Shown here piece by piece: positions 1-64,000 of a DNA stretch of 64,000 nucleotides (within the stretch, counting starts at the first letter, position 1; every line of letters starts with the position of its first letter). The notes under the pieces are model-generated. The model had not been told where the DNA came from. It saw only the letters and a list, made by a program, of their open reading frames with translations, and did not search any database. This DNA comes from Hormiphora californensis (taxonomy: Eukaryota > Animalia > Ctenophora). The stretch lies in contig CM035362.1 in the NCBI GenBank assembly GCA_020137815.1, positions 6,138,001-6,202,000 of the forward strand, written 5' to 3'. The position numbers were made by a program, and so were the translations under genes.

Positions 1-3000
1 TACAAATTACGTCCCAGCGGCGTATTCGTAGAACGACGGAAGGCTGGGGGGGGGTTTCTTATAACAAGAGGGAGGGGGGGAGCCGGAAAGACAACGGAAG
101 GGTTACGGGGCACAGAATCATAGGGAACAATCCACATATTTGAAGTGATTAAACGTGACATGGCCGTGGAGGGGATTTTTCAGGATGGAGGGCCAAGGGG
201 CTGGGGATAATAAGAAACAGGGGGGGGGAGGGGGGGAAAAAAAAATAGGTACAGGAAAGCGAGGGGGAACACCGACTAGGGGGGGCTATGGGAATACCGT
301 ACTAGAGGCGGGGGCTGTCGGAGGGGTGGGGGGCACACCTCCCCCACCCTCTCTGCCCCTTCTGTGTGGTCTGGTGGTGGGGGGGTTGTGGGTGGTGGGT
401 GGTGTTTTGTCTGGGGATGTGGTGGGGGGTTTGGTGTGGGGGGTTGGGTGTGGGTGAGGGGTGGGGGGTAAGGGTTGGGTTTTGTTGGGATGCCTGGGTG
501 AGAAGGCTTATGGGGGGGGGGGGGGGGGGTGTGGGTGGGTGGGGTGCAGGTCGGGAAACGGGGGGGGGGGTTAGTAGGGTGAAAGCGATGATGTGTGGGG
601 GGGGAGGGGGTGGGTGTGGGTCGGCGGAGGGTGCGGGGGGCATGGGTCGGGTGGGTGACGGGGGTGGGTTGTGGGTGGGGCGGGGGTTGGAAGTTGAGGT
701 GGGTGTCAGGGGGGGGGGGGGGTGGGGGGGGGTGGGTGTGGCGGTGGGGTGGGGACCGGGTGGGTGGGTGTGTGCGGTGGGGGGGGGTGTGGGGGGGGGG
801 GGTCAGCGAGAAACGGGGGGGGAGGGGTCTTTCCAAGAGGGGAGCTTTGGGGTTATATTCCATGGGGGTTAGTGGGGGCTTTTTGTACCGCACTTGTACT
901 TTGTTTGAAAGAAGTAGTCATGGAAGAAGAGAGAACAGGAGGTCAGAGTGAGTGGCGGAAAAACGAAAACACTGCGCAGTGTAAAAAGAAAATGGTGAAA
1001 AAGTTAACGCTGTATGTAGTACCTGTGGGGTTCAACAGTGGGGGGGTGAGGAGGATAGGGGTCACGGCGGCAGGAAAACACAGAGAGGAGACACTGAAGG
1101 CGCCAAAAAACGATGCAAAACGTATTCAAAACCTGTAAGGGTGAGCATGTCGGATACGAATGTGTGAGAAACACGGGTGTTTGGGAAAAAAATATAAGAA
1201 CAGCGGAAGGGGGGGGGACACGGCGAAAGGCAAAACTAAAGGTAATAGAAAGGCAATAAGAGAGCAGAGAGGGAACGAAAGTGCGGGTGGAGGGGGGGGG
1301 AAAAGGGGGAAAACAACAAGATGTCCATGGTGTAGAGATGTAGCCACATCTTGTGTAGAGTCGATGGGGGTTCTGAACGCAGTACCAAGGCGAGGTGGCC
1401 AGGGGGGGACAGCGAATTAATGTAAAGGAAAAAGCGCAGAGGGGGAACAATTCGCGGGGGAAAAAGAGGAGCGTTTTAGACGGGTCGGGGGGGGAGAAAG
1501 AGGAACCACAAAAATTAACAAAAAAAAAACAAAAGGAACTGGAGGAATATGGCCGAGATCCAAGTTAACCATATCGGGGGTCGTAAAAAAAGGAGGAAAG
1601 GAGAGAAAAAAAGGGGGGGGAGGGAGGAAATGAGTAAAAAGGGGAGGGAAAAAAAAAAAAACGAGAAAAAACAAAAAGAGGGGGGAGGGCGGGAAAGAAG
1701 GGAAGAAGGGGAGAAAGAAGGGGGAAAAAAGAAAAAGACAAGAAAAAAGAATGAACAAGAAACGAAGCAGCCCGTATATGAATGGACTGGGGCTTTTGAC
1801 AAACTTCTGATGTTGACAAGATCGTCCAAAGTGTCAGTGTCGGCCTTGAAAAAAAACAGATGTTTCTATCTTTGTGTAGGTGTATCATAACTTAATAGAA
1901 GTCTTATAAACTAAAACAAACATGCTGAGAGTTGACTAAAAAGGGCCTATAATACTGGCTTTGAAGTGATAGCACTTGACGAGATTGGGTGCCCAATTAG
2001 CGACAGCGATTAAAGCATCAGCGGTGATAGCAAGCAATAATGAGATGGAAGTAACGTAACAATATCACCGGGAGGGAACACTGGTTTTTAGCAGGGCCTA
2101 CGATGCGTCATTGCCCCCCCACCAAATTTTGAATCTATATCATCGAATTAGAGTGATACTGGCGACAAGATGGACAACCACACACGGTGCGGTGGCGGGC
2201 AATGGTCATGTAAACAAACACATAAGAAAAAAAAAAAGCTGGGCAAATGTGTGAATATGGAACGATTCTCTGTCCCACAAGAAGGTTTCACGGACAAAAC
2301 CCTCTATAATATAGACGGGCGTGTTCACTGAAAGTGTGTTTGAAGGTAACACAATATTTAAAAAAGTGGTGGCACAGTGTGTGAGAAAGGATGTGTTCTA
2401 AAAAGGAAAAGAAACATGCGAAAAAATTGCGGCGTGAGGTAATAATGAACAATTTATAACAAAAATTTGCAACAAAGAGATTGTTTTATATATAACTGTA
2501 CTGGGAGGGTGGTGGTAACCCCCATGTACACCGAAAACACGGGGCCAAGTATGCGTGGTACGAAACAGATCCTTACAAATAAGGCTCCCGCACGGGATCA
2601 CAGGGCGGGACGGAAACGTGCGGGATCGGATACACACACGATGAAAGACACGTTAGCCGGGGGAAAGGGACAAAAGAGCACGGGGTGAAATACATGCCAG
2701 TCATTAATAAATTCGCAAAGCGTGACTATTTGGTTATAACAGTAAAATGGAAAAAGGAGGGAGAAAAAAATATGGGGGCGGGGAAGGGGGGAAAGAACAA
2801 ACGACGAAACAAGTGTAATGGGCAGGCAGAATATAATGCGCCTTACGGCATACCGCTGAAAATGCCCCATAAGTCTATGCCACGGGAGGAAGAAGAAGGA
2901 CACGAAAGCTGGCGGGTTAATGAGGGGCGGTCGTGGCGAAATGTGCGATCCTGTTGGAATCACGCGGATAAATGGAGCAAGACACGACGAAGGGAGGACA

Positions 3001-3740
3001 CATAATCGGAACCGGAATCCATAAGAAGTAATCCCACTGAAATACAGACGGAGTAAGTTGTAGATAAGCACAAGGCAGATCATGAAGAGTGGTCAGACTG
3101 TAGGTCGAACAAGCCCTAGGGTTCAGGTCCGCCGGGTGGGCAGGTAAAACGTCCCGTAGGTTGGACTGGGTGTGTGGTGGGTCAAATAACTCGTGAATTG
3201 GGATTGTGCAGAACAAAAGTCACCGCAACAAGGGGGCGCCAGACACTTTTGGGGTGGATGGGCATGTAGAAAACTGGTAAACCAGAGTAATTAGTCAGAA
3301 ACTAATCGCAAGACACCCTTCCGTGGGAGAAGCGACGCGCACCAGGAGAGTGAGTCACGTGAAAGTCGTGACGCGAAGAAGAGCAAGCGGGAACGATTTT
3401 TGGGTTCGTCCAAGGGATCCGGACCGACCACTCTGGTCAACGGGTAAAGCGAACCAGTCACGCGATAAATTGCATGACAAATAGGTGTGAACGCTGCATC
3501 CTCGAGGTGTACAAAAGGCACAAAGGATAGCTGACCAAGCGGGAGTTCAGGGTATGACAAAAAGAGGGGAAAAAAAAAAAAAACGGGAAAGTTGTCTCAC
3601 CACAAGGTTGAAAATTAGCCATTTCAGTACGAAAAGGAAGGAAAGAGGTCACAGGAAGCAGTAGTATATAAGGAAAAAGTGGGGCAAGGGTCAACTGTCG
3701 AAGAATTTTCAAAGGAGGAGGGTCTTAAAAATTCGAAAAA
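1..3740. other. Low-accuracy, homopolymer-rich (G/A) sequence; probable noisy contig segment
   Basis: Long irregular G and A runs with no stable repeat unit; ORFs are Gly/Pro/Lys/Phe low-complexity only; adjacent 5-8.8 kb sequence is a visibly error-ridden copy of cleaner sequence elsewhere in the window. Confidence 0.7.
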
Positions 3741-5330
3741 GTTGTGGTTCGCAATTTCGATTTTCCATTCACTGGAAGCAAGAATTCTGGGAAAATGACA
3801 TTTTTAAGGAAGAAATGGTGGAGGAGGAGGATTTGGCCCCGGGCGCTGTCCAGCGCTAGATCGATTGGAGATATAGAGTCCGGCTTTCGCCGGACTCGGA
3901 GTTGCGGCCCGTTAGGCCGGAAACTGGTTGCGTCTACCCCATCCGAATTTAAAGTGTTGGGCCGTTTTTTGGGTTCGATTTCAGGGAGTAGGTTATTGTT
4001 ACAGGGTTCTGTTTTTGGGTTGGTTTCGGATTTTAGGGGAGAAAAAAAAGAGGCGACATATCAGATCCGGTTGGAGGATTGGGCCAAATGTAAGGGACCT
4101 CATATATCTAAAAATCTACCTCAGGTGGCGGACTCTTATGCTAAACAGTCCTCACAACAGGGAGACATCTTTATCTGAAAACTTTATTTTTCAAATCTAC
4201 TGTAGGATAAGAGTCCGGTTTTTAGATATAGAGTCCTCCTCGATTTAGATACAGAGTCCGTTTAGAGGCACTAGAGTCCTCCCACCTTCGAACAGGTCCT
4301 CAAAGCGTTTCGAACCTATCTTCTGATAAACCCTCATAAGGGGTGTCCTTCTAAACCGTGCTGGGAGTGTTCAAAAAGGCTCAGAAGCCAGATTACAGAT
4401 TTGGACTTCATAGTGGTCATTTTTACCCTCTACTGTTTGACAGACAAACTTCTCGGGTATTTTCCCTAATATAGGATGAGAATTGTAGTCTTTGGTTCGA
4501 CAAACACCGGATGCAATCGGCCAGTGGATACGCGTGCATGTGGCTATGTAAAGACCGACCCTTTTTATGGGGCGGAGCTCGATTCTGCGGTCGCTGCGCG
4601 CCTCGATCTGCACGCACAGGTGTGCAATGCACCGGAAGCTCGTATAATGCCAATAGATATCCACGAGGAAGTGAACGACGAGGGGAATATCGTGTTCTAT
4701 CGTGTAGGGGATTATCAAATTTCTCACATCACTTTACAGCCTGTTATTTGTTCTAAAAACCGAACCCCGGACATTAGGAAGGTTGTGACTGGGCAACTGG
4801 ACAACACGGGAAAGGAACAATTATCTGATATACCCATATAAAAAACCACCCACGGCGCGGTGCTGAGTAATTCCAGGCTGACAGTATACTGTGGTGTGAT
4901 CAATATTCCCTCCTCTGTTTTCAACACATTTCATAATTCCCGGGTCGTTTTATAATAAATACCACGGCTAGTAGAGTGATGAAATTTGATAATCACCCTA
5001 CGGGGATTATCACACGATATTCCCTCGTCAGTCCGTTTCCTCGTGGATACGGAGATAGTATTGATATAACACCCTTACAGGGGGTATAGTACAGATGTTA
5101 ACAATCACACAAATCAAATACTAGGCCGGGTTTACGTATTATAGTAGCAGGCTGCGGGAAATATCAAGTCAGGGGTGGGGGTGGGTTATATCCCCTGGTA
5201 GTCACTTTATGTGATTTGCTACTTTCCAAGATTCCAATCTCACTCATCTCGTATCTTCTCCTCGTTATCTCAGTCCTCTATCTTTTCACACTAATTAAAC
5301 TAAACTGTACACAATACATAGTAACCTTTC

Positions 5331-8300
5331 TCCGTTCAGTTGTCCTGATAGAACCATCGATAACTCGCAACTTATTTGACTGGGATTACCAAGGGGAAAG
5401 GTCCGTAACTGTCACTTGCACGGATAACACCTTTGACTAAAGGATCAAGCACGGTAATCTTGATAGAACAATACGGGGTTCATGGGAGTGAGGTCTCTCC
5501 CCACTTGGTGAAAATAGGTAAAAGTCCCGAGAATGGCAAAATGCTTTATACAACGAAAGCCCTAATCATTAGACAAAATATATATCTCCAACATGATACA
5601 TCTAAACACCGGATCATCAGCATGGACGAGCTCTCGATGGGGGGACAAACTCTAGACTTCCGACCCTTGCTGCTGTTGGTTGGCGAGTAGACGATACAAT
5701 CACCATGCGCAATCTGGATCCTAGCAAGTTGAACGGAAAAGTTCAATAACAGTGTGAACTAGCAATGGATAAGGGTGGGTTCCGGGACAAATGAATAGGA
5801 TTGGTCCCTAACATAGCTATAAAACGGAGGTTAATACACGAATCAAAACAGTAAACGGCATTTATTCTCCATATTGGTCAATGTCCTGTCTGATACTTCA
5901 TTGGCGGGTACATTTATCGGACTTTATCTTCATGTGTTAACCATTAAATTATTTCCCGCCGTTGGCCGATAGAACCCTCGATAACTCGCAAACTGATTTG
6001 AATGGGATTGAACGCGGGATGCCGTACTGTCACTTGCACGGAGAATGCAGTTTGAACTAAACGGATCAAGCAGGTAATCTTGTGACCAATGACGGGTCAT
6101 GGAGTTCTCTCCCAACTTGTGAGAAATAGATCATCATAATAGGGAACGATGCAAAGTTTTTTAAAAATATAAAAAATTATACTAGAAGCCTTGAATTAGA
6201 GCCACCCGTTGAGCTAATTCCCCACACGGTCTCCCTCACCCAGGAGCCACCCCTCTCACCCGCTGCACCAACCCGCACTGAACCTCCCATACCCCTCCCA
6301 AGCACCTCCTTGGCCACCCCCACCCGCATTTTGCACGTGATGATAGGACATCATCACTACCACGAAACGTTCATTGCCTTATTATAAAGGACTAGCGCCC
6401 CATTGGGTGCGCCTCAAGTAAGGGCTGTTCTTTTCGCCCCTTTCCACGTCCTAACACGGTTGGCCCATGCAACGAATTGATAAATTGAAAGAGACTGGCA
6501 CTTTGAAGTCATTCTAAAATATTTACAAAACCTTCCATTGGAAGTTCCAAAAGTGTAATGGCAGCTTTACAGCTTTGGGTACATAGAAGTGTATTTATGA
6601 AGGAGAAGTCCTGTCGCTTAGATACCGACCTAACTCACACTTGCCACTTCGACGCGGACATATAGTGAGAAGAAAGTGAGTCAGGAGTTATGTCACATCA
6701 AGATGGAGCATAGATAGAACTATGGGAACATTTTTTTTCACACGACAACATTTTTGGGTGGACTTAAAAAAAATAAACTCGGGGGGCACGTGCATTTCAA
6801 GTTCACTGGCAGTGGGAGACTATCACAACATCAATTGCCAAAAACCAAAAAGTTCCTCTATTACCTACACACTAGAATGGGACCCCAGCTTTTGGCGGGA
6901 CCGACGTTCGCTCAATTCTATTTTTTACTCCCGTCTTCGGGCTGTGGATTCTCACTCACCAAGTTACCAAAGTCCCTCTCACGATTTGTTTTGTTGTTCC
7001 TTGTGCGAGGATTTACACAAGCTCAAACTGCTACGAGCCTATTTACGATGGTGAAAAGGGCTACAGAAGGTATAAAAACAGTGTCAATATCAACCTAAGA
7101 CTCTGAGGGGCAGGGAGGACAGTTGATCAACGAAGCAACCAGTCAATTCCTAGTACGGGAAACCGGAGGACCACTGTACGCACATTCCGGACAACCCGAC
7201 AGGAATAGAAAAATGTTAATGAAAGCTGTAGCGTAGTCCAACGTGGCTCATGAAATGTATACAGCAAGTACAACACAGTTACCGCAAAAGAAAAGTACCA
7301 ATGGTGGTACACTGCAGCACACTGTACCATGCAATTTGCTGTAGTGTAGGGCTGAAAAATAGAGACAAGAGACATCGTGAGCGAACTGAACTGCAGTTTT
7401 AGTCTTATGAAGAGTCGCGGTAAATTTTGGCGAATGTTGTATAACCATGACTATTAACAGTGATAAACCAGGATCTTATAAATATATTGGATTCTATCAT
7501 TGCTTTTCCGCCAAAGGCAAGACACTCCTAGTAGAACTGTGGAACCTGCCTGATGATGAGTCCTCCAGTGAATTGAACTGCATTGCGATTTTATTTTAAG
7601 TCCACCAAATGTTTGTTTTGAATCAGCTCAAGTCTACCTATGCCCCTCGTTTGATGTGACATAACCTGATATGTTACCTACCACCGGATGGACCCAGCTT
7701 TTGCGGACGATTCGCTTTCGGATCATGTTATACATCTTTGATATACATTGTTTTAGAGTTAATCCCGGCAGTCATTCTCGTTGGTTGATAAAAGGGAAAC
7801 TACTTCAATAGAGCGGCGTGGAAGGGTTCCCTATTGTTTACATGGCACTGTCTGTGATTATGGCTTTGATTCTTGCACCGAGCGACCTCATCTGCAAGGC
7901 ATGGGATTCGAGTCATCGCACAACACGGCACCGGCTACTTTAACTCCACTAAAAAGAAATGTCACGTATGGCATTACTCTGGACGATGTTAAGATGCCAT
8001 TCCAGCACGTAGTCAATTGAGGAGTGTGCAATATAATATTGAGGGATAATGAACCCTCGATCACATCAAAGATGTTATCGGCGTGTACCAAACCGGAGCA
8101 AGGTAATAATCACTGTCTATACTGGACCACCTTTCCTATAACCAACAATCCATTTATTATTTGTCTCCAGGTGAATCCCATGACGGTTGCTGACTTTGAA
8201 ATAGATTCACAACAACCTCTCAGCTGAAGTACATGGGACGAATTTAATCCTGTTTGTAGAAAATGAGGGGGGAAGAGGGGGGGAAGAAGGGAGGAAAAGA

Positions 8301-8859
8301 AGGAAAAAAAAAAGAAAAGTAAAGGGAAAAAAAAAAAGGAAGGGGGATAAAAAGGGGCGAGAAGTCTAACTTCTCCCATTATGTGCCGGGTAGTACTAAC
8401 TAACTACATGCCTTTACAACTTGAAAGTCATGATTCTCCTTGACTTGTAATTCATGAATCTGGTCACTTTTTTAATCCGCCTTTTATATTCCCAGAGATT
8501 CGAGTATACTACTACCAAACAACAAAAACTACACAGTTATCCAACATTTCTACTACAAATCTGTACTGCTAATGGATTTTCAGCATTATTAACACTGGAA
8601 TCGTCAACTCCACATAAAGTGGAAGTTTTGGGGCTTAAAACTCGGTCTGTGAAGGGTTGCCCAACATTGAAGTCTGGTTTCTCAATCTTGTTTGGAAGTC
8701 AATTATATCCCAAATTGCTCCAGTAATAAAGGAAATATATTGTGGCTGTTGCGAAGGGATGGAAACAAACGGAATTGGTTGCGTACCTGTCCTGCTAACA
8801 CTTCCTATACAAGCGGAAAGGTGCAACCCTTGTAAAAGTCAACACGAAACAAGAGAAAA
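5331..8859 (+). pseudogene. Error-ridden inverted copy (allele, paralogue or haplotig) of the receptor 3' half: two sushi-2 exon copies (~5331-5518, ~5960-6128), SRCR exon (~7757-8102), Cys-rich exon start (~8495-8859)
   Basis: Matches the reverse complement of 27679-27849, 20041-20379 and 19430-19753 with many indels (e.g. GTVCDYGFD, VTYGITLDDVK, IKEIYCGCCEGMET). Confidence 0.8.
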
Positions 8860-8959
8860 NNNNNNNNNNNNNNNNNNNNNNNNNNNNNNNNNNNNNNNNN
8901 NNNNNNNNNNNNNNNNNNNNNNNNNNNNNNNNNNNNNNNNNNNNNNNNNNNNNNNNNNN
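8860..8959. other. Assembly gap (100 N)
   Basis: Run of N. Confidence 1.
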
Positions 8960-8981
8960 CAAAAGAAAGAGGGAGAGAGGA

Positions 8982-9032
<51 letters not shown>

Positions 9033-9126
9033 CACTGTCGCTTGAGGATCAAATGGGGGTCAGACAGGAACGAAGGTATAATACTGTGTGATTTTAAATG
9101 GAGTAGGCGGAGGAGTAGGCGGTACC

Positions 9127-9895
9127 CTCTGCTAGCCGACACTGTCGAAGGGGCCCAAAGATTTCTGTCCCGTCTGGAGGACTCTGCTTCTGCCGTTGGA
9201 CTTCATATAAACAGTAGTAAGACCAAATACATGACAAACTGTGTTGGTCCGGACCATATCGGCCTCAGGTCATCGAATGGAGAATTACTGGATGAAGTAG
9301 ATGACTTTGTGTACCTCGGCGCCTGGATTGGTAGCAGTGTGAAGGATTTCGAGTTTAGGAAGGCCAAAGCGTGGAATGCCCTCAACAAGATGAACAGAGT
9401 GTGGAAGTCGAAGATGAAGAGGAAAATGAAGGTGCGGTTATTTAGATCCACTGTGGAAACGATTCTCCTATACGGATCTGAAACTTGGACTATAACCAAA
9501 AGCCTGGGAAAGAAGTTGATGGGTGTTATTCGAGGATGTTGAGGGCTGCGCTCAACATCAAGCGTACGGATAAAGTTACTAACGCGGAGGTCTTCCAGGA
9601 AATTCCTCGGGTTACGGAAAAGATCAGAACTCAAAGGCTGAAATTGGCGGGACATCTAGCTAGGCATGACGACCTGCTAGGGCACGAACTTTTGATGTGG
9701 AAACCGGCTCACGGTCAATCCCGTCGCGGCCGACCTGCTCTAACATACCCGGATATCCTACTTCAAGATCTGGAAGGGGTGTGTGATAACCGAGAGGAGG
9801 CACTGGAGTTAATGTCAAACCGGGATATGTGGAGATCGTTCATCAACACTCGGCCTCTCCGGCCGCCTTAAGTCAAGTAAGTCAAGTAAGTCAAG
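9127..9895 (+). mobile_element. 5'-truncated RTE-clade non-LTR retrotransposon (RT C-terminal part, one frameshift ~9515)
   Basis: VGLHINSSKTKYM, VDDFVYLGAWI, LLYGSETWT, RLKLAGHLAR, RGRP motifs; ends in a (AAGTCAAGT)n tandem tail. Confidence 0.9.
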
Positions 9896-10224
9896 AATTT
9901 ATACCATTCAGCTCATACAACAATTCTCTCTCACTTTATCATTCTCTCTAAGCAACAAAGTCACGTGGCTATATTCAATATTCCTACTCTTCTAAAATAT
10001 TGGCCCAAATACTTTCCGCCCAATATCTCTCCATAACTAAAGTAACAAATAAATAATATCGAATCTCTCCCAAAGAATTCCTAAATATCTATATCCTCCT
10101 AACTCACTCTCAACCATTACATCATAAGATCATCAAATACCTATCATGACTAACTCTCAGTCACCCTGAGAGAGAAATAATGTAGCAACACGAGGAACCT
10201 AACTCGTGTGTCCTACAGTTTTAG

Positions 10225-10562
10225 ATTGACTGGAGATGGTATGAGATTATTGGGATTGTATGATCAGATTAGTTGGAGATGGTTGAGATGTGGAGATTGT
10301 TGGAGATTGGTGGAGATTGTTGGAGATTGTTGGTGATTGTCGATATTGGTTGGAATTGGTTGGAGATTGGTGGATATTGGTTGAGATTGTTGATTGGTTG
10401 ATTTGGTTGGAGATTGGTTGGATATTTGTTGGAGATTGGTTGGAGATTGGTTGGAGATTGGTTGGATATTGGTTGGGTATTGGTCGGAGATTGGTTGGAG
10501 ATTGGTTGGAGATTGGTTGGAGATTGGTTGGAGATTGGTTGGATATTGGTTCGAGATTGGAG
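10225..10562. repeat. (GGAGATTGGTT)n 11-bp minisatellite; other copies 30176-30755, 32168-32515, 40470-40677
   Basis: Direct tandem repeat visible; it recurs at the same position within each cluster unit. Confidence 0.95.
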
Positions 10563-11607
10563 AAACCATAATTTACAAAAGACTCTGAAACAAAAACATA
10601 TATGTACTATTATGAATGCTTCTGCATAACAAACTTGTTAATTTTTTTGCAAGAAATCTCACCTGCACCTTGTAACTTCAAAGAGCCAAATGAAGACTTC
10701 ATTAGACCTTGTTTTGATCAAAAGCTGAAAAAATGAATGGGGGTTAGAATTCCATTTAATGGGTTTCGGGTTATTTTTAGCTTGCGCCAGGCATTGGGAC
10801 CCGGATGTAGTTTACACCCACCGATGCATACACTAATTGGTGCTGGCCAGAAGATGACATAAACAAAGTTTAGGACCAATATCAGATTGATCCCAAACCC
10901 GGTTTTTCTCAAGATCTGTACAGCCCCGGCAAAATGTACTGCATTGGTGAATGCCCTCACTCATCACAATTAGTTTCGAGATCATTGGAAAATTACAACA
11001 AGTCAACAAGATTTGAACATCGTGATACTCACTGCATACCCACCTATTGGAGGTGTGGGAACTGTTCAGGATTTCCATTTTGAGTTCCATGTGGTAACCT
11101 GTGTGTAAGTAACAGTGTGTAAGCAGTTGTAAATGTGTATAACATGTAACATTGATATCTAAGTTATTTAGTTAATGAAATAAATTTCTTACTAACCTCA
11201 ACCCATAATTCCCTCAGCAGGTTAATCAATCATTCAGTCATTCATTCATTCAATCAATCGGTGATACAGGGTGGTGCATCGAGCTGCTAATTACACGGTT
11301 GCTTGTAGTGGGAAAACGGTAATGGAAAACGAAGATACAGTAAGACGACGCGCAACCGTGACCAATCAGGGCGCTAGTACGTGCTGACATATGAACTTTT
11401 TGCCGCACGTTACGCACCGTGCGCGTCTCCTTACTGTATTTTGCGTTACCGTATTTTGACTGCAAGCAGCACTGTAACACGTTATTAGGTCTTTCGTGCA
11501 GCCGACCCTCTCACCGTGTTCGGTTTAAATATTATTTACAAAAAATTGTGGGTAATTCCCATGTGCTGGTCATGCAAAAACATAAGTTTCAAATGCATTA
11601 TACTTAC

Positions 11608-11781
11608 CAATGCACTGTGGTACATCATTTGACCATGATAGATCCTGCTGACATGTTAGAGTTGCACTTCCCACAAGGCTATGGGTGGCAACACACTCGA
11701 TGGTTACAGTTGTCCCTATTGGTGAGGCAGTCCAGCTTTCTTGTGTTGATCCCTCAACAGAAAATGCAGGACACTCTGGTG
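11608..11781 (-). CDS. Sushi/CCP exon, unit A (phase 1-1, 58 codons, intact)
   Basis: tttag|CA...TGCATTG|gtaag; APECPAFSVEGSTQESWTASPIGTTVTIECVATHSLVGSATLTCQQDLSWSNDVPQCI, with 4 Cys and the conserved Trp. Confidence 0.85.
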
Positions 11782-12170
11782 CTAAATGGAAAGATCAAGG
11801 TGTGAGTTCGATTGTAGCGGGGATTGGAGAGTTACATGTTGTAGCTCACATTGTTGCTCAGTTATCATAATGGATAAATATCAGGCTTTTAGTAATGAAA
11901 TTACCCCTCTGTTATTATTGCTCATGGATAGTATGCAATAAATAGGGTGACTTCGTAACCAAATCAGGCTTGGGGTACCCAATCTTTGTAGGGTTCTTTA
12001 CCCAATAAACCAATTAACACCAACTCATACCCAATCTTTGTAGGGTTCTTTACCCAATAAACCAATTAACACCAACTCAAGCTCATTTGATCCAATCCAA
12101 CCCCATGGCCCATGTTGTAAAGTTACACTATGTTTAATACGTGGTATTAATTAAGTTTATAGACCCTTAC

Positions 12171-12268
12171 TTGCTCTGTAGAAGTCAGATGCTGTGTCAC
12201 CACTGTATAAAAACTTGATGTGCTCCACAACATCACCACCCCACGTTGTAACACAGTCGCTACGTGAA
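12171..12268 (-). pseudogene. 3' fragment of the variable-domain exon (unit A)
   Basis: SRSDCVTTWGGDVVEHIKFLYSGDTASDFYRA|gtaag; the upstream part is replaced by unrelated sequence. Confidence 0.85.
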
Positions 12269-12573
12269 TATCAATCATTAAAATAGAACATGATGAGGAC
12301 TAGAGACTGAAGACACAGGAGTGAAATGAATATTCATCCCTAATAAATAAAGACAAATGATAGTGACCGATGACAATATGAGTAGCTCACAACCACTAAC
12401 CATACAGCAACCACTAACATAATCTGACACAGACATGACAAACATTGGCACAGACAACGGACTGACAGCAAACAGACAATCTGACAGACGAACAAACAAA
12501 CGACATGACAAACGAACAAACACACGATCATACAGATGAGAAGGCTGCTTTTGACAAGCACCACAAGTGCACA

Positions 12574-13790
12574 GAGGGAGGGGTAGACAGCATATAATAT
12601 CAAGATAGTGGAACACAGATAAATTTACAGTGAGCCATGGGAGAGAAAGTTGGAGTTGGGTACACATAAAGCAACGGAGAGAAAAAGTTTGAGTAACTAA
12701 AACAAAGTTAGTATTCGGTGAAATTTAGATCAAAGTATTGATATCGCAACTGAACCGCCAATGGCAGATCCTAGCTTAAATATATATATAGTTGCCTAAT
12801 ATAGTGGAAGAAGATTCCATTGTTGTTTTTCCAGTCCATTCTAGTTGCTACTCATCAACCCAGTTAGTATATAATAGATATAAGCAAGGTAAACGAGAGA
12901 TAGAAAGGGGATAGAGAGAGGGAGAGTGAGAGAGATTGATTGAGAGAGGTATGAAATTGAAACGTGAATGGTTGCTCGACTGCAGTATGGGAAGAAAATA
13001 TTGTATCCCATTATTTTCCCCATCCCCATGCTACTCAACAAGCCGGTTCTAAGAATAGTAAAAGAAGCTCGTACGTGATCTATACTTTCCGGCTTCCGCT
13101 ACTCAAGCCTAGATTGGAAGTGCTTGGAAGATAGCCTAGCTGGAAACGTACTGTTTGTATTACTATTATATGGTACAGTCGGACCCCGATTTAGTGGCCC
13201 CCGATTTATTGGCAGGATTTTTTCCCCGCCCGGGTGAAGGCCGAAGGCCTTCACCCGGATGCCTTTTGCAAAAAGGCATACGGGGTTTATAAATCTAAAC
13301 GGATATAGTAACTATGTGTAGCAAGTCAACTCTCTTATCCCGTTTCTGGTTGCGAGGGGCAGCATGTAGCAACTAGAGCCGTGCACACAACAACAACCTG
13401 CTCCTTCATAAACCACTTCATTGACACGTTTTCAGGAGATATGTGGTGCGCATTGCGCAATTCCGCAATGTGGCGCGCAATTTAGTGCTACTAAAACAGA
13501 AGGATTTGTTCTATACTGTTTGCGTTCGATGTATAAATGATCCGAAATGTCTGTCCCGCCTTCGTGTTAGAAATGAAACGTTGGCGGGGAAACATAGCAT
13601 TATGAAACATAATGTATTTATTCTTGTTTTCCCCCAAAAATTTTTTGAATTTTTTTGTGAAATTTTTTTGAACATTTTTCAAAGGAATACCAGCCACGTC
13701 CGAATCGTGTTTCGAATCGGTGCATCTTATCGCATGCCCTGCTGCTTATTAGACGGTTCGAAACGAACAGATATGTGATCCCCATAAGGC
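12574..13790. repeat. ~1.2-kb segment directly duplicated at ~15492-16690
   Basis: Near-identical sequence, including the same MITE left end (13176 and 16096). Confidence 0.9.
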
Positions 13791-14457
13791 CCATCGAATC
13801 GCAATTTTGACGCTTGTGAAACTGGCCTCATGGGGATCACGTATCGGTTCGTTTCGAACCGTCTAATTAGCGACAGGACGTGCGATAAGATGCACTGATT
13901 CGAAACACGATTCGGACGTGGTTGATATACCTTTGAAAAATTTTCATAACTTTTTTTGCAAAATTTTACAGAATGATTGTCAATGCTTTGATCGGTGCTC
14001 CCCATGAATTTTCAGAGAAAAATATATTTTGAAATTCAAATTCTTCCTCACCCCGATTCCTCACCCCGATTCCTCACCCCGATTCCTCACCCCGATTCCT
14101 CACCCCGATTCGGCATGGTATCACGTATCGGTTCGTCTAATTAGCAGCAAGACATGCGATAAGATGCACTGATTCGATAAACGATTCGGACGTGGTTGAT
14201 ATATGTAGTACCTTAGAAAATTTTTATAACTTATTTTGAAATTATTTTGAAATTACTTTGTTTTTCTAATCAGAAATGGTCATATAATCAATACATGGAC
14301 ATTGCATTTAAAACTTAGAGGTGTTTTAGTATAGCATTTTGGACAAAAATAGGGTTTTATGGGCCAAATACGCTCTACCCCGATTTAACGGACACCCCGA
14401 TTTAACGGACAAAACCCTTTCCCCCGATCAGGGTGCCGTTAAATCGGGGTACGACTG
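13176..14457. mobile_element. Non-autonomous Tc1/mariner-type element (TIR CAGTCGGACCCCGATTTA, TA flanks); partial copies at 15268-15372 and 16096-17801
   Basis: ta|CAGTCGGACCCCGATTTA ... TAAATCGGGGTACGACTG|ta; no transposase ORF. Confidence 0.85.
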
Positions 14458-14546
14458 TAACACCAAATCATGTGATCCAATTCAACCCCATGGCCCATGT
14501 TGTGCAGTTACACTAAAAGTGGTATGAATCAAATTGAGACCCTTAC

Positions 14547-15124
14547 CTGCTCTGTAGTAGTCCGATGCTGTGTCACTAGAGTAAAACCTGATCGCCTCCA
14601 CAACATCACCACCCCACTTAGTAACACAGCTGCTCTTTGAACTATCTGTGAACAGGTAGTTCAGCACCTCCACATTGTTACATGTGATGATGATGCCGGT
14701 CGTTGTTTTGGTGATTGTCCAGATCTTATCCACCTCAGCCGGGGGTTGCACTGGCAGGTCTATGTAGTTGGTACAGTAGCCTATCCCATACTGCATTGGG
14801 GAGGAGAACTTCACATACACATAAGTGATATAGCCGCTGTCCTTGTCGGACATATGCACACTGATCGTCTCATCACTGCTCAGTGCAGAGTCCGTCTTTA
14901 TCTGGAGTGGTGTTGTCCTCCAGGTCCCAGGGTATTAGAACATCATTCCGCTCTACAACTGTCCAGTCTGAAACACGTCAACAATATAAATACCCGCCAT
15001 AATAATCACCCTACTGAGCCGGGCAGCCCGCTAATTGAGTATGAGACTGACTATAACCTGTAAGAACAGCTGCAGTTCCCCACAATGTAGCTGTGAAGAG
15101 AAGGAGACGCATCATACCTATCAT
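14547..15124 (-). pseudogene. Unit B: signal-peptide exon 15058-15124 plus variable-domain exon 14547-14967 (421 nt, +1 frameshift near 14912; real or consensus error)
   Basis: MIGMMRLLLFTATLWGTAAVLT|gt; ag|DWTVVERNDVLIPWDLE...DTASDYYRA|gt. Could splice to the sushi exon at 11781. Confidence 0.8.
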
Positions 15125-16742
15125 TCAAAGGCCGGTAAGTAGTTTATATTAATTACTTATCCGTTAACAGATTATCAACTAATTATCGACTAATTATCAA
15201 CTAACAATATGCTTCAACATCAATTACCAAATTAACAACTAACTAAATAACCGGGTGAAGGTATAACAGTCGGACCCCGATTTAGTGGCACCCCGATTTA
15301 GTGGCAGGATTTTTTTCCCCCAAAAATTTTTTGAATTTTTTTGTGAAATTTTTTTGAACATTTTTCAAAGGTATATATTATAATTACAAGAGGGGGTCGA
15401 GAGGGGAGACATGTTTTGTTGGAAAGGATGTAAACTGGATTCAATCACAGAGATTGCCCCCCCTGTTTAAAGTGAACTCTGGGGGAGTGGGAGAGGGAGG
15501 GGTAGACAGCATATAATATCAAGATAGTGGAACACAGATAAATTTACAGTGAGCCATGGGAGAGAAAGTTGGAGTTGGGTACACATAAAGCAACGGAGAG
15601 AAAAAGTTTGAGTAACTAAAACAAAGTTAGTATTCGGTGAAATTTAGATCAAAGTATTGATATCGCAACTGAACCGCCAATGGCAGATCCTAGCTTAAAT
15701 ATATATATAGTTGCCTAATATAGTGGAAGAAGATTCCATTGTTGTTTTTCCAGTCCATTCTAGTTGCTACTCATCAACCCAGTTAGTATATAATAGATAT
15801 AAGCAAGGTAAACGAGAGATAGAAAGGGGATAGAGAGATCAGGGAGAGTGAGAGAGATTGATTGAGAGAGGTATGAAATTGAAACGTGAATGGTTGCTTG
15901 ACTGCAGTATGGGAAGAAAATATTGTATCCCATTATTTTCCCCATCCTCATGCTACTCAACAACCCGGTTCTAAGAATAGTAAAAGAAGCTCGTACGTGA
16001 TCTATACTTTCCGGCTTCCGCTACTCAAGCCTAGATTGGAAGTGCTTGGAAGATAGCCTAGCTGGAAACGTACTGTTTGTATTACATATATGGTACAGTC
16101 GGACCCCGATTTAGTGGCAGGATTTTTTTCCCCGCCCGGGTGAAGGCCGAAGGCCTTCACCCGGATGCCTTTTGCAAAAAGGCATACGGGGTTTATAAAT
16201 CTAAACGGATATAGTAACTATGTGTAGCAACTAGCAAGTCAGCTCTCTTATCCCGTTTCTGGTTGCGAGGGGCAGCATGTAGCAACTAGAGCCGCGCACA
16301 CAACAACAACCTGCTCCTTCATAAACCACTTCATTGACACGTTTTCAGGAGATATGTGGCGCGCAATTCCGCAATGTGGCGCGCAATTTAATGCTACTAA
16401 AACAGAAGGATTTGTTCTATACTGTTTGCGTGATGTATAAATGATCCGAAATGTCTGTCCCGCCTTCGTGTTAGAAATGAAACGTTGGCGGGGAAACATA
16501 GCATTATGAAACATAATGTATTTATTCTTGTTTTCCCCCAAAAATTTTTTGAATTTTTTTGTGAAATTTTTTTGAACATTTTTCAAAGGAATACCAGCCA
16601 CGTCCGAATCGTGTTTCGAATCGGTGCATCTTATCGCATGCCCTGCTGCTTATTAGACGGTTTGGAACGAACAGAAACGTGATCCCCATCGAATCGAAAT
16701 TTTGACGCTTGGTAAACATGTGATTTAATGGCCCCATCTAAT

Positions 16743-17592
16743 GAGGGATATCATACGACTCTTACTGAAGTTAGCAGGTGCTGATTGATTTCGCAATCGC
16801 TTACTGGAGTAAGCGACAGGTGCTGACTGTTTTCCAAAATAACTCTTAATTTCTTGTAAGAGATATCAAGAGTAAGAGAATGGTGATTCCATTCTCTTGT
16901 GTGGTAAGCGCCGTCCCCCCAAACTACTATGTCCCTTGCTGCGCGCGACCGGATTTTAGACGGCCATAGCTCCACCCCTTGATAAGATAGAGACCTGAAA
17001 TTTGTTTTGTAGGGAGATCATATTGAGTTCTTCGTACAAAACAAATTTCAAGTCTCTATCTCATCAGGGAGTGGAGTTATGACCGTGGGAAATTTCACAA
17101 AACCCGAGTGAGGGACATAGTAGTTTGGGGTGTACTTTAGCGACGTATAAACTCTTAAAACTCTTAACTGACGGGGGATCACAGCATCTGGTCACGTGAA
17201 AGGTCACGTGATAAGTCCTAGTGCACAGGGATAGCCTGTGACTGCGTACATGTGATCAATAACAGCCAATCAGAATGCAGCTAGTGAGTGAGAGAGAGCA
17301 AGATAGTAACGCGCGGCGCTCTGGCACGGTGCGGTTTGGGCGCTGGCAGGCTTTTACATGTTGCAACATGTAAAAGCCTGTCAGCGCCCAAACCGCACGT
17401 GCCAATGCGCCGCGCGAGATAATCTCTCTCAAGGGGGCACCCTGTCTTTCACTTTCTCTCCCCAATTCTTTCCCCTGTTGCTCACTCAGGATAAGAGTTT
17501 TGAGAGAACACACAGCACTGTCGCTTAAAAGAGTTATGCTGTCTGTTTTCTCGATTGTCGCTAACTGCAGTAAGAATCGTATGATTTCCCTC
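16743..17592. mobile_element. Non-autonomous DNA transposon, TIR GAGGGAWATCATACGA, 3-bp TSD AAT (PHIS/Pangu-like); contains an extra ~215-bp palindromic segment 16917-17130
   Basis: aat|GAGGGATATCATACGACTCTTACTG ... CAGTAAGAATCGTATGATTTCCCTC|aat. Confidence 0.85.
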
Positions 17593-18852
17593 AATTAGCA
17601 GCACCGATTAAGATGCACCGATTCGAAACACGATTCGGACATGGCTGGTATACCTTTAAAAAAATTAATACTTTTTTTAGCAAAATTTTACAATACGATT
17701 GTCAATGCTTTGATCGGTGCTCTCCATAAATTTTTAGAGAATAAGTTATTTTGAAATTTTGATACTTCCTCACCCGCTTAGGGTGCCCCGATTCGGCATG
17801 GAATTAAGTCTCTATTTTATCTCGTTTATTGGATAATTAGCGCATGGAGGGGTAGCAGGGGCTTATAACTCTCCTGGTCGGCTGGAACACGGATGTTACT
17901 CTCGGTCGCCTCCCCCCGGTCGGTGGTCAAGCACTTGCATAATGGTTGGGGTTGAGGAGAATTGACGACACACGAGATGAGGGGATTGAAAACAAGTTTC
18001 GCTACAACATTAGCATTGCATCATCAGATCATCCCTAAAACACTAACATGGTTAAAACACTCAATACAAGTACAACACACTGTCAAAAAACCGGCATGAG
18101 GGAGCAAGAGGGGGCTGTCACGCGCAAATATGACGCCGCGCGACGACAGTTTCAAAAAATCCGACTTTACGACTTTTAGTTTCCCACCCTTTTGCTCCCT
18201 CACGCCGGCAAGTGTGTTGTACTTGCATATTTAATTAGTTTTATGGTATAATAATTTGCAAAATTGTTGATAGAACTAACCTGTTGTTTAAAGAATCAAA
18301 ACGAAAAACAAAATCATGTTACAACAATTAACACGAGAATCAAAACGAAAAACAAAATCATGTTACAACAATTAACACGGTCGCTGGTAGTGGGAAAACG
18401 GTAATGGAAAACGAAGATACAGTAAGACGACGCGCAACCGTGACCAATCAGGGCGCTAGTACGTGCTGACACATGTACTTTTTGCAGCACGTTATAGAAC
18501 TAACCTGTTGTTTAAAGAATCAAAACGAAAAACAAAATCATGTTACAACAATTAACACGAGAATCAAAACGAAAAACAAAATCATGTTACAACAATTAAC
18601 ACGGTCGCTGGTAGTGGGAAAACGGTAATGGAAAACGAAGATACAGTAAGACGACGCGCAACCGTGACCAATCAGGGCGCTAGTACGTGCTGACACATGT
18701 ACTTTTTGCCGCACGTTATGCACCGTGCGCGTCTCCTTACTGTATTTTGCGTTACCGTATTTTGACTGCAAGCAGCACTGTAATAAACTAAAACAATGTC
18801 AGGCCATCTCCCGTGATTGAAATACTGTTTGCTACACACAAATTTAGCAGTC

Positions 18853-29416
<10,564 letters not shown>

Positions 29417-29461
29417 TCAAAGGCCGGTAAGTAGTTTATAGTAATTACTTATCCGTTAACA

Positions 29462-29690
29462 GATTATCAACTAATTATCAACTAATTATCAACTAATTAT
29501 CAACTAATTATCAACTAATTATCAACTAATTATCAACTAATTATCAACTAATTATCAACTAATTATCAACTAATTATCAAATAATTATCAAATAATTATC
29601 AAATAATTATCAAATGTTTATCAACTAATTATAAACTAATTATCAACTAATTATCAACTAAATATCCACTAATGACATACTTCAACATCA
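29462..29690. repeat. (TTATCAACTAA)n 11-bp array just upstream of the start exon; also at 15171-15205, 31258-31462, 36053-36133, 57927-57960
   Basis: Direct tandem repeat at the same position in every unit. Confidence 0.9.
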
Positions 29691-30754
29691 ACTAGCTGAA
29701 TAACCGGGTGAAGGTATTCACCTAACTATCTACAATTAACAAAACAAATCCGAATTTATACCATTCATCTCACACAACAATTCTCTCTCTCACTTTATCA
29801 TTCTCTCTAAGCAACAAAGTCACGTGGCTATATTCAATATTCCTACTCTTCTAAAATATTGGCCCAAATACTTTCCGCCCAATATCTCTCCATAACTAAA
29901 GTAACAAATAAATAATATCGAATCTCGAGATTCGATATTATTTATTTGTTACTTTAGTTATAGAGAGATATTGGGCGGAAAGTATTTGGGCTAATATTTT
30001 AGAAGAGTAGGAATATCTCCCTAAGAATCAGTAAATATTTGTATCCTCCTAACTCACTCTCAACCATCATAAGATCAGCAAATACCTATGACCTAATTAA
30101 CTCTCAGTCACTCTGAGAGAGAAACAATGTAGGAACACAAGGAACCTATTATAAACTCGTGTGCCCTACAGTTTTAGATTGGCTGGAGATTGGTATGAGA
30201 TTAGTTGGAGATTAGTTAGAGATTGGCTGGAGATTGGTTGGAGATTAGTTGGAGATTGGTTGGAGATTGGTTGGAGATTGGTTGGAGATTGGTTGGAGAT
30301 TGGTTGAAGATTAGTTGGAGATTGGTTGGAGATTGGTTGGAGATTGGTATGATCAGATTAGTTGGAGATTAGTTAGAGATTGGTTGGAGATTGGTTGGAG
30401 ATTAGTTGGAGATTGGTATGATCAGATTAGTTGGAGATTAGTTAGAGATTGGTTGGAGATTGGTTGGAGATTAGTTGGAGATTGGTATGATCAGATTAGT
30501 TGGAGATTGGTTTGAGATTGGTTGGAGATTGGTTGGATACTGGTTGGATATTGGTTGGATACTGGTTGGATATTGGTTGGAGATTGGTTGGATATTGGTT
30601 GGAAATTGGTTGGAGATTGTTTGGAGATTGGTTGGAGATTGGTTGGAGATTGGTTGGAGATTGGTTGGAGATTGGTTGGAGATTGGCTGGAGATTGGTTG
30701 GAGATTGTTTGGAGATTGGTTGGAGATTGGCTGGAGATTGGTTGGAGATTGGTT

Positions 30755-32530
30755 GTATCATACCTATCATTTAAAGGGCGGTAAGTAGTTTATAGTAATT
30801 ACTTATCCGTTAACAGATTATCAGCTAATTATCAACTACTGTAAAACTAGATATTTTCGTGAGATTTTTATTTTCGCTCTTTATTTTTGGCTGGAAAATC
30901 CGCGAAAATTAATTCCGCGAAAATATTTTGGACGATTTTTTACAGAAAGCTCGTGCAAGTTATTTCAGGATGACACATTTTTTACTTTTAGTACTAAGTC
31001 AACGACAATCGGTTCATAAGATCAGAAATCTCTTAGAGCCAATCAGCAATGAGAAAATGCTCACATTTCATTGGTCTACGCCAAGCAGGTCTGGTGTCTC
31101 ATGGCAATGATGACTGCACTCTTGGCGTAATTAGACAATAGACTAGGACCGTGAAATGGGGGTAGCAGTGGGATTAGCGAAAATTAAAATCGCGAAAATA
31201 GTAAATTTTGATCGAATCGCGGAAATTAATTGCCTCGAAAATATCTAGTTTTACAGTAATTATCAACTAATTATCGACTAATTATCAACTAATTATCAAC
31301 TAATTATCAACCCAATTATCAACCCAATTATCGACTAATTATCGACTAATTATCGACTAATTATCAACTAATTATCAACTAATTATCAACCCAATTATCA
31401 ACTAAGTATCAACTAATTATCAACTAATTATCAACTAATTATCAACTAATTATCAACTAATTACATGCTTCAACATCAACTAGCTGAATAACCAGGTGAA
31501 GGTATTCATCTAACTATCTACAATTAACAAAACAAATCCGAATTTATACCATTCATCTCACACAACAATTCTCTCTCACTTTATCATTCTCTCTAAGCAA
31601 CAAAGTCACGTGGCTATATTCAATATTCCTACTCTTCTAAAATATTGGCCCAAATACTTCAAAATGCTTCAAATGCTTCAAAGAAATCGGAATTTATACC
31701 ATTCATCTCATACAACAAAATTCTCTCTCAGCAATAAAGTCACGTGGCATTCCTTTGGCGTGACGTGCCCAAGGCATTCCTACTCTTCAAAAATATTGGC
31801 CACGTGTAATATCTCTCCATAGCTAAAGTAACAAATAAATGATATCGATTCTCCCCGAAAGAATTAGTAAATATTTGTATCCTCCTAACTCACTCTCAAC
31901 CATCATAAGATCATCAAATACCTATCCTGAATAACTCTCAGCTACTCTGAGAGAGAAATAATGTAGCAACACGAGGAACTTATTATAATATAGATAACCC
32001 CGGCTAGTGCAGGGATGAAATTTGATAACCCCCGACGCAGGAGGGGGTTATCACTATTTCTCCACGAGGGAGCGAAGCGACCGAGGGGAAGAACGTGTGA
32101 TAAACAATGTAGAACGTGTGATAAACAATGTAGGAACACGAGGAACCTAACACGTGTGCCCTAGAGTTTGAGATTGGTTGGAATTGGAGATTGGTTGGAG
32201 ATTGGTTGGATATTGGTTGGAGATTGGTTGGAGATTGGTTGGAGATTGGTTGGATATTGGTTGGAGATTGGTTGGGGATTGGTTGGATATTGGCTAGAGA
32301 TTGGTAGGAGATTGGTTGGAGATTGGTTGGAGATTGAATGGAGATTGGTTGGAGATTGGTTGGAGATTGGTTGGAGATTGGTTGGAGATTGGTTGGAGAT
32401 TGGTTGGAGATTAGTTAGAGATTGGTTGGAGATTGGTTGGAGATTGGTTGGAGATTGGTTGGAGATTGGTTGGAGATTGGTTGGAGATTGGTTGGAGATT
32501 GGTTGGAGATTGGAGAAACCATAATTTACA
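30755..32530 (-). pseudogene. Promoter-only relic of a cluster unit (first codons MIGMI fused to the GGAGATTGGTT array)
   Basis: gtatcatacctatcat...gtaagtagtttatagtaattacttatccgttaacag matches 29401-29462; the gene body is absent. Confidence 0.75.
30839..31256. mobile_element. Tc1/mariner-type MITE, TA TSD
   Basis: ta|CTGTAAAACTAGATATTTTCG ... CGAAAATATCTAGTTTTACAG|ta. Confidence 0.9.
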
Positions 32531-32552
32531 AAATACTCTGAAATAAATGAAG

Positions 32553-33206
32553 TATGAACGTTTGTAGACTGGCGCGTTATGAAGTTGGCTGTTCCCAGCG
32601 CGAGCTGGGGACAGCCAACTGGAGTTTAATCGCCCGGCAGGGCGATTAAACTGGTTTAAATCCCGACTCCGATCCCGAGGCGCCAGCCGAGGGTGAGGGG
32701 GAGGTGATTTAAACCTATAACGCGATAGGCTAACAAACGTTCATATTTTATGAAACCCGATAGTAATTACACACAAATAATAGACACAACACAAGGGGTA
32801 ACACACTAGGACTGCTGGCAAATAGTCAATAGACACCCTGAAAATGTGTGTAGACTTAGTGTCTACACACAGGGGCCAATACACACTGTCAGAGGTAGTG
32901 AACAGTAAAATAGACAATGAGAGAGAGAAATGAATGGAATGTGATTCTTTTCACTCCTTATGAGAGAGATAACATTGAAACGTGTTGCAGACATGTTTCC
33001 CCTTTCTTTTGTTGACAGAACTGTGTGTTTACACACATTTTCAATACTTAGAATTTTACACGCATGTTATTCAAATGAAGAGAAACGCGTGAAAAAGGAC
33101 ACTGGCCTGATAAATCGCGAGCAGGGTGTTAAATCCCCCAGCTAGCAGTTATCATGAGCGCGCAAAATCTTCAAACGACTGATAAATCAACTATCAGGGT
33201 TCATAA
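32553..33206. mobile_element. Diverged relative of the 24005-24662 double-hairpin element
   Basis: Same layout: TATGAACGTTTGT...ACAAACGTTCATA, then TTATGAAACCCGATAGT...ACTATCAGGGTTCATAA; shared GGTTTAAATC...CCCGAGGC..GCCGAGGG...TTTAAACC core; absent from the paralogous site near 10600. Confidence 0.7.
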
Positions 33207-33255
33207 ACATATGAATGCTTCTGCATATCAAACTTGTTAATTTTTTTGCAATAAC

Positions 33256-33951
33256 TTTCTTTTTTTTTTTTTTTGGCCTTTAATATAAATAGTGGTACAC
33301 ACACTAACAATGACAATAATAAATTAAACAAACGGGGTCAATAAATTATATAGAAAACAGATTTAGTCTATTTGGTAGATACTGTCATCACGACCGCTGC
33401 TGCCTTCTGCCCTCAATCGTCCACGGTGTCCCCTGATGGAAATGGTGACAGACCGAACCATAGCAAACGACAACCTTAGCCTAAGGTACCGGATACACTG
33501 ATCATATGAATATCCTGTTTTTGTAGCTTTTTTCTCTGCCAATTGCTTCAAAGTCTTATTAAATTCCCTTCCGAGGCCCCCCGTAGTTGACATAACCAAT
33601 GGGGTGAAAGCTGACTTTTCCACCTCAAGGACACGATGGAGGTAGGATGTTTTCTTCTCTCTCTCGTGTTTTTCATATGTCTTGGCGATAGTCTGGTTTG
33701 AGTTGGACGCTATCCTTGGATTGAAGATCCTTACGTCGAAATAGATATTGTCCATTCCAGACCAAAAGCCGCGACTACTGATGTCTAGTCTGGCGCCATC
33801 GGCTGTTATAGTTCCAGCCGGTAGATCCACCCCCCGAACATTTAGCAGATGGGGTTCGATCTTAGTGTCAATGCACACTTTATTCAGTTCATGACCAATG
33901 AGATCTCTCACGTTGTTGTGTCGGAAACAAACAAAACCTCCGAGTTTACAG
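33256..33951 (-). mobile_element. 5'-truncated CRE-clade non-LTR retrotransposon (restriction-like endonuclease end), poly(A) tail, 16-bp TSD ATTTTTTTGCAATAAC
   Basis: CKLGGF..RHNNVRD, ARLDISSRGFW, FDVRIFNP, HEREKK..Y, FTPLVMSTTGG; T-run at 33256-33274; TSD at 33240-33255 and 33952-33967. Confidence 0.9.
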
Positions 33952-34817
33952 ATTTTTTTGCAATAACCCCATAAACAAAACCTCCGAGTTTACAGATTTT
34001 TTTGCAATAACCCCATAAATCTCACCTTAGATTGTAAGTACTTCCACAGAGCCAACATGAAGAGCTCTGTTTTGATCAAAAAGCTGAAACAAATGAATGG
34101 GGGTTAGAATTCCATTTAATGGGTTTCGGGTCCTATTTTTAGTATTGCGCCCAGGCATTGGGACCCTGGGATGTAGTTTACACCCACCGATGCAGTGCAC
34201 TAATTGGGTGCTGGCCAGAAGATGACATAAACAAAGTTTAGGGACCAATATTAGATTGATCCCAAAACCCGGTTTATCTCAAGATCTGTACAGCCCCGGC
34301 AAAATGTACTGCATTGGTGAATGCCCTCACTCATCACAATAGTTTCGAGATCATTGGAAAATTTACAACAAGTCAACAATATTTGAATCATCGTGATACT
34401 CACTGCATACCCACCTATTGGAGGTGTGTGGAACTGTTCAGGATTTCCCATTTTTGATGTTACCATGTGTGTAACATGTGTGTAACATGTGTGTAAGCAG
34501 TTGTAACATGTGTATAACATGTAACATTGATATCTAAGTTATTTAGTTAATGAAATAAATTTCTTACTAACCTCAACCCAAAACCACCGACACCCCAACA
34601 GTTCAACCAATCAATCAATCATTCATTCATTCAATCAATCAATCAGGGATACAGGGTGGCGCATCAAGCTGCTAATAACACGTTAAGACGTTTATTAGGT
34701 TTTTCGTGCAGCCGACCCTCTCACCGTGTCAGGTTTAAATATTATTTACAAAAAATTGTGGGCAATTCCCATGTGCTGGTCATGTAAACACATAACTTTC
34801 AAATGCATTATACTTAC

Positions 34818-35997
34818 CTAAAATGCACTGTGGTACATCATTTGACCACGATCCATCCTGCTGACATATCAATGTTGCACTTCCAACAAGGTTATGGTTG
34901 GCAGCACACTCGATGGTGGCAGTTGTCCCTATTGAGGAAGCAGTCCAGCTCCCTTGTGTTGATCCTTCAATAGAAAATGCAGGACACTCTGGTGCTAAAT
35001 GGAAAGATCAAGGCGTGAGTTCTATTGCAGCGGGGATTGGAGAGTTACACATTGGTGCTCAGTTATCATAATGGATCAATATCAGGCTTGGGGTACCCAA
35101 TCTTTGTAAGGTTCTTTACCCAACAAACCAATTAACACCAACTCATGTGATCCAATCCAACCCCATAGCCCATGTTGTGCAGTTACACTAAAAGTGGTAT
35201 GAATTAAATTGAGACCCTTACCTGCTCTGTAGAAGTCAGATGCTGTGTCATAACTGTTAAAGTAGATCTTCTTCACAACATCACCACCCCACTTTGGAAC
35301 ACAGTTGCTATCTGAACTATCTGCGAACATGTAGTTCAGCACTTCCACATTGTTACATTTGATGATGAGGGCGGTCTCTGGTTTGGTGATTGTCCAGATC
35401 TTATCCACATCCACCGGGGGTTGCACTGGCAGGTATGTCCAGCTGTTGGCGCAGTAGCTTATCACATACTGCATTGGGGAGGAGACCGTCACACGCACAT
35501 TACCGATCCCGCTGTCCTTGTCGTACATTTGCACAGCGATCCACTCATCACTGCCCAGTGCAGAGTCCGTCTTTATCTGGAGAGATGTTCCCTCCAGGTC
35601 CCAGGGTATGTTCACACCCCGCTGTACAGCTGTCCAGTCTGAAACACATCAACAATATTTTGATAGTCAATACCTGCCATAATAAACCCCAGCGGGATAT
35701 ATATTCCGCAATCCGCCCGCTATAAAAGCAAGGTTGTTTTTGCCGCTAAAGTTTATAATCAATAAATCCTTGTACAAACCCCTCACTTTGGTCGGGTCTT
35801 ATACCACATACCACCCTCCCTGCTTTTCAGGTCGGACAGTATATGGTATAGCGAACTAGCAAATCATATGGTAGCAAACTAGCGAGTCACCCTACTGGGC
35901 GGCCCGCTAGTTGAGTATGAGACTATTAGTCAGACTAACCTGTAAGAACAGCTGCAGCTGCCCATAATGCAGCTGTGAAGAGAAGGAGACGTATCAT
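34818..35997 (-). CDS. Unit D: SP exon 35940-35997, variable-domain exon 35222-35638, sushi exon 34818-34994; all intact; downstream exon unresolved
   Basis: GT-AG phase-1 junctions; MIRLLLFTAALWAAAAVLT-DWTAVQRGVNIPWDLE...DTASDFYRA-APECPAF...VPQCIL. Confidence 0.85.
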
Positions 35998-36863
35998 ACC
36001 TATCAGTCAAAGGCCGGTAAGTAGTTTATAGTAATTAGTTATCCGTTAACAGATTATCAACTAATTATCAACTAATTATCAACCCAATTATCAACTAATT
36101 ATCGACTAATTATCAACTAATTATCAACTAATTACATGCTTCAACATCAACTAGCTGAATGACCGGGTGAAGGTATTCACCTAACTATCTACAATTAACA
36201 AAACAAATCCGAATTTATACCATCATCTCATACAACAATTATCTCTCTCACTTTCTCATTCTCTCTAAGCAACAAAGTCACGTGGCTATATTCAATATTT
36301 CTACTCTTCTAAAATATTGCCCAAATACTTTCCGCCCAATATCTCTCCATAACTAAAGTAACAATAAATAATACCGAATCTCCCCAAAGAATTCCTAAAT
36401 ATCTATATCCTCCTAACTCACTCTCAACCATCATAAGGTCATCAAATACCTATCATGACTAACTCAATTATCAACTAATTATCGACTAATTATCAACTAA
36501 TTATCAACTATGTACATGCTTCAACATCAACTAGCTGAATGACCGGGTGAAGGTATTCACCTAACTATCTACAATTAACAAAACAAATCCGAATTTATAC
36601 CATTCATCTCATACAACAATTATTCTCTCTCACTTTCTCATTCTCTCTAACTTAGAGTCTAAGCAACAAAGTCACGTGGCTATATTCAATATTTCTACTC
36701 TTCTAAAATATTAGCCCAAATACTTTCCGCCCAATATCTCTCCATAACTAAAGTAACAAATAAATAATATCGAATCTCCCCCAAAGAATTCCTAAATATC
36801 TATATCCTCCTAACTCACTCTCAACCATCATAAGATCATCAAATACCTATCATGACTAACTCT

Positions 36864-39800
36864 TTGGACCCACAACTTTGAACCCATATAGCGTCTTTCT
36901 AGACCATATTTGAAAGTTTTAACCCTTTAAGGACGAGAAGGATTGGCTCGATAGATTTTTCTAATTTTTCGTTTATAAGTAGATATTATTACCACAAACT
37001 ACCTCGAAAAGAAATTTGAAGTTTCGACATGTAGTTTTTGCTGGGCCCACTGTGTCATATATGACTCTATCGTCCGTAAGGGAATTCTAGTAACAAATGT
37101 AGTTGTGCAAAGTATGGGTCCAATAGCAAATTTTATGCTTTGAGGCAGTCTATAGCTATAATTTCTACAATCTTGAACGGTTTTTACTAGAAAAACCCCA
37201 AATTCTACATTTTGTATCATATATGACTCTATCGTCCCAATTGGTAAATTCTCCAAAAACATCATAACTCGGGCTAGAAAAGGAGCTAAGAGTCATCAGG
37301 GCATTAAACTGTGTAGAATCATCGCATTAGTGGGGGTAGAGCACATATTTAGGTCGCTATCTTGCCCCCTAATTGAGATAATTGGATAATTAGCCAATTA
37401 TCTGTCCCGCGCATGCTAATAAATGAAACTTTGCTTTGGGAAGGAGTTATGAGGCAAATGGGGGCACTAAAATGTGTAGAATCATCACATTAGTGGGGTT
37501 AGAGCACATATTGGTCTCTATCTGGACCCCTAATGAGATAATTGGATAATAGCTAATTAGGTGCCATCCAGCGCTAAAAAATAAATTTGGCGGAGTATAC
37601 AAGACAAATGGGGGCACTAAAATGTGTAAAATCGTCGCCTTAGTGGGGGGCAGAGCACATAGCTGAGTTTCTATTCCCGCTCCTAATTGAGATAATTGGT
37701 AATTAGCTAATTGACGGTTGCATAATGCCCCCTTTTCACCATATACCGTGGTTTCTGGCTAATCCTGAGCTTTTGTTCAATCTAAGGATCTTTCGGCATC
37801 CCTTTACCCCATTTATTCACCTTTGACCGTTTTACACAATAATATAGCACTCTAGATACAACCCAGACGCCGACTTCAGCTCTGTACAACTCCCTTGCTT
37901 CATCCTACTCCTAGCAGACCTCTCATACTAAACGCCTTCTACAGATCATCTTATTTCCGATGGAGTTATGAGAAGTTTCCTTAGTGCCAAATGAGATTGT
38001 GAGAGTGATGAGGAGAAATAATGTAGGGGGAATCTAAACTGTGTGTCCAATAATAAAATGGGAAACAGTAGTACATTAGGGGTTGAACGTCTTGTAGGAG
38101 CAATAGGATATCCCAAAAAATCGGTTAGGAAGGTGTATGGATCTCGAAATTATGAGAGGTCTAGGATAAGCAGATGGTTCTAAAGAGCTGAAGGCGGTGT
38201 CTAGGGTTGTGTGCTATATTAGTGTGTAAAACGAGTCAAAGGTGATACAAATGGGTAAAGGGATGCTAGAAGGGCCTTATATTGAACAAAAGAGCTCAGG
38301 ATTAGCCAGAAACCACGGTTTATGGTGAAAAGGGGGGCATTATGCAACCGTCAATTAGCTAATTATCCAATTATCTCAATTAGGAGCGGGAATAGAAACT
38401 CAGCTATGTGCTCTGCCTCTACTAAGGCGACGATTTTACGTATTTTAGTACCCCCAGTTGTCTTGTATACTCCGCCAAATTTGATTTTTTAGCGCTGGAT
38501 GGCAGCTAATTAGCTAATTATCCAATTATCTCAATTAGGGGTCCAGATAGAGACCTAAATATGTGCTCTAACCCCACTAATGTGATGATTCTACACATTT
38601 TAGTACCCCCATTTGCCTCATAACTCCTTCCCAAAGCAAGGTTTCATTATAGCATGCGGGGGACAGATAATTGGATATTTCCAATATCTCAATTAGGGGG
38701 CAAGATAGCGACCAAATATGTGCTCTACCCCCACTAATGCGATGATTTACACAGTTTAGTGCCCTGATTCGACTCTTAGCTCCTTTTCTAGCCCGAGTTA
38801 GGATGTTTTTGGAGAATTTACCAATTGGGACGATAGAGTCATATATGATACAAAATGTAGAATTTGGGGTATTTCTAGTAAAAACCGTTCAAGATTGTAG
38901 AAATTATAGCTATAGACTGCCTCAAAGCATAAAATTTGACTATTGGACCCATACTTTGCACAAATGACATTTGTTACTAGAATTCCCTTACGGACGATAG
39001 AGTCATATATGATACAGCGACTAAAACGTTAATAACTCATTCAATTTTCAATATTTTTTGATGCGGTTTTTTTGCATTCGTTTGTTATGTCAAGTAGTTT
39101 TATCCCTTCAAAGGATTATTTGTGCCCCTCAAAAACAAAAATTTGAGAGGGGTTTTTAAAAAAAGGCTTAAATTAGCCTCCGAGAAGGGCCATAAAAAAA
39201 TTTTTTCGATTTTCCGAGCTGATTTGGACGTGGTTTTGGGTTAAAAATCCCTAAAACTAGCTTGTGACAAAAAATTAGCAACCTAGACATCATGTAGCGC
39301 CTTCCAGACGGTCTAGAATGGACCGTGTCATATATGACCTATCGCCCTCAAAGGGTTAAATCGTTTCCAGGGTTGAACCATACATTTTTCTAGCATTTTG
39401 AGGTCGTTTTGAGCTTCTGAAGTTATCGACTTTGGAAAACAGGGCTAAAACAGTGCATTTGGTAGGCAAAATGGGTAGTTTAATGGCCATATCTCAAAAT
39501 TGGTACGAGTATAATTAAAATGGACTTGGAAAATGCAAGAAAAGTGGTATTTTACCCGGGGTAAGTTTCAGGGTGATGTTCCAAATTTTGTGCCTCTCAG
39601 AGGCCTTCAAAGTGCTGGGTCACCTGTGACCCAATCGTCCCCTAACGCTAAAAACGGAATTTGCATTTTACGAGCATTTCTAAAGGAATGGCCCCCGATA
39701 AAAGTCTAAAACGGCATTTTTTAAACAGTTGCTAGCGACTAACCGACTCTATCATTGTTATCTGAATCTTAGGTAGTCGATGAAAAAATTTTTGAGATCC

Positions 39801-40148
39801 GTGCTCCTTCAGAAAATTTTTCATCTCGGCCAATTTTGAAATTCTAAAACGGCTACAGATGAGATAGAGAAGCATAGGGTGTGCAAACTGTGCAGAATGG
39901 CCGGGTTTTATTAAGTGTTATGAACAAAACATAGAGTCTAAAATGAGCGGTTTTCGAGTTATCGGGCAAAATAGGGCAAAATCTCAATTCTATTTTAGCG
40001 TTAGGGGACGATTGGGTCACAGGTGACCCAAAGAAATACAGGTGGTAGAACCAAAATTCCTTTTCCTGCGTTCAAGTAGGTTCAAAGTGAGTGTCTCCAG
40101 AAAGTTTTAGAGAATTCTGTCGACAGGGGGCTTATCGTCCCCAAAGGG
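36864..40148. mobile_element. Nested non-autonomous piggyBac-like elements: inner 36923-39355 (TTAA flanks, long internal inverted repeat); outer left-truncated, right end 40148
   Basis: ttaa|CCCTTTAAGGACGA ... TCGCCCTCAAAGGG|ttaa; second end TCGTCCCCAAAGGG|ttat; no transposase ORF. Confidence 0.75.
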
Positions 40149-40727
40149 TTATACCATTCATCTCATACAACAATTATTCTCTCTCACTTTCTCATTCTCT
40201 CTAAGCAACAAAGTCACGTGGCTATATTCAATATTTCTACTCTTCTAAAATATTAGCCCAAATACTTTCCGCCCAATATCTCTCCATAACTAAAGTAACA
40301 AATAAATAATATCGAATCTCCCCCAAAGAATTCCTAAATATCTATATCCTCCTAACTCACTCTCAACCATCATAAGATCATCAAATACCTATCATGACTA
40401 ACTCTCAGTCACCCTGAGAGAGAAACAATGTAGGAACACGAGGAACCTAACACGTGTGCCCTAGAGTTTTAGATTGGTTGGATATTGGTTGGAGATTGGT
40501 TGGAGATTAGTTGGAGATTGGTTGGAGATTGGGTAAAGATTGGTTGGAGATTAGTTCGGGATTGGTTGGAGATTGATTGGAGATTGGTTGGAAATTGGTT
40601 GGTGATTGGTTCGAGATTGGTTGGAGATTGGTTGGAGATTGGTTGGAGATTGGTTGGAGATTGGTTGGAGATTGGAGAAACCATAATTTACAAAAGACTC
40701 TGAAACAAAAACATATATGTACTACAT

Positions 40728-40984
40728 ACTAGACCAAAAAACAAAGGAAATTTGTTTGGAACACCCGTGGCCTTTTTCGATACTTGACGCTGCGGGAAAT
40801 GCACCCATAATCTGAGCTATACTACTAGGTATCGTTGTGCCATCTCTACAAGTTCTAACATACGCACACTTTCTCTCACTCTTCCTCGCGTCTTGCTCTG
40901 ACGAAGGGTGCATTTCCCGCAGCGTCAAGTATCGAAAAAGGCCACGGGTGTTCCAAACAAATTTCCTTTGTTTTTTGGTCTAGT
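40728..40984. mobile_element. Small foldback with ~79-bp perfect arms
   Basis: ACTAGACCAAAAAACAAAGG...GCACCC and its exact reverse complement. Confidence 0.75.
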
Positions 40985-43239
40985 TGTTGCAATGCTAGGT
41001 TTTGCGGGTTTAAGCGGGGTTTTAACGGTTAGCATTGCCTCACTAAAGTCACCTAGACAAAAGCGGTATTTCCAGTTTCGTGCATGAGCTAAGGCTCACC
41101 TCCTAATTGGTCTAAGTCTCAAAGTAATACACCTCAATTTGGTATAGATAAGAAAGTAATGTATCATGTTCAAGTTCACTAATCATGCTTCTACACATCT
41201 CACATTCTAATGTCACTACACAACTAATTCTGTCTATATTGTCTCAGTCTATAAGTCTCAACTATCTCACTAATCTATCTACTCAACTCTACTCTACTCT
41301 ACAGTTCACATATAGGTTTACGATGACTGATAGGACATCTGCTTGGCAAACAATGCTTCGTAGTACATATATTATTGACATGGGGACATCTGCTTGGCAT
41401 GGCTCGCTATGCCTACAGTTCACATAGAATATTTACAACAAGATGTCCCACTACTTGGGAGAGCTACTCTGCTTAGCATGGCTCGCTATGCTTACAGTTA
41501 TGAGCTGAGCTGAATGCTGAAATGGTGTCCCTTTTATACTGCTCCGGACCAGGCTTATCTCATGATGATCTATTATTGACGTATTTCCTGGCTGTGGGCC
41601 ATCTGTGTCTCGTGATTGTCCATTGACCTCCTTTGGCACCCTCTTATAGTTTCTCACTTTAGTTTATGTCTTTAGCTTCATCTCTCACGTCACGATGTGC
41701 TAACTAACTGGCGGGTCATCATTCCATCATGTAATTGGCATGTCGCCAGGCAATTAAAAGTAATCAATTCGTTATGGTCGAATTCTGGGTTTGGTCCAGC
41801 ACGTCACGGTATTGTAAGATGTAATCTAAATCACATGATCCTCGCACGACTATGTTCATTATCTCACGTAAGGGAACATCTCACGTTTGACTGTCATGTC
41901 TTTCCCTGGCCAGGTAATCACTGTGCCAACTTCCGGGTGTGATTGAATAATGGTTCAGTATAGGAATATGTAATATTCCAACAACCCCACCTTTTATGTT
42001 TTTAGCGTTCTCTCCGGTTTTTTGGATTTCTTCCGATCTTCAAATCTGTATTTATTTTGTTCCGATCTTCCAACATCACCCTTCCTTTTTTGTTTTTTAG
42101 GCTTCCTCCATATTTTTTAGTGTTTTTCCTCCTCCTTCTTCTTCTTTTTCTGCGATGTGACCGGTATATTGCCAGGCTGCTTCGGCCCAAAGAGACTTGG
42201 GGAGCTGGTGCCATACCAAATCACAGGTTGTGCTGGATTAATCGACCCTCAATTCTTTATCCACTCTCTATTCAGTCTGCAACTCCAACATCATAGGGAC
42301 ATCACTCCTCCTTTTGGTTTTTTCAGACCGTTTCCTCTTGTTTTTCGGCGTTTCATTGTGTATAGTAGACGTCCCTCACAGTTCACACTCTACTCTCTCA
42401 GTATCCTTATCTTACTTACTTCTTCACTCTTTAAAATATCACACACTAAAATTCTTACTTATAATATTTTTCTCTGCTAAGTTTCCTATTCACACTCACT
42501 CACACACTTTGCACACTTTATAGTTCACATTTCACACTTCAGTCTTGTGGCTTCTGCGGTATTATCTCAACACAGGCGTCTTTGCGGAACTTAGAATATC
42601 ATCACATGCACCCCACATTTCAAACAATCATGCATCCTGAGAGCTAGCTGACTTACTTTTCCTCTTCCTCTGATCATCTATTATCTGATTATATATCTTT
42701 TTAGAAAGTCTATCTTTTGCTGATAATGTTCCTTGAGTCTTCATTTTATCATATTTCACATCTATCATTCTTTAATCGTTCTTCATCACTCCTCGTCGTT
42801 TACAAAAACTTTACCTTTCTTGTTGTATTCATTATAAGTCCTCATTGTCCGTTTTCTATCTGTTATTTCCGGTAGATTCATACTCGGCACCCCTGTTGTC
42901 TTTGTGACTGGTACTTTCATGTATTATCTGTCCTTCCTCCATCTGTATGTAATACTGTCCTCATCTTTCTGTCTTTTGGATATTATGTTCTTTGTCCTCG
43001 TACTTTCTGGTCCAGCGGTTCGTTTTTAATATCTTGCCAAACATTTTCTGTAGTTTGTCTCCACAGTTTGTTTCCACAGTGGTTTTAATTGTATTTGTTT
43101 TTGTGTCATGTCTGTCGATTCTGTCAATTTGTTTTGATTTGTCTCCACTACCTGTACTGTCTCCTCACTTGTTGATTAATTGTTTGCATTACCTTTTTAT
43201 TATCTTGCTATATCTTTGTCATGACAGTATTCCATTCTT

Positions 43240-43890
43240 ATCTTTGTCATTATTACCTTGCCATAGTTCACTTCTCATTATTTATCACTACCACCTTTAG
43301 CTTTTAATTTGTCACCCTGTCATTATTACCTTGTCACTACTACCTTGTCATTATCACTTTGTCCCTATCACCTAGCCATTGTTACCTTCTCTTTGTCTTC
43401 ATTACCTTGTCACTGTTACCTTGTCTTTCTCTTCGCAACCTTGTTACTATTATATTGCGACTGTTACCTTCTCAATGTTACTTTGACACCTTTTCATTGT
43501 TACCTGTTCATTATTACTTGTCACTACCACCTTGTCACCTTGTATTTGTCCCTATTACCTTGTCACTGCTACCTTGTCATTGTCTTCACAGCCTTGTATA
43601 ATATTGCGACTGTTACCTTCTCATTTATACTTTGTCACTACTATCTTGTCTTTGTTACTTCCTCATTATTACCTTGTCACTACTTCATTGTCACTGTTAC
43701 TTCCTCATTATTACTTTGTCACTATTATATTGTCACTGTTACTTCCTCATTATTACTTTGTCACTATTATATTTTCACTGTCACTTCCTCATTATTACTT
43801 TGTCACTACAGTCTTGTCTTTGTCTTTACTATTTGTCACTATTACACTGACATTTCTACCTTCTTACAATCTTACTTTTACTTTGTCACT
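43240..43890. repeat. Degenerate TTATTACYTTGTCAC-based tandem repeat; (CTCCAATAATA)n array at 44440-44580
   Basis: Direct observation. Confidence 0.8.
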
Positions 43891-44053
43891 TCACAACGGC
43901 CTAGTCTGTCTCCTTATTTACTCATTTTCTCGAGCTCTCTCTTTATGAACTTGAATGTATTGTGAAAACTTGAAAACATTTACTTGTGTACTAACTTTGT
44001 GCATAGCATGTGTCCGATCAACTTGATTGGGATCAATGTCCCCATTTGTGATA

Positions 44054-44186
44054 CAGCCGTGCCTCTACTCACCGGCCACCGATCTACCGGAAACCTTATC
44101 GATACAGGGAATCAAATATATTTTACTCCGGTGTACCGGTACCCCGATTCACCGCAAAATTTTCTCGTTAAACCGGAGTCCGACTG
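44054..44186. mobile_element. Short decayed Tc1/mariner-type MITE
   Basis: ta|CAGCCGTGCCTC ... GGAGTCCGACTG|ta. Confidence 0.6.
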
Positions 44187-46659
44187 TATTCAAATCTATT
44201 TATTTTATTATGCCCAGATATAATATCATTTATCCTATATTTTCATACATATAATTTTCATAAATAATTCCTGATCCTAAAGATTGTATTATCATATCTC
44301 AGATTATTCACTTAGTCAATTTATTAATTACTAAACTTTTATCACATTAATCACTTATTCTTTAATTACTTTAATTTCATCACTTATCACTTAACTCCAC
44401 TTATTTTAACTTGCTTTAGCATTTATTCCAATTTTATTCACTCCAATAATACTCCAATAATACTCCAATAATACTCCCATAATACTCCAATAATACTCCA
44501 ATAATACTCCAATAATACTCCAATAATACTCCAATAATGCTCCAATAATTCTCCAATAATACTTCAATAATACTCATAATTATTATCCAGCTAATTAAAT
44601 CATTGAAAATTTGTTCCATTTTTAATCGAGAAATCGAGTGATCAGTTCGACTCTCCATATGATCACAGTGATCAGCTGCTTTCATATGTTATGGAGACAA
44701 AGTTCAACAACTACACAGGCGTCCCTGTGGCAACGCGTTGCTAAATTAACTGCAGTTTAACTTATCTAATCAATTAATTACTTATTTTTTATAACTTATC
44801 TCTGATATTACTTTCATACTTTCAACTTAATATTCTCATAATTAATTTAGTATTTTCAAAACTCATTATTCATTTTCCTTAATTTTTTTTTTTCACCGTA
44901 CATGTACTTCACGCCTGCTAATCATTAAGCTAACTCCCGTTGCATGTTAAATACTTTATTTATTATTTTATTATCACTTTATCAAACTCCGTTAATCACT
45001 TATATAACTACCATTTGCAACGTTAAGTAATGTCTCACAACCTTATATCACCATTATAACATTATCTAGCCGGCCGGCATAATTTAAAATCATCACAATT
45101 ATCTTCTTCCCCATATAATATATAATTTCGCTCTTAGTTAACACATTTCCAACTCTTATATTAATTAAACTCACACTTATCTCATTACAGCTTAATTCAA
45201 CTTTTATCGGGCTTTGAACTTAACAGGCTAATTTGATCGGAACACAATGCTCATTATATAATACACACACATACACTTTTCGAAATTATTTTACCCCTCC
45301 ATTTTCCTATTTTAGTTTCCTTAATTTTGTGCCTCATGTGTTTCTTCTTTATGGGATAATTCCAGAACACTATAGGTCCACGGACAGAAAAATGAGCTAG
45401 ACCCACCCTCATTGACGAGAACTCTACGAAAGGCTTTACATAGTCAGTTCCCGACAACAGAAGCAGATCTGCTCCCTCGTGCCTGCAACCCAATAATTCA
45501 TTAATTATCCATGATTTAAACATCTACTAATTAGGCCCCATACTATACTATACATATTGGTGCAGATTGTTTCAATTATAAACTTAACTTTTCAGACATT
45601 CAATTGACAAAGTAATTTTTCCTAATTTGTTCTGACTCAACTTATTTTAACTCATCAATGACAACCCTAAACTAATCTTAACTGAACCTGTCAGGCTAAT
45701 AAAATGCTCTGACAGAACTCAAATGATCTCCTAAACCAGCTCAAACCAACCGTAACTCAATCTCTCACAATTTAAATTTACAACCTAACTTTACTTTAAA
45801 TCCATTCACCAGGACAACCCCTACGGGATAGATGCTCTACGAGAGAATTTACACAGCCAACATCCACCCAAAGGAACTGGCCCAGCAAAATAATTAATAC
45901 ACAATACATGAACATATGCTATTAAATGTATGCAGAAACTAAAACTTTTCGAATTCATGCTAAATAATATTAAATAAGTATTCTAAATGTACTCAAATTC
46001 CTGCTTTTATAGATTCAACAAAACTTTGATGACCACATGCTTATCAAGTATCAAGTATCGCCACAGTCGCTACTCTACTTAATTTTAACATAATCCCATT
46101 AATCTATTTCTACTTAACTCTCCCAACCTAATTCACTTAATTTATTTTGACTTTCCCTACTTGAAAAAAATTACTTGGCATGAATTAAATTTACTTATAG
46201 GAACATTAATTTTCAACTTTTTAATTTTTTAATTTAATACATATTTATTACTTTTAACCGAACATTGTATTTGATATCTACTTTTCTTGATTTACACCAT
46301 GTTTCACACACATCCATTATCATTATCCATACATTTCCACCAACTAATATCCCTTTGGGGATAGAGGCACATATATAACAAAACGAAAAAATTACCCAGC
46401 AATCAACGTTTCACAACTCATTATTGACAATGAACCACTCTTACAAAGAGCACACTGAGCTAGAAAGCCGAATAATAATTTGGGTGACAAGTCCCATGTT
46501 CACAGTAAACAGTTGTGGTGCATGTTAACATTGTTAATCTAGTTGAATTGTTCTTCAGACTGCACGAATTTATTTGAATGGTTCATACTTTCAAACATAC
46601 TGTTACACAATTTCAAGCGATTCAATATATTATATAAAACTTTAACTTACTAATTCTTT

Positions 46660-47607
46660 TCATGTCTGATTGTTGTTCAGCCTATTCTTGCTTTTCAGGT
46701 TTTGAGAAGATTCCTCCTTCAATCTTTTCCGCTTTTCCTTTGACTTTTTATTTGATTTAGCTACACTCTCCTTGCCTTTCTTTTTTGAGTCATTCCGCAT
46801 ATAGCTTTTCATTTTTATAACTTTATTCTGCCTCTCCTCAGGATCCACTTCAGCCCAGTAGTCCGAGTAGACTCTGAGAAGGTGTCTGATTTTATCCCCA
46901 TTCTCCTCCATTCCAAATGAGCTGTCCATCCGCTCCGACAATTCCACCTTGAATTCCGTGTAAGCCAAATCTCCAATTAAGCCATACAATTCTTCAATTA
47001 ACACACTGGAAGGTTTGTATTTCGATACTTTTTTATCTTCATCCTCTTGCCTGGCCTTCGCTATCTCTTCCTCAACTGCTTCGCTTATCTTCGTATATTG
47101 CATGGCATACATATAATCCCAATAGTCCCACTTTACACCACCATTTTTACTCTCGACATTCTCTGCACTTTTCGAGCTCTCCCCTCTTTCCTCCTGGCTT
47201 CCGAAAGGCACACAACCACTATCGACCACGTTTGACTCAACTTTTTCCAACTTTGTCTCCTCGTTAACTTTCAGACAGTTCCTCCGCTCGCTCAGACATT
47301 CAAACTCTCGAGACAGACATCCTAATTCTCGAGACAGGTATTCATAATGTCTTGCCAAGTACCCATATCGACCGGAAATCCCACTCCCCGACGAACACCC
47401 GCCACAAGCTCGAACTACATCCACAGTAGACACGACTGACTCCGGTCCAACGTTCGTTTCCATCTTCCTCCTTTTTCCTTTGGCCGTGTTCCTCTCCGCC
47501 GACACATCGACACTCCTTTGGGCCAGCGGCGACAACATGGCAGTGTCCATCACAAAGCGAAAAATATCCTCGACATCCGGGCTGTTTGTTCGTTTTGCTT
47601 TGTACAT
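46660..47607 (-). CDS. 315-aa intronless ORF of the LTR element, unknown function (heptad repeat, Lys-rich C-terminus)
   Basis: Long open frame in AT-rich context, sense to the element; no recognisable gag/pol motif. Confidence 0.6.
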   Translation of the reverse strand: MYKAKRTNSPDVEDIFRFVMDTAMLSPLAQRSVDVSAERNTAKGKRRKMETNVGPESVVSTVDVVRACGGCSSGSGISGRYGYLARHYEYLSRELGCLSREFECLSERRNCLKVNEETKLEKVESNVVDSGCVPFGSQEERGESSKSAENVESKNGGVKWDYWDYMYAMQYTKISEAVEEEIAKARQEDEDKKVSKYKPSSVLIEELYGLIGDLAYTEFKVELSERMDSSFGMEENGDKIRHLLRVYSDYWAEVDPEERQNKVIKMKSYMRNDSKKKGKESVAKSNKKSKEKRKRLKEESSQNLKSKNRLNNNQT

Positions 47608-49394
47608 TTCTAGATTGTATTTTTGTTAATTTATCTATTTCTAGGCGAACTTGTGTTCGCTAACTGTTAAAATAAAGCGGAAGATTGTACTGTATTCTAT
47701 AAACGTTGCAAAGACTGGTTTAATCAAATAAATTGATGATATGATGTAAATTAAAATGCGATATGTTGTCCTAATTGTAGTCTCTTGTTGATTCAATTTT
47801 AATAATATGTATACACATACATTCAAGCTTACTTAACATGATAAGGCTTGCTTAATTAAATATGAAGTCTAATAATTATTTAAAGCAATTCAATTTTGTT
47901 ATAATCACTTAACAAGTCGTTCCTAACAAGTCTAGTAAATACACACAGAAAATATACATGTTCTTCCGTCATGTTTTTGTCTCTCTCTCTCTCCCTCTCT
48001 TTCCTTCTCTCTCTCTCTTGAAATAATACCATCTCTATTTACACCACAATTACCGTCATTTCTGATCATACTCGCAGCTTCAATTTCTTTACAATTACAA
48101 TACCCAAGCCACGTGACTCGTGAGCCATTTCCTTGTTTAACTATGCCTTTCATTCGCCATGTCTTATTTTTTTTTTTTGCCCAAATGCTAATACTACCAT
48201 TTCCCCGTTGCCCTTCCTCTACCATATGGCCACGGCAGTCGTAATAATTCTCTATTTTCACCCATCAGATTGGCACCAATCAACTGACTTGTATATTACT
48301 TTGACTTTATTTTACTATTTCTTTTTACTACACCTTTTTTAACCTCTTATTATATGTCCTCTACCTATGCTTATTCACATAACTTCTAATTATTCAATTT
48401 GACTAATTTTTAAATAGCTCACTTCCCTTTAACTTCCTTAATTCTATGTAATCTAGAGCTACTATCCTACTATGTAATTTTATGTAATTGCCTTTTCTTC
48501 CCGCAATGTCATTATCTATTTTCGCCTGTTTGCTATTTTCTACTCTGATCTATATGGTTTGTGTTACAAATATCTTGCCATCTAGAATGGATATGATGTT
48601 ACTATGATTCCCTCCCCATGATCTCCAACTACTATTCAACATTTCAAGGACATCTTTTCAACTAAAATTCCCGACAATTTGTAACTAACTTTCATCGCTT
48701 ATCGCATTTATCAACAACGTTCTTCAATCTTAGTAGTATAGTGCGGACAGTTGGGACCTATTTTAGCCTCCTAAGCGAGCCACCATTTTGTATGTGCATG
48801 TCACGTGACTTCTAATTACCAAAATTATGCGGCGCTGGCAAGAGTTGTTCATTAGAATATTGGGAGCGCCGGCAAGGGCCTTGGAATTTATTTTGGCGCT
48901 GACAAGGGCCCACATTCGCGATTGGGATTTCTGTATGATGTCAATTTTTGTTTGGGATTTCTGTGTGATCTCACCCCTATCACATTACACTCCTGCCACA
49001 ATGCATATAACTTTCTCTCTCTTTTCTCGTGCTGGTGTTCTGATACAAATAATAGAATACTCCAGAGTTCCCCCAATATTCATCTAATGTTCTTTTGTTA
49101 TTCTTATCGTTCTTTTGGTATTCCAGTGACTTTTCATTAGAAAGGAACGAGCCGGGAACGGTGAAAATTACAAAAGAACAGCATCGGAACGGTTTTTTGT
49201 TAGATAAGAAAAGTTGGAAAATACAAAAGAACAGTGGAAATTAGAACGGAACAACAGCGGAACGACGGCGGAACAGTAAAATGTTGCAAAATGTTTCGTA
49301 AACGAAAACATAACAACTTTGTGTCTATAAACAAATTAAGAGACAGGTTTTTCTCGAGACAAATTAATGAATAAATAAAATGCTAGCAGTTATA

Positions 49395-49832
49395 TCAAAA
49401 TTGAATCTTCATTATATCAAATCTAATGCAGACCACAGCTTCGACTTTCCATGCTGTAGATGGGCGTGAACTCCTTGCTATTTCTAGCAGATCTTCCCGT
49501 TCTATATTTTCTTTTACTTTTTTCACGTCTTCTCGCCCAGAAATTAATTGAGCAGTCTCAAAAACCATTGTATTATTAGAAGGGTGATAAAATTTAACTT
49601 CACCAGTAAGTTTGTTTGTCATAAAAAATCCGAATGCGACATTCAGTTTTATATCATTCTGATAGTTTTCCAAGACTTTATCTAGTTTACCAAAAATTCC
49701 ATCAGTGGGTGACAGTGGAAAATGATAAATATCTTTTAGTTTGCCTTTTGTAGTACGCTGACGAATAGTTGACCAATTTTTCCGGTACAACTCCCAAAAC
49801 TTGACGGGCACAGTATCTAGAAACGCGTCCAT
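49395..49832 (-). CDS. 145-aa protein resembling the N-terminal (pre-exonuclease, putative terminal-protein) region of Polinton pPolB
   Basis: LYRKNWSTIR, KLNVAFGF..N..TGEVKFYHPSNN, DLLEIARSSRPSTAWKV; ATG start, stop, TATATAAA ~45 nt upstream. Confidence 0.7.
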   Translation of the reverse strand: MDAFLDTVPVKFWELYRKNWSTIRQRTTKGKLKDIYHFPLSPTDGIFGKLDKVLENYQNDIKLNVAFGFFMTNKLTGEVKFYHPSNNTMVFETAQLISGREDVKKVKENIEREDLLEIARSSRPSTAWKVEAVVCIRFDIMKIQF

Positions 49833-50224
49833 GATTCTTATGGTAGCAATTATGCATAATTATGGTAACACCGGTTTATATAGCCAAAGATATGTTCTAC
49901 TTCAATTATCGACGGGTCATAGCACTGTTATTCCCAGTGTTCTTTTGGTATTCCAGTGACTTTTCATGAGAAAGGAACGAGACGGGAACAGTGAAAACTA
50001 CAAAAGAACAGCAACGGAATGTTTTTTTCGTTAGAAAGGAAAAGTTGGAAAATACAAAAGAACAGTGGATATTAGAACGGAACAACAGCGGAACGACAGC
50101 GGAACAGTGAAATATTGTAAACTGTTGCAAAATGTTTGATTCACTGGAACAATAAAACCTACTTTGTTTTTGGTTTGTAAAACAAATAAAAAGACCTTTT
50201 TTCAAAAAAAAGAAATATAATTAA

Positions 50225-50971
50225 CTATACATTTAAACTTTCATTTTCTAAATCTCTTAAAAGCAACAGCGTTTTTTCAACAACTTGGAAAATATTTGCA
50301 AACTCTTTAGAATATTTTAAAAATAATTTTTTGATTTCTTCAACGCTCTTTTTGTCAACTAATTTAATCAATTTTCGTTCTTTTTCATTTAATCTCTTTC
50401 GCTGAAAAACAACAAGTGGAATTACACCATACTTTAGACCAGTACACAACGTTTTAATAGCTTGTAAAAGTTGGTTACTACGTGAAACCTTGACAAATTT
50501 CTTTGAAGCAAACAATCGACTGAGTTCTAGAAAGTCAGCAATATTTTTGGAGTTAATTATTGAATCGGAAAACTCGTTAAAGGTACTGTCCTTAAAATTT
50601 GTTATAAACTCATCGAGTTGCTTTTCAAATAACCGAATGCGACTCAAATGTTGTTTTGATTCCGTCAGCTTTGTTTTGTACAAACGTTCAAACTTGCGAG
50701 CGTGCTGATCTCGCACATGATACAATTCCTTGTAATTTAGTTCAGGCTTTTTCACAACTTTAGTAAGTGTTGATACTGTTGGTGAAGGGTTTTCCGAATC
50801 TTTATCGCTGATATCTGCAGAGGTGTCATCTATTGGATAATCCTCATCTATCTGTAGTTCTTTGGTATCCATACCTTCATTAATCGTAGGCTTTTTGTGG
50901 TAGAGGTCTTTATGTTCAAGGAGTTGATAAATGAAGGGGAACGATTGGTCACACAAGTCACAAGCTACCAT
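50225..50971 (-). CDS. 248-aa protein: N-terminal C2H2 zinc finger, coiled coil, basic helical C-terminal domain
   Basis: CDLCDQSF...LLEHKDLYH; TATATAAG ~30 nt upstream of the ATG. Confidence 0.8.
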   Translation of the reverse strand: MVACDLCDQSFPFIYQLLEHKDLYHKKPTINEGMDTKELQIDEDYPIDDTSADISDKDSENPSPTVSTLTKVVKKPELNYKELYHVRDQHARKFERLYKTKLTESKQHLSRIRLFEKQLDEFITNFKDSTFNEFSDSIINSKNIADFLELSRLFASKKFVKVSRSNQLLQAIKTLCTGLKYGVIPLVVFQRKRLNEKERKLIKLVDKKSVEEIKKLFLKYSKEFANIFQVVEKTLLLLRDLENESLNV

Positions 50972-51029
50972 TTGTAAAGAAATGAAGATAGTTGTCCCTT
51001 ATATACCCATGGCATGACATCGAAAGAAA

Positions 51030-51383
51030 CTAGTTACTGCAGTTAGGACATTTATTTTCATAGGTTTCCGGAAACAGCTTGTTCGTAATATTATCAAACA
51101 TTTCTGGGTTCTGGTTTAGCATTTCACGAATTTCAGTTAATGAGTTTGATTCCTTAATGGCGTCCACAAGAAGTTTCTCGCGATCTGTTAGATCAGCTTT
51201 GCTGATATCAGCGTCAATAAGATCGTGCTTGAAAGCAAAGCAGTGTAGCAAGCATTGGTATGTATTTTCTCGGTCCGAAGATTCGCTATCAGATTGAGAT
51301 ATATCTGAGTCAGATTCTGGATCTGAAATATCACCTAAGCCCATTTTCTTAGACGATTCGTGACGCGTAATAGATCTTGACAT
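51030..51383 (-). CDS. 117-aa protein (ATG 51383) with an acidic Ser/Asp tract and a helical domain related to the C-terminus of the 248-aa ORF
   Basis: TATAAAAA ~35 nt upstream; LTDREKLLV..IKESNSLTEIREML....EMFDNI. Confidence 0.7.
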   Translation of the reverse strand: MSRSITRHESSKKMGLGDISDPESDSDISQSDSESSDRENTYQCLLHCFAFKHDLIDADISKADLTDREKLLVDAIKESNSLTEIREMLNQNPEMFDNITNKLFPETYENKCPNCSN

Positions 51384-53979
51384 GACTAGAAATGAGTTGC
51401 ACGCAATAAGCAATCTCTTTTATAGTTCCGAACTACCTATTTTACTGTTCTGGTGCTGTTCCGGTGTTGTTCCAGTGTATCACAAACCGTTCCGTTGTTG
51501 TTCTTTTGTAATTTTCACTGTTTCCATTTCGTTCCTTTTTAATGAAAAGTCACCGGAACACAATAGAACACTACAAATGATAAAGTAACGACAAAATCAT
51601 TTTCAGAACACCTGTGTAAAAATACGTTTCCTAGTTTATGTGTATATACTGCATGTTTTCGTTTATGAAACATTTTGCAACATTTTACTGTTCCGCCGTC
51701 GTTCCGCTGTTGTTCCGTTCTAATTTCCACTGTTCTTTTGTATTTTCCAACTTTTCTTATCTAACAAAAAACCGTTCCGATGCTGTTCTTTTGTAATTTT
51801 CACCGTTCCCGGCTCGTTCCTTTCTAATGAAAAGTCACTGGAATACCAAAAGAACGATAAGAATAACAAAAGAACATTAGATGAATATTGGGGGAACTCT
51901 GGAGTATTCTATTATTTGTATCAGAACACCAGCACGAGAAAAGAGAGAGAAAGTTATATGCATTGTGGCAGGAGTGTAATGTGATAGGGTGAGATCACAC
52001 AGAAATCCCAAACAAAAATTGACATCATACAGAAATCCCAATCGCGAATGTGGGCCCTTGTCAGCGCCAAAATAAATTCCAAGGCCCTTGCCGGCGCTCC
52101 CGATATTCTAGTGAACAACTCTTGCCAGCGCCGCATAATTTTGGTGATCAGAAGTCACGTGACATGCACATACAAAATGGTGGGCCGCTTAGGAGGCTAA
52201 AATAGGTCCCAACTGTCCGCACTATACTACTAATCTTCATAAAGACCAACAGCTATGTTATGTGGTTCAAAAGTACCTTACTACAACATTGGAAAATATG
52301 AAAACGTCTGTAGGAACAACAAATTTACTCAGTCGGAGCTACTAATCATTTTCAGCATGAGAAACAAATCTACATCAGAAGGAGCCACTATTTTCTGTGT
52401 TTTTCACTGCAAGTGTGAATTGGAAAGCTATCAATTTATTGAGTATGTACTAAAGCTCAAAGCGATTATATTATTATGTGTATTGTTTTAGAGGTAAACT
52501 AAAAGGGTTAATAAACTAATTAAATGTTAAATCTAAAATTAATTTGTCTATTTTAATTTACTCTAGTTTTTAATCAAGGCTAACAAGTTAGTAAAAAAAA
52601 CTATACGATCACGACCTATTTTATTTCGGGACAAAGTGCTAAAATTTCATAGTTCTAATTAAAATACTATAGATCTGGGGATAATTTACCTACAATTATT
52701 GTACTTATAGTTTGACATACCGAATGTAGCGTAGTTCGTCGGTTTGAGTACGTCTCCACTGTCTCCTGGATGTTCCAATTCTTTATCTTTCCGTTGCGTC
52801 TTTTATCAGAACAGTTATCACCCTTCTATGTTTATCTCTCCACCAGACCAAAGTTTCGGGAGACCAGTCCACCAGACCAAAGTTCGGGAACCTTTGCGCT
52901 TACCAGCACAGTTACTTATAAAATTATTACTTTGATTTTAAAGCCTACTCTCAAAATTTTCCTCTATCCTAATTCCTCTATCTTAATTAACATTTTCTAC
53001 AAGCAATTCTCACTACGTCTAACTACTTACTAAAGTTCAAACACCGAAGCCACCATGTTGCAATGCTAGGTTTTGCGGGTTTAAGCGGGGTTTTAACGGT
53101 TAGCATTGCCTCACTAAAGTCACCTAGACAAAAGCGGTATTTCCAGTTTCGTGCATGAGCTAAGGCTCACCTCCTAATTGGTCTAAGTCTCAAAGTAATA
53201 CACCTCAATTTGGTATAGATAAGAAAGTAATGTATCATGTTCAAGTTCACTAATCATGCTTCTACACATCTCACATTCTAATGTCACTACACAACTAATT
53301 CTGTCTATATTGTCTCAGTCTATAAGTCTCAACTATCTCACTAATCTATCTACTCAACTCTACTCTACTCTACAGTTCACATATAGGTTTACGATGACTG
53401 ATAGGACATCTGCTTGGCAAACAATGCTTCGTAGTACATATATTATTGACATGGGGACATCTGCTTAGCATGGCTCGCTATGCTTACAGTTATGAGCTGA
53501 GCTGAATGCTGAAATGGTGTCCCTTTTATACTGCTCCGGACCAGGCTTATCTCATGATGATCTATTATTGACGTATTTCCTGGCTGTGGGCCATCTGTGT
53601 CTCGTGATTGTCCATTGACCTCCTTTGGCACCCTCTTATAGTTTCTCACTTTAGTTTATGTCTTTAGCTTCATCTCTCACGTCACGATGTGCTAACTAAC
53701 TGGCGGGTCATCATTCCATCATGTAATTGGCATGTCGCCAGGCAATTAAAAGTAATCAATTCGTTATGGTCGAATTCTGGGTTTGGTCCAGCACGTCACG
53801 GTATTGTAAGATGTAATCTAAATCACATGATCCTCGCACGACTATGTTCATTATCTCACGTAAGGGAACATCTCACGTTTGACTGTCATGTCTTTCCCTG
53901 GCCAGGTAATCACTGTGCCAACTTCCGGGTGTGATTGAATAATGGTTCAGTATAGGAATATGTAATATTCCAACATAGT

Positions 53980-55991
53980 TTCTCAGGGTTTTTGTAAACA
54001 GGTAACATAAATATGCAAATAACGGCTAAACGGTGCGAGATACGACTTTTTGTCCGGGGTACGACCCCCCATAAATCGACTATTCTACGTCGAAATATGT
54101 CCATGAAAACATTCTAGGACCAGCTGAAGTGGAAATATTCAGAATATGCATTAATCATGAATCAGTGCATAAATATGCAAATAACGGCTAAACGGTGCGA
54201 GATACGACTTTTTGTCCGGGGTACGACCCCCCATAAATCGACTATTCTACGTCGAAATATGTCCATGAAAACATTCTAGGACCAGCTGAAGTGGAAATAT
54301 TCAGAATATGCATTAAATCATGAATCAGTGCATAAATATGCATATAACGGCTAAACGGTGCGAGATACGACTTTTTGTCCGGGGGACGACCCCCCATAAA
54401 TCGACTCTTCTACGCCGAAATATGTCCATGAAAACGTTCTAGGACCATTTGAAGTGGAAATATTCAGAATATGCATTAAATCATGAATCTGCACATAAAT
54501 ATGCAAATAACGGCTAAACGGTGCGAGATACGACTTTTTGTCCGGGGGACGACCCCCCCCCCCCCCCATAAATCGACTATTCTACGTCGAAATATGTCCA
54601 TGAAAACATTCTAGGACCAGCTGAAGTGGAAATATTCAGAATATGCATTAAATCATGAATCAGTGCATAAATATGCATATAACGGCTAAACGGTGCGAAA
54701 TACGACTTTTTGTCCAGGGGACGACCCCCCATAAATCGACTCTTCTGCGTCGAAATATGTCCATGAAAACGTTCTAGGACCATCTGAAGTGGAAATATGT
54801 AGAATATGCATTAAATCATGAATCAGTGCATAAATATGCATATAACGGCTAAACGTGCGAGATACGACTTTTTGTCCGGGGGACGACCCCCCATAAATCG
54901 ACTCTTCTACGTCGAAATATGTCCATGAAAACGTTCTAGGACCATTTGAAGTGGAAATATTCAGAATATGCATTAAATCATGAATCTGCACATAAATATG
55001 CAAATAACGGCTAAACGGTGCGAGATACGACTTTTTTGTCCGGGGACGACCCCCCATAAATCGACTATTCTACGTCGAAATATGTCCATGAAAACATTCT
55101 AGGACCAGCTGAAGTGGAAATATTCAGAAATGCATTAAATCATGAATCAGTGCATAAATATGTATATAACGGCTAAACGGTGCGAGATACGACTTTTTGT
55201 CCGGGGGACGACCCCCCATAAATCGACTCTTCTGCGTCGAAATATGTCCATGAAAACGTTTCTAGGACCATCTGAAGTGGAAATATTCAGAATATGCATT
55301 AAATCATGAATCTGCGCATAAATATGCAAGTAACGGCTAAACGGTGCGAGATACACACTTTTTGTCCCGGGGACGACCCCCATAAATTGACTCTTCTGCG
55401 TCGAAATATGTCCTTTGAAATGTCCTTACAAAACCAAACCGAGATAATCATAAAATTATACATAAATTATGCATAATTAATGACTTCCCATGCTCAAATC
55501 AAAATTTTACATAGCCTACGACATGTAGAATAGTCCGATTTATGGGGGTCTTCCCCGGGCAAAAAGCTCTAAATCCAGCCGTTTTTTTGCTCAGTTTGGT
55601 TTGTAAAAGGTCGTGCGTATGTATGTATGTATGTATACAGAGCAAGCGTTTGGGACCCCCCTCGTAACTTTTGAACGAAACCATCGATCCACTTGAAATT
55701 TAAACACTATTAGATATCATTGAGGTAGCTTTACATACAAAATTTCAGCGTGCTAGCTTGTCGGAACATGGTTAAATAGACGCTCGAAAAGGGCGAAAGT
55801 CACATCCGTATGGTATACTGCACTGGCCCCGAATCGGGCGAAATTAAATTTTCCGCGCCTGAGTTTATCCTTTCAGATTTGATCTTATAATGTTCTAGGA
55901 TGACCTTAGAAGGGGTGGGATGGTTTTTCATTGCTGGGGGCTTTGCCCCCAGACCCCCATTAGGCCACGGGGCACTTGCCAGTGCAGTGAT
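53980..55991 (-). mobile_element. Probable non-autonomous Helitron/Helentron-type element carrying the satellite
   Basis: End sequence GCCAGTGCAGT (55978-55988) inverted ~160 bp inside (55817-55827), then (GTAT)n, then the tandem array; absent at the paralogous site near 10610. Confidence 0.5.
54007..55415. repeat. 163-bp tandem satellite, ~8.6 copies
   Basis: ATAACGGCTAAACGG recurs at 54019, 54181, 54344, 54507 and onward. Confidence 0.95.
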
Positions 55992-56843
55992 TATGAATGC
56001 TTCTGCATAACAAAATTGTTAATTTTTTGCAAGAAATCTCACCTTGTACTTCCAAAGAGCCAATATGAAGACTCTTCATTGACGACCTCTGTTTTGATCA
56101 AAAAGCTGAAACAAATGGATGGGGGTTAGAATTCCATTTAATGGGTTTCGGGTCCTATTTTTAGCATTGCGCCCAGGCATTGGGACCCTGGGTGTAGTTT
56201 ACACCCACCGATGCAGTACACTAATTGGGTGCTGGCCAGAAGATGACATAAACAAAGTTTAGGGACCAATATCAGATTGATCCCAAAACCCGGTTTTTCT
56301 CAAGATCTGTACAGCCCCGGCAAAATGTACTGCATTGGTGAATGCCCTCACTCATCACAATATAGTTTCGTAATCATTGGAAAATTTACAACAAGTCAAC
56401 AATATTTGAATCATCGTGATACTCACTGCATACCTACCTATTGGAGGTGTGTGGGAACTGTTCAGGATTTCCCATTTTTGATGTTACCATGTGTGTAACT
56501 ATGTGTGTAACATGTGTGTAAGCAATTGTAACATGTGTATAACATGTAACATTGATATCTAAGTTATTTAGTTAATGAAATAAATTTTTTACTAACCTCA
56601 ACCCATAATTCCCTCAACAGGTTAATCAATCATTCAATCATTCAATCATTCAATCAATCGATCAGGAATACAGATGACAGGGTGGCGCATTGAGCTGCTA
56701 ATAACACGTTAAAACGGTTATTAGGTCTTTCGTGCAGCCGACCCTCTCACCGTGTTCGGTTTAAATATTATTTACAAAAAATTGTGGGCAATTCCCATGT
56801 GCTGGTCATGTAAAAACATAAATTTCAAATGCATTATACTTAC

Positions 56844-57876
56844 CTAAAATGCACTGTGGTACATCACTTGACCATGTTCCATTATCCTGACAAGTCAGTG
56901 TTGCACTTCCCACAAGGCTATGGGTGGCAACACACTCGATGGTTACAGTTGTCCCTATTGGTGAGGCAGTCCAGCTTCCTTGTGTTGATCCTTCAAAAAA
57001 AATGCAGGACACTCTGGTGCTAAATGGAAATTGATCAAGGCGTGAGTTCGATTGCAGCGGGGATCGGAGAATTACACATTGGTGCTCAGTTATCATAATG
57101 GATCAATATCAGGCTTGGGGTACCCAATCTTTGTAGGGTTCTTTACCCAACAAACCAATTAACACCAACTCATGTGATCCGATCCAACCCCATGGCCCAT
57201 GTTGTAAAGTTACACTATTTTTAATACGTAGTATTAATTAAGTTAAAAGTTTATAGACCCTTACTTGCTCTGTAGAAGTCAGATGCTGTGTCCGAACTAC
57301 TGTGGAACGAGATCTGCTCCACGACATCACCACCCCACTTTGGAACACAGTCGCTACGTGAACTATCTGTGAACAGGTAGTTTACCACCTCCACATTATT
57401 ACATGTGATGATGAGGGCAGACTCTGTTTTGGTGATTGTCCAGATCTTATCCAACTCCAACGGGGGTTGCACTAGCAGGTCTGTGTCGCCGCCCATGCAG
57501 TAGCTTATATAAAACTGCATTAGAGAGGAGAACAACACATACACAGAACTGATAGAGCTGATGTCCTTGTCGTACATCCTCACATAGATCTTCTCATCAC
57601 TACCCAGTGCAGAGTCCGTCTTTATCTGGAGAGGGTGTTGCCTCCAGGTCCCAGGGTATACTCACAACCTGCTGTACAGCTATCGACAGTCTGAAACACG
57701 TCAACAGTATAAATACCCGCCATAATAAATCCCAGCGGGATTTATATGGTATAGCGAACTAGCGAATCACCCTACTGAGCTGGGCGGCCCGCTAGTTGAG
57801 TATGAGACTGACTATAACCTGTAAGAACAGCTGCAGTTCCCCACAATGTAGCTGTGAAGAGAAGGAGACGTATCAT
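56844..57876 (-). pseudogene. Unit E: SP exon 57819-57876, variable-domain exon 57265-57690 (small indels, early TAG), sushi exon 56844-57019 (1 nt short in an A-run)
   Basis: Homologous exons and splice sites; the lesions could be consensus errors. Confidence 0.8.
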
Positions 57877-59187
57877 GCCTATCACTCAAACGCCGGTAGT
57901 TTATAATAATTACTTATCCGTTAACAGATTATCAACTAATTATCGACTAATTATCAGCTAACATCAACCCAAGTAAATAACCGGGTGAAGGTGAAGGTAT
58001 TCATCGATGTAAGAGCAGATAGGGTTATACACATTAATCTACACATATATGTGTAAAGAAAAACTATTAGGCAACGATTATTTGGTATTGAACAAAAATC
58101 TAAAATGCGAGAAAACTCAGCAGGAAGGGATTAAAGTTGCCCATCATTCTCTCAACAATAAAAACTTTGTGCTACGTTTTCCGGGAGAACAAGGCCAACG
58201 AGTGGAAAGCTTCGAAGAAATCGGAATTTATACCATTCATCTCACACAACAATTCTCTCTCAGCGATAAAGTCACGTGGATATTCATATTCTTCTATAAT
58301 ATTAGCCCAATTTTCTCCGCCTAATATCTCTCCATAACTAATGCAACAAATGACTGATAAGAATTCTCCCCAAAGAATCAGGTAATTAAATTTGTGTCTT
58401 CCTAATCTCAACCATCATAAGATCATCAAATACCTAACTTTGACTCAGTCACCCCTGTGTGGCGCCGCGACCCCACCTGCAAGCGCACTGGTCCCTGATT
58501 GGCTGATAACCAGTCACGTGACCTAAATAACGAGTTCTGATTGGTTGTTTACTTGGTATGTATTTTATGAATACCATCATGGTGAACAAATACCAAATGT
58601 TGCAAACGCGAGAGTGAGAGATACCGAGATAGTAAGGGAAAAAAAGAGAGAGAGAGAGCGAGAGAGAGGGAGAGAGAGAGAAGAAGAAGAGAGAGAGAGA
58701 GAGATATAGAGAGAGAGAGAGAGAGAGTAGATAGGACGTGCTTGCGTGCTGCTAAGGTTACGTTTGGATGTTGATTTGTAGGAATTGTAAGATGGAACAC
58801 AACACAGCGATAACACTCGAGCTTCGAGTACAGTACGGTTGACGGTTGTTCACTGAAAATAACTGAATCAGTTTTTCCTTCAGTAAGTAGTCGGCGTACT
58901 GGAGTTCAGTTCAGTACGGCTGTTTTCCGCCTAATGGAGCCAAGGATTGAGATAGTGACTTGGTTGTATGCTTACCCCCAATAAATGACTAATGCGATGA
59001 CTAATTAGTCCTTATTTTATCAATATCATCATGGTTAACAAATACTAAAAGTCGAAGTTTTTGAGAGGTTTGAAGGAAAATTCGTGGATCAATATCATAC
59101 CATTGTCAACCTCAAAAACAAATCGAAATATATCTCCCTATAAAATTCCACTGGAATTTCCAGTAACCAGAACACCGAACACCAGTA

Positions 59188-59462
59188 GGGTCACCACACA
59201 CCAAAGTTAAAATTAAAATTAAAATTTTGATTTTAAACCCGCACACACCAGCGGCCGTTAAAATTTCTCTCCCCATTCTAAAAGTAACACATCTCACGCA
59301 CGATTTTGACGGTCGCGTTCGATGACAAATTTTAACACTCGTTAAAAATCGCGCGCGAGATTGTTTTTTAGAATGGGGGAGAGAAATTTTAACGGCCGCT
59401 GGTGTGTGCAGGTTTAAAATCAAAATTTTAATTTTAATTTTAACTTTGGTGTGTGGTGACCC
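59188..59462. mobile_element. Nearly fully palindromic MITE (GGGTCACCACAC termini)
   Basis: Long inverted arms; no clear TSD. Confidence 0.7.
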
Positions 59463-60040
59463 ACAATTATAATGGAAATGTAAATTTCAAATATCAAGTA
59501 ATTAGAAACTGGGTGATCATCCAAAAAGTAACCGGGCATGCCAACTGCATTGGAATACACTACTTAACAAGGACGATCAATAATTTCAGGGGAAAAAACT
59601 GCCTTGGATATTGTCAGGCCAACATGCTCTGACCACAGAAGGAAATAAGGAAAGGGCCAATATGACAGCTAATTGGAGATGAAGGGTATGAAAATAAAAC
59701 AAATACAAGTTTTACACTCATCATATTGGGGAAATCTTATCTGCACTGGGAAAGTGAGACAAAATACTCAACTAAATTGCATCTAAAACTACAATAACTA
59801 ATAAACAATTTGTTGTTGTACGTTTGTAACTGTCTGGCGCCGCGACCCCATCTGAGCGCAATGGGGTATGGCGCCACGACCCCATCTGAGCGCACTGGGG
59901 TATGGCGCCGCGACCCCATCTGAGCGCACTGGGGTATGGCGCCACCATACAGGTTTTTAATAAATAATATATTAGCTAGCTAAATGTCAGTAATATTATA
60001 ATTATAAACACTCAGTGTTTATTAAACAGTGTCAATACTA

Positions 60041-60098
60041 GTTACCATGGTAACACACTCTAGTTACCATGGTAACACACTCTGATTACCATGGTAAC
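60041..60098. promoter_or_regulatory. Three tandem RFX X-box-like palindromes (GTTACCATGGTAAC, 22-bp period)
   Basis: Two perfect copies and one single-mismatch copy. Confidence 0.4.
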
Positions 60099-60625
60099 AC
60101 ACCCTTATCACGGCTCCGTTATGCGTCGTGTTGTTGCCGATGTCCGTGCGTAGAACAATGAGCTCTTCCAAAAGAGGGGGGAAAAGACGAGAGAAGTTGC
60201 TGTTAGACTCAAAATCAACAGATAAACCTGACGAGAGAAGTTAATTATTATATGATTAGATGACTGGTTAAAATGGTCTATTACTTTTTAGTGTACGAGG
60301 CCGAAGGCCGAGTGCTCTAAATACAACAATAATGAACCGAGACCGACGTCGAGGTAGATCCTTTTACTTAGCTACCGAGCCTGCGAGGCACGCTAAGTGT
60401 AACTACTGGAGCCGAGCCTGCGACTCTGTAGTTGACTTTGGGGTTTGTTGGGTGTTTGTGGGCCGAGCCGTGCGGGCCTAAAAGTGAAAGAATCCTTTAG
60501 AACATTATTGTTGTGTAATAAGCATAGTAAAAGCCGTCATTCTAATTTATTAGATTGATTTGGGGAACACAACTGAGTGAAAGAGATAAAGATTGAGTGA
60601 GAGAGAGAGAGAAATAGAATGTGTG

Positions 60626-60659
<34 letters not shown>

Positions 60660-61012
60660 TAGATAGAGATAGATGATAGAAGAGAGAGAGAGAGAGTAGA
60701 GAGAGAGAGATGGCACCCTACACCAATGAGCTCCTGCTCCTGACAGCTATAAAATTGATCCAACAATACGAAGAAACAACCATTTCAGATTCAAACAATA
60801 CCAGGGGTAGAGGGATATTTTATTCATATGTGATCGCTGTGGAAAGTTATAACTCAAACTGGGTCCGGTGAAATTACAGTGGATCCTGTAAAGATAGAAA
60901 TTACTCAGTAATTATTACTGATCCTTTTTACTATGAGTCGGTTCCTACTACTTCGAGTTCATTAATAGTTGGTGAGTTTGGGAGGGAAATATCTTCTTTA
61001 GTTCTGCTACTT

Positions 61013-61622
61013 CCCCCCACCCCACCCCACCCCACCCCACCCCACCCCACCCCACCCCACCCCACCCCACCCCCACCCCAACCCACCCACCACCATCCCC
61101 CACCCCCCACCCACACCCACCCCACCCCCACCCCACCCCACCCCACCCCACCCCCACCCCACCCCCACCCCAACCCACCCCTGTTTTCCTACTTTATGTC
61201 CCCTACCTCCACCCCCACCCCCTGTTTTCCTACTTTATGTCCCCTACCCCCACCCCCACCCCCCCTATGTTCCAGGTTCCTACAATATGTCCCCTACCCC
61301 CACCCCACCCCCTGTTTTCCTACTTTATGAGAGGGTTAGTGGAGAGAGGGTCAGTGGAGAGAGGGTTAGTGGAGAGAGGGGTCAGTGGAGAGAGGGTCAG
61401 TGGAGAGAGGGTCAGTGGAGAGAGGGTTAGTGGAGAGGGGTTAGTGGAGAGAGGGGTTAGTGGAGAGAGGGGTCAGTGGAGAGAGGGGTCAGTGGAGAGA
61501 GGGGTCAGTGGAGAGAGGGGTCAGTGGAGAGAGGGGTCAGTGGAGAGAGGGGTCAGTGGAGAGAGGGGTCAGTGGAGAGAGGGGTCAGTGGAGAGAGGGG
61601 TTAGTGGAGAGAGGGGTCAGTG
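61013..61622. repeat. (CCCCA)n and (GTGGAGAGAGGGGTCA)n simple repeats
   Basis: Direct observation. Confidence 0.9.
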
Positions 61623-62709
61623 CAATCTGCACACAAAACCTTTCAAACCTACTACACCATACAACCCTCTTAAGTAAGTTGAGTTTGTTTGTTTGTTTTC
61701 TAAGTTTTGTTTGGTTGGGTAGGTATATACTTGTTTTGGGCGAGACTTCCCAAATTGTCGCCAAGTCTCCCTTATTTATTGTACAATGTTGGTAGACCCA
61801 ACATCAACAAACAACTCTGATCGCACTACAATAATTCTCATTTGATAATTCAACATCCCATCTCTCTCGCAGGTCTAATGTTATGAACAACTCTCTGTTC
61901 AAAAAAGATCCGCTATCAGCGGTGAGGAATCATATTGTGCTAAAAAACTCAATGAACAATTCAATGAACAATTCCTGATATTATAACAGTTTAGAGGGAG
62001 ATTTAGAGGGAGTGTGACTAGTTTTCTGTTATAACGAGTAGTTTTAGAGGGAGTTTTCTGTTAACAAACTGGGAATATGAGACAAGATCAGGGCGTTGTT
62101 GTTTGTTGTTGTTTTGATTTTGGTTGTCTCTCTCCCTTTGGCACAGTGGCACACAAACTCTCCTCACATGTTTGTAGCGCGCGCGGTCTCAGTAGGTATG
62201 GTGTGTGCGCGACAGTGTCTACCGTGGGAAAAACGTGTTGAGTTGTCTGCATCAGTTATTATAGACAGTGTCTAGTAGACACAGCAGTGCAGTTTGCGAT
62301 ATGAAGTGTTTTGAGTGTGTTTTATTGTATTACATGTTATCTAATTTATTCAAACGTTTTAAATACTTCTATTACTTTATTACTCCAGGGGTCGGGTTAT
62401 GGAATGGTGTTGTGCTGTTGCATGAACAATACAAGAATGGTGGTGTAACAAAGATCAGAGACAAGGCCGGGTATACTAAGTGGAGCTCCACTTTCACTTT
62501 TTGTAGTAGAATTCAATTTCTAATCCGATTCGAGAGATCCCTTAGCCTTGTATATTTGCAGTTGGTACGGTTTAACTATGAGATTCCAACCTTTCTATGT
62601 ACATCTATGCATGAATAAAAACTTCCGTTGTTTTTAATTTGAATAAAATATTCCAAAAAGAGGGTTTCGTGTGGCTCTACGGTCTACCACCAAGTATCTG
62701 TCTCGTGAC

Positions 62710-63485
62710 ACCGCCCCTCTCTCCTGACACCCCCACCCTACCCACCACAGGCCCACGCCCCTCTCTCCTGACACCCCCACCCTACCCACCACAGGCCCAC
62801 GCCCCTCTCTCCTGACACCCCCACCCTACCCACCACAGGCCCACGCCCCTCTCTCCTGACACGCAAAACCCTTTCCCCCGAGCATCCCGGTAAATCGGGG
62901 TCCGACTGTATGTAGAATTCAATTTCTAATCCGTTTTGAGAGATCCCTTGGCCTTTTATATTTGTAGTTGGTACGGTATAACTAGTTATATACAACTATA
63001 TACTATGTACTAGTAGAAAGGTTGGAATCTCATTATAACTATGAGATTCCAACCTATCTACATACTAGTAGAATACTACATCAGATCCATCTAAAATGAA
63101 TAAAATATTCCAAAAAGAGGGTTTCGTGTGGCTCTACGGTCTACCACCAAGTACAGTATCTGTCTCGTGACACCGCCCCTCTCTCCTGACCACCCCCACC
63201 CTACCCACCACAGGCCCACGCCCCTCTCTCCTGACACCCCCACCCTACCCACCACAGGCCCACGCCCCTCTCTCCTGACACCCCCACCCTACCCACCACA
63301 GGCCCACGCCCCTCTCTCCTGACACCCCCACCCTACCCACCACAGGCCCACGCCCCTCTCTCCTGACACCCCCACCCTACCCACCACAGGCCCACGCCCC
63401 TCTCTCCTGACACCCCCACCCTACCCACCACAGGCCCACGCCCCTCTCTCCTGACACCCCCACCCTACCCACCCCACCCCCTCTC
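62710..63485. repeat. C-rich ~43-bp minisatellite in two blocks (62710-62862, 63170-63485)
   Basis: CCCCTCTCTCCTGACACCCCCACCCTACCCACCACAGGCCCACG repeated. Confidence 0.9.
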
Positions 63486-64000
63486 TCATGACCCCTCTTC
63501 CACCCACATATTCGGTATTTCGGCCGGTTCCATAATCTAGTATACAGCCGCATATGGTCCGGTGTGGCACGCAGTCTTTATACTCTCTCTCTCTGGTATA
63601 CAATTAGTTTCTACACACTACCAGCTACCTATAATAATACAATGGACCTCATGAAACACAGAGCCTCCCCCCTCAGCCCTCGTCCCTCTTCCCCCTCTCC
63701 TTCCCCCCTCTTCCCCCATGCTTCATACCATATTCGGAAGTCCACTGTCCAAGAAGCTATCATGGGGTGTGGTACGCAGTCTTTCTGGTACAATTGTAGT
63801 TTCTACAGCTCGATAAACCACTCGACTCTTGACTTGCCACTATGTGGCAACTTCACAATGTATTGCTACCCTGCTACAACATGAGATAGTGGGCACTAAG
63901 CTATAATAGCATGGATCGGCACATGCTGATCGCGACACACAGCTGGAGAGCTCAAATTTCAAGCCTACATTCAATGAGACTCGTATAGCCCAGTCCCTTC

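Follow-up and report, generated by a model that had tools for sequence, protein, structure and literature searches.

It is of great interest to ask what a tandemly repeated domain does for a ctenophore when its framework stays nearly constant and alternate residues change radically from copy to copy. We address this question for a domain of 138 residues, of which five copies (units A to E) are found on the minus strand of a window of Hormiphora californensis DNA, the window being the whole stretch of 64,000 nucleotides analysed (contig CM035362.1). On balance we consider it probable that the copies belong to a large tandem family of ctenophores, likely secreted, in which one predicted sheet face is positively selected and likely binds foreign surfaces (microbial or parasite glycans).

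Organization of the gene cluster

All features below are on the minus strand. Since four of the five units (E, B, C and D) each come with an ATG and a signal-peptide exon of their own, they are separate tandem genes; an array of mutually exclusive exons as in Dscam is rejected for the same reason. Only B and C are intact. Unit B consists of a signal-peptide exon (35940..35997), a domain exon (35222..35638) and a sushi exon (34818..34994; PF00084, E 7e-10), and unit C of the corresponding exons at 29347..29407, 28634..29050 and 28233..28406 (PF00084, E 1e-09), followed by a second sushi exon at 27679..27849 (PF00084, E 1.5e-06). Both domain exons have 417 nt and phase 1-1, and that of unit C was used for modelling. 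SRCR, SRCR-like, TNFR/Eph-like Cys-rich and transmembrane exons lie at 18853..20379 with approximate borders, and may be linked to unit C, as their compatible phases suggest.

The other copies are broken. In unit E, the signal-peptide exon (57819..57876, with the ATG at 57876 and a phase-1 GT donor) is followed by a domain exon (57265..57690) with +2 and +1 insertions and an early stop at the fourth codon, likely a pseudogene or an assembly error, and by a sushi exon (56844..57019) with a 1-base deletion. Unit D has a signal-peptide exon (15058..15115) and a domain exon (14547..14967) frameshifted by a +1 insertion, its homology with the other units stopping near 14458, about 90 bases past the domain exon. 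Unit A is a fragment, with the final 99 nt of the domain exon (12171..12269) and a sushi exon (11608..11781). An internal splice acceptor before IKTDS, which would rescue D or E, is ruled out from the sequence, since its phase is mismatched to the leader exon.

The preliminary description treated the five copies as units, and five do exist, but the breakage of E, D and A went unnoticed. The 17 variable segments quoted there are all present, each confined to one copy, and in the framework called nearly invariant, LQIKTDS, DKIWTITK and CNNVEV occur in all four long copies and TASD[FY]YRA in all five; PWDLE is also present, but owing to the insertions it is not in frame with the rest of the domain in E and D. 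The high similarity claimed for the flanks holds for B and C, which differ by 2.7% in intron 1, 4.4% in intron 2, 8.0% in the sushi exon and 14.0% in the domain, but not between B/C and E/D, where intron 1 is 16-22% different. In addition, the copies are mosaic, adjacent informative sites sharing a split in 24 of 39 cases (p 0.003).

Relatives of the domain

On the whole, 29 longer and 165 near-length homologues were found, and 1678 clusters match at E 0.001, with taxa seen for few of them. All named relatives are from ctenophores (Pleurobrachia, Bolinopsis and Mnemiopsis), and ten are labelled 'putative secretory peptide', namely Pleurobrachia bachei peptides 26, 39, 40, 41, 43, 47, 51, 52, 54 and 55 in UniRef, which are 50-74% identical to unit C, none being identical to a window copy. 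The many paralogues undergo birth-and-death turnover, with three of the five window copies broken. The relatives fuse the domain to sushi, Ig, TSP1, tectonin and TNFR-like modules. A hydrophobic stretch beyond residue 35 is present in 5 of 64 gene models, two of those being signal-peptide-like, and judged by sequence most family proteins look secreted, not membrane-bound. In a protein tree of 166 domains the window copies are not grouped, from which nothing is concluded because the support is low. One RNA run gives six short matches of 80-90% near LQIKTDS, uninformative for the window genes. No earlier description of the domain was found in the literature covered, from which subscription papers are mostly absent.

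Predicted fold

The model of the unit C domain is confident, with a pLDDT of 94.7. With this model, every match listed by Foldseek is a galectin (E 1.5e-4, TM 0.56), and the VIA structure comparison also places galectins best, with Z 10.5-10.7, rmsd 3.0-3.3 Å and 122-125 aligned residues, although other beta-sandwiches tie with them within 1 Z (for example the glycosidase beta-sandwich 1uyp, Z 9.8). Identity to galectins across the structure matches is 3-17%, the best galectin match (Z 10.5, rmsd 3.3 Å, 125 aligned) having 9%. The ConA-like fold guessed at earlier is confirmed by the predicted model, a galectin beta-sandwich of about 130-140 residues. The covariation pairs 20-82, 20-137, 10-126, 52-60 and 92-99 agree with galectin strand neighbours, in a noisy signal where many top pairs lack an explanation, and a C63-C112 disulfide is predicted.

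At the sequence level, no Pfam family covers the domain in a Pfam scan, PF00337 has no match at E 0.1 among the 100 + 54 family members scanned, and a PDB sequence search gives no match to the domain at E 10. The sugar-binding residues of galectins form the motif H-x-N-x-R on strand S4. This motif is absent here: H47 is found in 2, N49 in 4 and R51 in 20 of 154 domains, and H-x-N-x-R at any position in 2 of 154, so that the case for sugar binding has the fold as its sole basis. Besides galectins, Methyltransf_FA (FAMeT-like, PF12248), of similar length, is the top language-model neighbour of two homologues (0.92 and 0.90), and PF12248 clusters come first for P0033 and part of P0151 in the atlas feature search, with 153 and 126 of 256 features in common against 170 typical of true members; none of the 154 proteins scanned matches the PF12248 HMM at E 0.1. 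The Methyltransf_FA module is described from secreted, adhesive and immune proteins of invertebrates (PMC9382459, PMC12379375).

Variation on one predicted sheet face

Unit C was aligned with 154 full-length domains from 149 proteins, partial domains being dropped. The 15 outward sites of the S-sheet have a mean entropy of 3.09 bits (p ~1e-5, for a class drawn up after the entropy profile had been seen), compared with 0.94 bits for the inward S-sheet sites and 0.64 and 0.77 bits for the two faces of the F-sheet. There are 152 distinct nine-site signatures at the variable positions among the 154 domains, and aromatic residues make up 18.8% at these nine sites versus 12.3% overall. The alternating pattern first noticed in the residues is also seen at the codon level across four window copies: codons 33, 35, 37, 45, 48, 50, 60 and 124 are letter-identical, and at codons 32, 34, 36, 47, 49 and 125 the differences fall mostly at positions 1-2. 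The p-distance by codon position is 0.67, 0.65 and 0.27 at the 11 most variable sites versus 0.09, 0.05 and 0.11 at 87 conserved sites.

The proposal of a single diversifying sheet surface is borne out as well. By galectin strand order, the variable residues stand on alternate positions of strands forming one sheet, and they are not scattered, both faces of the other sheet being conserved. Their predicted place is on the concave S-sheet, which in galectins holds the sugar, the face being assigned by strand order and noisy covariation.

Positive selection

The codon tests on the window cover four copies and 119 codons (codons 1-18 and gapped codons were dropped); the codon models, written in-house, used naive empirical Bayes on sets of 2-4 sequences. 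M8 against M8a gives a 2dL of 47.6 with about 21% of sites at omega ~12, and omega for fixed classes is 9.7 at the outward S-sheet sites, 0.24 at the inward ones and 0.36 on the F strands. Overall, dN/dS at the variable sites is far above one (omega ~10, p ~1e-11 for the outward S-sheet), and by strand order the selection concentrates on one surface, 3 of the 16 selected sites (109, 111 and 114) lying off the strands in a helical segment. The signal is also found in the intact copies B and C alone (p 8e-5). When double and triple changes are allowed, the statistic falls from 47.6 to 15.4 (p 0.0005), and after this multi-nucleotide correction the selection remains significant in all four data sets. 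In null simulations with shuffled segment trees the observed statistic was reached in none of 82 runs, seven of which exceeded the 5% cut-off.

For paralogues on metagenome contigs, omega at the outward S-sheet sites is 4.8 (L001-3) and 3.5 (L004-7), with p ~1e-5 each, L008-L011 and the second L006 copy having been left out of the codon tests. Of the evidence, this test and the class defined by entropy alone are largely free of dependence on the window copies. Plain counting gives a pN of 0.41-0.64 at the outward S-sheet sites versus an overall pS of 0.07-0.21, and the sushi exon, taken as a control, has an omega of 0.53 and no selected class.

Function of the family

The family is likely a large and varied set of foreign-surface sensors in the earliest-branching animals, and immune pattern recognition is its most likely function, ahead of prey adhesion, the main rival. 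Against it stand the missing sugar-binding motif, the low identity to galectins and the breakage of three of the five window copies. The proteins would consist of a signal peptide, at least one galectin-like domain and usually sushi repeats, and tandem domains with sushi stalks may allow multivalent binding. Each paralogue may have its own specificity; the germline repertoire would be maintained by birth-and-death duplication together with sequence exchange, the selective agent presumably being microbes or parasites.

Prey adhesion, which we regard as a possible but clearly less probable explanation, takes the proteins as a component of the secretion of colloblasts, the tentacle glue cells, with the variable face gripping many prey surfaces. 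Among the colloblast candidates of Mnemiopsis, signal peptides, genes specific to ctenophores, and annotations as sushi or lectin are described as over-represented (PMC6278862); the supplement lists 12 candidates of 243-326 aa with a single Pfam sushi close to the C-terminus, and 2 with Pfam galectin domains. Six sea-star adhesive proteins also carry Methyltransf_FA, the nearest language-model neighbours of the ctenophore domain (PMC9382459). Yet none of the 294 proteins compared matches the 14 candidate digests, a weak test with few Mnemiopsis proteins included, and the three candidates inspected show weak sushi-like Gene3D matches upstream of the sushi and therefore may belong to another family. 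The Mnemiopsis gene ids are absent from one supplement file of PMC11797021. In addition, an omega of ~10 with frequent pseudogenes would be less expected of a general glue than of an antagonistic arms race. If the colloblast explanation were true, the family would point toward ctenophore glue.

Gamete and allorecognition proteins have positive selection localised to their surface, and the surface-localised selection of the family resembles theirs, although we judge recognition of gametes, or of self and non-self within the species, to be rather improbable. Introns less diverged than synonymous exon sites are a pattern of balanced recognition loci; B and C differ at 18 of 521 intron sites versus 11 of 81 synonymous exon sites (p 0.0006), and could be alleles set in tandem by the assembly. 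Against this, the diversity is distributed over dozens of paralogues, a membrane anchor is present in few gene models, and fusion into chimeras, meaning reduced allorecognition, is reported for Pleurobrachia, Bolinopsis and Mnemiopsis (PMC11565835), by which allorecognition is unlikely.

A non-selective origin, by relaxed constraint on the exposed face, multi-nucleotide mutation, gene conversion or assembly error, has very little probability: the noisy assembly with its broken copies, the mosaic copies and the multi-base changes, which take up about two thirds of the selection statistic, speak for it, but the signal outlasts the correction in every set and is kept in the intact copies, the metagenome data select the same site class with plain counting in agreement, and on the other sheet the exposed residues are conserved.

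With binding of foreign surfaces as the preferred explanation, the family is a concrete and testable candidate for non-self recognition in ctenophores, having small domains and a mapped variable face. An immune survey of Mnemiopsis deals with known Pfam domains only, and galectins and positive selection are absent as far as its main text goes (PMC11797021); since the ctenophore family has no Pfam model, such Pfam-based surveys miss it. The ten 'putative secretory peptide' entries, which may be recast as folded binding proteins, probably belong to the list of 72 high-confidence secretory peptides which is reported as counted toward peptidergic signalling (PMC4685580), and if the lists are linked, the recast labels bear on the support that these 72 give.

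Comparison with known systems

The domain is like the galectin CRD (PF00337; human galectin-4C 4ylz, galectin-10 and sponge galectin 4agg) in predicted fold, length (~138 aa) and strand order; its variable face is the counterpart of the S-sheet with which galectins bind sugar, and tandem-domain forms exist in both. Unlike galectins, from which it is distant in sequence and whose motif it lacks, the ctenophore family has a signal peptide, an invariant Cys pair and sushi partners, and its putative binding face is hypervariable whereas that of galectins is conserved. As for the P. bachei entries, the deposited label suggests small signalling peptides, whereas here they are read as probable folded-domain proteins. 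Germline-diversified recognition families of invertebrates include snail FREPs, amphioxus VCBPs, Hydractinia Alr and expanded C-type lectins. The ctenophore family shares with them expansion in tandem, pseudogenes, exchange of sequence and a single binding surface under positive selection, and is unlike them in its galectin-like sandwich scaffold, its ctenophore lineage and its function, which is putative.

Gene structure in the window

The domain studied here, of about 138 residues, occurs in five minus-strand copies. Its exons in units E, B, C and D lie at 57.3-57.7, 35.2-35.6, 28.6-29.05 and 14.5-15.0 kb, with a 99-base remnant of unit A at 12.2 kb. A separate exon with ATG and signal peptide stands upstream of each of E, B, C and D, and a downstream sushi exon (PF00084) is present in E, B, C and A. 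In units B and C the domain exon is a 417-base cassette of symmetric phase 1-1, and the reading frame is open across leader, domain and sushi. The unit E domain exon has +2 and +1 insertions and an early stop, its sushi exon has one deletion, and unit D has a +1 insertion, with homology ending near 14458. The lesions in E, D and A may reflect pseudogenes or assembly errors, the sequence being noisy in parts of the window.

Past the first sushi exon, unit C departs from the pattern of B, E and A and continues to a second one; about 7 kb beyond it are SRCR, SRCR-like, TNFR/Eph-like Cys-rich and transmembrane exons (18853-20379, minus), with two tyrosines in the tail and then an AG microsatellite. 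These could encode the C-terminal half of unit C, with unit C as the N-terminal part of a type I membrane protein, a linkage that we infer from the sequence, the splice phases being compatible. At 5186-8851 (plus) the second sushi, SRCR and Cys-rich exons recur in a degraded, inverted copy with many frameshifts, which is either a pseudogene or low-quality assembly; in it the second sushi is about 1.5 kb or less from the SRCR exon.

Other elements are also found in the window. Low-complexity G- or C-rich stretches (1-4000, 60900-61700) resemble poor read ends or assembly filler, and a dispersed minisatellite with a PISNQSPTNLQ-like reading lies near several units (10250-10600, 30170-30760, 32120-32550, 40400-40720). 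Elements with long terminal inverted repeats occupy 37050-39017 (~870 bp, 92%) and 48730-52233 (582 bp, 98.6%), the latter enclosing ORFs of 154, 257 and 129 aa that have no clear Pfam match. A tandem array with a period of ~163 bp and 92-94% identity spans 54005-55426. Recent direct duplications pair 12573-13822 with 15492-16717 (95%) and 21346-22126 with 25117-25897 (100%); the latter pair, which brackets gag-like ORFs (23515-25101), could be long terminal repeats. Fragments at 8799-9871 (+) and 33363-33989 (-) resemble non-LTR retrotransposon reverse transcriptase ends.

Predicted fold and variable sites

For the unit C domain, AlphaFold2 with 100 sequences predicts 11 strands of at least three residues and one helix (pLDDT 94.7, pTM 0.87). 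All Foldseek matches listed are galectins (best E 1.5e-4), and VIA-align against 48,161 chains ranks galectin-4C top (Z 10.5, rmsd 3.3, 125 aligned, 9% identity), a GH32 sandwich domain tying with it at 9.8. In Atlas feature searches with two homologues the top places go to clusters of Methyltransf_FA (PF12248), which serve as leads only. The galectin strand order is S1-F2-S3-S4-S5-S6-F3-F4-F5-S2-F1. By this order, rather than by 3D coordinates, the variable segments of the preliminary description are predicted to be S3, S4, S5/S6 and S2, together forming the variable face, and its invariant motifs F2, F3, F4/F5 and F1. Covariation across 290 domains is noisy but backs several strand neighbours (pairs 20-82, 20-137, 10-126, 52-60 and 92-99).

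Among 154 full domains plus unit C, variability is highest at sites 9, 32, 34, 36, 44, 47, 49, 59, 61, 65, 109, 111, 125, 127 and 129; the cysteines C63 and C112 never change. Residues of the S-sheet average 3.09 bits of entropy where they point outward and 0.94 where they point inward, against 0.64 and 0.77 on the two F-sheet faces; since both F-sheet faces are low, exposure alone does not explain the variability. Positions 47, 49 and 51, which by register we take to be those of the galectin H-N-R triad, are among the variable sites, and the triad is absent there. On the predicted outward F-sheet face, residues 20, 22, 80, 82, 91, 93, 97, 99 and 101 are unusually conserved, perhaps because a fixed partner binds there or the surface is used in packing.

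Diversifying selection

The main codon test used home-written GY94 site models on 119 codons of four window copies. The M1a/M2a, M7/M8 and M8a/M8 comparisons give 2dL ~48, with ~21% of sites at omega ~12, and the 16 sites that exceed 0.9 include no F-strand position. With fixed classes, omega is 9.7 for outward S-sheet residues, 0.24 for inward ones and 0.36 for F strands; it reaches 17 for 11 sites chosen by homologue entropy, and the B-C pair alone is still significant (p 8e-5). A model that admits double and triple changes lowers 2dL to 15.4 (p 0.0005), and significance is kept under this correction in all four data sets. Among 82 null simulations with the tree shuffled by segment, none reached 47.6 and seven passed the 5% line. 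The result recurs in two sets of paralogues taken from metagenome contigs (45-51% identity to C), where outward omegas are 4.8 and 3.5, and the sushi exon, as control, gives 0.53 with no selected class. Simple counts, with few synonymous sites, are concordant. The earlier proposal of one hypervariable sheet face is borne out, and diversifying selection on one predicted face is well supported.

Between the upstream region and the end of intron 1, all 19 informative sites pair B with C, and in the domain exon the three pairings are all mixed. B and C differ at 18 of 521 intron sites versus 11 of 81 synonymous domain sites. These patterns are compatible with conversion, with a swap of exons, or with convergence at sites under selection.

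Relatives

Searches return 29 homologues that are longer and 165 of near length, 120 being listed, with 50-74% identity among the matches listed. Close matches that bear names are 'putative secretory peptides' and 'sb' gene models of Pleurobrachia bachei, and Bolinopsis and Mnemiopsis appear at greater distance. On these matches, Pleurobrachia or a near relative would be the most probable source of the window. A profile search gives 1678 clusters at E 0.001; names are known for few of the 150 inspected, and the family is likely confined to ctenophores. Relatives carry from one to five or more domains per protein, with sushi, Ig, PAN, TSP1, tectonin or TNFR-like partner modules. One metagenome contig has two domain exons in tandem (620-1042 and 1197-1556), ~150 bases apart. 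Against Pfam models and PDB sequences the domain has no match.

Possible function and known systems

A secreted binding repertoire would be the likely mechanism, in which a fixed scaffold would carry a variable concave face and arrays of domains could bind multivalently. Selection of the arms-race kind would point to microbes or parasites as the agent, a reading that seems somewhat probable. The main rival, adhesion by colloblasts, we regard as rather doubtful: the colloblast candidates show an abundance of sushi, lectin and novel secreted genes (PMC6278862), and FAMeT domains (PF12248) occur in sea-star glue (PMC9382459), which counts toward adhesion, but no tie of the candidate genes to this family was found. 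Allorecognition is weakened by the fusion of ctenophores reported in PMC11565835.

Although the predicted fold resembles that of galectins, the family falls outside them when tested for membership, and by Pfam it does not belong to FAMeT either. Family sequences are already deposited in databases, and our literature search, whose scope did not include the Pleurobrachia genome paper, turned up no description of the domain, of how it folds or of the selection on it. Diversified receptor families are already known; the scaffold and the lineage described here appear to be new.

Follow-up and report, generated by a model that had tools for sequence, protein, structure and literature searches.

A 3,500-bp insertion in the genome of Hormiphora californensis carries the ends of a Polinton and three intact genes, and raises the question of whether it is the remainder of a larger Polinton or a compact element that keeps a gene set of its own and moves with the machinery of another. 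It is probable (about 0.6) that the element is a Polinton satellite, coding but non-autonomous, which provides the primer itself and borrows a polymerase and an integrase.

Ends and internal repeats

The element occupies positions 48732-52231 of the window (the whole 64,000-nucleotide stretch that was analysed), starts with AGTAGT and ends with ACTACT. The hexamer AATCTT flanks both ends (48726-48731 and 52232-52237, plus strand) as a 6-bp target-site duplication (TSD), with a probability of arising by chance of ~6e-4. The terminal inverted repeats (TIRs), 580 bp long on the left (48732-49311, plus strand; a predicted origin and integrase site) and 579 bp on the right (51653-52231, minus strand), align at 98.6% over 580 columns with seven substitutions and one indel, bearing out the termini, the near-identical TIRs of ~580 bp and the TSD proposed when the DNA was read without database searches (hereafter the sequence-only reading). 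The element has AGT-repeat termini, which may be a defining feature of Polintons. Long TIRs and a 6-bp TSD characterise Polintons/Mavericks, as in a lizard Polinton described with a 584-bp TIR and a 6-bp TSD (PMC3014272). A chance inverted repeat or an assembly artefact was ruled out by the TSD, the conserved ORFs and the occurrence of the element in other organisms.

Two internal repeats had been overlooked in the sequence-only reading. At 49926-50132, upstream of ORF3, stands a copy (89-90% identity) of a GGAAC-rich 207-bp TIR block, a candidate promoter or enhancer module, and a second, partial copy lies at 51438-51572 (83-86%), upstream of ORF1.

The first 24 nt of the element recur exactly at the terminus of a second element family, whose insertions also generate 6-bp duplications. 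All 20 loci of that family, every one of them from a single metagenome assembly, end in the same 24 nt, with four reverse-complement hexamer pairs, a number reached in none of 20,000 simulations. A terminus common to otherwise unrelated families, together with variant terminal sequences present in the same sequencing runs (see below), could mean that the element is a single segment of a Polinton-like virus with a multipartite genome, in which small same-ended elements would carry different modules (primer, polymerase, packaging) and complement one another. Such an arrangement is improbable, as no partner segment was found, the shared terminus comes from that one assembly and standard protein-primed polymerases (pPolBs) with a fused terminal protein (TP) are abundant among the relatives of ORF3.

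Gene content and missing functions

The only interior ORFs of >100 aa are three intact, intronless and co-oriented genes on the minus strand, as the sequence-only reading had it: ORF1 (51383-51030, 117 aa), with a Ser-rich acidic N-terminus, a conserved core and a C-terminal CxxC; ORF2 (50971-50225, 248 aa), with an N-terminal C2H2-like finger, an acidic linker, a long helix and a helical C-terminal domain; and ORF3 (49832-49395, 145 aa). Minus-strand TATA-like boxes at 51419-51424, 50999-51005 and 49875-49882 start 41, 34 and 50 nt ahead of the ATGs of ORF1, ORF2 and ORF3, respectively; the first two lie within the 30-45 nt claimed earlier, while the third falls slightly outside if the distance is taken from the start of the box. 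Full-length relatives exist for all three genes, down to 45-60% identity or lower, and with three conserved ORFs the element departs from MITEs, which have no coding capacity.

An autonomous Polinton/Maverick encodes a polymerase by definition (PMC5499653), and when ten full-length pPolB proteins were compared with the window they matched at ORF3 only. Pfam searches of the three ORFs gave no match to an integrase (retrovirus-like in autonomous Polintons), ATPase, protease or capsid, with sub-threshold matches only, and these searches together left no remnant of a polymerase or integrase. A capsid, packaging ATPase or protease is also not indicated by the predicted structures of ORF2 and ORF3, the ORF2 model being nearly all helix and ORF3 a predicted TP. 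The earlier claim that polymerase, integrase and capsid genes are missing therefore stands. The pPolB-helicase gene that marks a transpoviron is likewise missing, and the idea of a cut-and-paste transposon that has captured host genes was rejected, the element having a TP gene and no transposase.

A predicted stand-alone terminal protein

Sequence and model comparisons identify ORF3 as a stand-alone homolog of the N-terminal TP domain of Polinton pPolBs (pPolB D1), with a predicted role as a TP. A full HMMER search returned 698 relatives at E<=0.001, recovering longer ones that a word-indexed search had missed. Four of the 33 longer matches scanned passed Pfam DNA_pol_B_2, with the ORF3-like domain preceding the polymerase, and all nine further long matches that were tested align across the polymerase with one DNA_pol_B_2-positive protein. 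ORF3 is thus homologous to a domain N-terminal to pPolB, one of the characters by which PRD1-like TPs are recognised. The sequence-only reading had not noticed that ORF3 belongs to the machinery by which Polintons replicate.

The other characters concern fold and priming site. In the AF2 model (pLDDT 94) ORF3 is predicted to have the sheet, helices, loop and final strand of PRD1-like TPs, consistent with a 4-5-stranded sheet plus two helices resembling little-finger (LF/PAD) domains. A PDB fold search with the model gave modest matches (all Z <8). An ATP-grasp enzyme, unrelated, ranks first (Z 5.7, rmsd 3.0, 62 aligned), and Y-family little-finger domains account for five of the ten chains at Z>=5 (Z 5.0-5.6; best 1unn_D, Z 5.6, rmsd 2.8, 87 aligned). 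A structural match to the little finger has been reported for all TPs (Krupovic et al., bioRxiv 10.1101/2024.03.18.585575). The top viral fold matches were an adintovirus protein, a 1,064-aa densovirus protein and a MELD-virus PolB, and a search of the ESM Atlas with ORF3 gave no usable match.

The predicted priming loop (residues 122-127) reads R-P-S-T126-A-W, with Pro124-Ser125-Thr126 placing Ser and Thr next to Pro in the loop that precedes the last strand, where PRD1-like TPs have a Ser, Thr or Tyr near Pro or Gly. Position 126 is Ser or Thr in 132 of the 137 matches with a residue there (70/72 fused, 16/18 stand-alone and 46/47 other), the stand-alone class being defined by length and including three proteins (P0051, P0128 and P0146) that fall outside the stand-alone clade described below and may be cut gene calls. 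The priming residue is given as Ser or Tyr in the D1 domains examined, and as Ser, Thr or Tyr for TPs generally (bioRxiv 10.1101/2024.03.18.585575). These residues bear on whether the element is an interfering or defensive one, its free TP a decoy that poisons helper replication and whose spread the host tolerates or favours. A free TP without a polymerase could compete for origins, and the apparent diversity of copies is high; a decoy is nonetheless very improbable, as 16 of the 18 stand-alone TPs keep the predicted Ser/Thr that a working primer would have, and the insertion is recent with clean ends, so that mobility is ongoing.

In a tree built by a quick method without bootstrap, ORF3 lies within a 27-row clade (SH-aLRT 98) of proteins of <=212 aa, with all ten full pPolBs outside. 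This clade is diverse, with ~145-aa proteins at 25-58% identity, and one member (P0190) is on a 19,870-bp contig that could be a full Polinton. A recent truncation of a fused pPolB was rejected as the source of ORF3, which has its own clade, its own C-terminal signature and a stop directly after the last strand.

ORF1 and ORF2

The C-terminal domain of ORF2 has as its top BFVD match an adintovirus GasderminX, and this match is weak (E 0.026, prob 1.00, TM(target) 0.71, rmsd 3.1, 112 columns). A GasderminX-like gene is described in adintoviruses (PMC8502044, section 3.2). The PDB search with the ORF2 model gave generic helices only, with no gasdermin among the matches listed, and the ORF1 profile found nothing meaningful among PDB sequences; no family was assigned to ORF1. 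Speculatively, the likeliest role is that of a virion-accessory or helper-interacting protein for ORF2, with its finger, coiled coil and GasderminX-like domain, and that of a small regulator for ORF1. A gene model of Pleurobrachia bachei contains near-identical versions of ORF1 and ORF2 but not ORF3, and relatives of both at 94% identity occur on what appears to be the same 3,253-bp contig.

Copies, spread and selection

Logan contigs from four of four public runs, representing two organisms, give cover in each of the 22 bins that overlap the element, and many of these contigs are variants. At the left end the cover begins at 48732, with 10 contigs in 8 rows that have differing flanks. The insertion's own flanks are without cover in the runs examined, which makes these runs uninformative about the insertion site. 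The element thus belongs to a dispersed multi-copy family, as expected of a satellite or non-autonomous element. Of the dispersed same-size copies with different TSDs that had been anticipated, the multiple copies and differing flanks were found, but no second full-length copy with its own TSD was seen end to end, and no contig of the four runs spans the element. The coding differences listed include no stop, and 22 of 37 leave the protein unchanged (37 of the 40 rows listed of 175, with sites treated as independent), against an expected 20-29% silent (p=2e-4 at 30%); this excess may be due in part to selection in a parent element. A single copy with neutrally evolving ORFs, the outcome that the sequence-only reading had named as counting against it, is at odds with these copies, flanks and silent differences and with the full-length relatives of the genes.

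It is unlikely that the element derives by internal deletion from a full-length Polinton that encoded its TP separately, with the three genes as a left-over terminal block and the short form passively amplified in trans like a large MITE. Variant contigs extend over the whole 3.5 kb in both organisms, contigs bridge ORF1-ORF2 and ORF3-TIR, and only 0-4% continue into unlike sequence, although the junction of a parent may be missed where a branch point interrupts a Logan contig, and loose ends were judged among those listed (470 more exist). Polintons with a separate TP gene have been described (the coral polinton), and the 19.9-kb contig with a stand-alone TP would also suit such a parent, whereas a deletion is opposed by the silent excess among the coding differences listed, the TIR-derived blocks repeated upstream of genes, which give the element a built look, the 94% relatives of ORF1 and ORF2 on a 3,253-bp contig and the missing polymerase and integrase remnants.

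Proposed replication with a helper

Under the satellite reading, a copy of the element would exit the chromosome as linear DNA, with the TIR ends serving as origins. ORF3 would bind these ends and accept the first nucleotide on Thr126, a helper pPolB would extend from ORF3 by strand displacement, and the product would be inserted by the helper's retrovirus-like integrase, making the 6-bp duplication. In protein-primed replication one TP is consumed per new strand, and an own TP would therefore allow the use of a helper polymerase without dependence on the helper's supply of primer. The earlier proposal of a compact satellite-like element that borrows replication and integration from a helper is supported overall, except that replication would not be borrowed entirely, since ORF3 is a predicted primer protein. 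A helper Polinton was not found in scans of IMG/VR (terminus, ORF2 alignment, ORF3 and stand-alone TP alignment) or of GTDB.

The element resembles Polintons/Mavericks (animal adintoviruses, and the type of pPolB whose TP domain is preceded by C2H2 fingers) in its long TIRs, 6-bp TSD, TP-domain homolog and weakly GasderminX-like gene. It differs from them in its size of 3.5 kb, in that genes for polymerase, integrase, ATPase, protease and capsid were not detected, and in having its TP as a separate 145-aa gene of a distinct clade. A TP encoded by its own gene is known from the split-TP Polinton of Stylophora, from adenovirus (pTP) and from PRD1 (bioRxiv 10.1101/2024.03.18.585575), with which ORF3 shares the predicted fold and the predicted position of the linking loop; those genomes also encode a polymerase, whereas this element does not, and ORF3 is without the long helical extensions described for the PRD1 and adenovirus TPs. 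Like transpovirons and linear plasmids, the element is small, capsid-less, of linear type, of Polinton ancestry and probably virus-dependent, but those encode their own pPolB or pPolB-helicase fusion, while the element has neither and integrates with a 6-bp TSD.

Non-autonomous Polinton derivatives are represented in Repbase by the 'N' families. Like these and MITE-like elements, the element has kept the ends, lost the enzymes and is probably moved in trans; unlike them, it has genes, one of them for a replication primer, that are intact and show an excess of silent differences. Polintons lacking polB have been described with LINE or LTR cargo (bioRxiv 10.1101/2025.02.07.637071). No TP-encoding non-autonomous Polinton or satellite was found in the literature searched; such elements may nonetheless be listed in bioRxiv supplements. 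More tentatively, and with somewhat less than even odds, the element may stand as type member for a class of animal DNA satellites that is old, widespread and so far undescribed, namely TP-only mini-Polintons with their own primer protein that parasitise Polinton viruses, with the stand-alone ~145-aa TP clade marking many such families in marine animals.

Significance

No reconstitution of Polinton replication in animals is known. Assignment of the TP domain dates from 2024 and was made by structure modelling only (bioRxiv 10.1101/2024.03.18.585575). A natural stand-alone TP of 145 aa, apparently under selection in a successful polymerase-less element, offers a small protein for testing, in which a single residue is predicted to prime, and the element argues that integrated Polinton-type elements do go through a stage of protein-primed linear DNA. 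If the satellite reading is true, animal genomes would contain coding hyperparasites of Polinton viruses, much like the virophages on giant viruses.

Element architecture and insertion site

The sequence-only reading had described a mini-Polinton, an insertion with Polinton-type ends, and this is borne out: the element occupies positions 48732–52231 of the window (3,500 bp), starts with AGTAGT, ends with ACTACT, and has the claimed 6-bp TSD, AATCTT, on either flank. Its terminal inverted repeats (TIRs; 48732–49311 and 51653–52231), described as near-identical, match at 98.6% over 580 aligned columns, and the three predicted genes fill the interior as minus-strand open reading frames, ORF1 (51030–51383; 117 aa), ORF2 (50225–50971; 248 aa), and ORF3 (49395–49832; 145 aa), with TATA-like boxes starting 41, 34, and 50 nt upstream of the respective ATG. 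Part of the TIR, a GGAAC-rich stretch of 207 bp, recurs inside the element: a copy (89%) lies upstream of ORF3 and a partial copy (83–86%) upstream of ORF1. No second copy was found within the 64-kb window.

The mini-Polinton sits inside a 13-kb LTR-type element flanked by a TAGT duplication, the TG...CA repeats of which (40985–41983 and 53056–53975) differ by at most three mismatches over about 920 aligned bases and by one 79-bp indel. Because these enclosing LTRs are nearly identical, the mini-Polinton insertion is probably recent. Divergence is higher between the TIRs (1.4%) than between the LTRs around them (about 0.3%), so the ends of the mini-Polinton probably differed before insertion, perhaps as a result of recombination between variants; seven of the eight TIR differences lie within the outer 243 bp.

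Other features of the window include a 4.55-kb LTR element (21346–25897) whose 781-bp LTRs (TG...CA) are identical. It shows a CTGA duplication and has two gag-like ORFs lacking a Pfam match; no long polymerase ORF was listed for it. An element of about 2 kb (37050–39017) has inverted arms of 874 bp at 92%, receptor-gene-like open frames (18853–20479) encode weakly matching ephrin-receptor-like Cys repeats and an SRCR domain, and a tandem array (54005–55426) consists of units of about 163 bp.

ORF3 as a terminal-protein homolog

ORF3 has 698 relatives at E ≤ 0.001 in a full HMMER search, the best 150 of which were listed. Four of the 33 longer matches scanned passed Pfam DNA_pol_B_2, with the ORF3-like domain preceding the polymerase, and nine other long matches align across the polymerase to one of the passing proteins; C2H2 fingers are present in many of the 33. 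In Krupovic et al. (bioRxiv 10.1101/2024.03.18.585575), the N-terminal D1 domain of the protein-primed polymerase (pPolB) is assigned as a PRD1-like terminal (primer) protein (TP), with a four-stranded sheet and two helices, a hydroxyl residue near a Pro/Gly in the loop preceding the last strand, and the little-finger domain of Y-family polymerases as its top structural matches.

Three features of PRD1-like TPs, homology, fold, and loop residue, are found in ORF3. The predicted structure (96-sequence alignment; pLDDT 94) has the PRD1-like layout with a loop at 122–127 before the final strand, and position 126 (Thr in ORF3) is Ser/Thr in 70/72 fused, 16/18 stand-alone, and 46/47 other matches with a residue there, with Pro124 conserved almost as strongly. 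The viral fold search was headed by a protein from an adintovirus (E 1.9e-5), a densovirus protein of 1,064 aa, and the PolB of a MELD virus. Against the PDB, Z values were modest and the top row was an unrelated ATP-grasp enzyme, while little-finger domains made up five of the ten chains at Z ≥ 5 (best Z 5.6, rmsd 2.8, 87 aligned). Judged by sequence and modelled structure, ORF3 is a terminal-protein homolog.

A quick maximum likelihood tree, built without bootstrap from ORF3 and 143 of the 150 listed matches (seven with a domain <95 aa were dropped), placed ORF3 in a 27-row clade (SH-aLRT 98) in which every member is ≤212 aa and most full-length members stop just past the last strand with their own C-terminal signature. 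This clade of short TPs, with all ten full pPolBs outside it, rules out ORF3 as a fresh truncation of pPolB. The longest contigs of ten stand-alone-TP clusters were <5 kb with one exception (19,870 bp), though such data normally give short contigs.

ORF1 and ORF2

ORF2 has 16 relatives (45–94% identity), in which the N-terminal C2H2-like finger and the helical remainder are conserved and the acidic linker between them is variable. The viral fold search with ORF2 gave nothing at E ≤ 0.001; its top match, over 112 columns, was GasderminX of Terrapene adintovirus (E 0.026, probability 1.00, rmsd 3.1, target TM 0.71). Starrett et al. (PMC8502044) describe GasderminX as a Beta-class virion accessory gene, and the resemblance of the modelled fold is treated as a lead only. 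The six relatives of ORF1 (58–94%) retain the full length and a C-terminal CxxC, and neither Pfam nor profile searches gave a family assignment. For ORF1 and ORF2 alike, the relative at 94% is found on a contig of 3,253 bp, and this is probably a single contig.

Related copies and the shared terminus

A 1,532-aa gene model from Pleurobrachia bachei (EukProt P0017) clusters with an ORF2 relative and joins five ORF2 and three ORF1 copies (89–93%) without ORF3. The joined copies reflect either a cluster or tandem array or else a misassembly, and the match makes it likely that the host is a comb jelly in or close to Pleurobrachia. Words of the mini-Polinton occurred in 18 of 20 listed public sequencing runs, from two source organisms, A (six runs, 58–85%) and B (five runs, 13–16%), and from marine metagenomes (seven runs, small shares). 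Contigs from four of these (three A, one B) number 5,167, 1,520, 980, and 272 and vary in identity; their depth over the element is no measure of copy number. The contigs cover all 22 bins touching the element and almost nothing beyond it, with just 0–4% continuing into unlike sequence; they bridge the ORF1–ORF2, ORF3–internal block, and ORF3–TIR junctions, and none among the four runs spans the entire element. At the left terminus, cover begins at 48732 and 10 contigs (8 rows, four runs) enter differing flanks, and the family is therefore dispersed. Coding differences made up 37 of the 40 shown among 175 listed. No stop occurs among the 37, and 22 leave the amino acid unchanged, whereas neutral change would give a silent share of 20–29% (with sites taken as independent, p = 2e-4 at 30%).

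Another element family shares the terminus. In 20 contig ends from one metagenome, the first 24 nt are identical to the mini-Polinton and the sequence diverges beyond, with TCACGTGACT common to 17 of the 20 loci. Four end pairs have reverse-complement flanking hexamers, reached by none of 20,000 simulations, and constitute matching 6-bp duplications. From the shared 24 nt and the four hexamer pairs, the terminus is a conserved cis-signal belonging to an integration system that makes 6-bp duplications and serves more than one family.

Proposed mechanism and relation to known systems

We consider it reasonably probable (roughly 0.6) that the mini-Polinton is a satellite, priming its copying with its own TP while a helper, a full-size Polinton, supplies polymerase and integrase. 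The element would turn into linear DNA, Thr126 of ORF3 would accept the initial nucleotide at each TIR, the helper pPolB would copy the element, and the helper integrase would insert it. ORF2 might help the element get into the particles of its helper or might bind proteins of the helper, and a regulatory role is possible for ORF1. Each new strand uses up one terminal protein, and a satellite would therefore have reason to keep the TP gene and lose the catalytic genes.

A passively amplified deletion derivative of a split-TP Polinton is the main rival, since such Polintons exist (Krupovic et al., bioRxiv 10.1101/2024.03.18.585575), and we judge it distinctly less probable than the satellite. 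That the mini-Polinton is a segment of a multipartite virus is improbable, and that it is a decoy element more improbable still.

The mini-Polinton works like a non-autonomous Polinton, and derivatives of this kind are recorded in Repbase. Autonomous Polintons carry pPolB, integrase, and capsid; none of these was found in the mini-Polinton, in agreement with the sequence-only reading, and it therefore falls outside that group. It is not a MITE because it is coding, and unlike transpovirons it lacks their polymerase-helicase. Searches of the literature open without subscription, including bioRxiv preprints but not their supplements, turned up no Polinton derivative that lacks a polymerase and has a TP gene of its own. 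The mini-Polinton family is real, coding, and recently mobile, with its own predicted primer protein, and may, at somewhat less than even odds, mark a widespread class of Polinton satellites that has so far gone undescribed.

What the first reader, a model, noticed from the sequence alone, without database searches (positions are those of the whole stretch)
49395..49832. Stand-alone gene for the N-terminal (terminal-protein-like) domain of Polinton pPolB
Motifs LYxxNWxxIR / KLNxxFGF / TGExxFYHPSNN / DLLExARxxRPSTxW match, by my recollection, the region preceding the exonuclease-polymerase in marine-invertebrate Polinton/adintovirus pPolBs, where a priming terminal-protein domain has been proposed. 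Here it has its own TATA box, ATG and stop. Inference: the element may supply its own primer protein, or a decoy, to redirect or inhibit the helper polymerase.
Basis: inference. Interest (0 to 1): 0.85.

Follow-up and report, generated by a model that had tools for sequence, protein, structure and literature searches.

The report
Mini-Polinton carrying its own primer protein
A 3.5-kb stripped-down Polinton (a virus-like transposon) has no polymerase, integrase or capsid gene but keeps a separate, well-conserved gene for the protein predicted to prime Polinton DNA copying, so it likely parasitises full-size Polintons by bringing its own primer.

Summary
Confirmed and extended. The 145-aa ORF matches, over its whole length, the N-terminal terminal-protein (TP) domain of Polinton pPolBs (profile E 3e-21; reciprocal 122 bits vs 7 for shuffles). 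Its model has the TP fold, with Ser/Thr at the predicted priming position (Thr126) in 72/73 fused and 55/60 free homologues. It is not a truncation: start, length and stop are conserved, copy variants are 24 synonymous to 7 non-synonymous, and it belongs to a 53-row clade of stand-alone TPs. Best reading: a helper-dependent mini-Polinton supplying its own primer; no helper, binding or expression was shown, and a decoy role is not excluded. A separate TP gene is already reported for one coral Polinton, and here occurs in full-size Polintons too. The scan noted other mini-Polintons on other DNA, but those keep the ATPase, not TP.

The parts
48726..48731 (.). Left target-site duplication AATCTT (6 bp)
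   Evidence: Identical 6-mer on both sides of the element
48732..49311 (+). Left terminal inverted repeat, 580 bp, beginning 5'-AGTAGT ((AGT)2 end motif)
   Evidence: 572 of 580 positions identical to right TIR; (AGT)2//(ACT)2 is a reported Maverick end motif (PMC8097293)
49395..49832 (-). Stand-alone terminal-protein (TP, PRD1-like D1 domain) gene, 145 aa (P0001)
   Evidence: Profile and reciprocal matches to pPolB N-termini; model pLDDT 91 with TP topology; fold hits; pN/pS 0.08
49455..49457 (-). Codon for Thr126, predicted DNA-linking (priming) residue in the loop between last helix and last strand
   Evidence: Ser/Thr in 72 of 73 fused and 55 of 60 stand-alone domains, Pro two residues before; position as described for TPs. 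Predicted, not shown; Ser125 is an alternative in the stand-alone set
49875..49882 (-). TATA box of the TP gene
   Evidence: Sequence; TATA(A/T)A upstream of 17 of 21 related TP genes
49926..50132 (+). Internal copy (about 90% identical) of the inner 200 bp of the TIR, upstream of the TP gene
50225..50971 (-). 248-aa gene (P0002): C2H2-like finger, acidic spacer, long helix, C-terminal helical domain resembling Polinton GasderminX/pX-type protein but without its GG-plus-hydrophobic tail
   Evidence: Foldseek top hit GasderminX of Terrapene adintovirus, prob 1.0, TM(target) 0.73, rmsd 2.7, E 0.067; hhalign E 2e-4, prob 46% to the small protein after the ATPase in L017/L020; no support with the wider alignment. 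Moderate evidence
51030..51383 (-). 117-aa acidic gene (P0003) with its own TATA box; no identified homologue
51438..51572 (-). Second, partial internal copy of the inner TIR segment, upstream of the 117-aa gene
51653..52231 (-). Right terminal inverted repeat, ending ACTACT-3'
   Evidence: a contig of a second organism ends its match exactly at 52231 and continues in other DNA
52232..52237 (.). Right target-site duplication AATCTT

Best explanation
The gene is the stand-alone terminal-protein gene of a complete 3.5-kb Polinton-type element that encodes no polymerase, integrase, ATPase, protease or capsid, and it likely makes the primer with which a helper Polinton's polymerase would copy this small genome. 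Shown: element limits, ends, target duplication, gene content, homology, fold model, conserved Ser/Thr, purifying selection. Inferred steps: (1) the gene is transcribed from its own TATA promoter; (2) the 145-aa product equals the mature TP that full-size Polintons are predicted to cut from pPolB with their vOTU protease, since it stops where the conserved P-I-G linker to vOTU begins; (3) a helper pPolB attaches the first nucleotides to Thr126 on the (AGT)2 ends, as in adenovirus jumping-back initiation; (4) because a helper makes one fused TP per polymerase and each new strand consumes one, a free supply of TP lets the element be copied by polymerases that have already spent their own primer; (5) the helper's integrase inserts it with a 6-bp duplication; (6) the GasderminX/pX-like protein may help it enter helper particles (weakest step).
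For: Whole-length profile hits to pPolBs carrying PF03175 (5 of 20 long hits scanned; best E 3.5e-21) and 34% identity to the TP of a 1370-aa pPolB in L022. Reciprocal HMM from 13 fused domains: 121.9 bits vs best 7.0 in 1000 shuffles. Model topology beta-alpha-beta-beta-alpha-loop-beta; 9 of the top 20 structural rows are Y-family little-finger/PAD domains, the published signature of PRD1-like TPs. Ser/Thr126 in 72/73 and 55/60. P0001 ends 17 residues after Trp128; the P-I-G linker starts 18 residues after it in 46 of 54 fused domains. pN/pS 0.079, binomial p 4e-11. Many variant contigs confined to the element limits in three runs of one organism, and an independent insertion end in a second organism. 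C2H2 gene + TP gene + TACTACT end recurs in L007, L009, L012.
Against: No helper Polinton was found: no whole genome is held and the window has no other Polinton gene. Priming by this domain is itself only predicted in the literature read. Structural Z-scores are middling (best 5.8) and only one Foldseek viral hit passes E 0.001. Variant sites cannot be assigned to 3.5-kb copies rather than to an unseen longer parent with the same genes, and most come from the second organism. No related locus shows both ends, so small size is shown only for this copy. Five of 60 stand-alone homologues lack Ser/Thr at 126. L018 carries a fused TP and a second free TP, so free TPs may have a role other than replacing a missing primer.
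Confidence: 0.62

Rival explanations
1. Decoy or competitor: the free TP occupies the helper polymerase (or its vOTU protease) and lowers helper replication, while the mini-element is primed by the helper's own TP; it may even benefit the host.
For: The stand-alone clade is long diverged from fused TPs with its own C-terminal signature (Cys135, Arg137); 5 of 60 lack the predicted linking residue; L018 has both a fused and a free TP.
Against: The linking position is kept in 55 of 60, with its Arg-Pro context; full-size Polintons carry the same gene, which is hard to square with a pure inhibitor; the element keeps intact replication-type ends.
Confidence: 0.12
2. Passive deletion derivative: the element is a recent internal deletion of a full-size Polinton that had a separate TP gene; the gene's conservation was earned in the parent and it does nothing for the mini-element, which moves on its TIRs alone.
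For: Stand-alone TP genes lie in full-size Polinton clusters in 12 of 25 loci; non-autonomous TIR-only derivatives are ordinary for DNA transposons (established knowledge); reads cannot separate mini from parent copies.
Against: The neighbours are not a contiguous piece of any full-size cluster seen; a 1415-nt contig of a second organism joins the two other genes to the right TIR at about 95% identity; each gene has its own TATA box; C2H2 + TP + terminus recurs at about 40% TP identity in L007, L009, L012.
Confidence: 0.14
3. Genome segment or partner: the element is one part of a split system in which a companion Polinton has a TP-less polymerase (as in adenoviruses and the Stylophora element) and depends on this TP, so the relation is mutual rather than parasitic.
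For: A Polinton with separate TP and vOTU-led pPolB is reported; L014 has a closely related free TP directly after a pPolB whose N-terminus is missing from the contig.
Against: Full-size elements of this clade carry the free TP gene themselves, and the one polymerase N-terminus visible near such a gene has a fused TP (L018).
Confidence: 0.12

Closest known systems
D1/TP domain of Polinton pPolB (TP-vOTU-EXO-PALM; Krupovic et al. 2024, bioRxiv 10.1101/2024.03.18.585575 / PMC11161782; passages and part 1 of 3 of Results read)
   Same: Same fold, same position of a Ser/Thr with nearby Pro between alpha2 and beta4, same weak structural likeness to Y-family little-finger domains, clear sequence homology to fused domains.
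   Different: Separate gene ending before the linker to vOTU; forms its own 53-row clade (99/96 support); sits in an element without any polymerase.
Stylophora coral adintovirus/Polinton with a separate TP gene, and adenovirus pTP (same paper, passages)
   Same: TP encoded as its own gene.
   Different: Those genomes encode their polymerase; adenovirus and PRD1 TPs have helical extensions that this 145-aa protein lacks apart from one N-terminal helix. Whether the Stylophora TP belongs to the clade found here was not tested (figure S6 and the sequence were not seen).
Polintons/Mavericks/adintoviruses (PMC8097293, PMC8502044, bioRxiv 10.1101/2023.08.22.554363; passages read)
   Same: (AGT)2//(ACT)2 ends, long TIRs, 6-bp target duplication, a TP homologue and a probable GasderminX/pX-type domain.
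   Different: 3.5 kb instead of 13-25 kb; no pPolB, integrase, ATPase, protease or capsid genes.
Non-autonomous Polintons (recalled from Kapitonov & Jurka 2006 and Repbase; paper not held) and the ATPase-keeping mini-Polintons noted by this scan
   Same: Small, TIR-bounded, helper-dependent.
   Different: This one keeps a replication-priming gene under purifying selection and no ATPase.
Transpovirons and yeast killer plasmids (pGKL1) as helper-dependent linear DNAs (Krupovic et al. passages; dependence recalled)
   Same: Linear, TIR-bounded DNA with a TP-like domain that borrows functions from a helper.
   Different: Those encode their own replicative enzyme with the TP domain fused; this element has TP only and integrates into chromosomes.

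Membership tests
PRD1-like terminal protein (D1 domain) | Four-stranded sheet with two helices in beta-alpha-beta-beta-alpha-beta order | tested here: met
   AlphaFold2 model, pLDDT 91, strands 33-39, 61-73, 79-82, 128-142, helices 46-54, 100-122
PRD1-like terminal protein (D1 domain) | Ser/Thr/Tyr in the loop between alpha2 and beta4 with nearby Pro/Gly | tested here: met
   Arg123-Pro124-Ser125-Thr126; Ser/Thr at 126 in 72/73 fused, 55/60 free
PRD1-like terminal protein (D1 domain) | Homology to the region before vOTU in Polinton pPolB | tested here: met
PRD1-like terminal protein (D1 domain) | Best solved-structure matches are Y-family little-finger/PAD domains | tested here: met
   Rank 1 and 9 of top 20 rows, but Z only 4.5-5.8 and tied with unrelated folds
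PRD1-like terminal protein (D1 domain) | Covalent linkage to the 5' nucleotide and priming of a pPolB | not testable with these tools
   Needs biochemistry
Autonomous Polinton/Maverick | Long TIRs with (AG)n or (AGT)n ends | tested here: met
   580-bp TIRs, AGTAGT...ACTACT
Autonomous Polinton/Maverick | 6-bp target-site duplication | tested here: met
   AATCTT on both sides
Autonomous Polinton/Maverick | pPolB and rve integrase genes | tested here: not met
   Only three ORFs over 90 aa between the TIRs, none matching; tblastn of Polinton ORFs from 25 loci finds nothing else in the window
Autonomous Polinton/Maverick | ATPase, protease, major and minor capsid genes; 13-25 kb | tested here: not met
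   3,500 bp; none found
Non-autonomous Polinton | Polinton-type ends and duplication without enzymes, present at more than one site | tested here: met
   cover limited to the element in four runs and a different flank in a second organism. Copy number itself not measurable from contigs
Viral satellite of a Polinton | An identified helper that replicates and packages it | not testable with these tools
   No whole genome held; no matching ends in viral contigs except one chance phage hit
Adintovirus GasderminX/pX-type protein (for P0002) | Structural and profile match to the ~110-aa conserved helical protein | tested here: inconclusive
   Foldseek prob 1.0, TM(target) 0.73 but E 0.067; hhalign E 2e-4/46% with a two-row alignment, none with a six-row one; GG-tail absent

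The most novel reading that the evidence does not exclude
A class of primer-only satellites of animal Polintons (adintoviruses): 3-4-kb integrating linear DNAs whose only replication gene is a ready-made terminal protein that hijacks spent helper polymerases, with a core-protein-derived adaptor for travelling in helper virions between marine hosts.
Probability: 0.4. Interest if true: 0.85.

Novelty: new variant of a known kind. Interest (0 to 1): 0.7.

Why it matters
How Polintons start DNA replication rests on structure prediction alone, and the TP is normally buried in a 1,100-1,400-residue polyprotein. A natural 145-aa free version with a matching 3.5-kb template gives a small substrate for a direct priming test and for mapping the linking residue. 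Selection on a trans-acting gene inside a non-autonomous element also implies that the element gains from its own product, the mark of a satellite rather than debris; none of eight literature searches showed a described TP-only satellite of Polintons. The clade of free TPs, partly inside full-size Polintons and in one contig beside a polymerase that still has its fused TP, suggests the adenovirus-like split of TP from polymerase can begin by duplication, and shows a gene that small parasites can capture.

Tried and rejected
Single-sequence search of longer proteins found nothing; the profile did. Pfam, NCBIfam and the ESM Atlas name none of the three ORFs; phage tblastn gave no match. Viral-contig scans with A1, A3 and P0086 gave no confirmed locus, A4 was too diverse to scan, and the terminal 17-mer hit only an unrelated phage by chance. 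Foldseek against PDB gave nothing at E 0.001. No RNA holder was listed; one run guessed to be RNA had two short pieces at depth under 4: no conclusion on expression. Zero depth on the flanks is not used as proof of polymorphism, and depth is not used as copy number. My first pick of Ser125 as the linking residue (invariant in A1) was dropped once fused domains showed Asn/Asp there and Ser/Thr at 126. P0003 as a paralogue of the P0002 helical domain: not supported. Homology of P0002 to the C2H2 proteins of L004/L007/L010/L015 is not significant by phmmer; only L012 is (E 8e-6 among the locus ORFs). Whether the eight C2H2-neighbour TPs form one clade is undecided (not one side of a branch in the best tree; p-AU 0.22). 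Complex prediction of TP with pPolB was not available. Rows left out of counts: 33 of 166 domains classed 'other'; cluster members P0020-P0051; 43 of 73 fused domains in the tree; 7 short rows that fall among fused domains are treated as pPolB fragments.

Full report
Observation. The ORF 49832-49395 (minus strand, 145 aa, P0001) is real, with the four quoted motifs and a TATATAAA box 43 nt upstream. A search among proteins of similar length gave 15 clusters at 46-91% identity; the 14 near-full-length ones align from the same Met to nearly the same end. Laying four public runs on the gene listed 31 variant sites in the ORF: 24 synonymous, 7 non-synonymous, no stop, 21 at third codon positions, pN/pS 0.079. 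None is listed at the start or stop and both listed indels fall outside the frame. So the stop is not a copy-specific truncation.

The element. The gene lies in a 3,500-bp unit, 48732-52231, that begins AGTAGT, ends ACTACT, has 580-bp TIRs (572 of 580 identical) and is flanked by a perfect 6-bp duplication, AATCTT. (AGT)2 ends with 6-bp duplications are reported Maverick hallmarks, and the end repeats are expected to serve jumping-back initiation (PMC8097293, passages). Between the TIRs are three minus-strand genes, each with its own TATA box: 117 aa, 248 aa and the 145-aa TP. There is no polymerase, integrase, ATPase, protease or capsid gene in the element or, by tblastn with the ORFs of 25 related loci, elsewhere in the window. 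No whole genome is held. Three runs of one organism (three samples, two studies hold 61-87% of the words) gave 977-5167 laid contigs confined to the element's limits, which fits many divergent copies but is no copy number. A run of a second organism has a 1415-nt contig over 50288-51701, a separate contig over the TP gene, and a contig that leaves the match exactly at 52231 into other DNA.

What the protein is. A profile of the 15 close sequences hits a 666-aa protein with TP, vOTU and exonuclease motifs (E 2e-9; hhalign 96.5%) and 1302 representatives at E 0.001. Of 20 long hits scanned, 5 carry Pfam DNA_pol_B_2 above cut-off, with the match to P0001 near their N-terminus (best E 3.5e-21). 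Locus L022 encodes a 1370-aa protein with vOTU and polymerase motifs whose N-terminal domain is 34% identical to P0001. A reciprocal HMM from 13 fused domains scores P0001 at 121.9 bits against a best of 7.0 in 1000 shuffles; these 13 were themselves chosen by the first profile. The AlphaFold2 model (pLDDT 91) has the four-strand, two-helix topology that Krupovic et al. describe for the D1 domain and PRD1-like TPs (bioRxiv 10.1101/2024.03.18.585575; passages and part 1 of 3 of Results). Foldseek's only viral hit at E 0.001 is a Drosophila adintovirus C2H2 protein (E 1.7e-5), followed by weaker polymerase hits. In the wide PDB comparison rank 1 and 9 of the top 20 rows are Y-family little-finger/PAD domains, the published signature, though Z is only 4.5-5.8. 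Position 126, in the loop before the last strand with Pro at 124, is Ser/Thr in 72 of 73 fused and 55 of 60 free domains (33 further domains were unclassified and left out). P0001 ends 17 residues after Trp128; the P-I-G linker that leads to vOTU starts 18 residues after it in 46 of 54 fused domains. The free protein therefore matches the predicted cleaved TP.

Where free TPs occur. Of 25 metagenome loci, 1 has the domain fused, 12 have a free TP in Polinton-type gene clusters (hallmark genes seen in L013, L014, L017, L018, L020; the rest by shared accessory ORFs, judged by eye), 7 have it beside a C2H2-finger gene and 5 have no context. In a tree of 91 rows, 53 free TPs including P0001 form one side of a branch (99/96; few columns, bootstrap rough). 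L018 has a pPolB with a fused TP and intact vOTU Cys/His motifs divergent from a cluster with a second, free TP; L017 overlaps it at 98% and continues to an rve integrase and ATPase; the L018 polymerase is interrupted and might belong to a neighbouring element. L007 and L009 run co-linear to TACTACT 380-450 bp after the TP gene and then diverge, and L012 shares the first 12 terminal bases with the window's element. None of these contigs reaches a second end, so their small size is not shown. Only L012's C2H2 protein is a significant homologue of P0002.

The other genes. P0002's model (pLDDT 65, helical domain 80-90) has GasderminX of Terrapene adintovirus as top Foldseek hit (prob 1.0, TM 0.73 on the target, E 0.067). 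Starrett et al. describe that protein as a virion-module accessory gene with a pX-like tail (PMC8502044, passages). A two-row profile matches the small protein after the ATPase in L017/L020 (E 2e-4, 46%); the six-row profile does not. I treat this as moderate. P0003 is unidentified.

Mechanism. Most likely (0.62) the element is a helper-dependent Polinton parasite that makes its own primer. A helper is predicted to make one TP per polymerase, released by vOTU, and every new strand consumes one; a free TP would let the small genome be copied by polymerases that have spent theirs. Integration would use the helper's integrase. Purifying selection on a diffusible protein in a non-autonomous element suggests the element profits from its own product, for example through passage in particles, by the argument used for Mavericks and retroviral env. 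All these steps are inferred: no helper, interaction or transcript was shown. Rivals are a decoy (0.12), a passive deletion derivative (0.14) and a mutual partner segment (0.12).

Novelty. A separate TP gene is in print for one coral Polinton and for adenoviruses; non-autonomous Polintons are recalled from Kapitonov & Jurka 2006, which is not held. Eight searches and passages of five further papers (PMC6431247, PMC11296320, bioRxiv 2023.08.22.554363, 2025.02.07.637071, 2026.10.13.758929) showed no TP-only mini-element; Repbase, subscription journals, figure S6 and bioRxiv supplements were not seen and may bear on this. The scan's notes list three mini-Polintons on other DNA that keep the ATPase and a core-type protein (unchecked), none with this protein. 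Verdict: new variant of a known kind; interest 0.70.

Noticed in passing
L018:1805-3268 (-) and 6871-7341 (+); L017: One contig holds a pPolB with fused TP and, divergently, a gene cluster with a second stand-alone TP that continues (L017) to integrase and ATPase: possibly Polintons with two TPs.
   Followed up: partly
P0060, P0069: P0060 is an 858-aa C2H2-array protein with two TP-like domains, no polymerase and an altered linking loop (possible host capture); P0069 has two TP-like domains before vOTU.
   Followed up: no
window 49926-50132 and 51438-51572: The inner ~200 bp of the TIR, rich in short GAAC/GTTC repeats, is re-used inside the element upstream of two genes; possibly a shared enhancer or protein-binding array.
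   Followed up: partly
L004:1-450, L007:1-650, L009, L010 5' ends: Long arrays of a short A/T-rich repeat lie upstream of the C2H2 gene; in L004 the array is palindromic and the C2H2 gene is on the opposite strand.
   Followed up: no
L014:3-2829: A free TP from the same subclade as the window's lies directly after a pPolB gene whose N-terminus is off the contig: candidate split polymerase or helper type.
   Followed up: partly
window 46660-47607 (-): 315-aa charged ORF outside the element with no Pfam or NCBIfam match and no likeness to Polinton loci.
   Followed up: partly
window 16500-26500: A set of nested inverted repeats (arms 109-196 nt, 94-99% complementary) and a 300-nt exact direct repeat at 21346/25117; not examined.
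   Followed up: no
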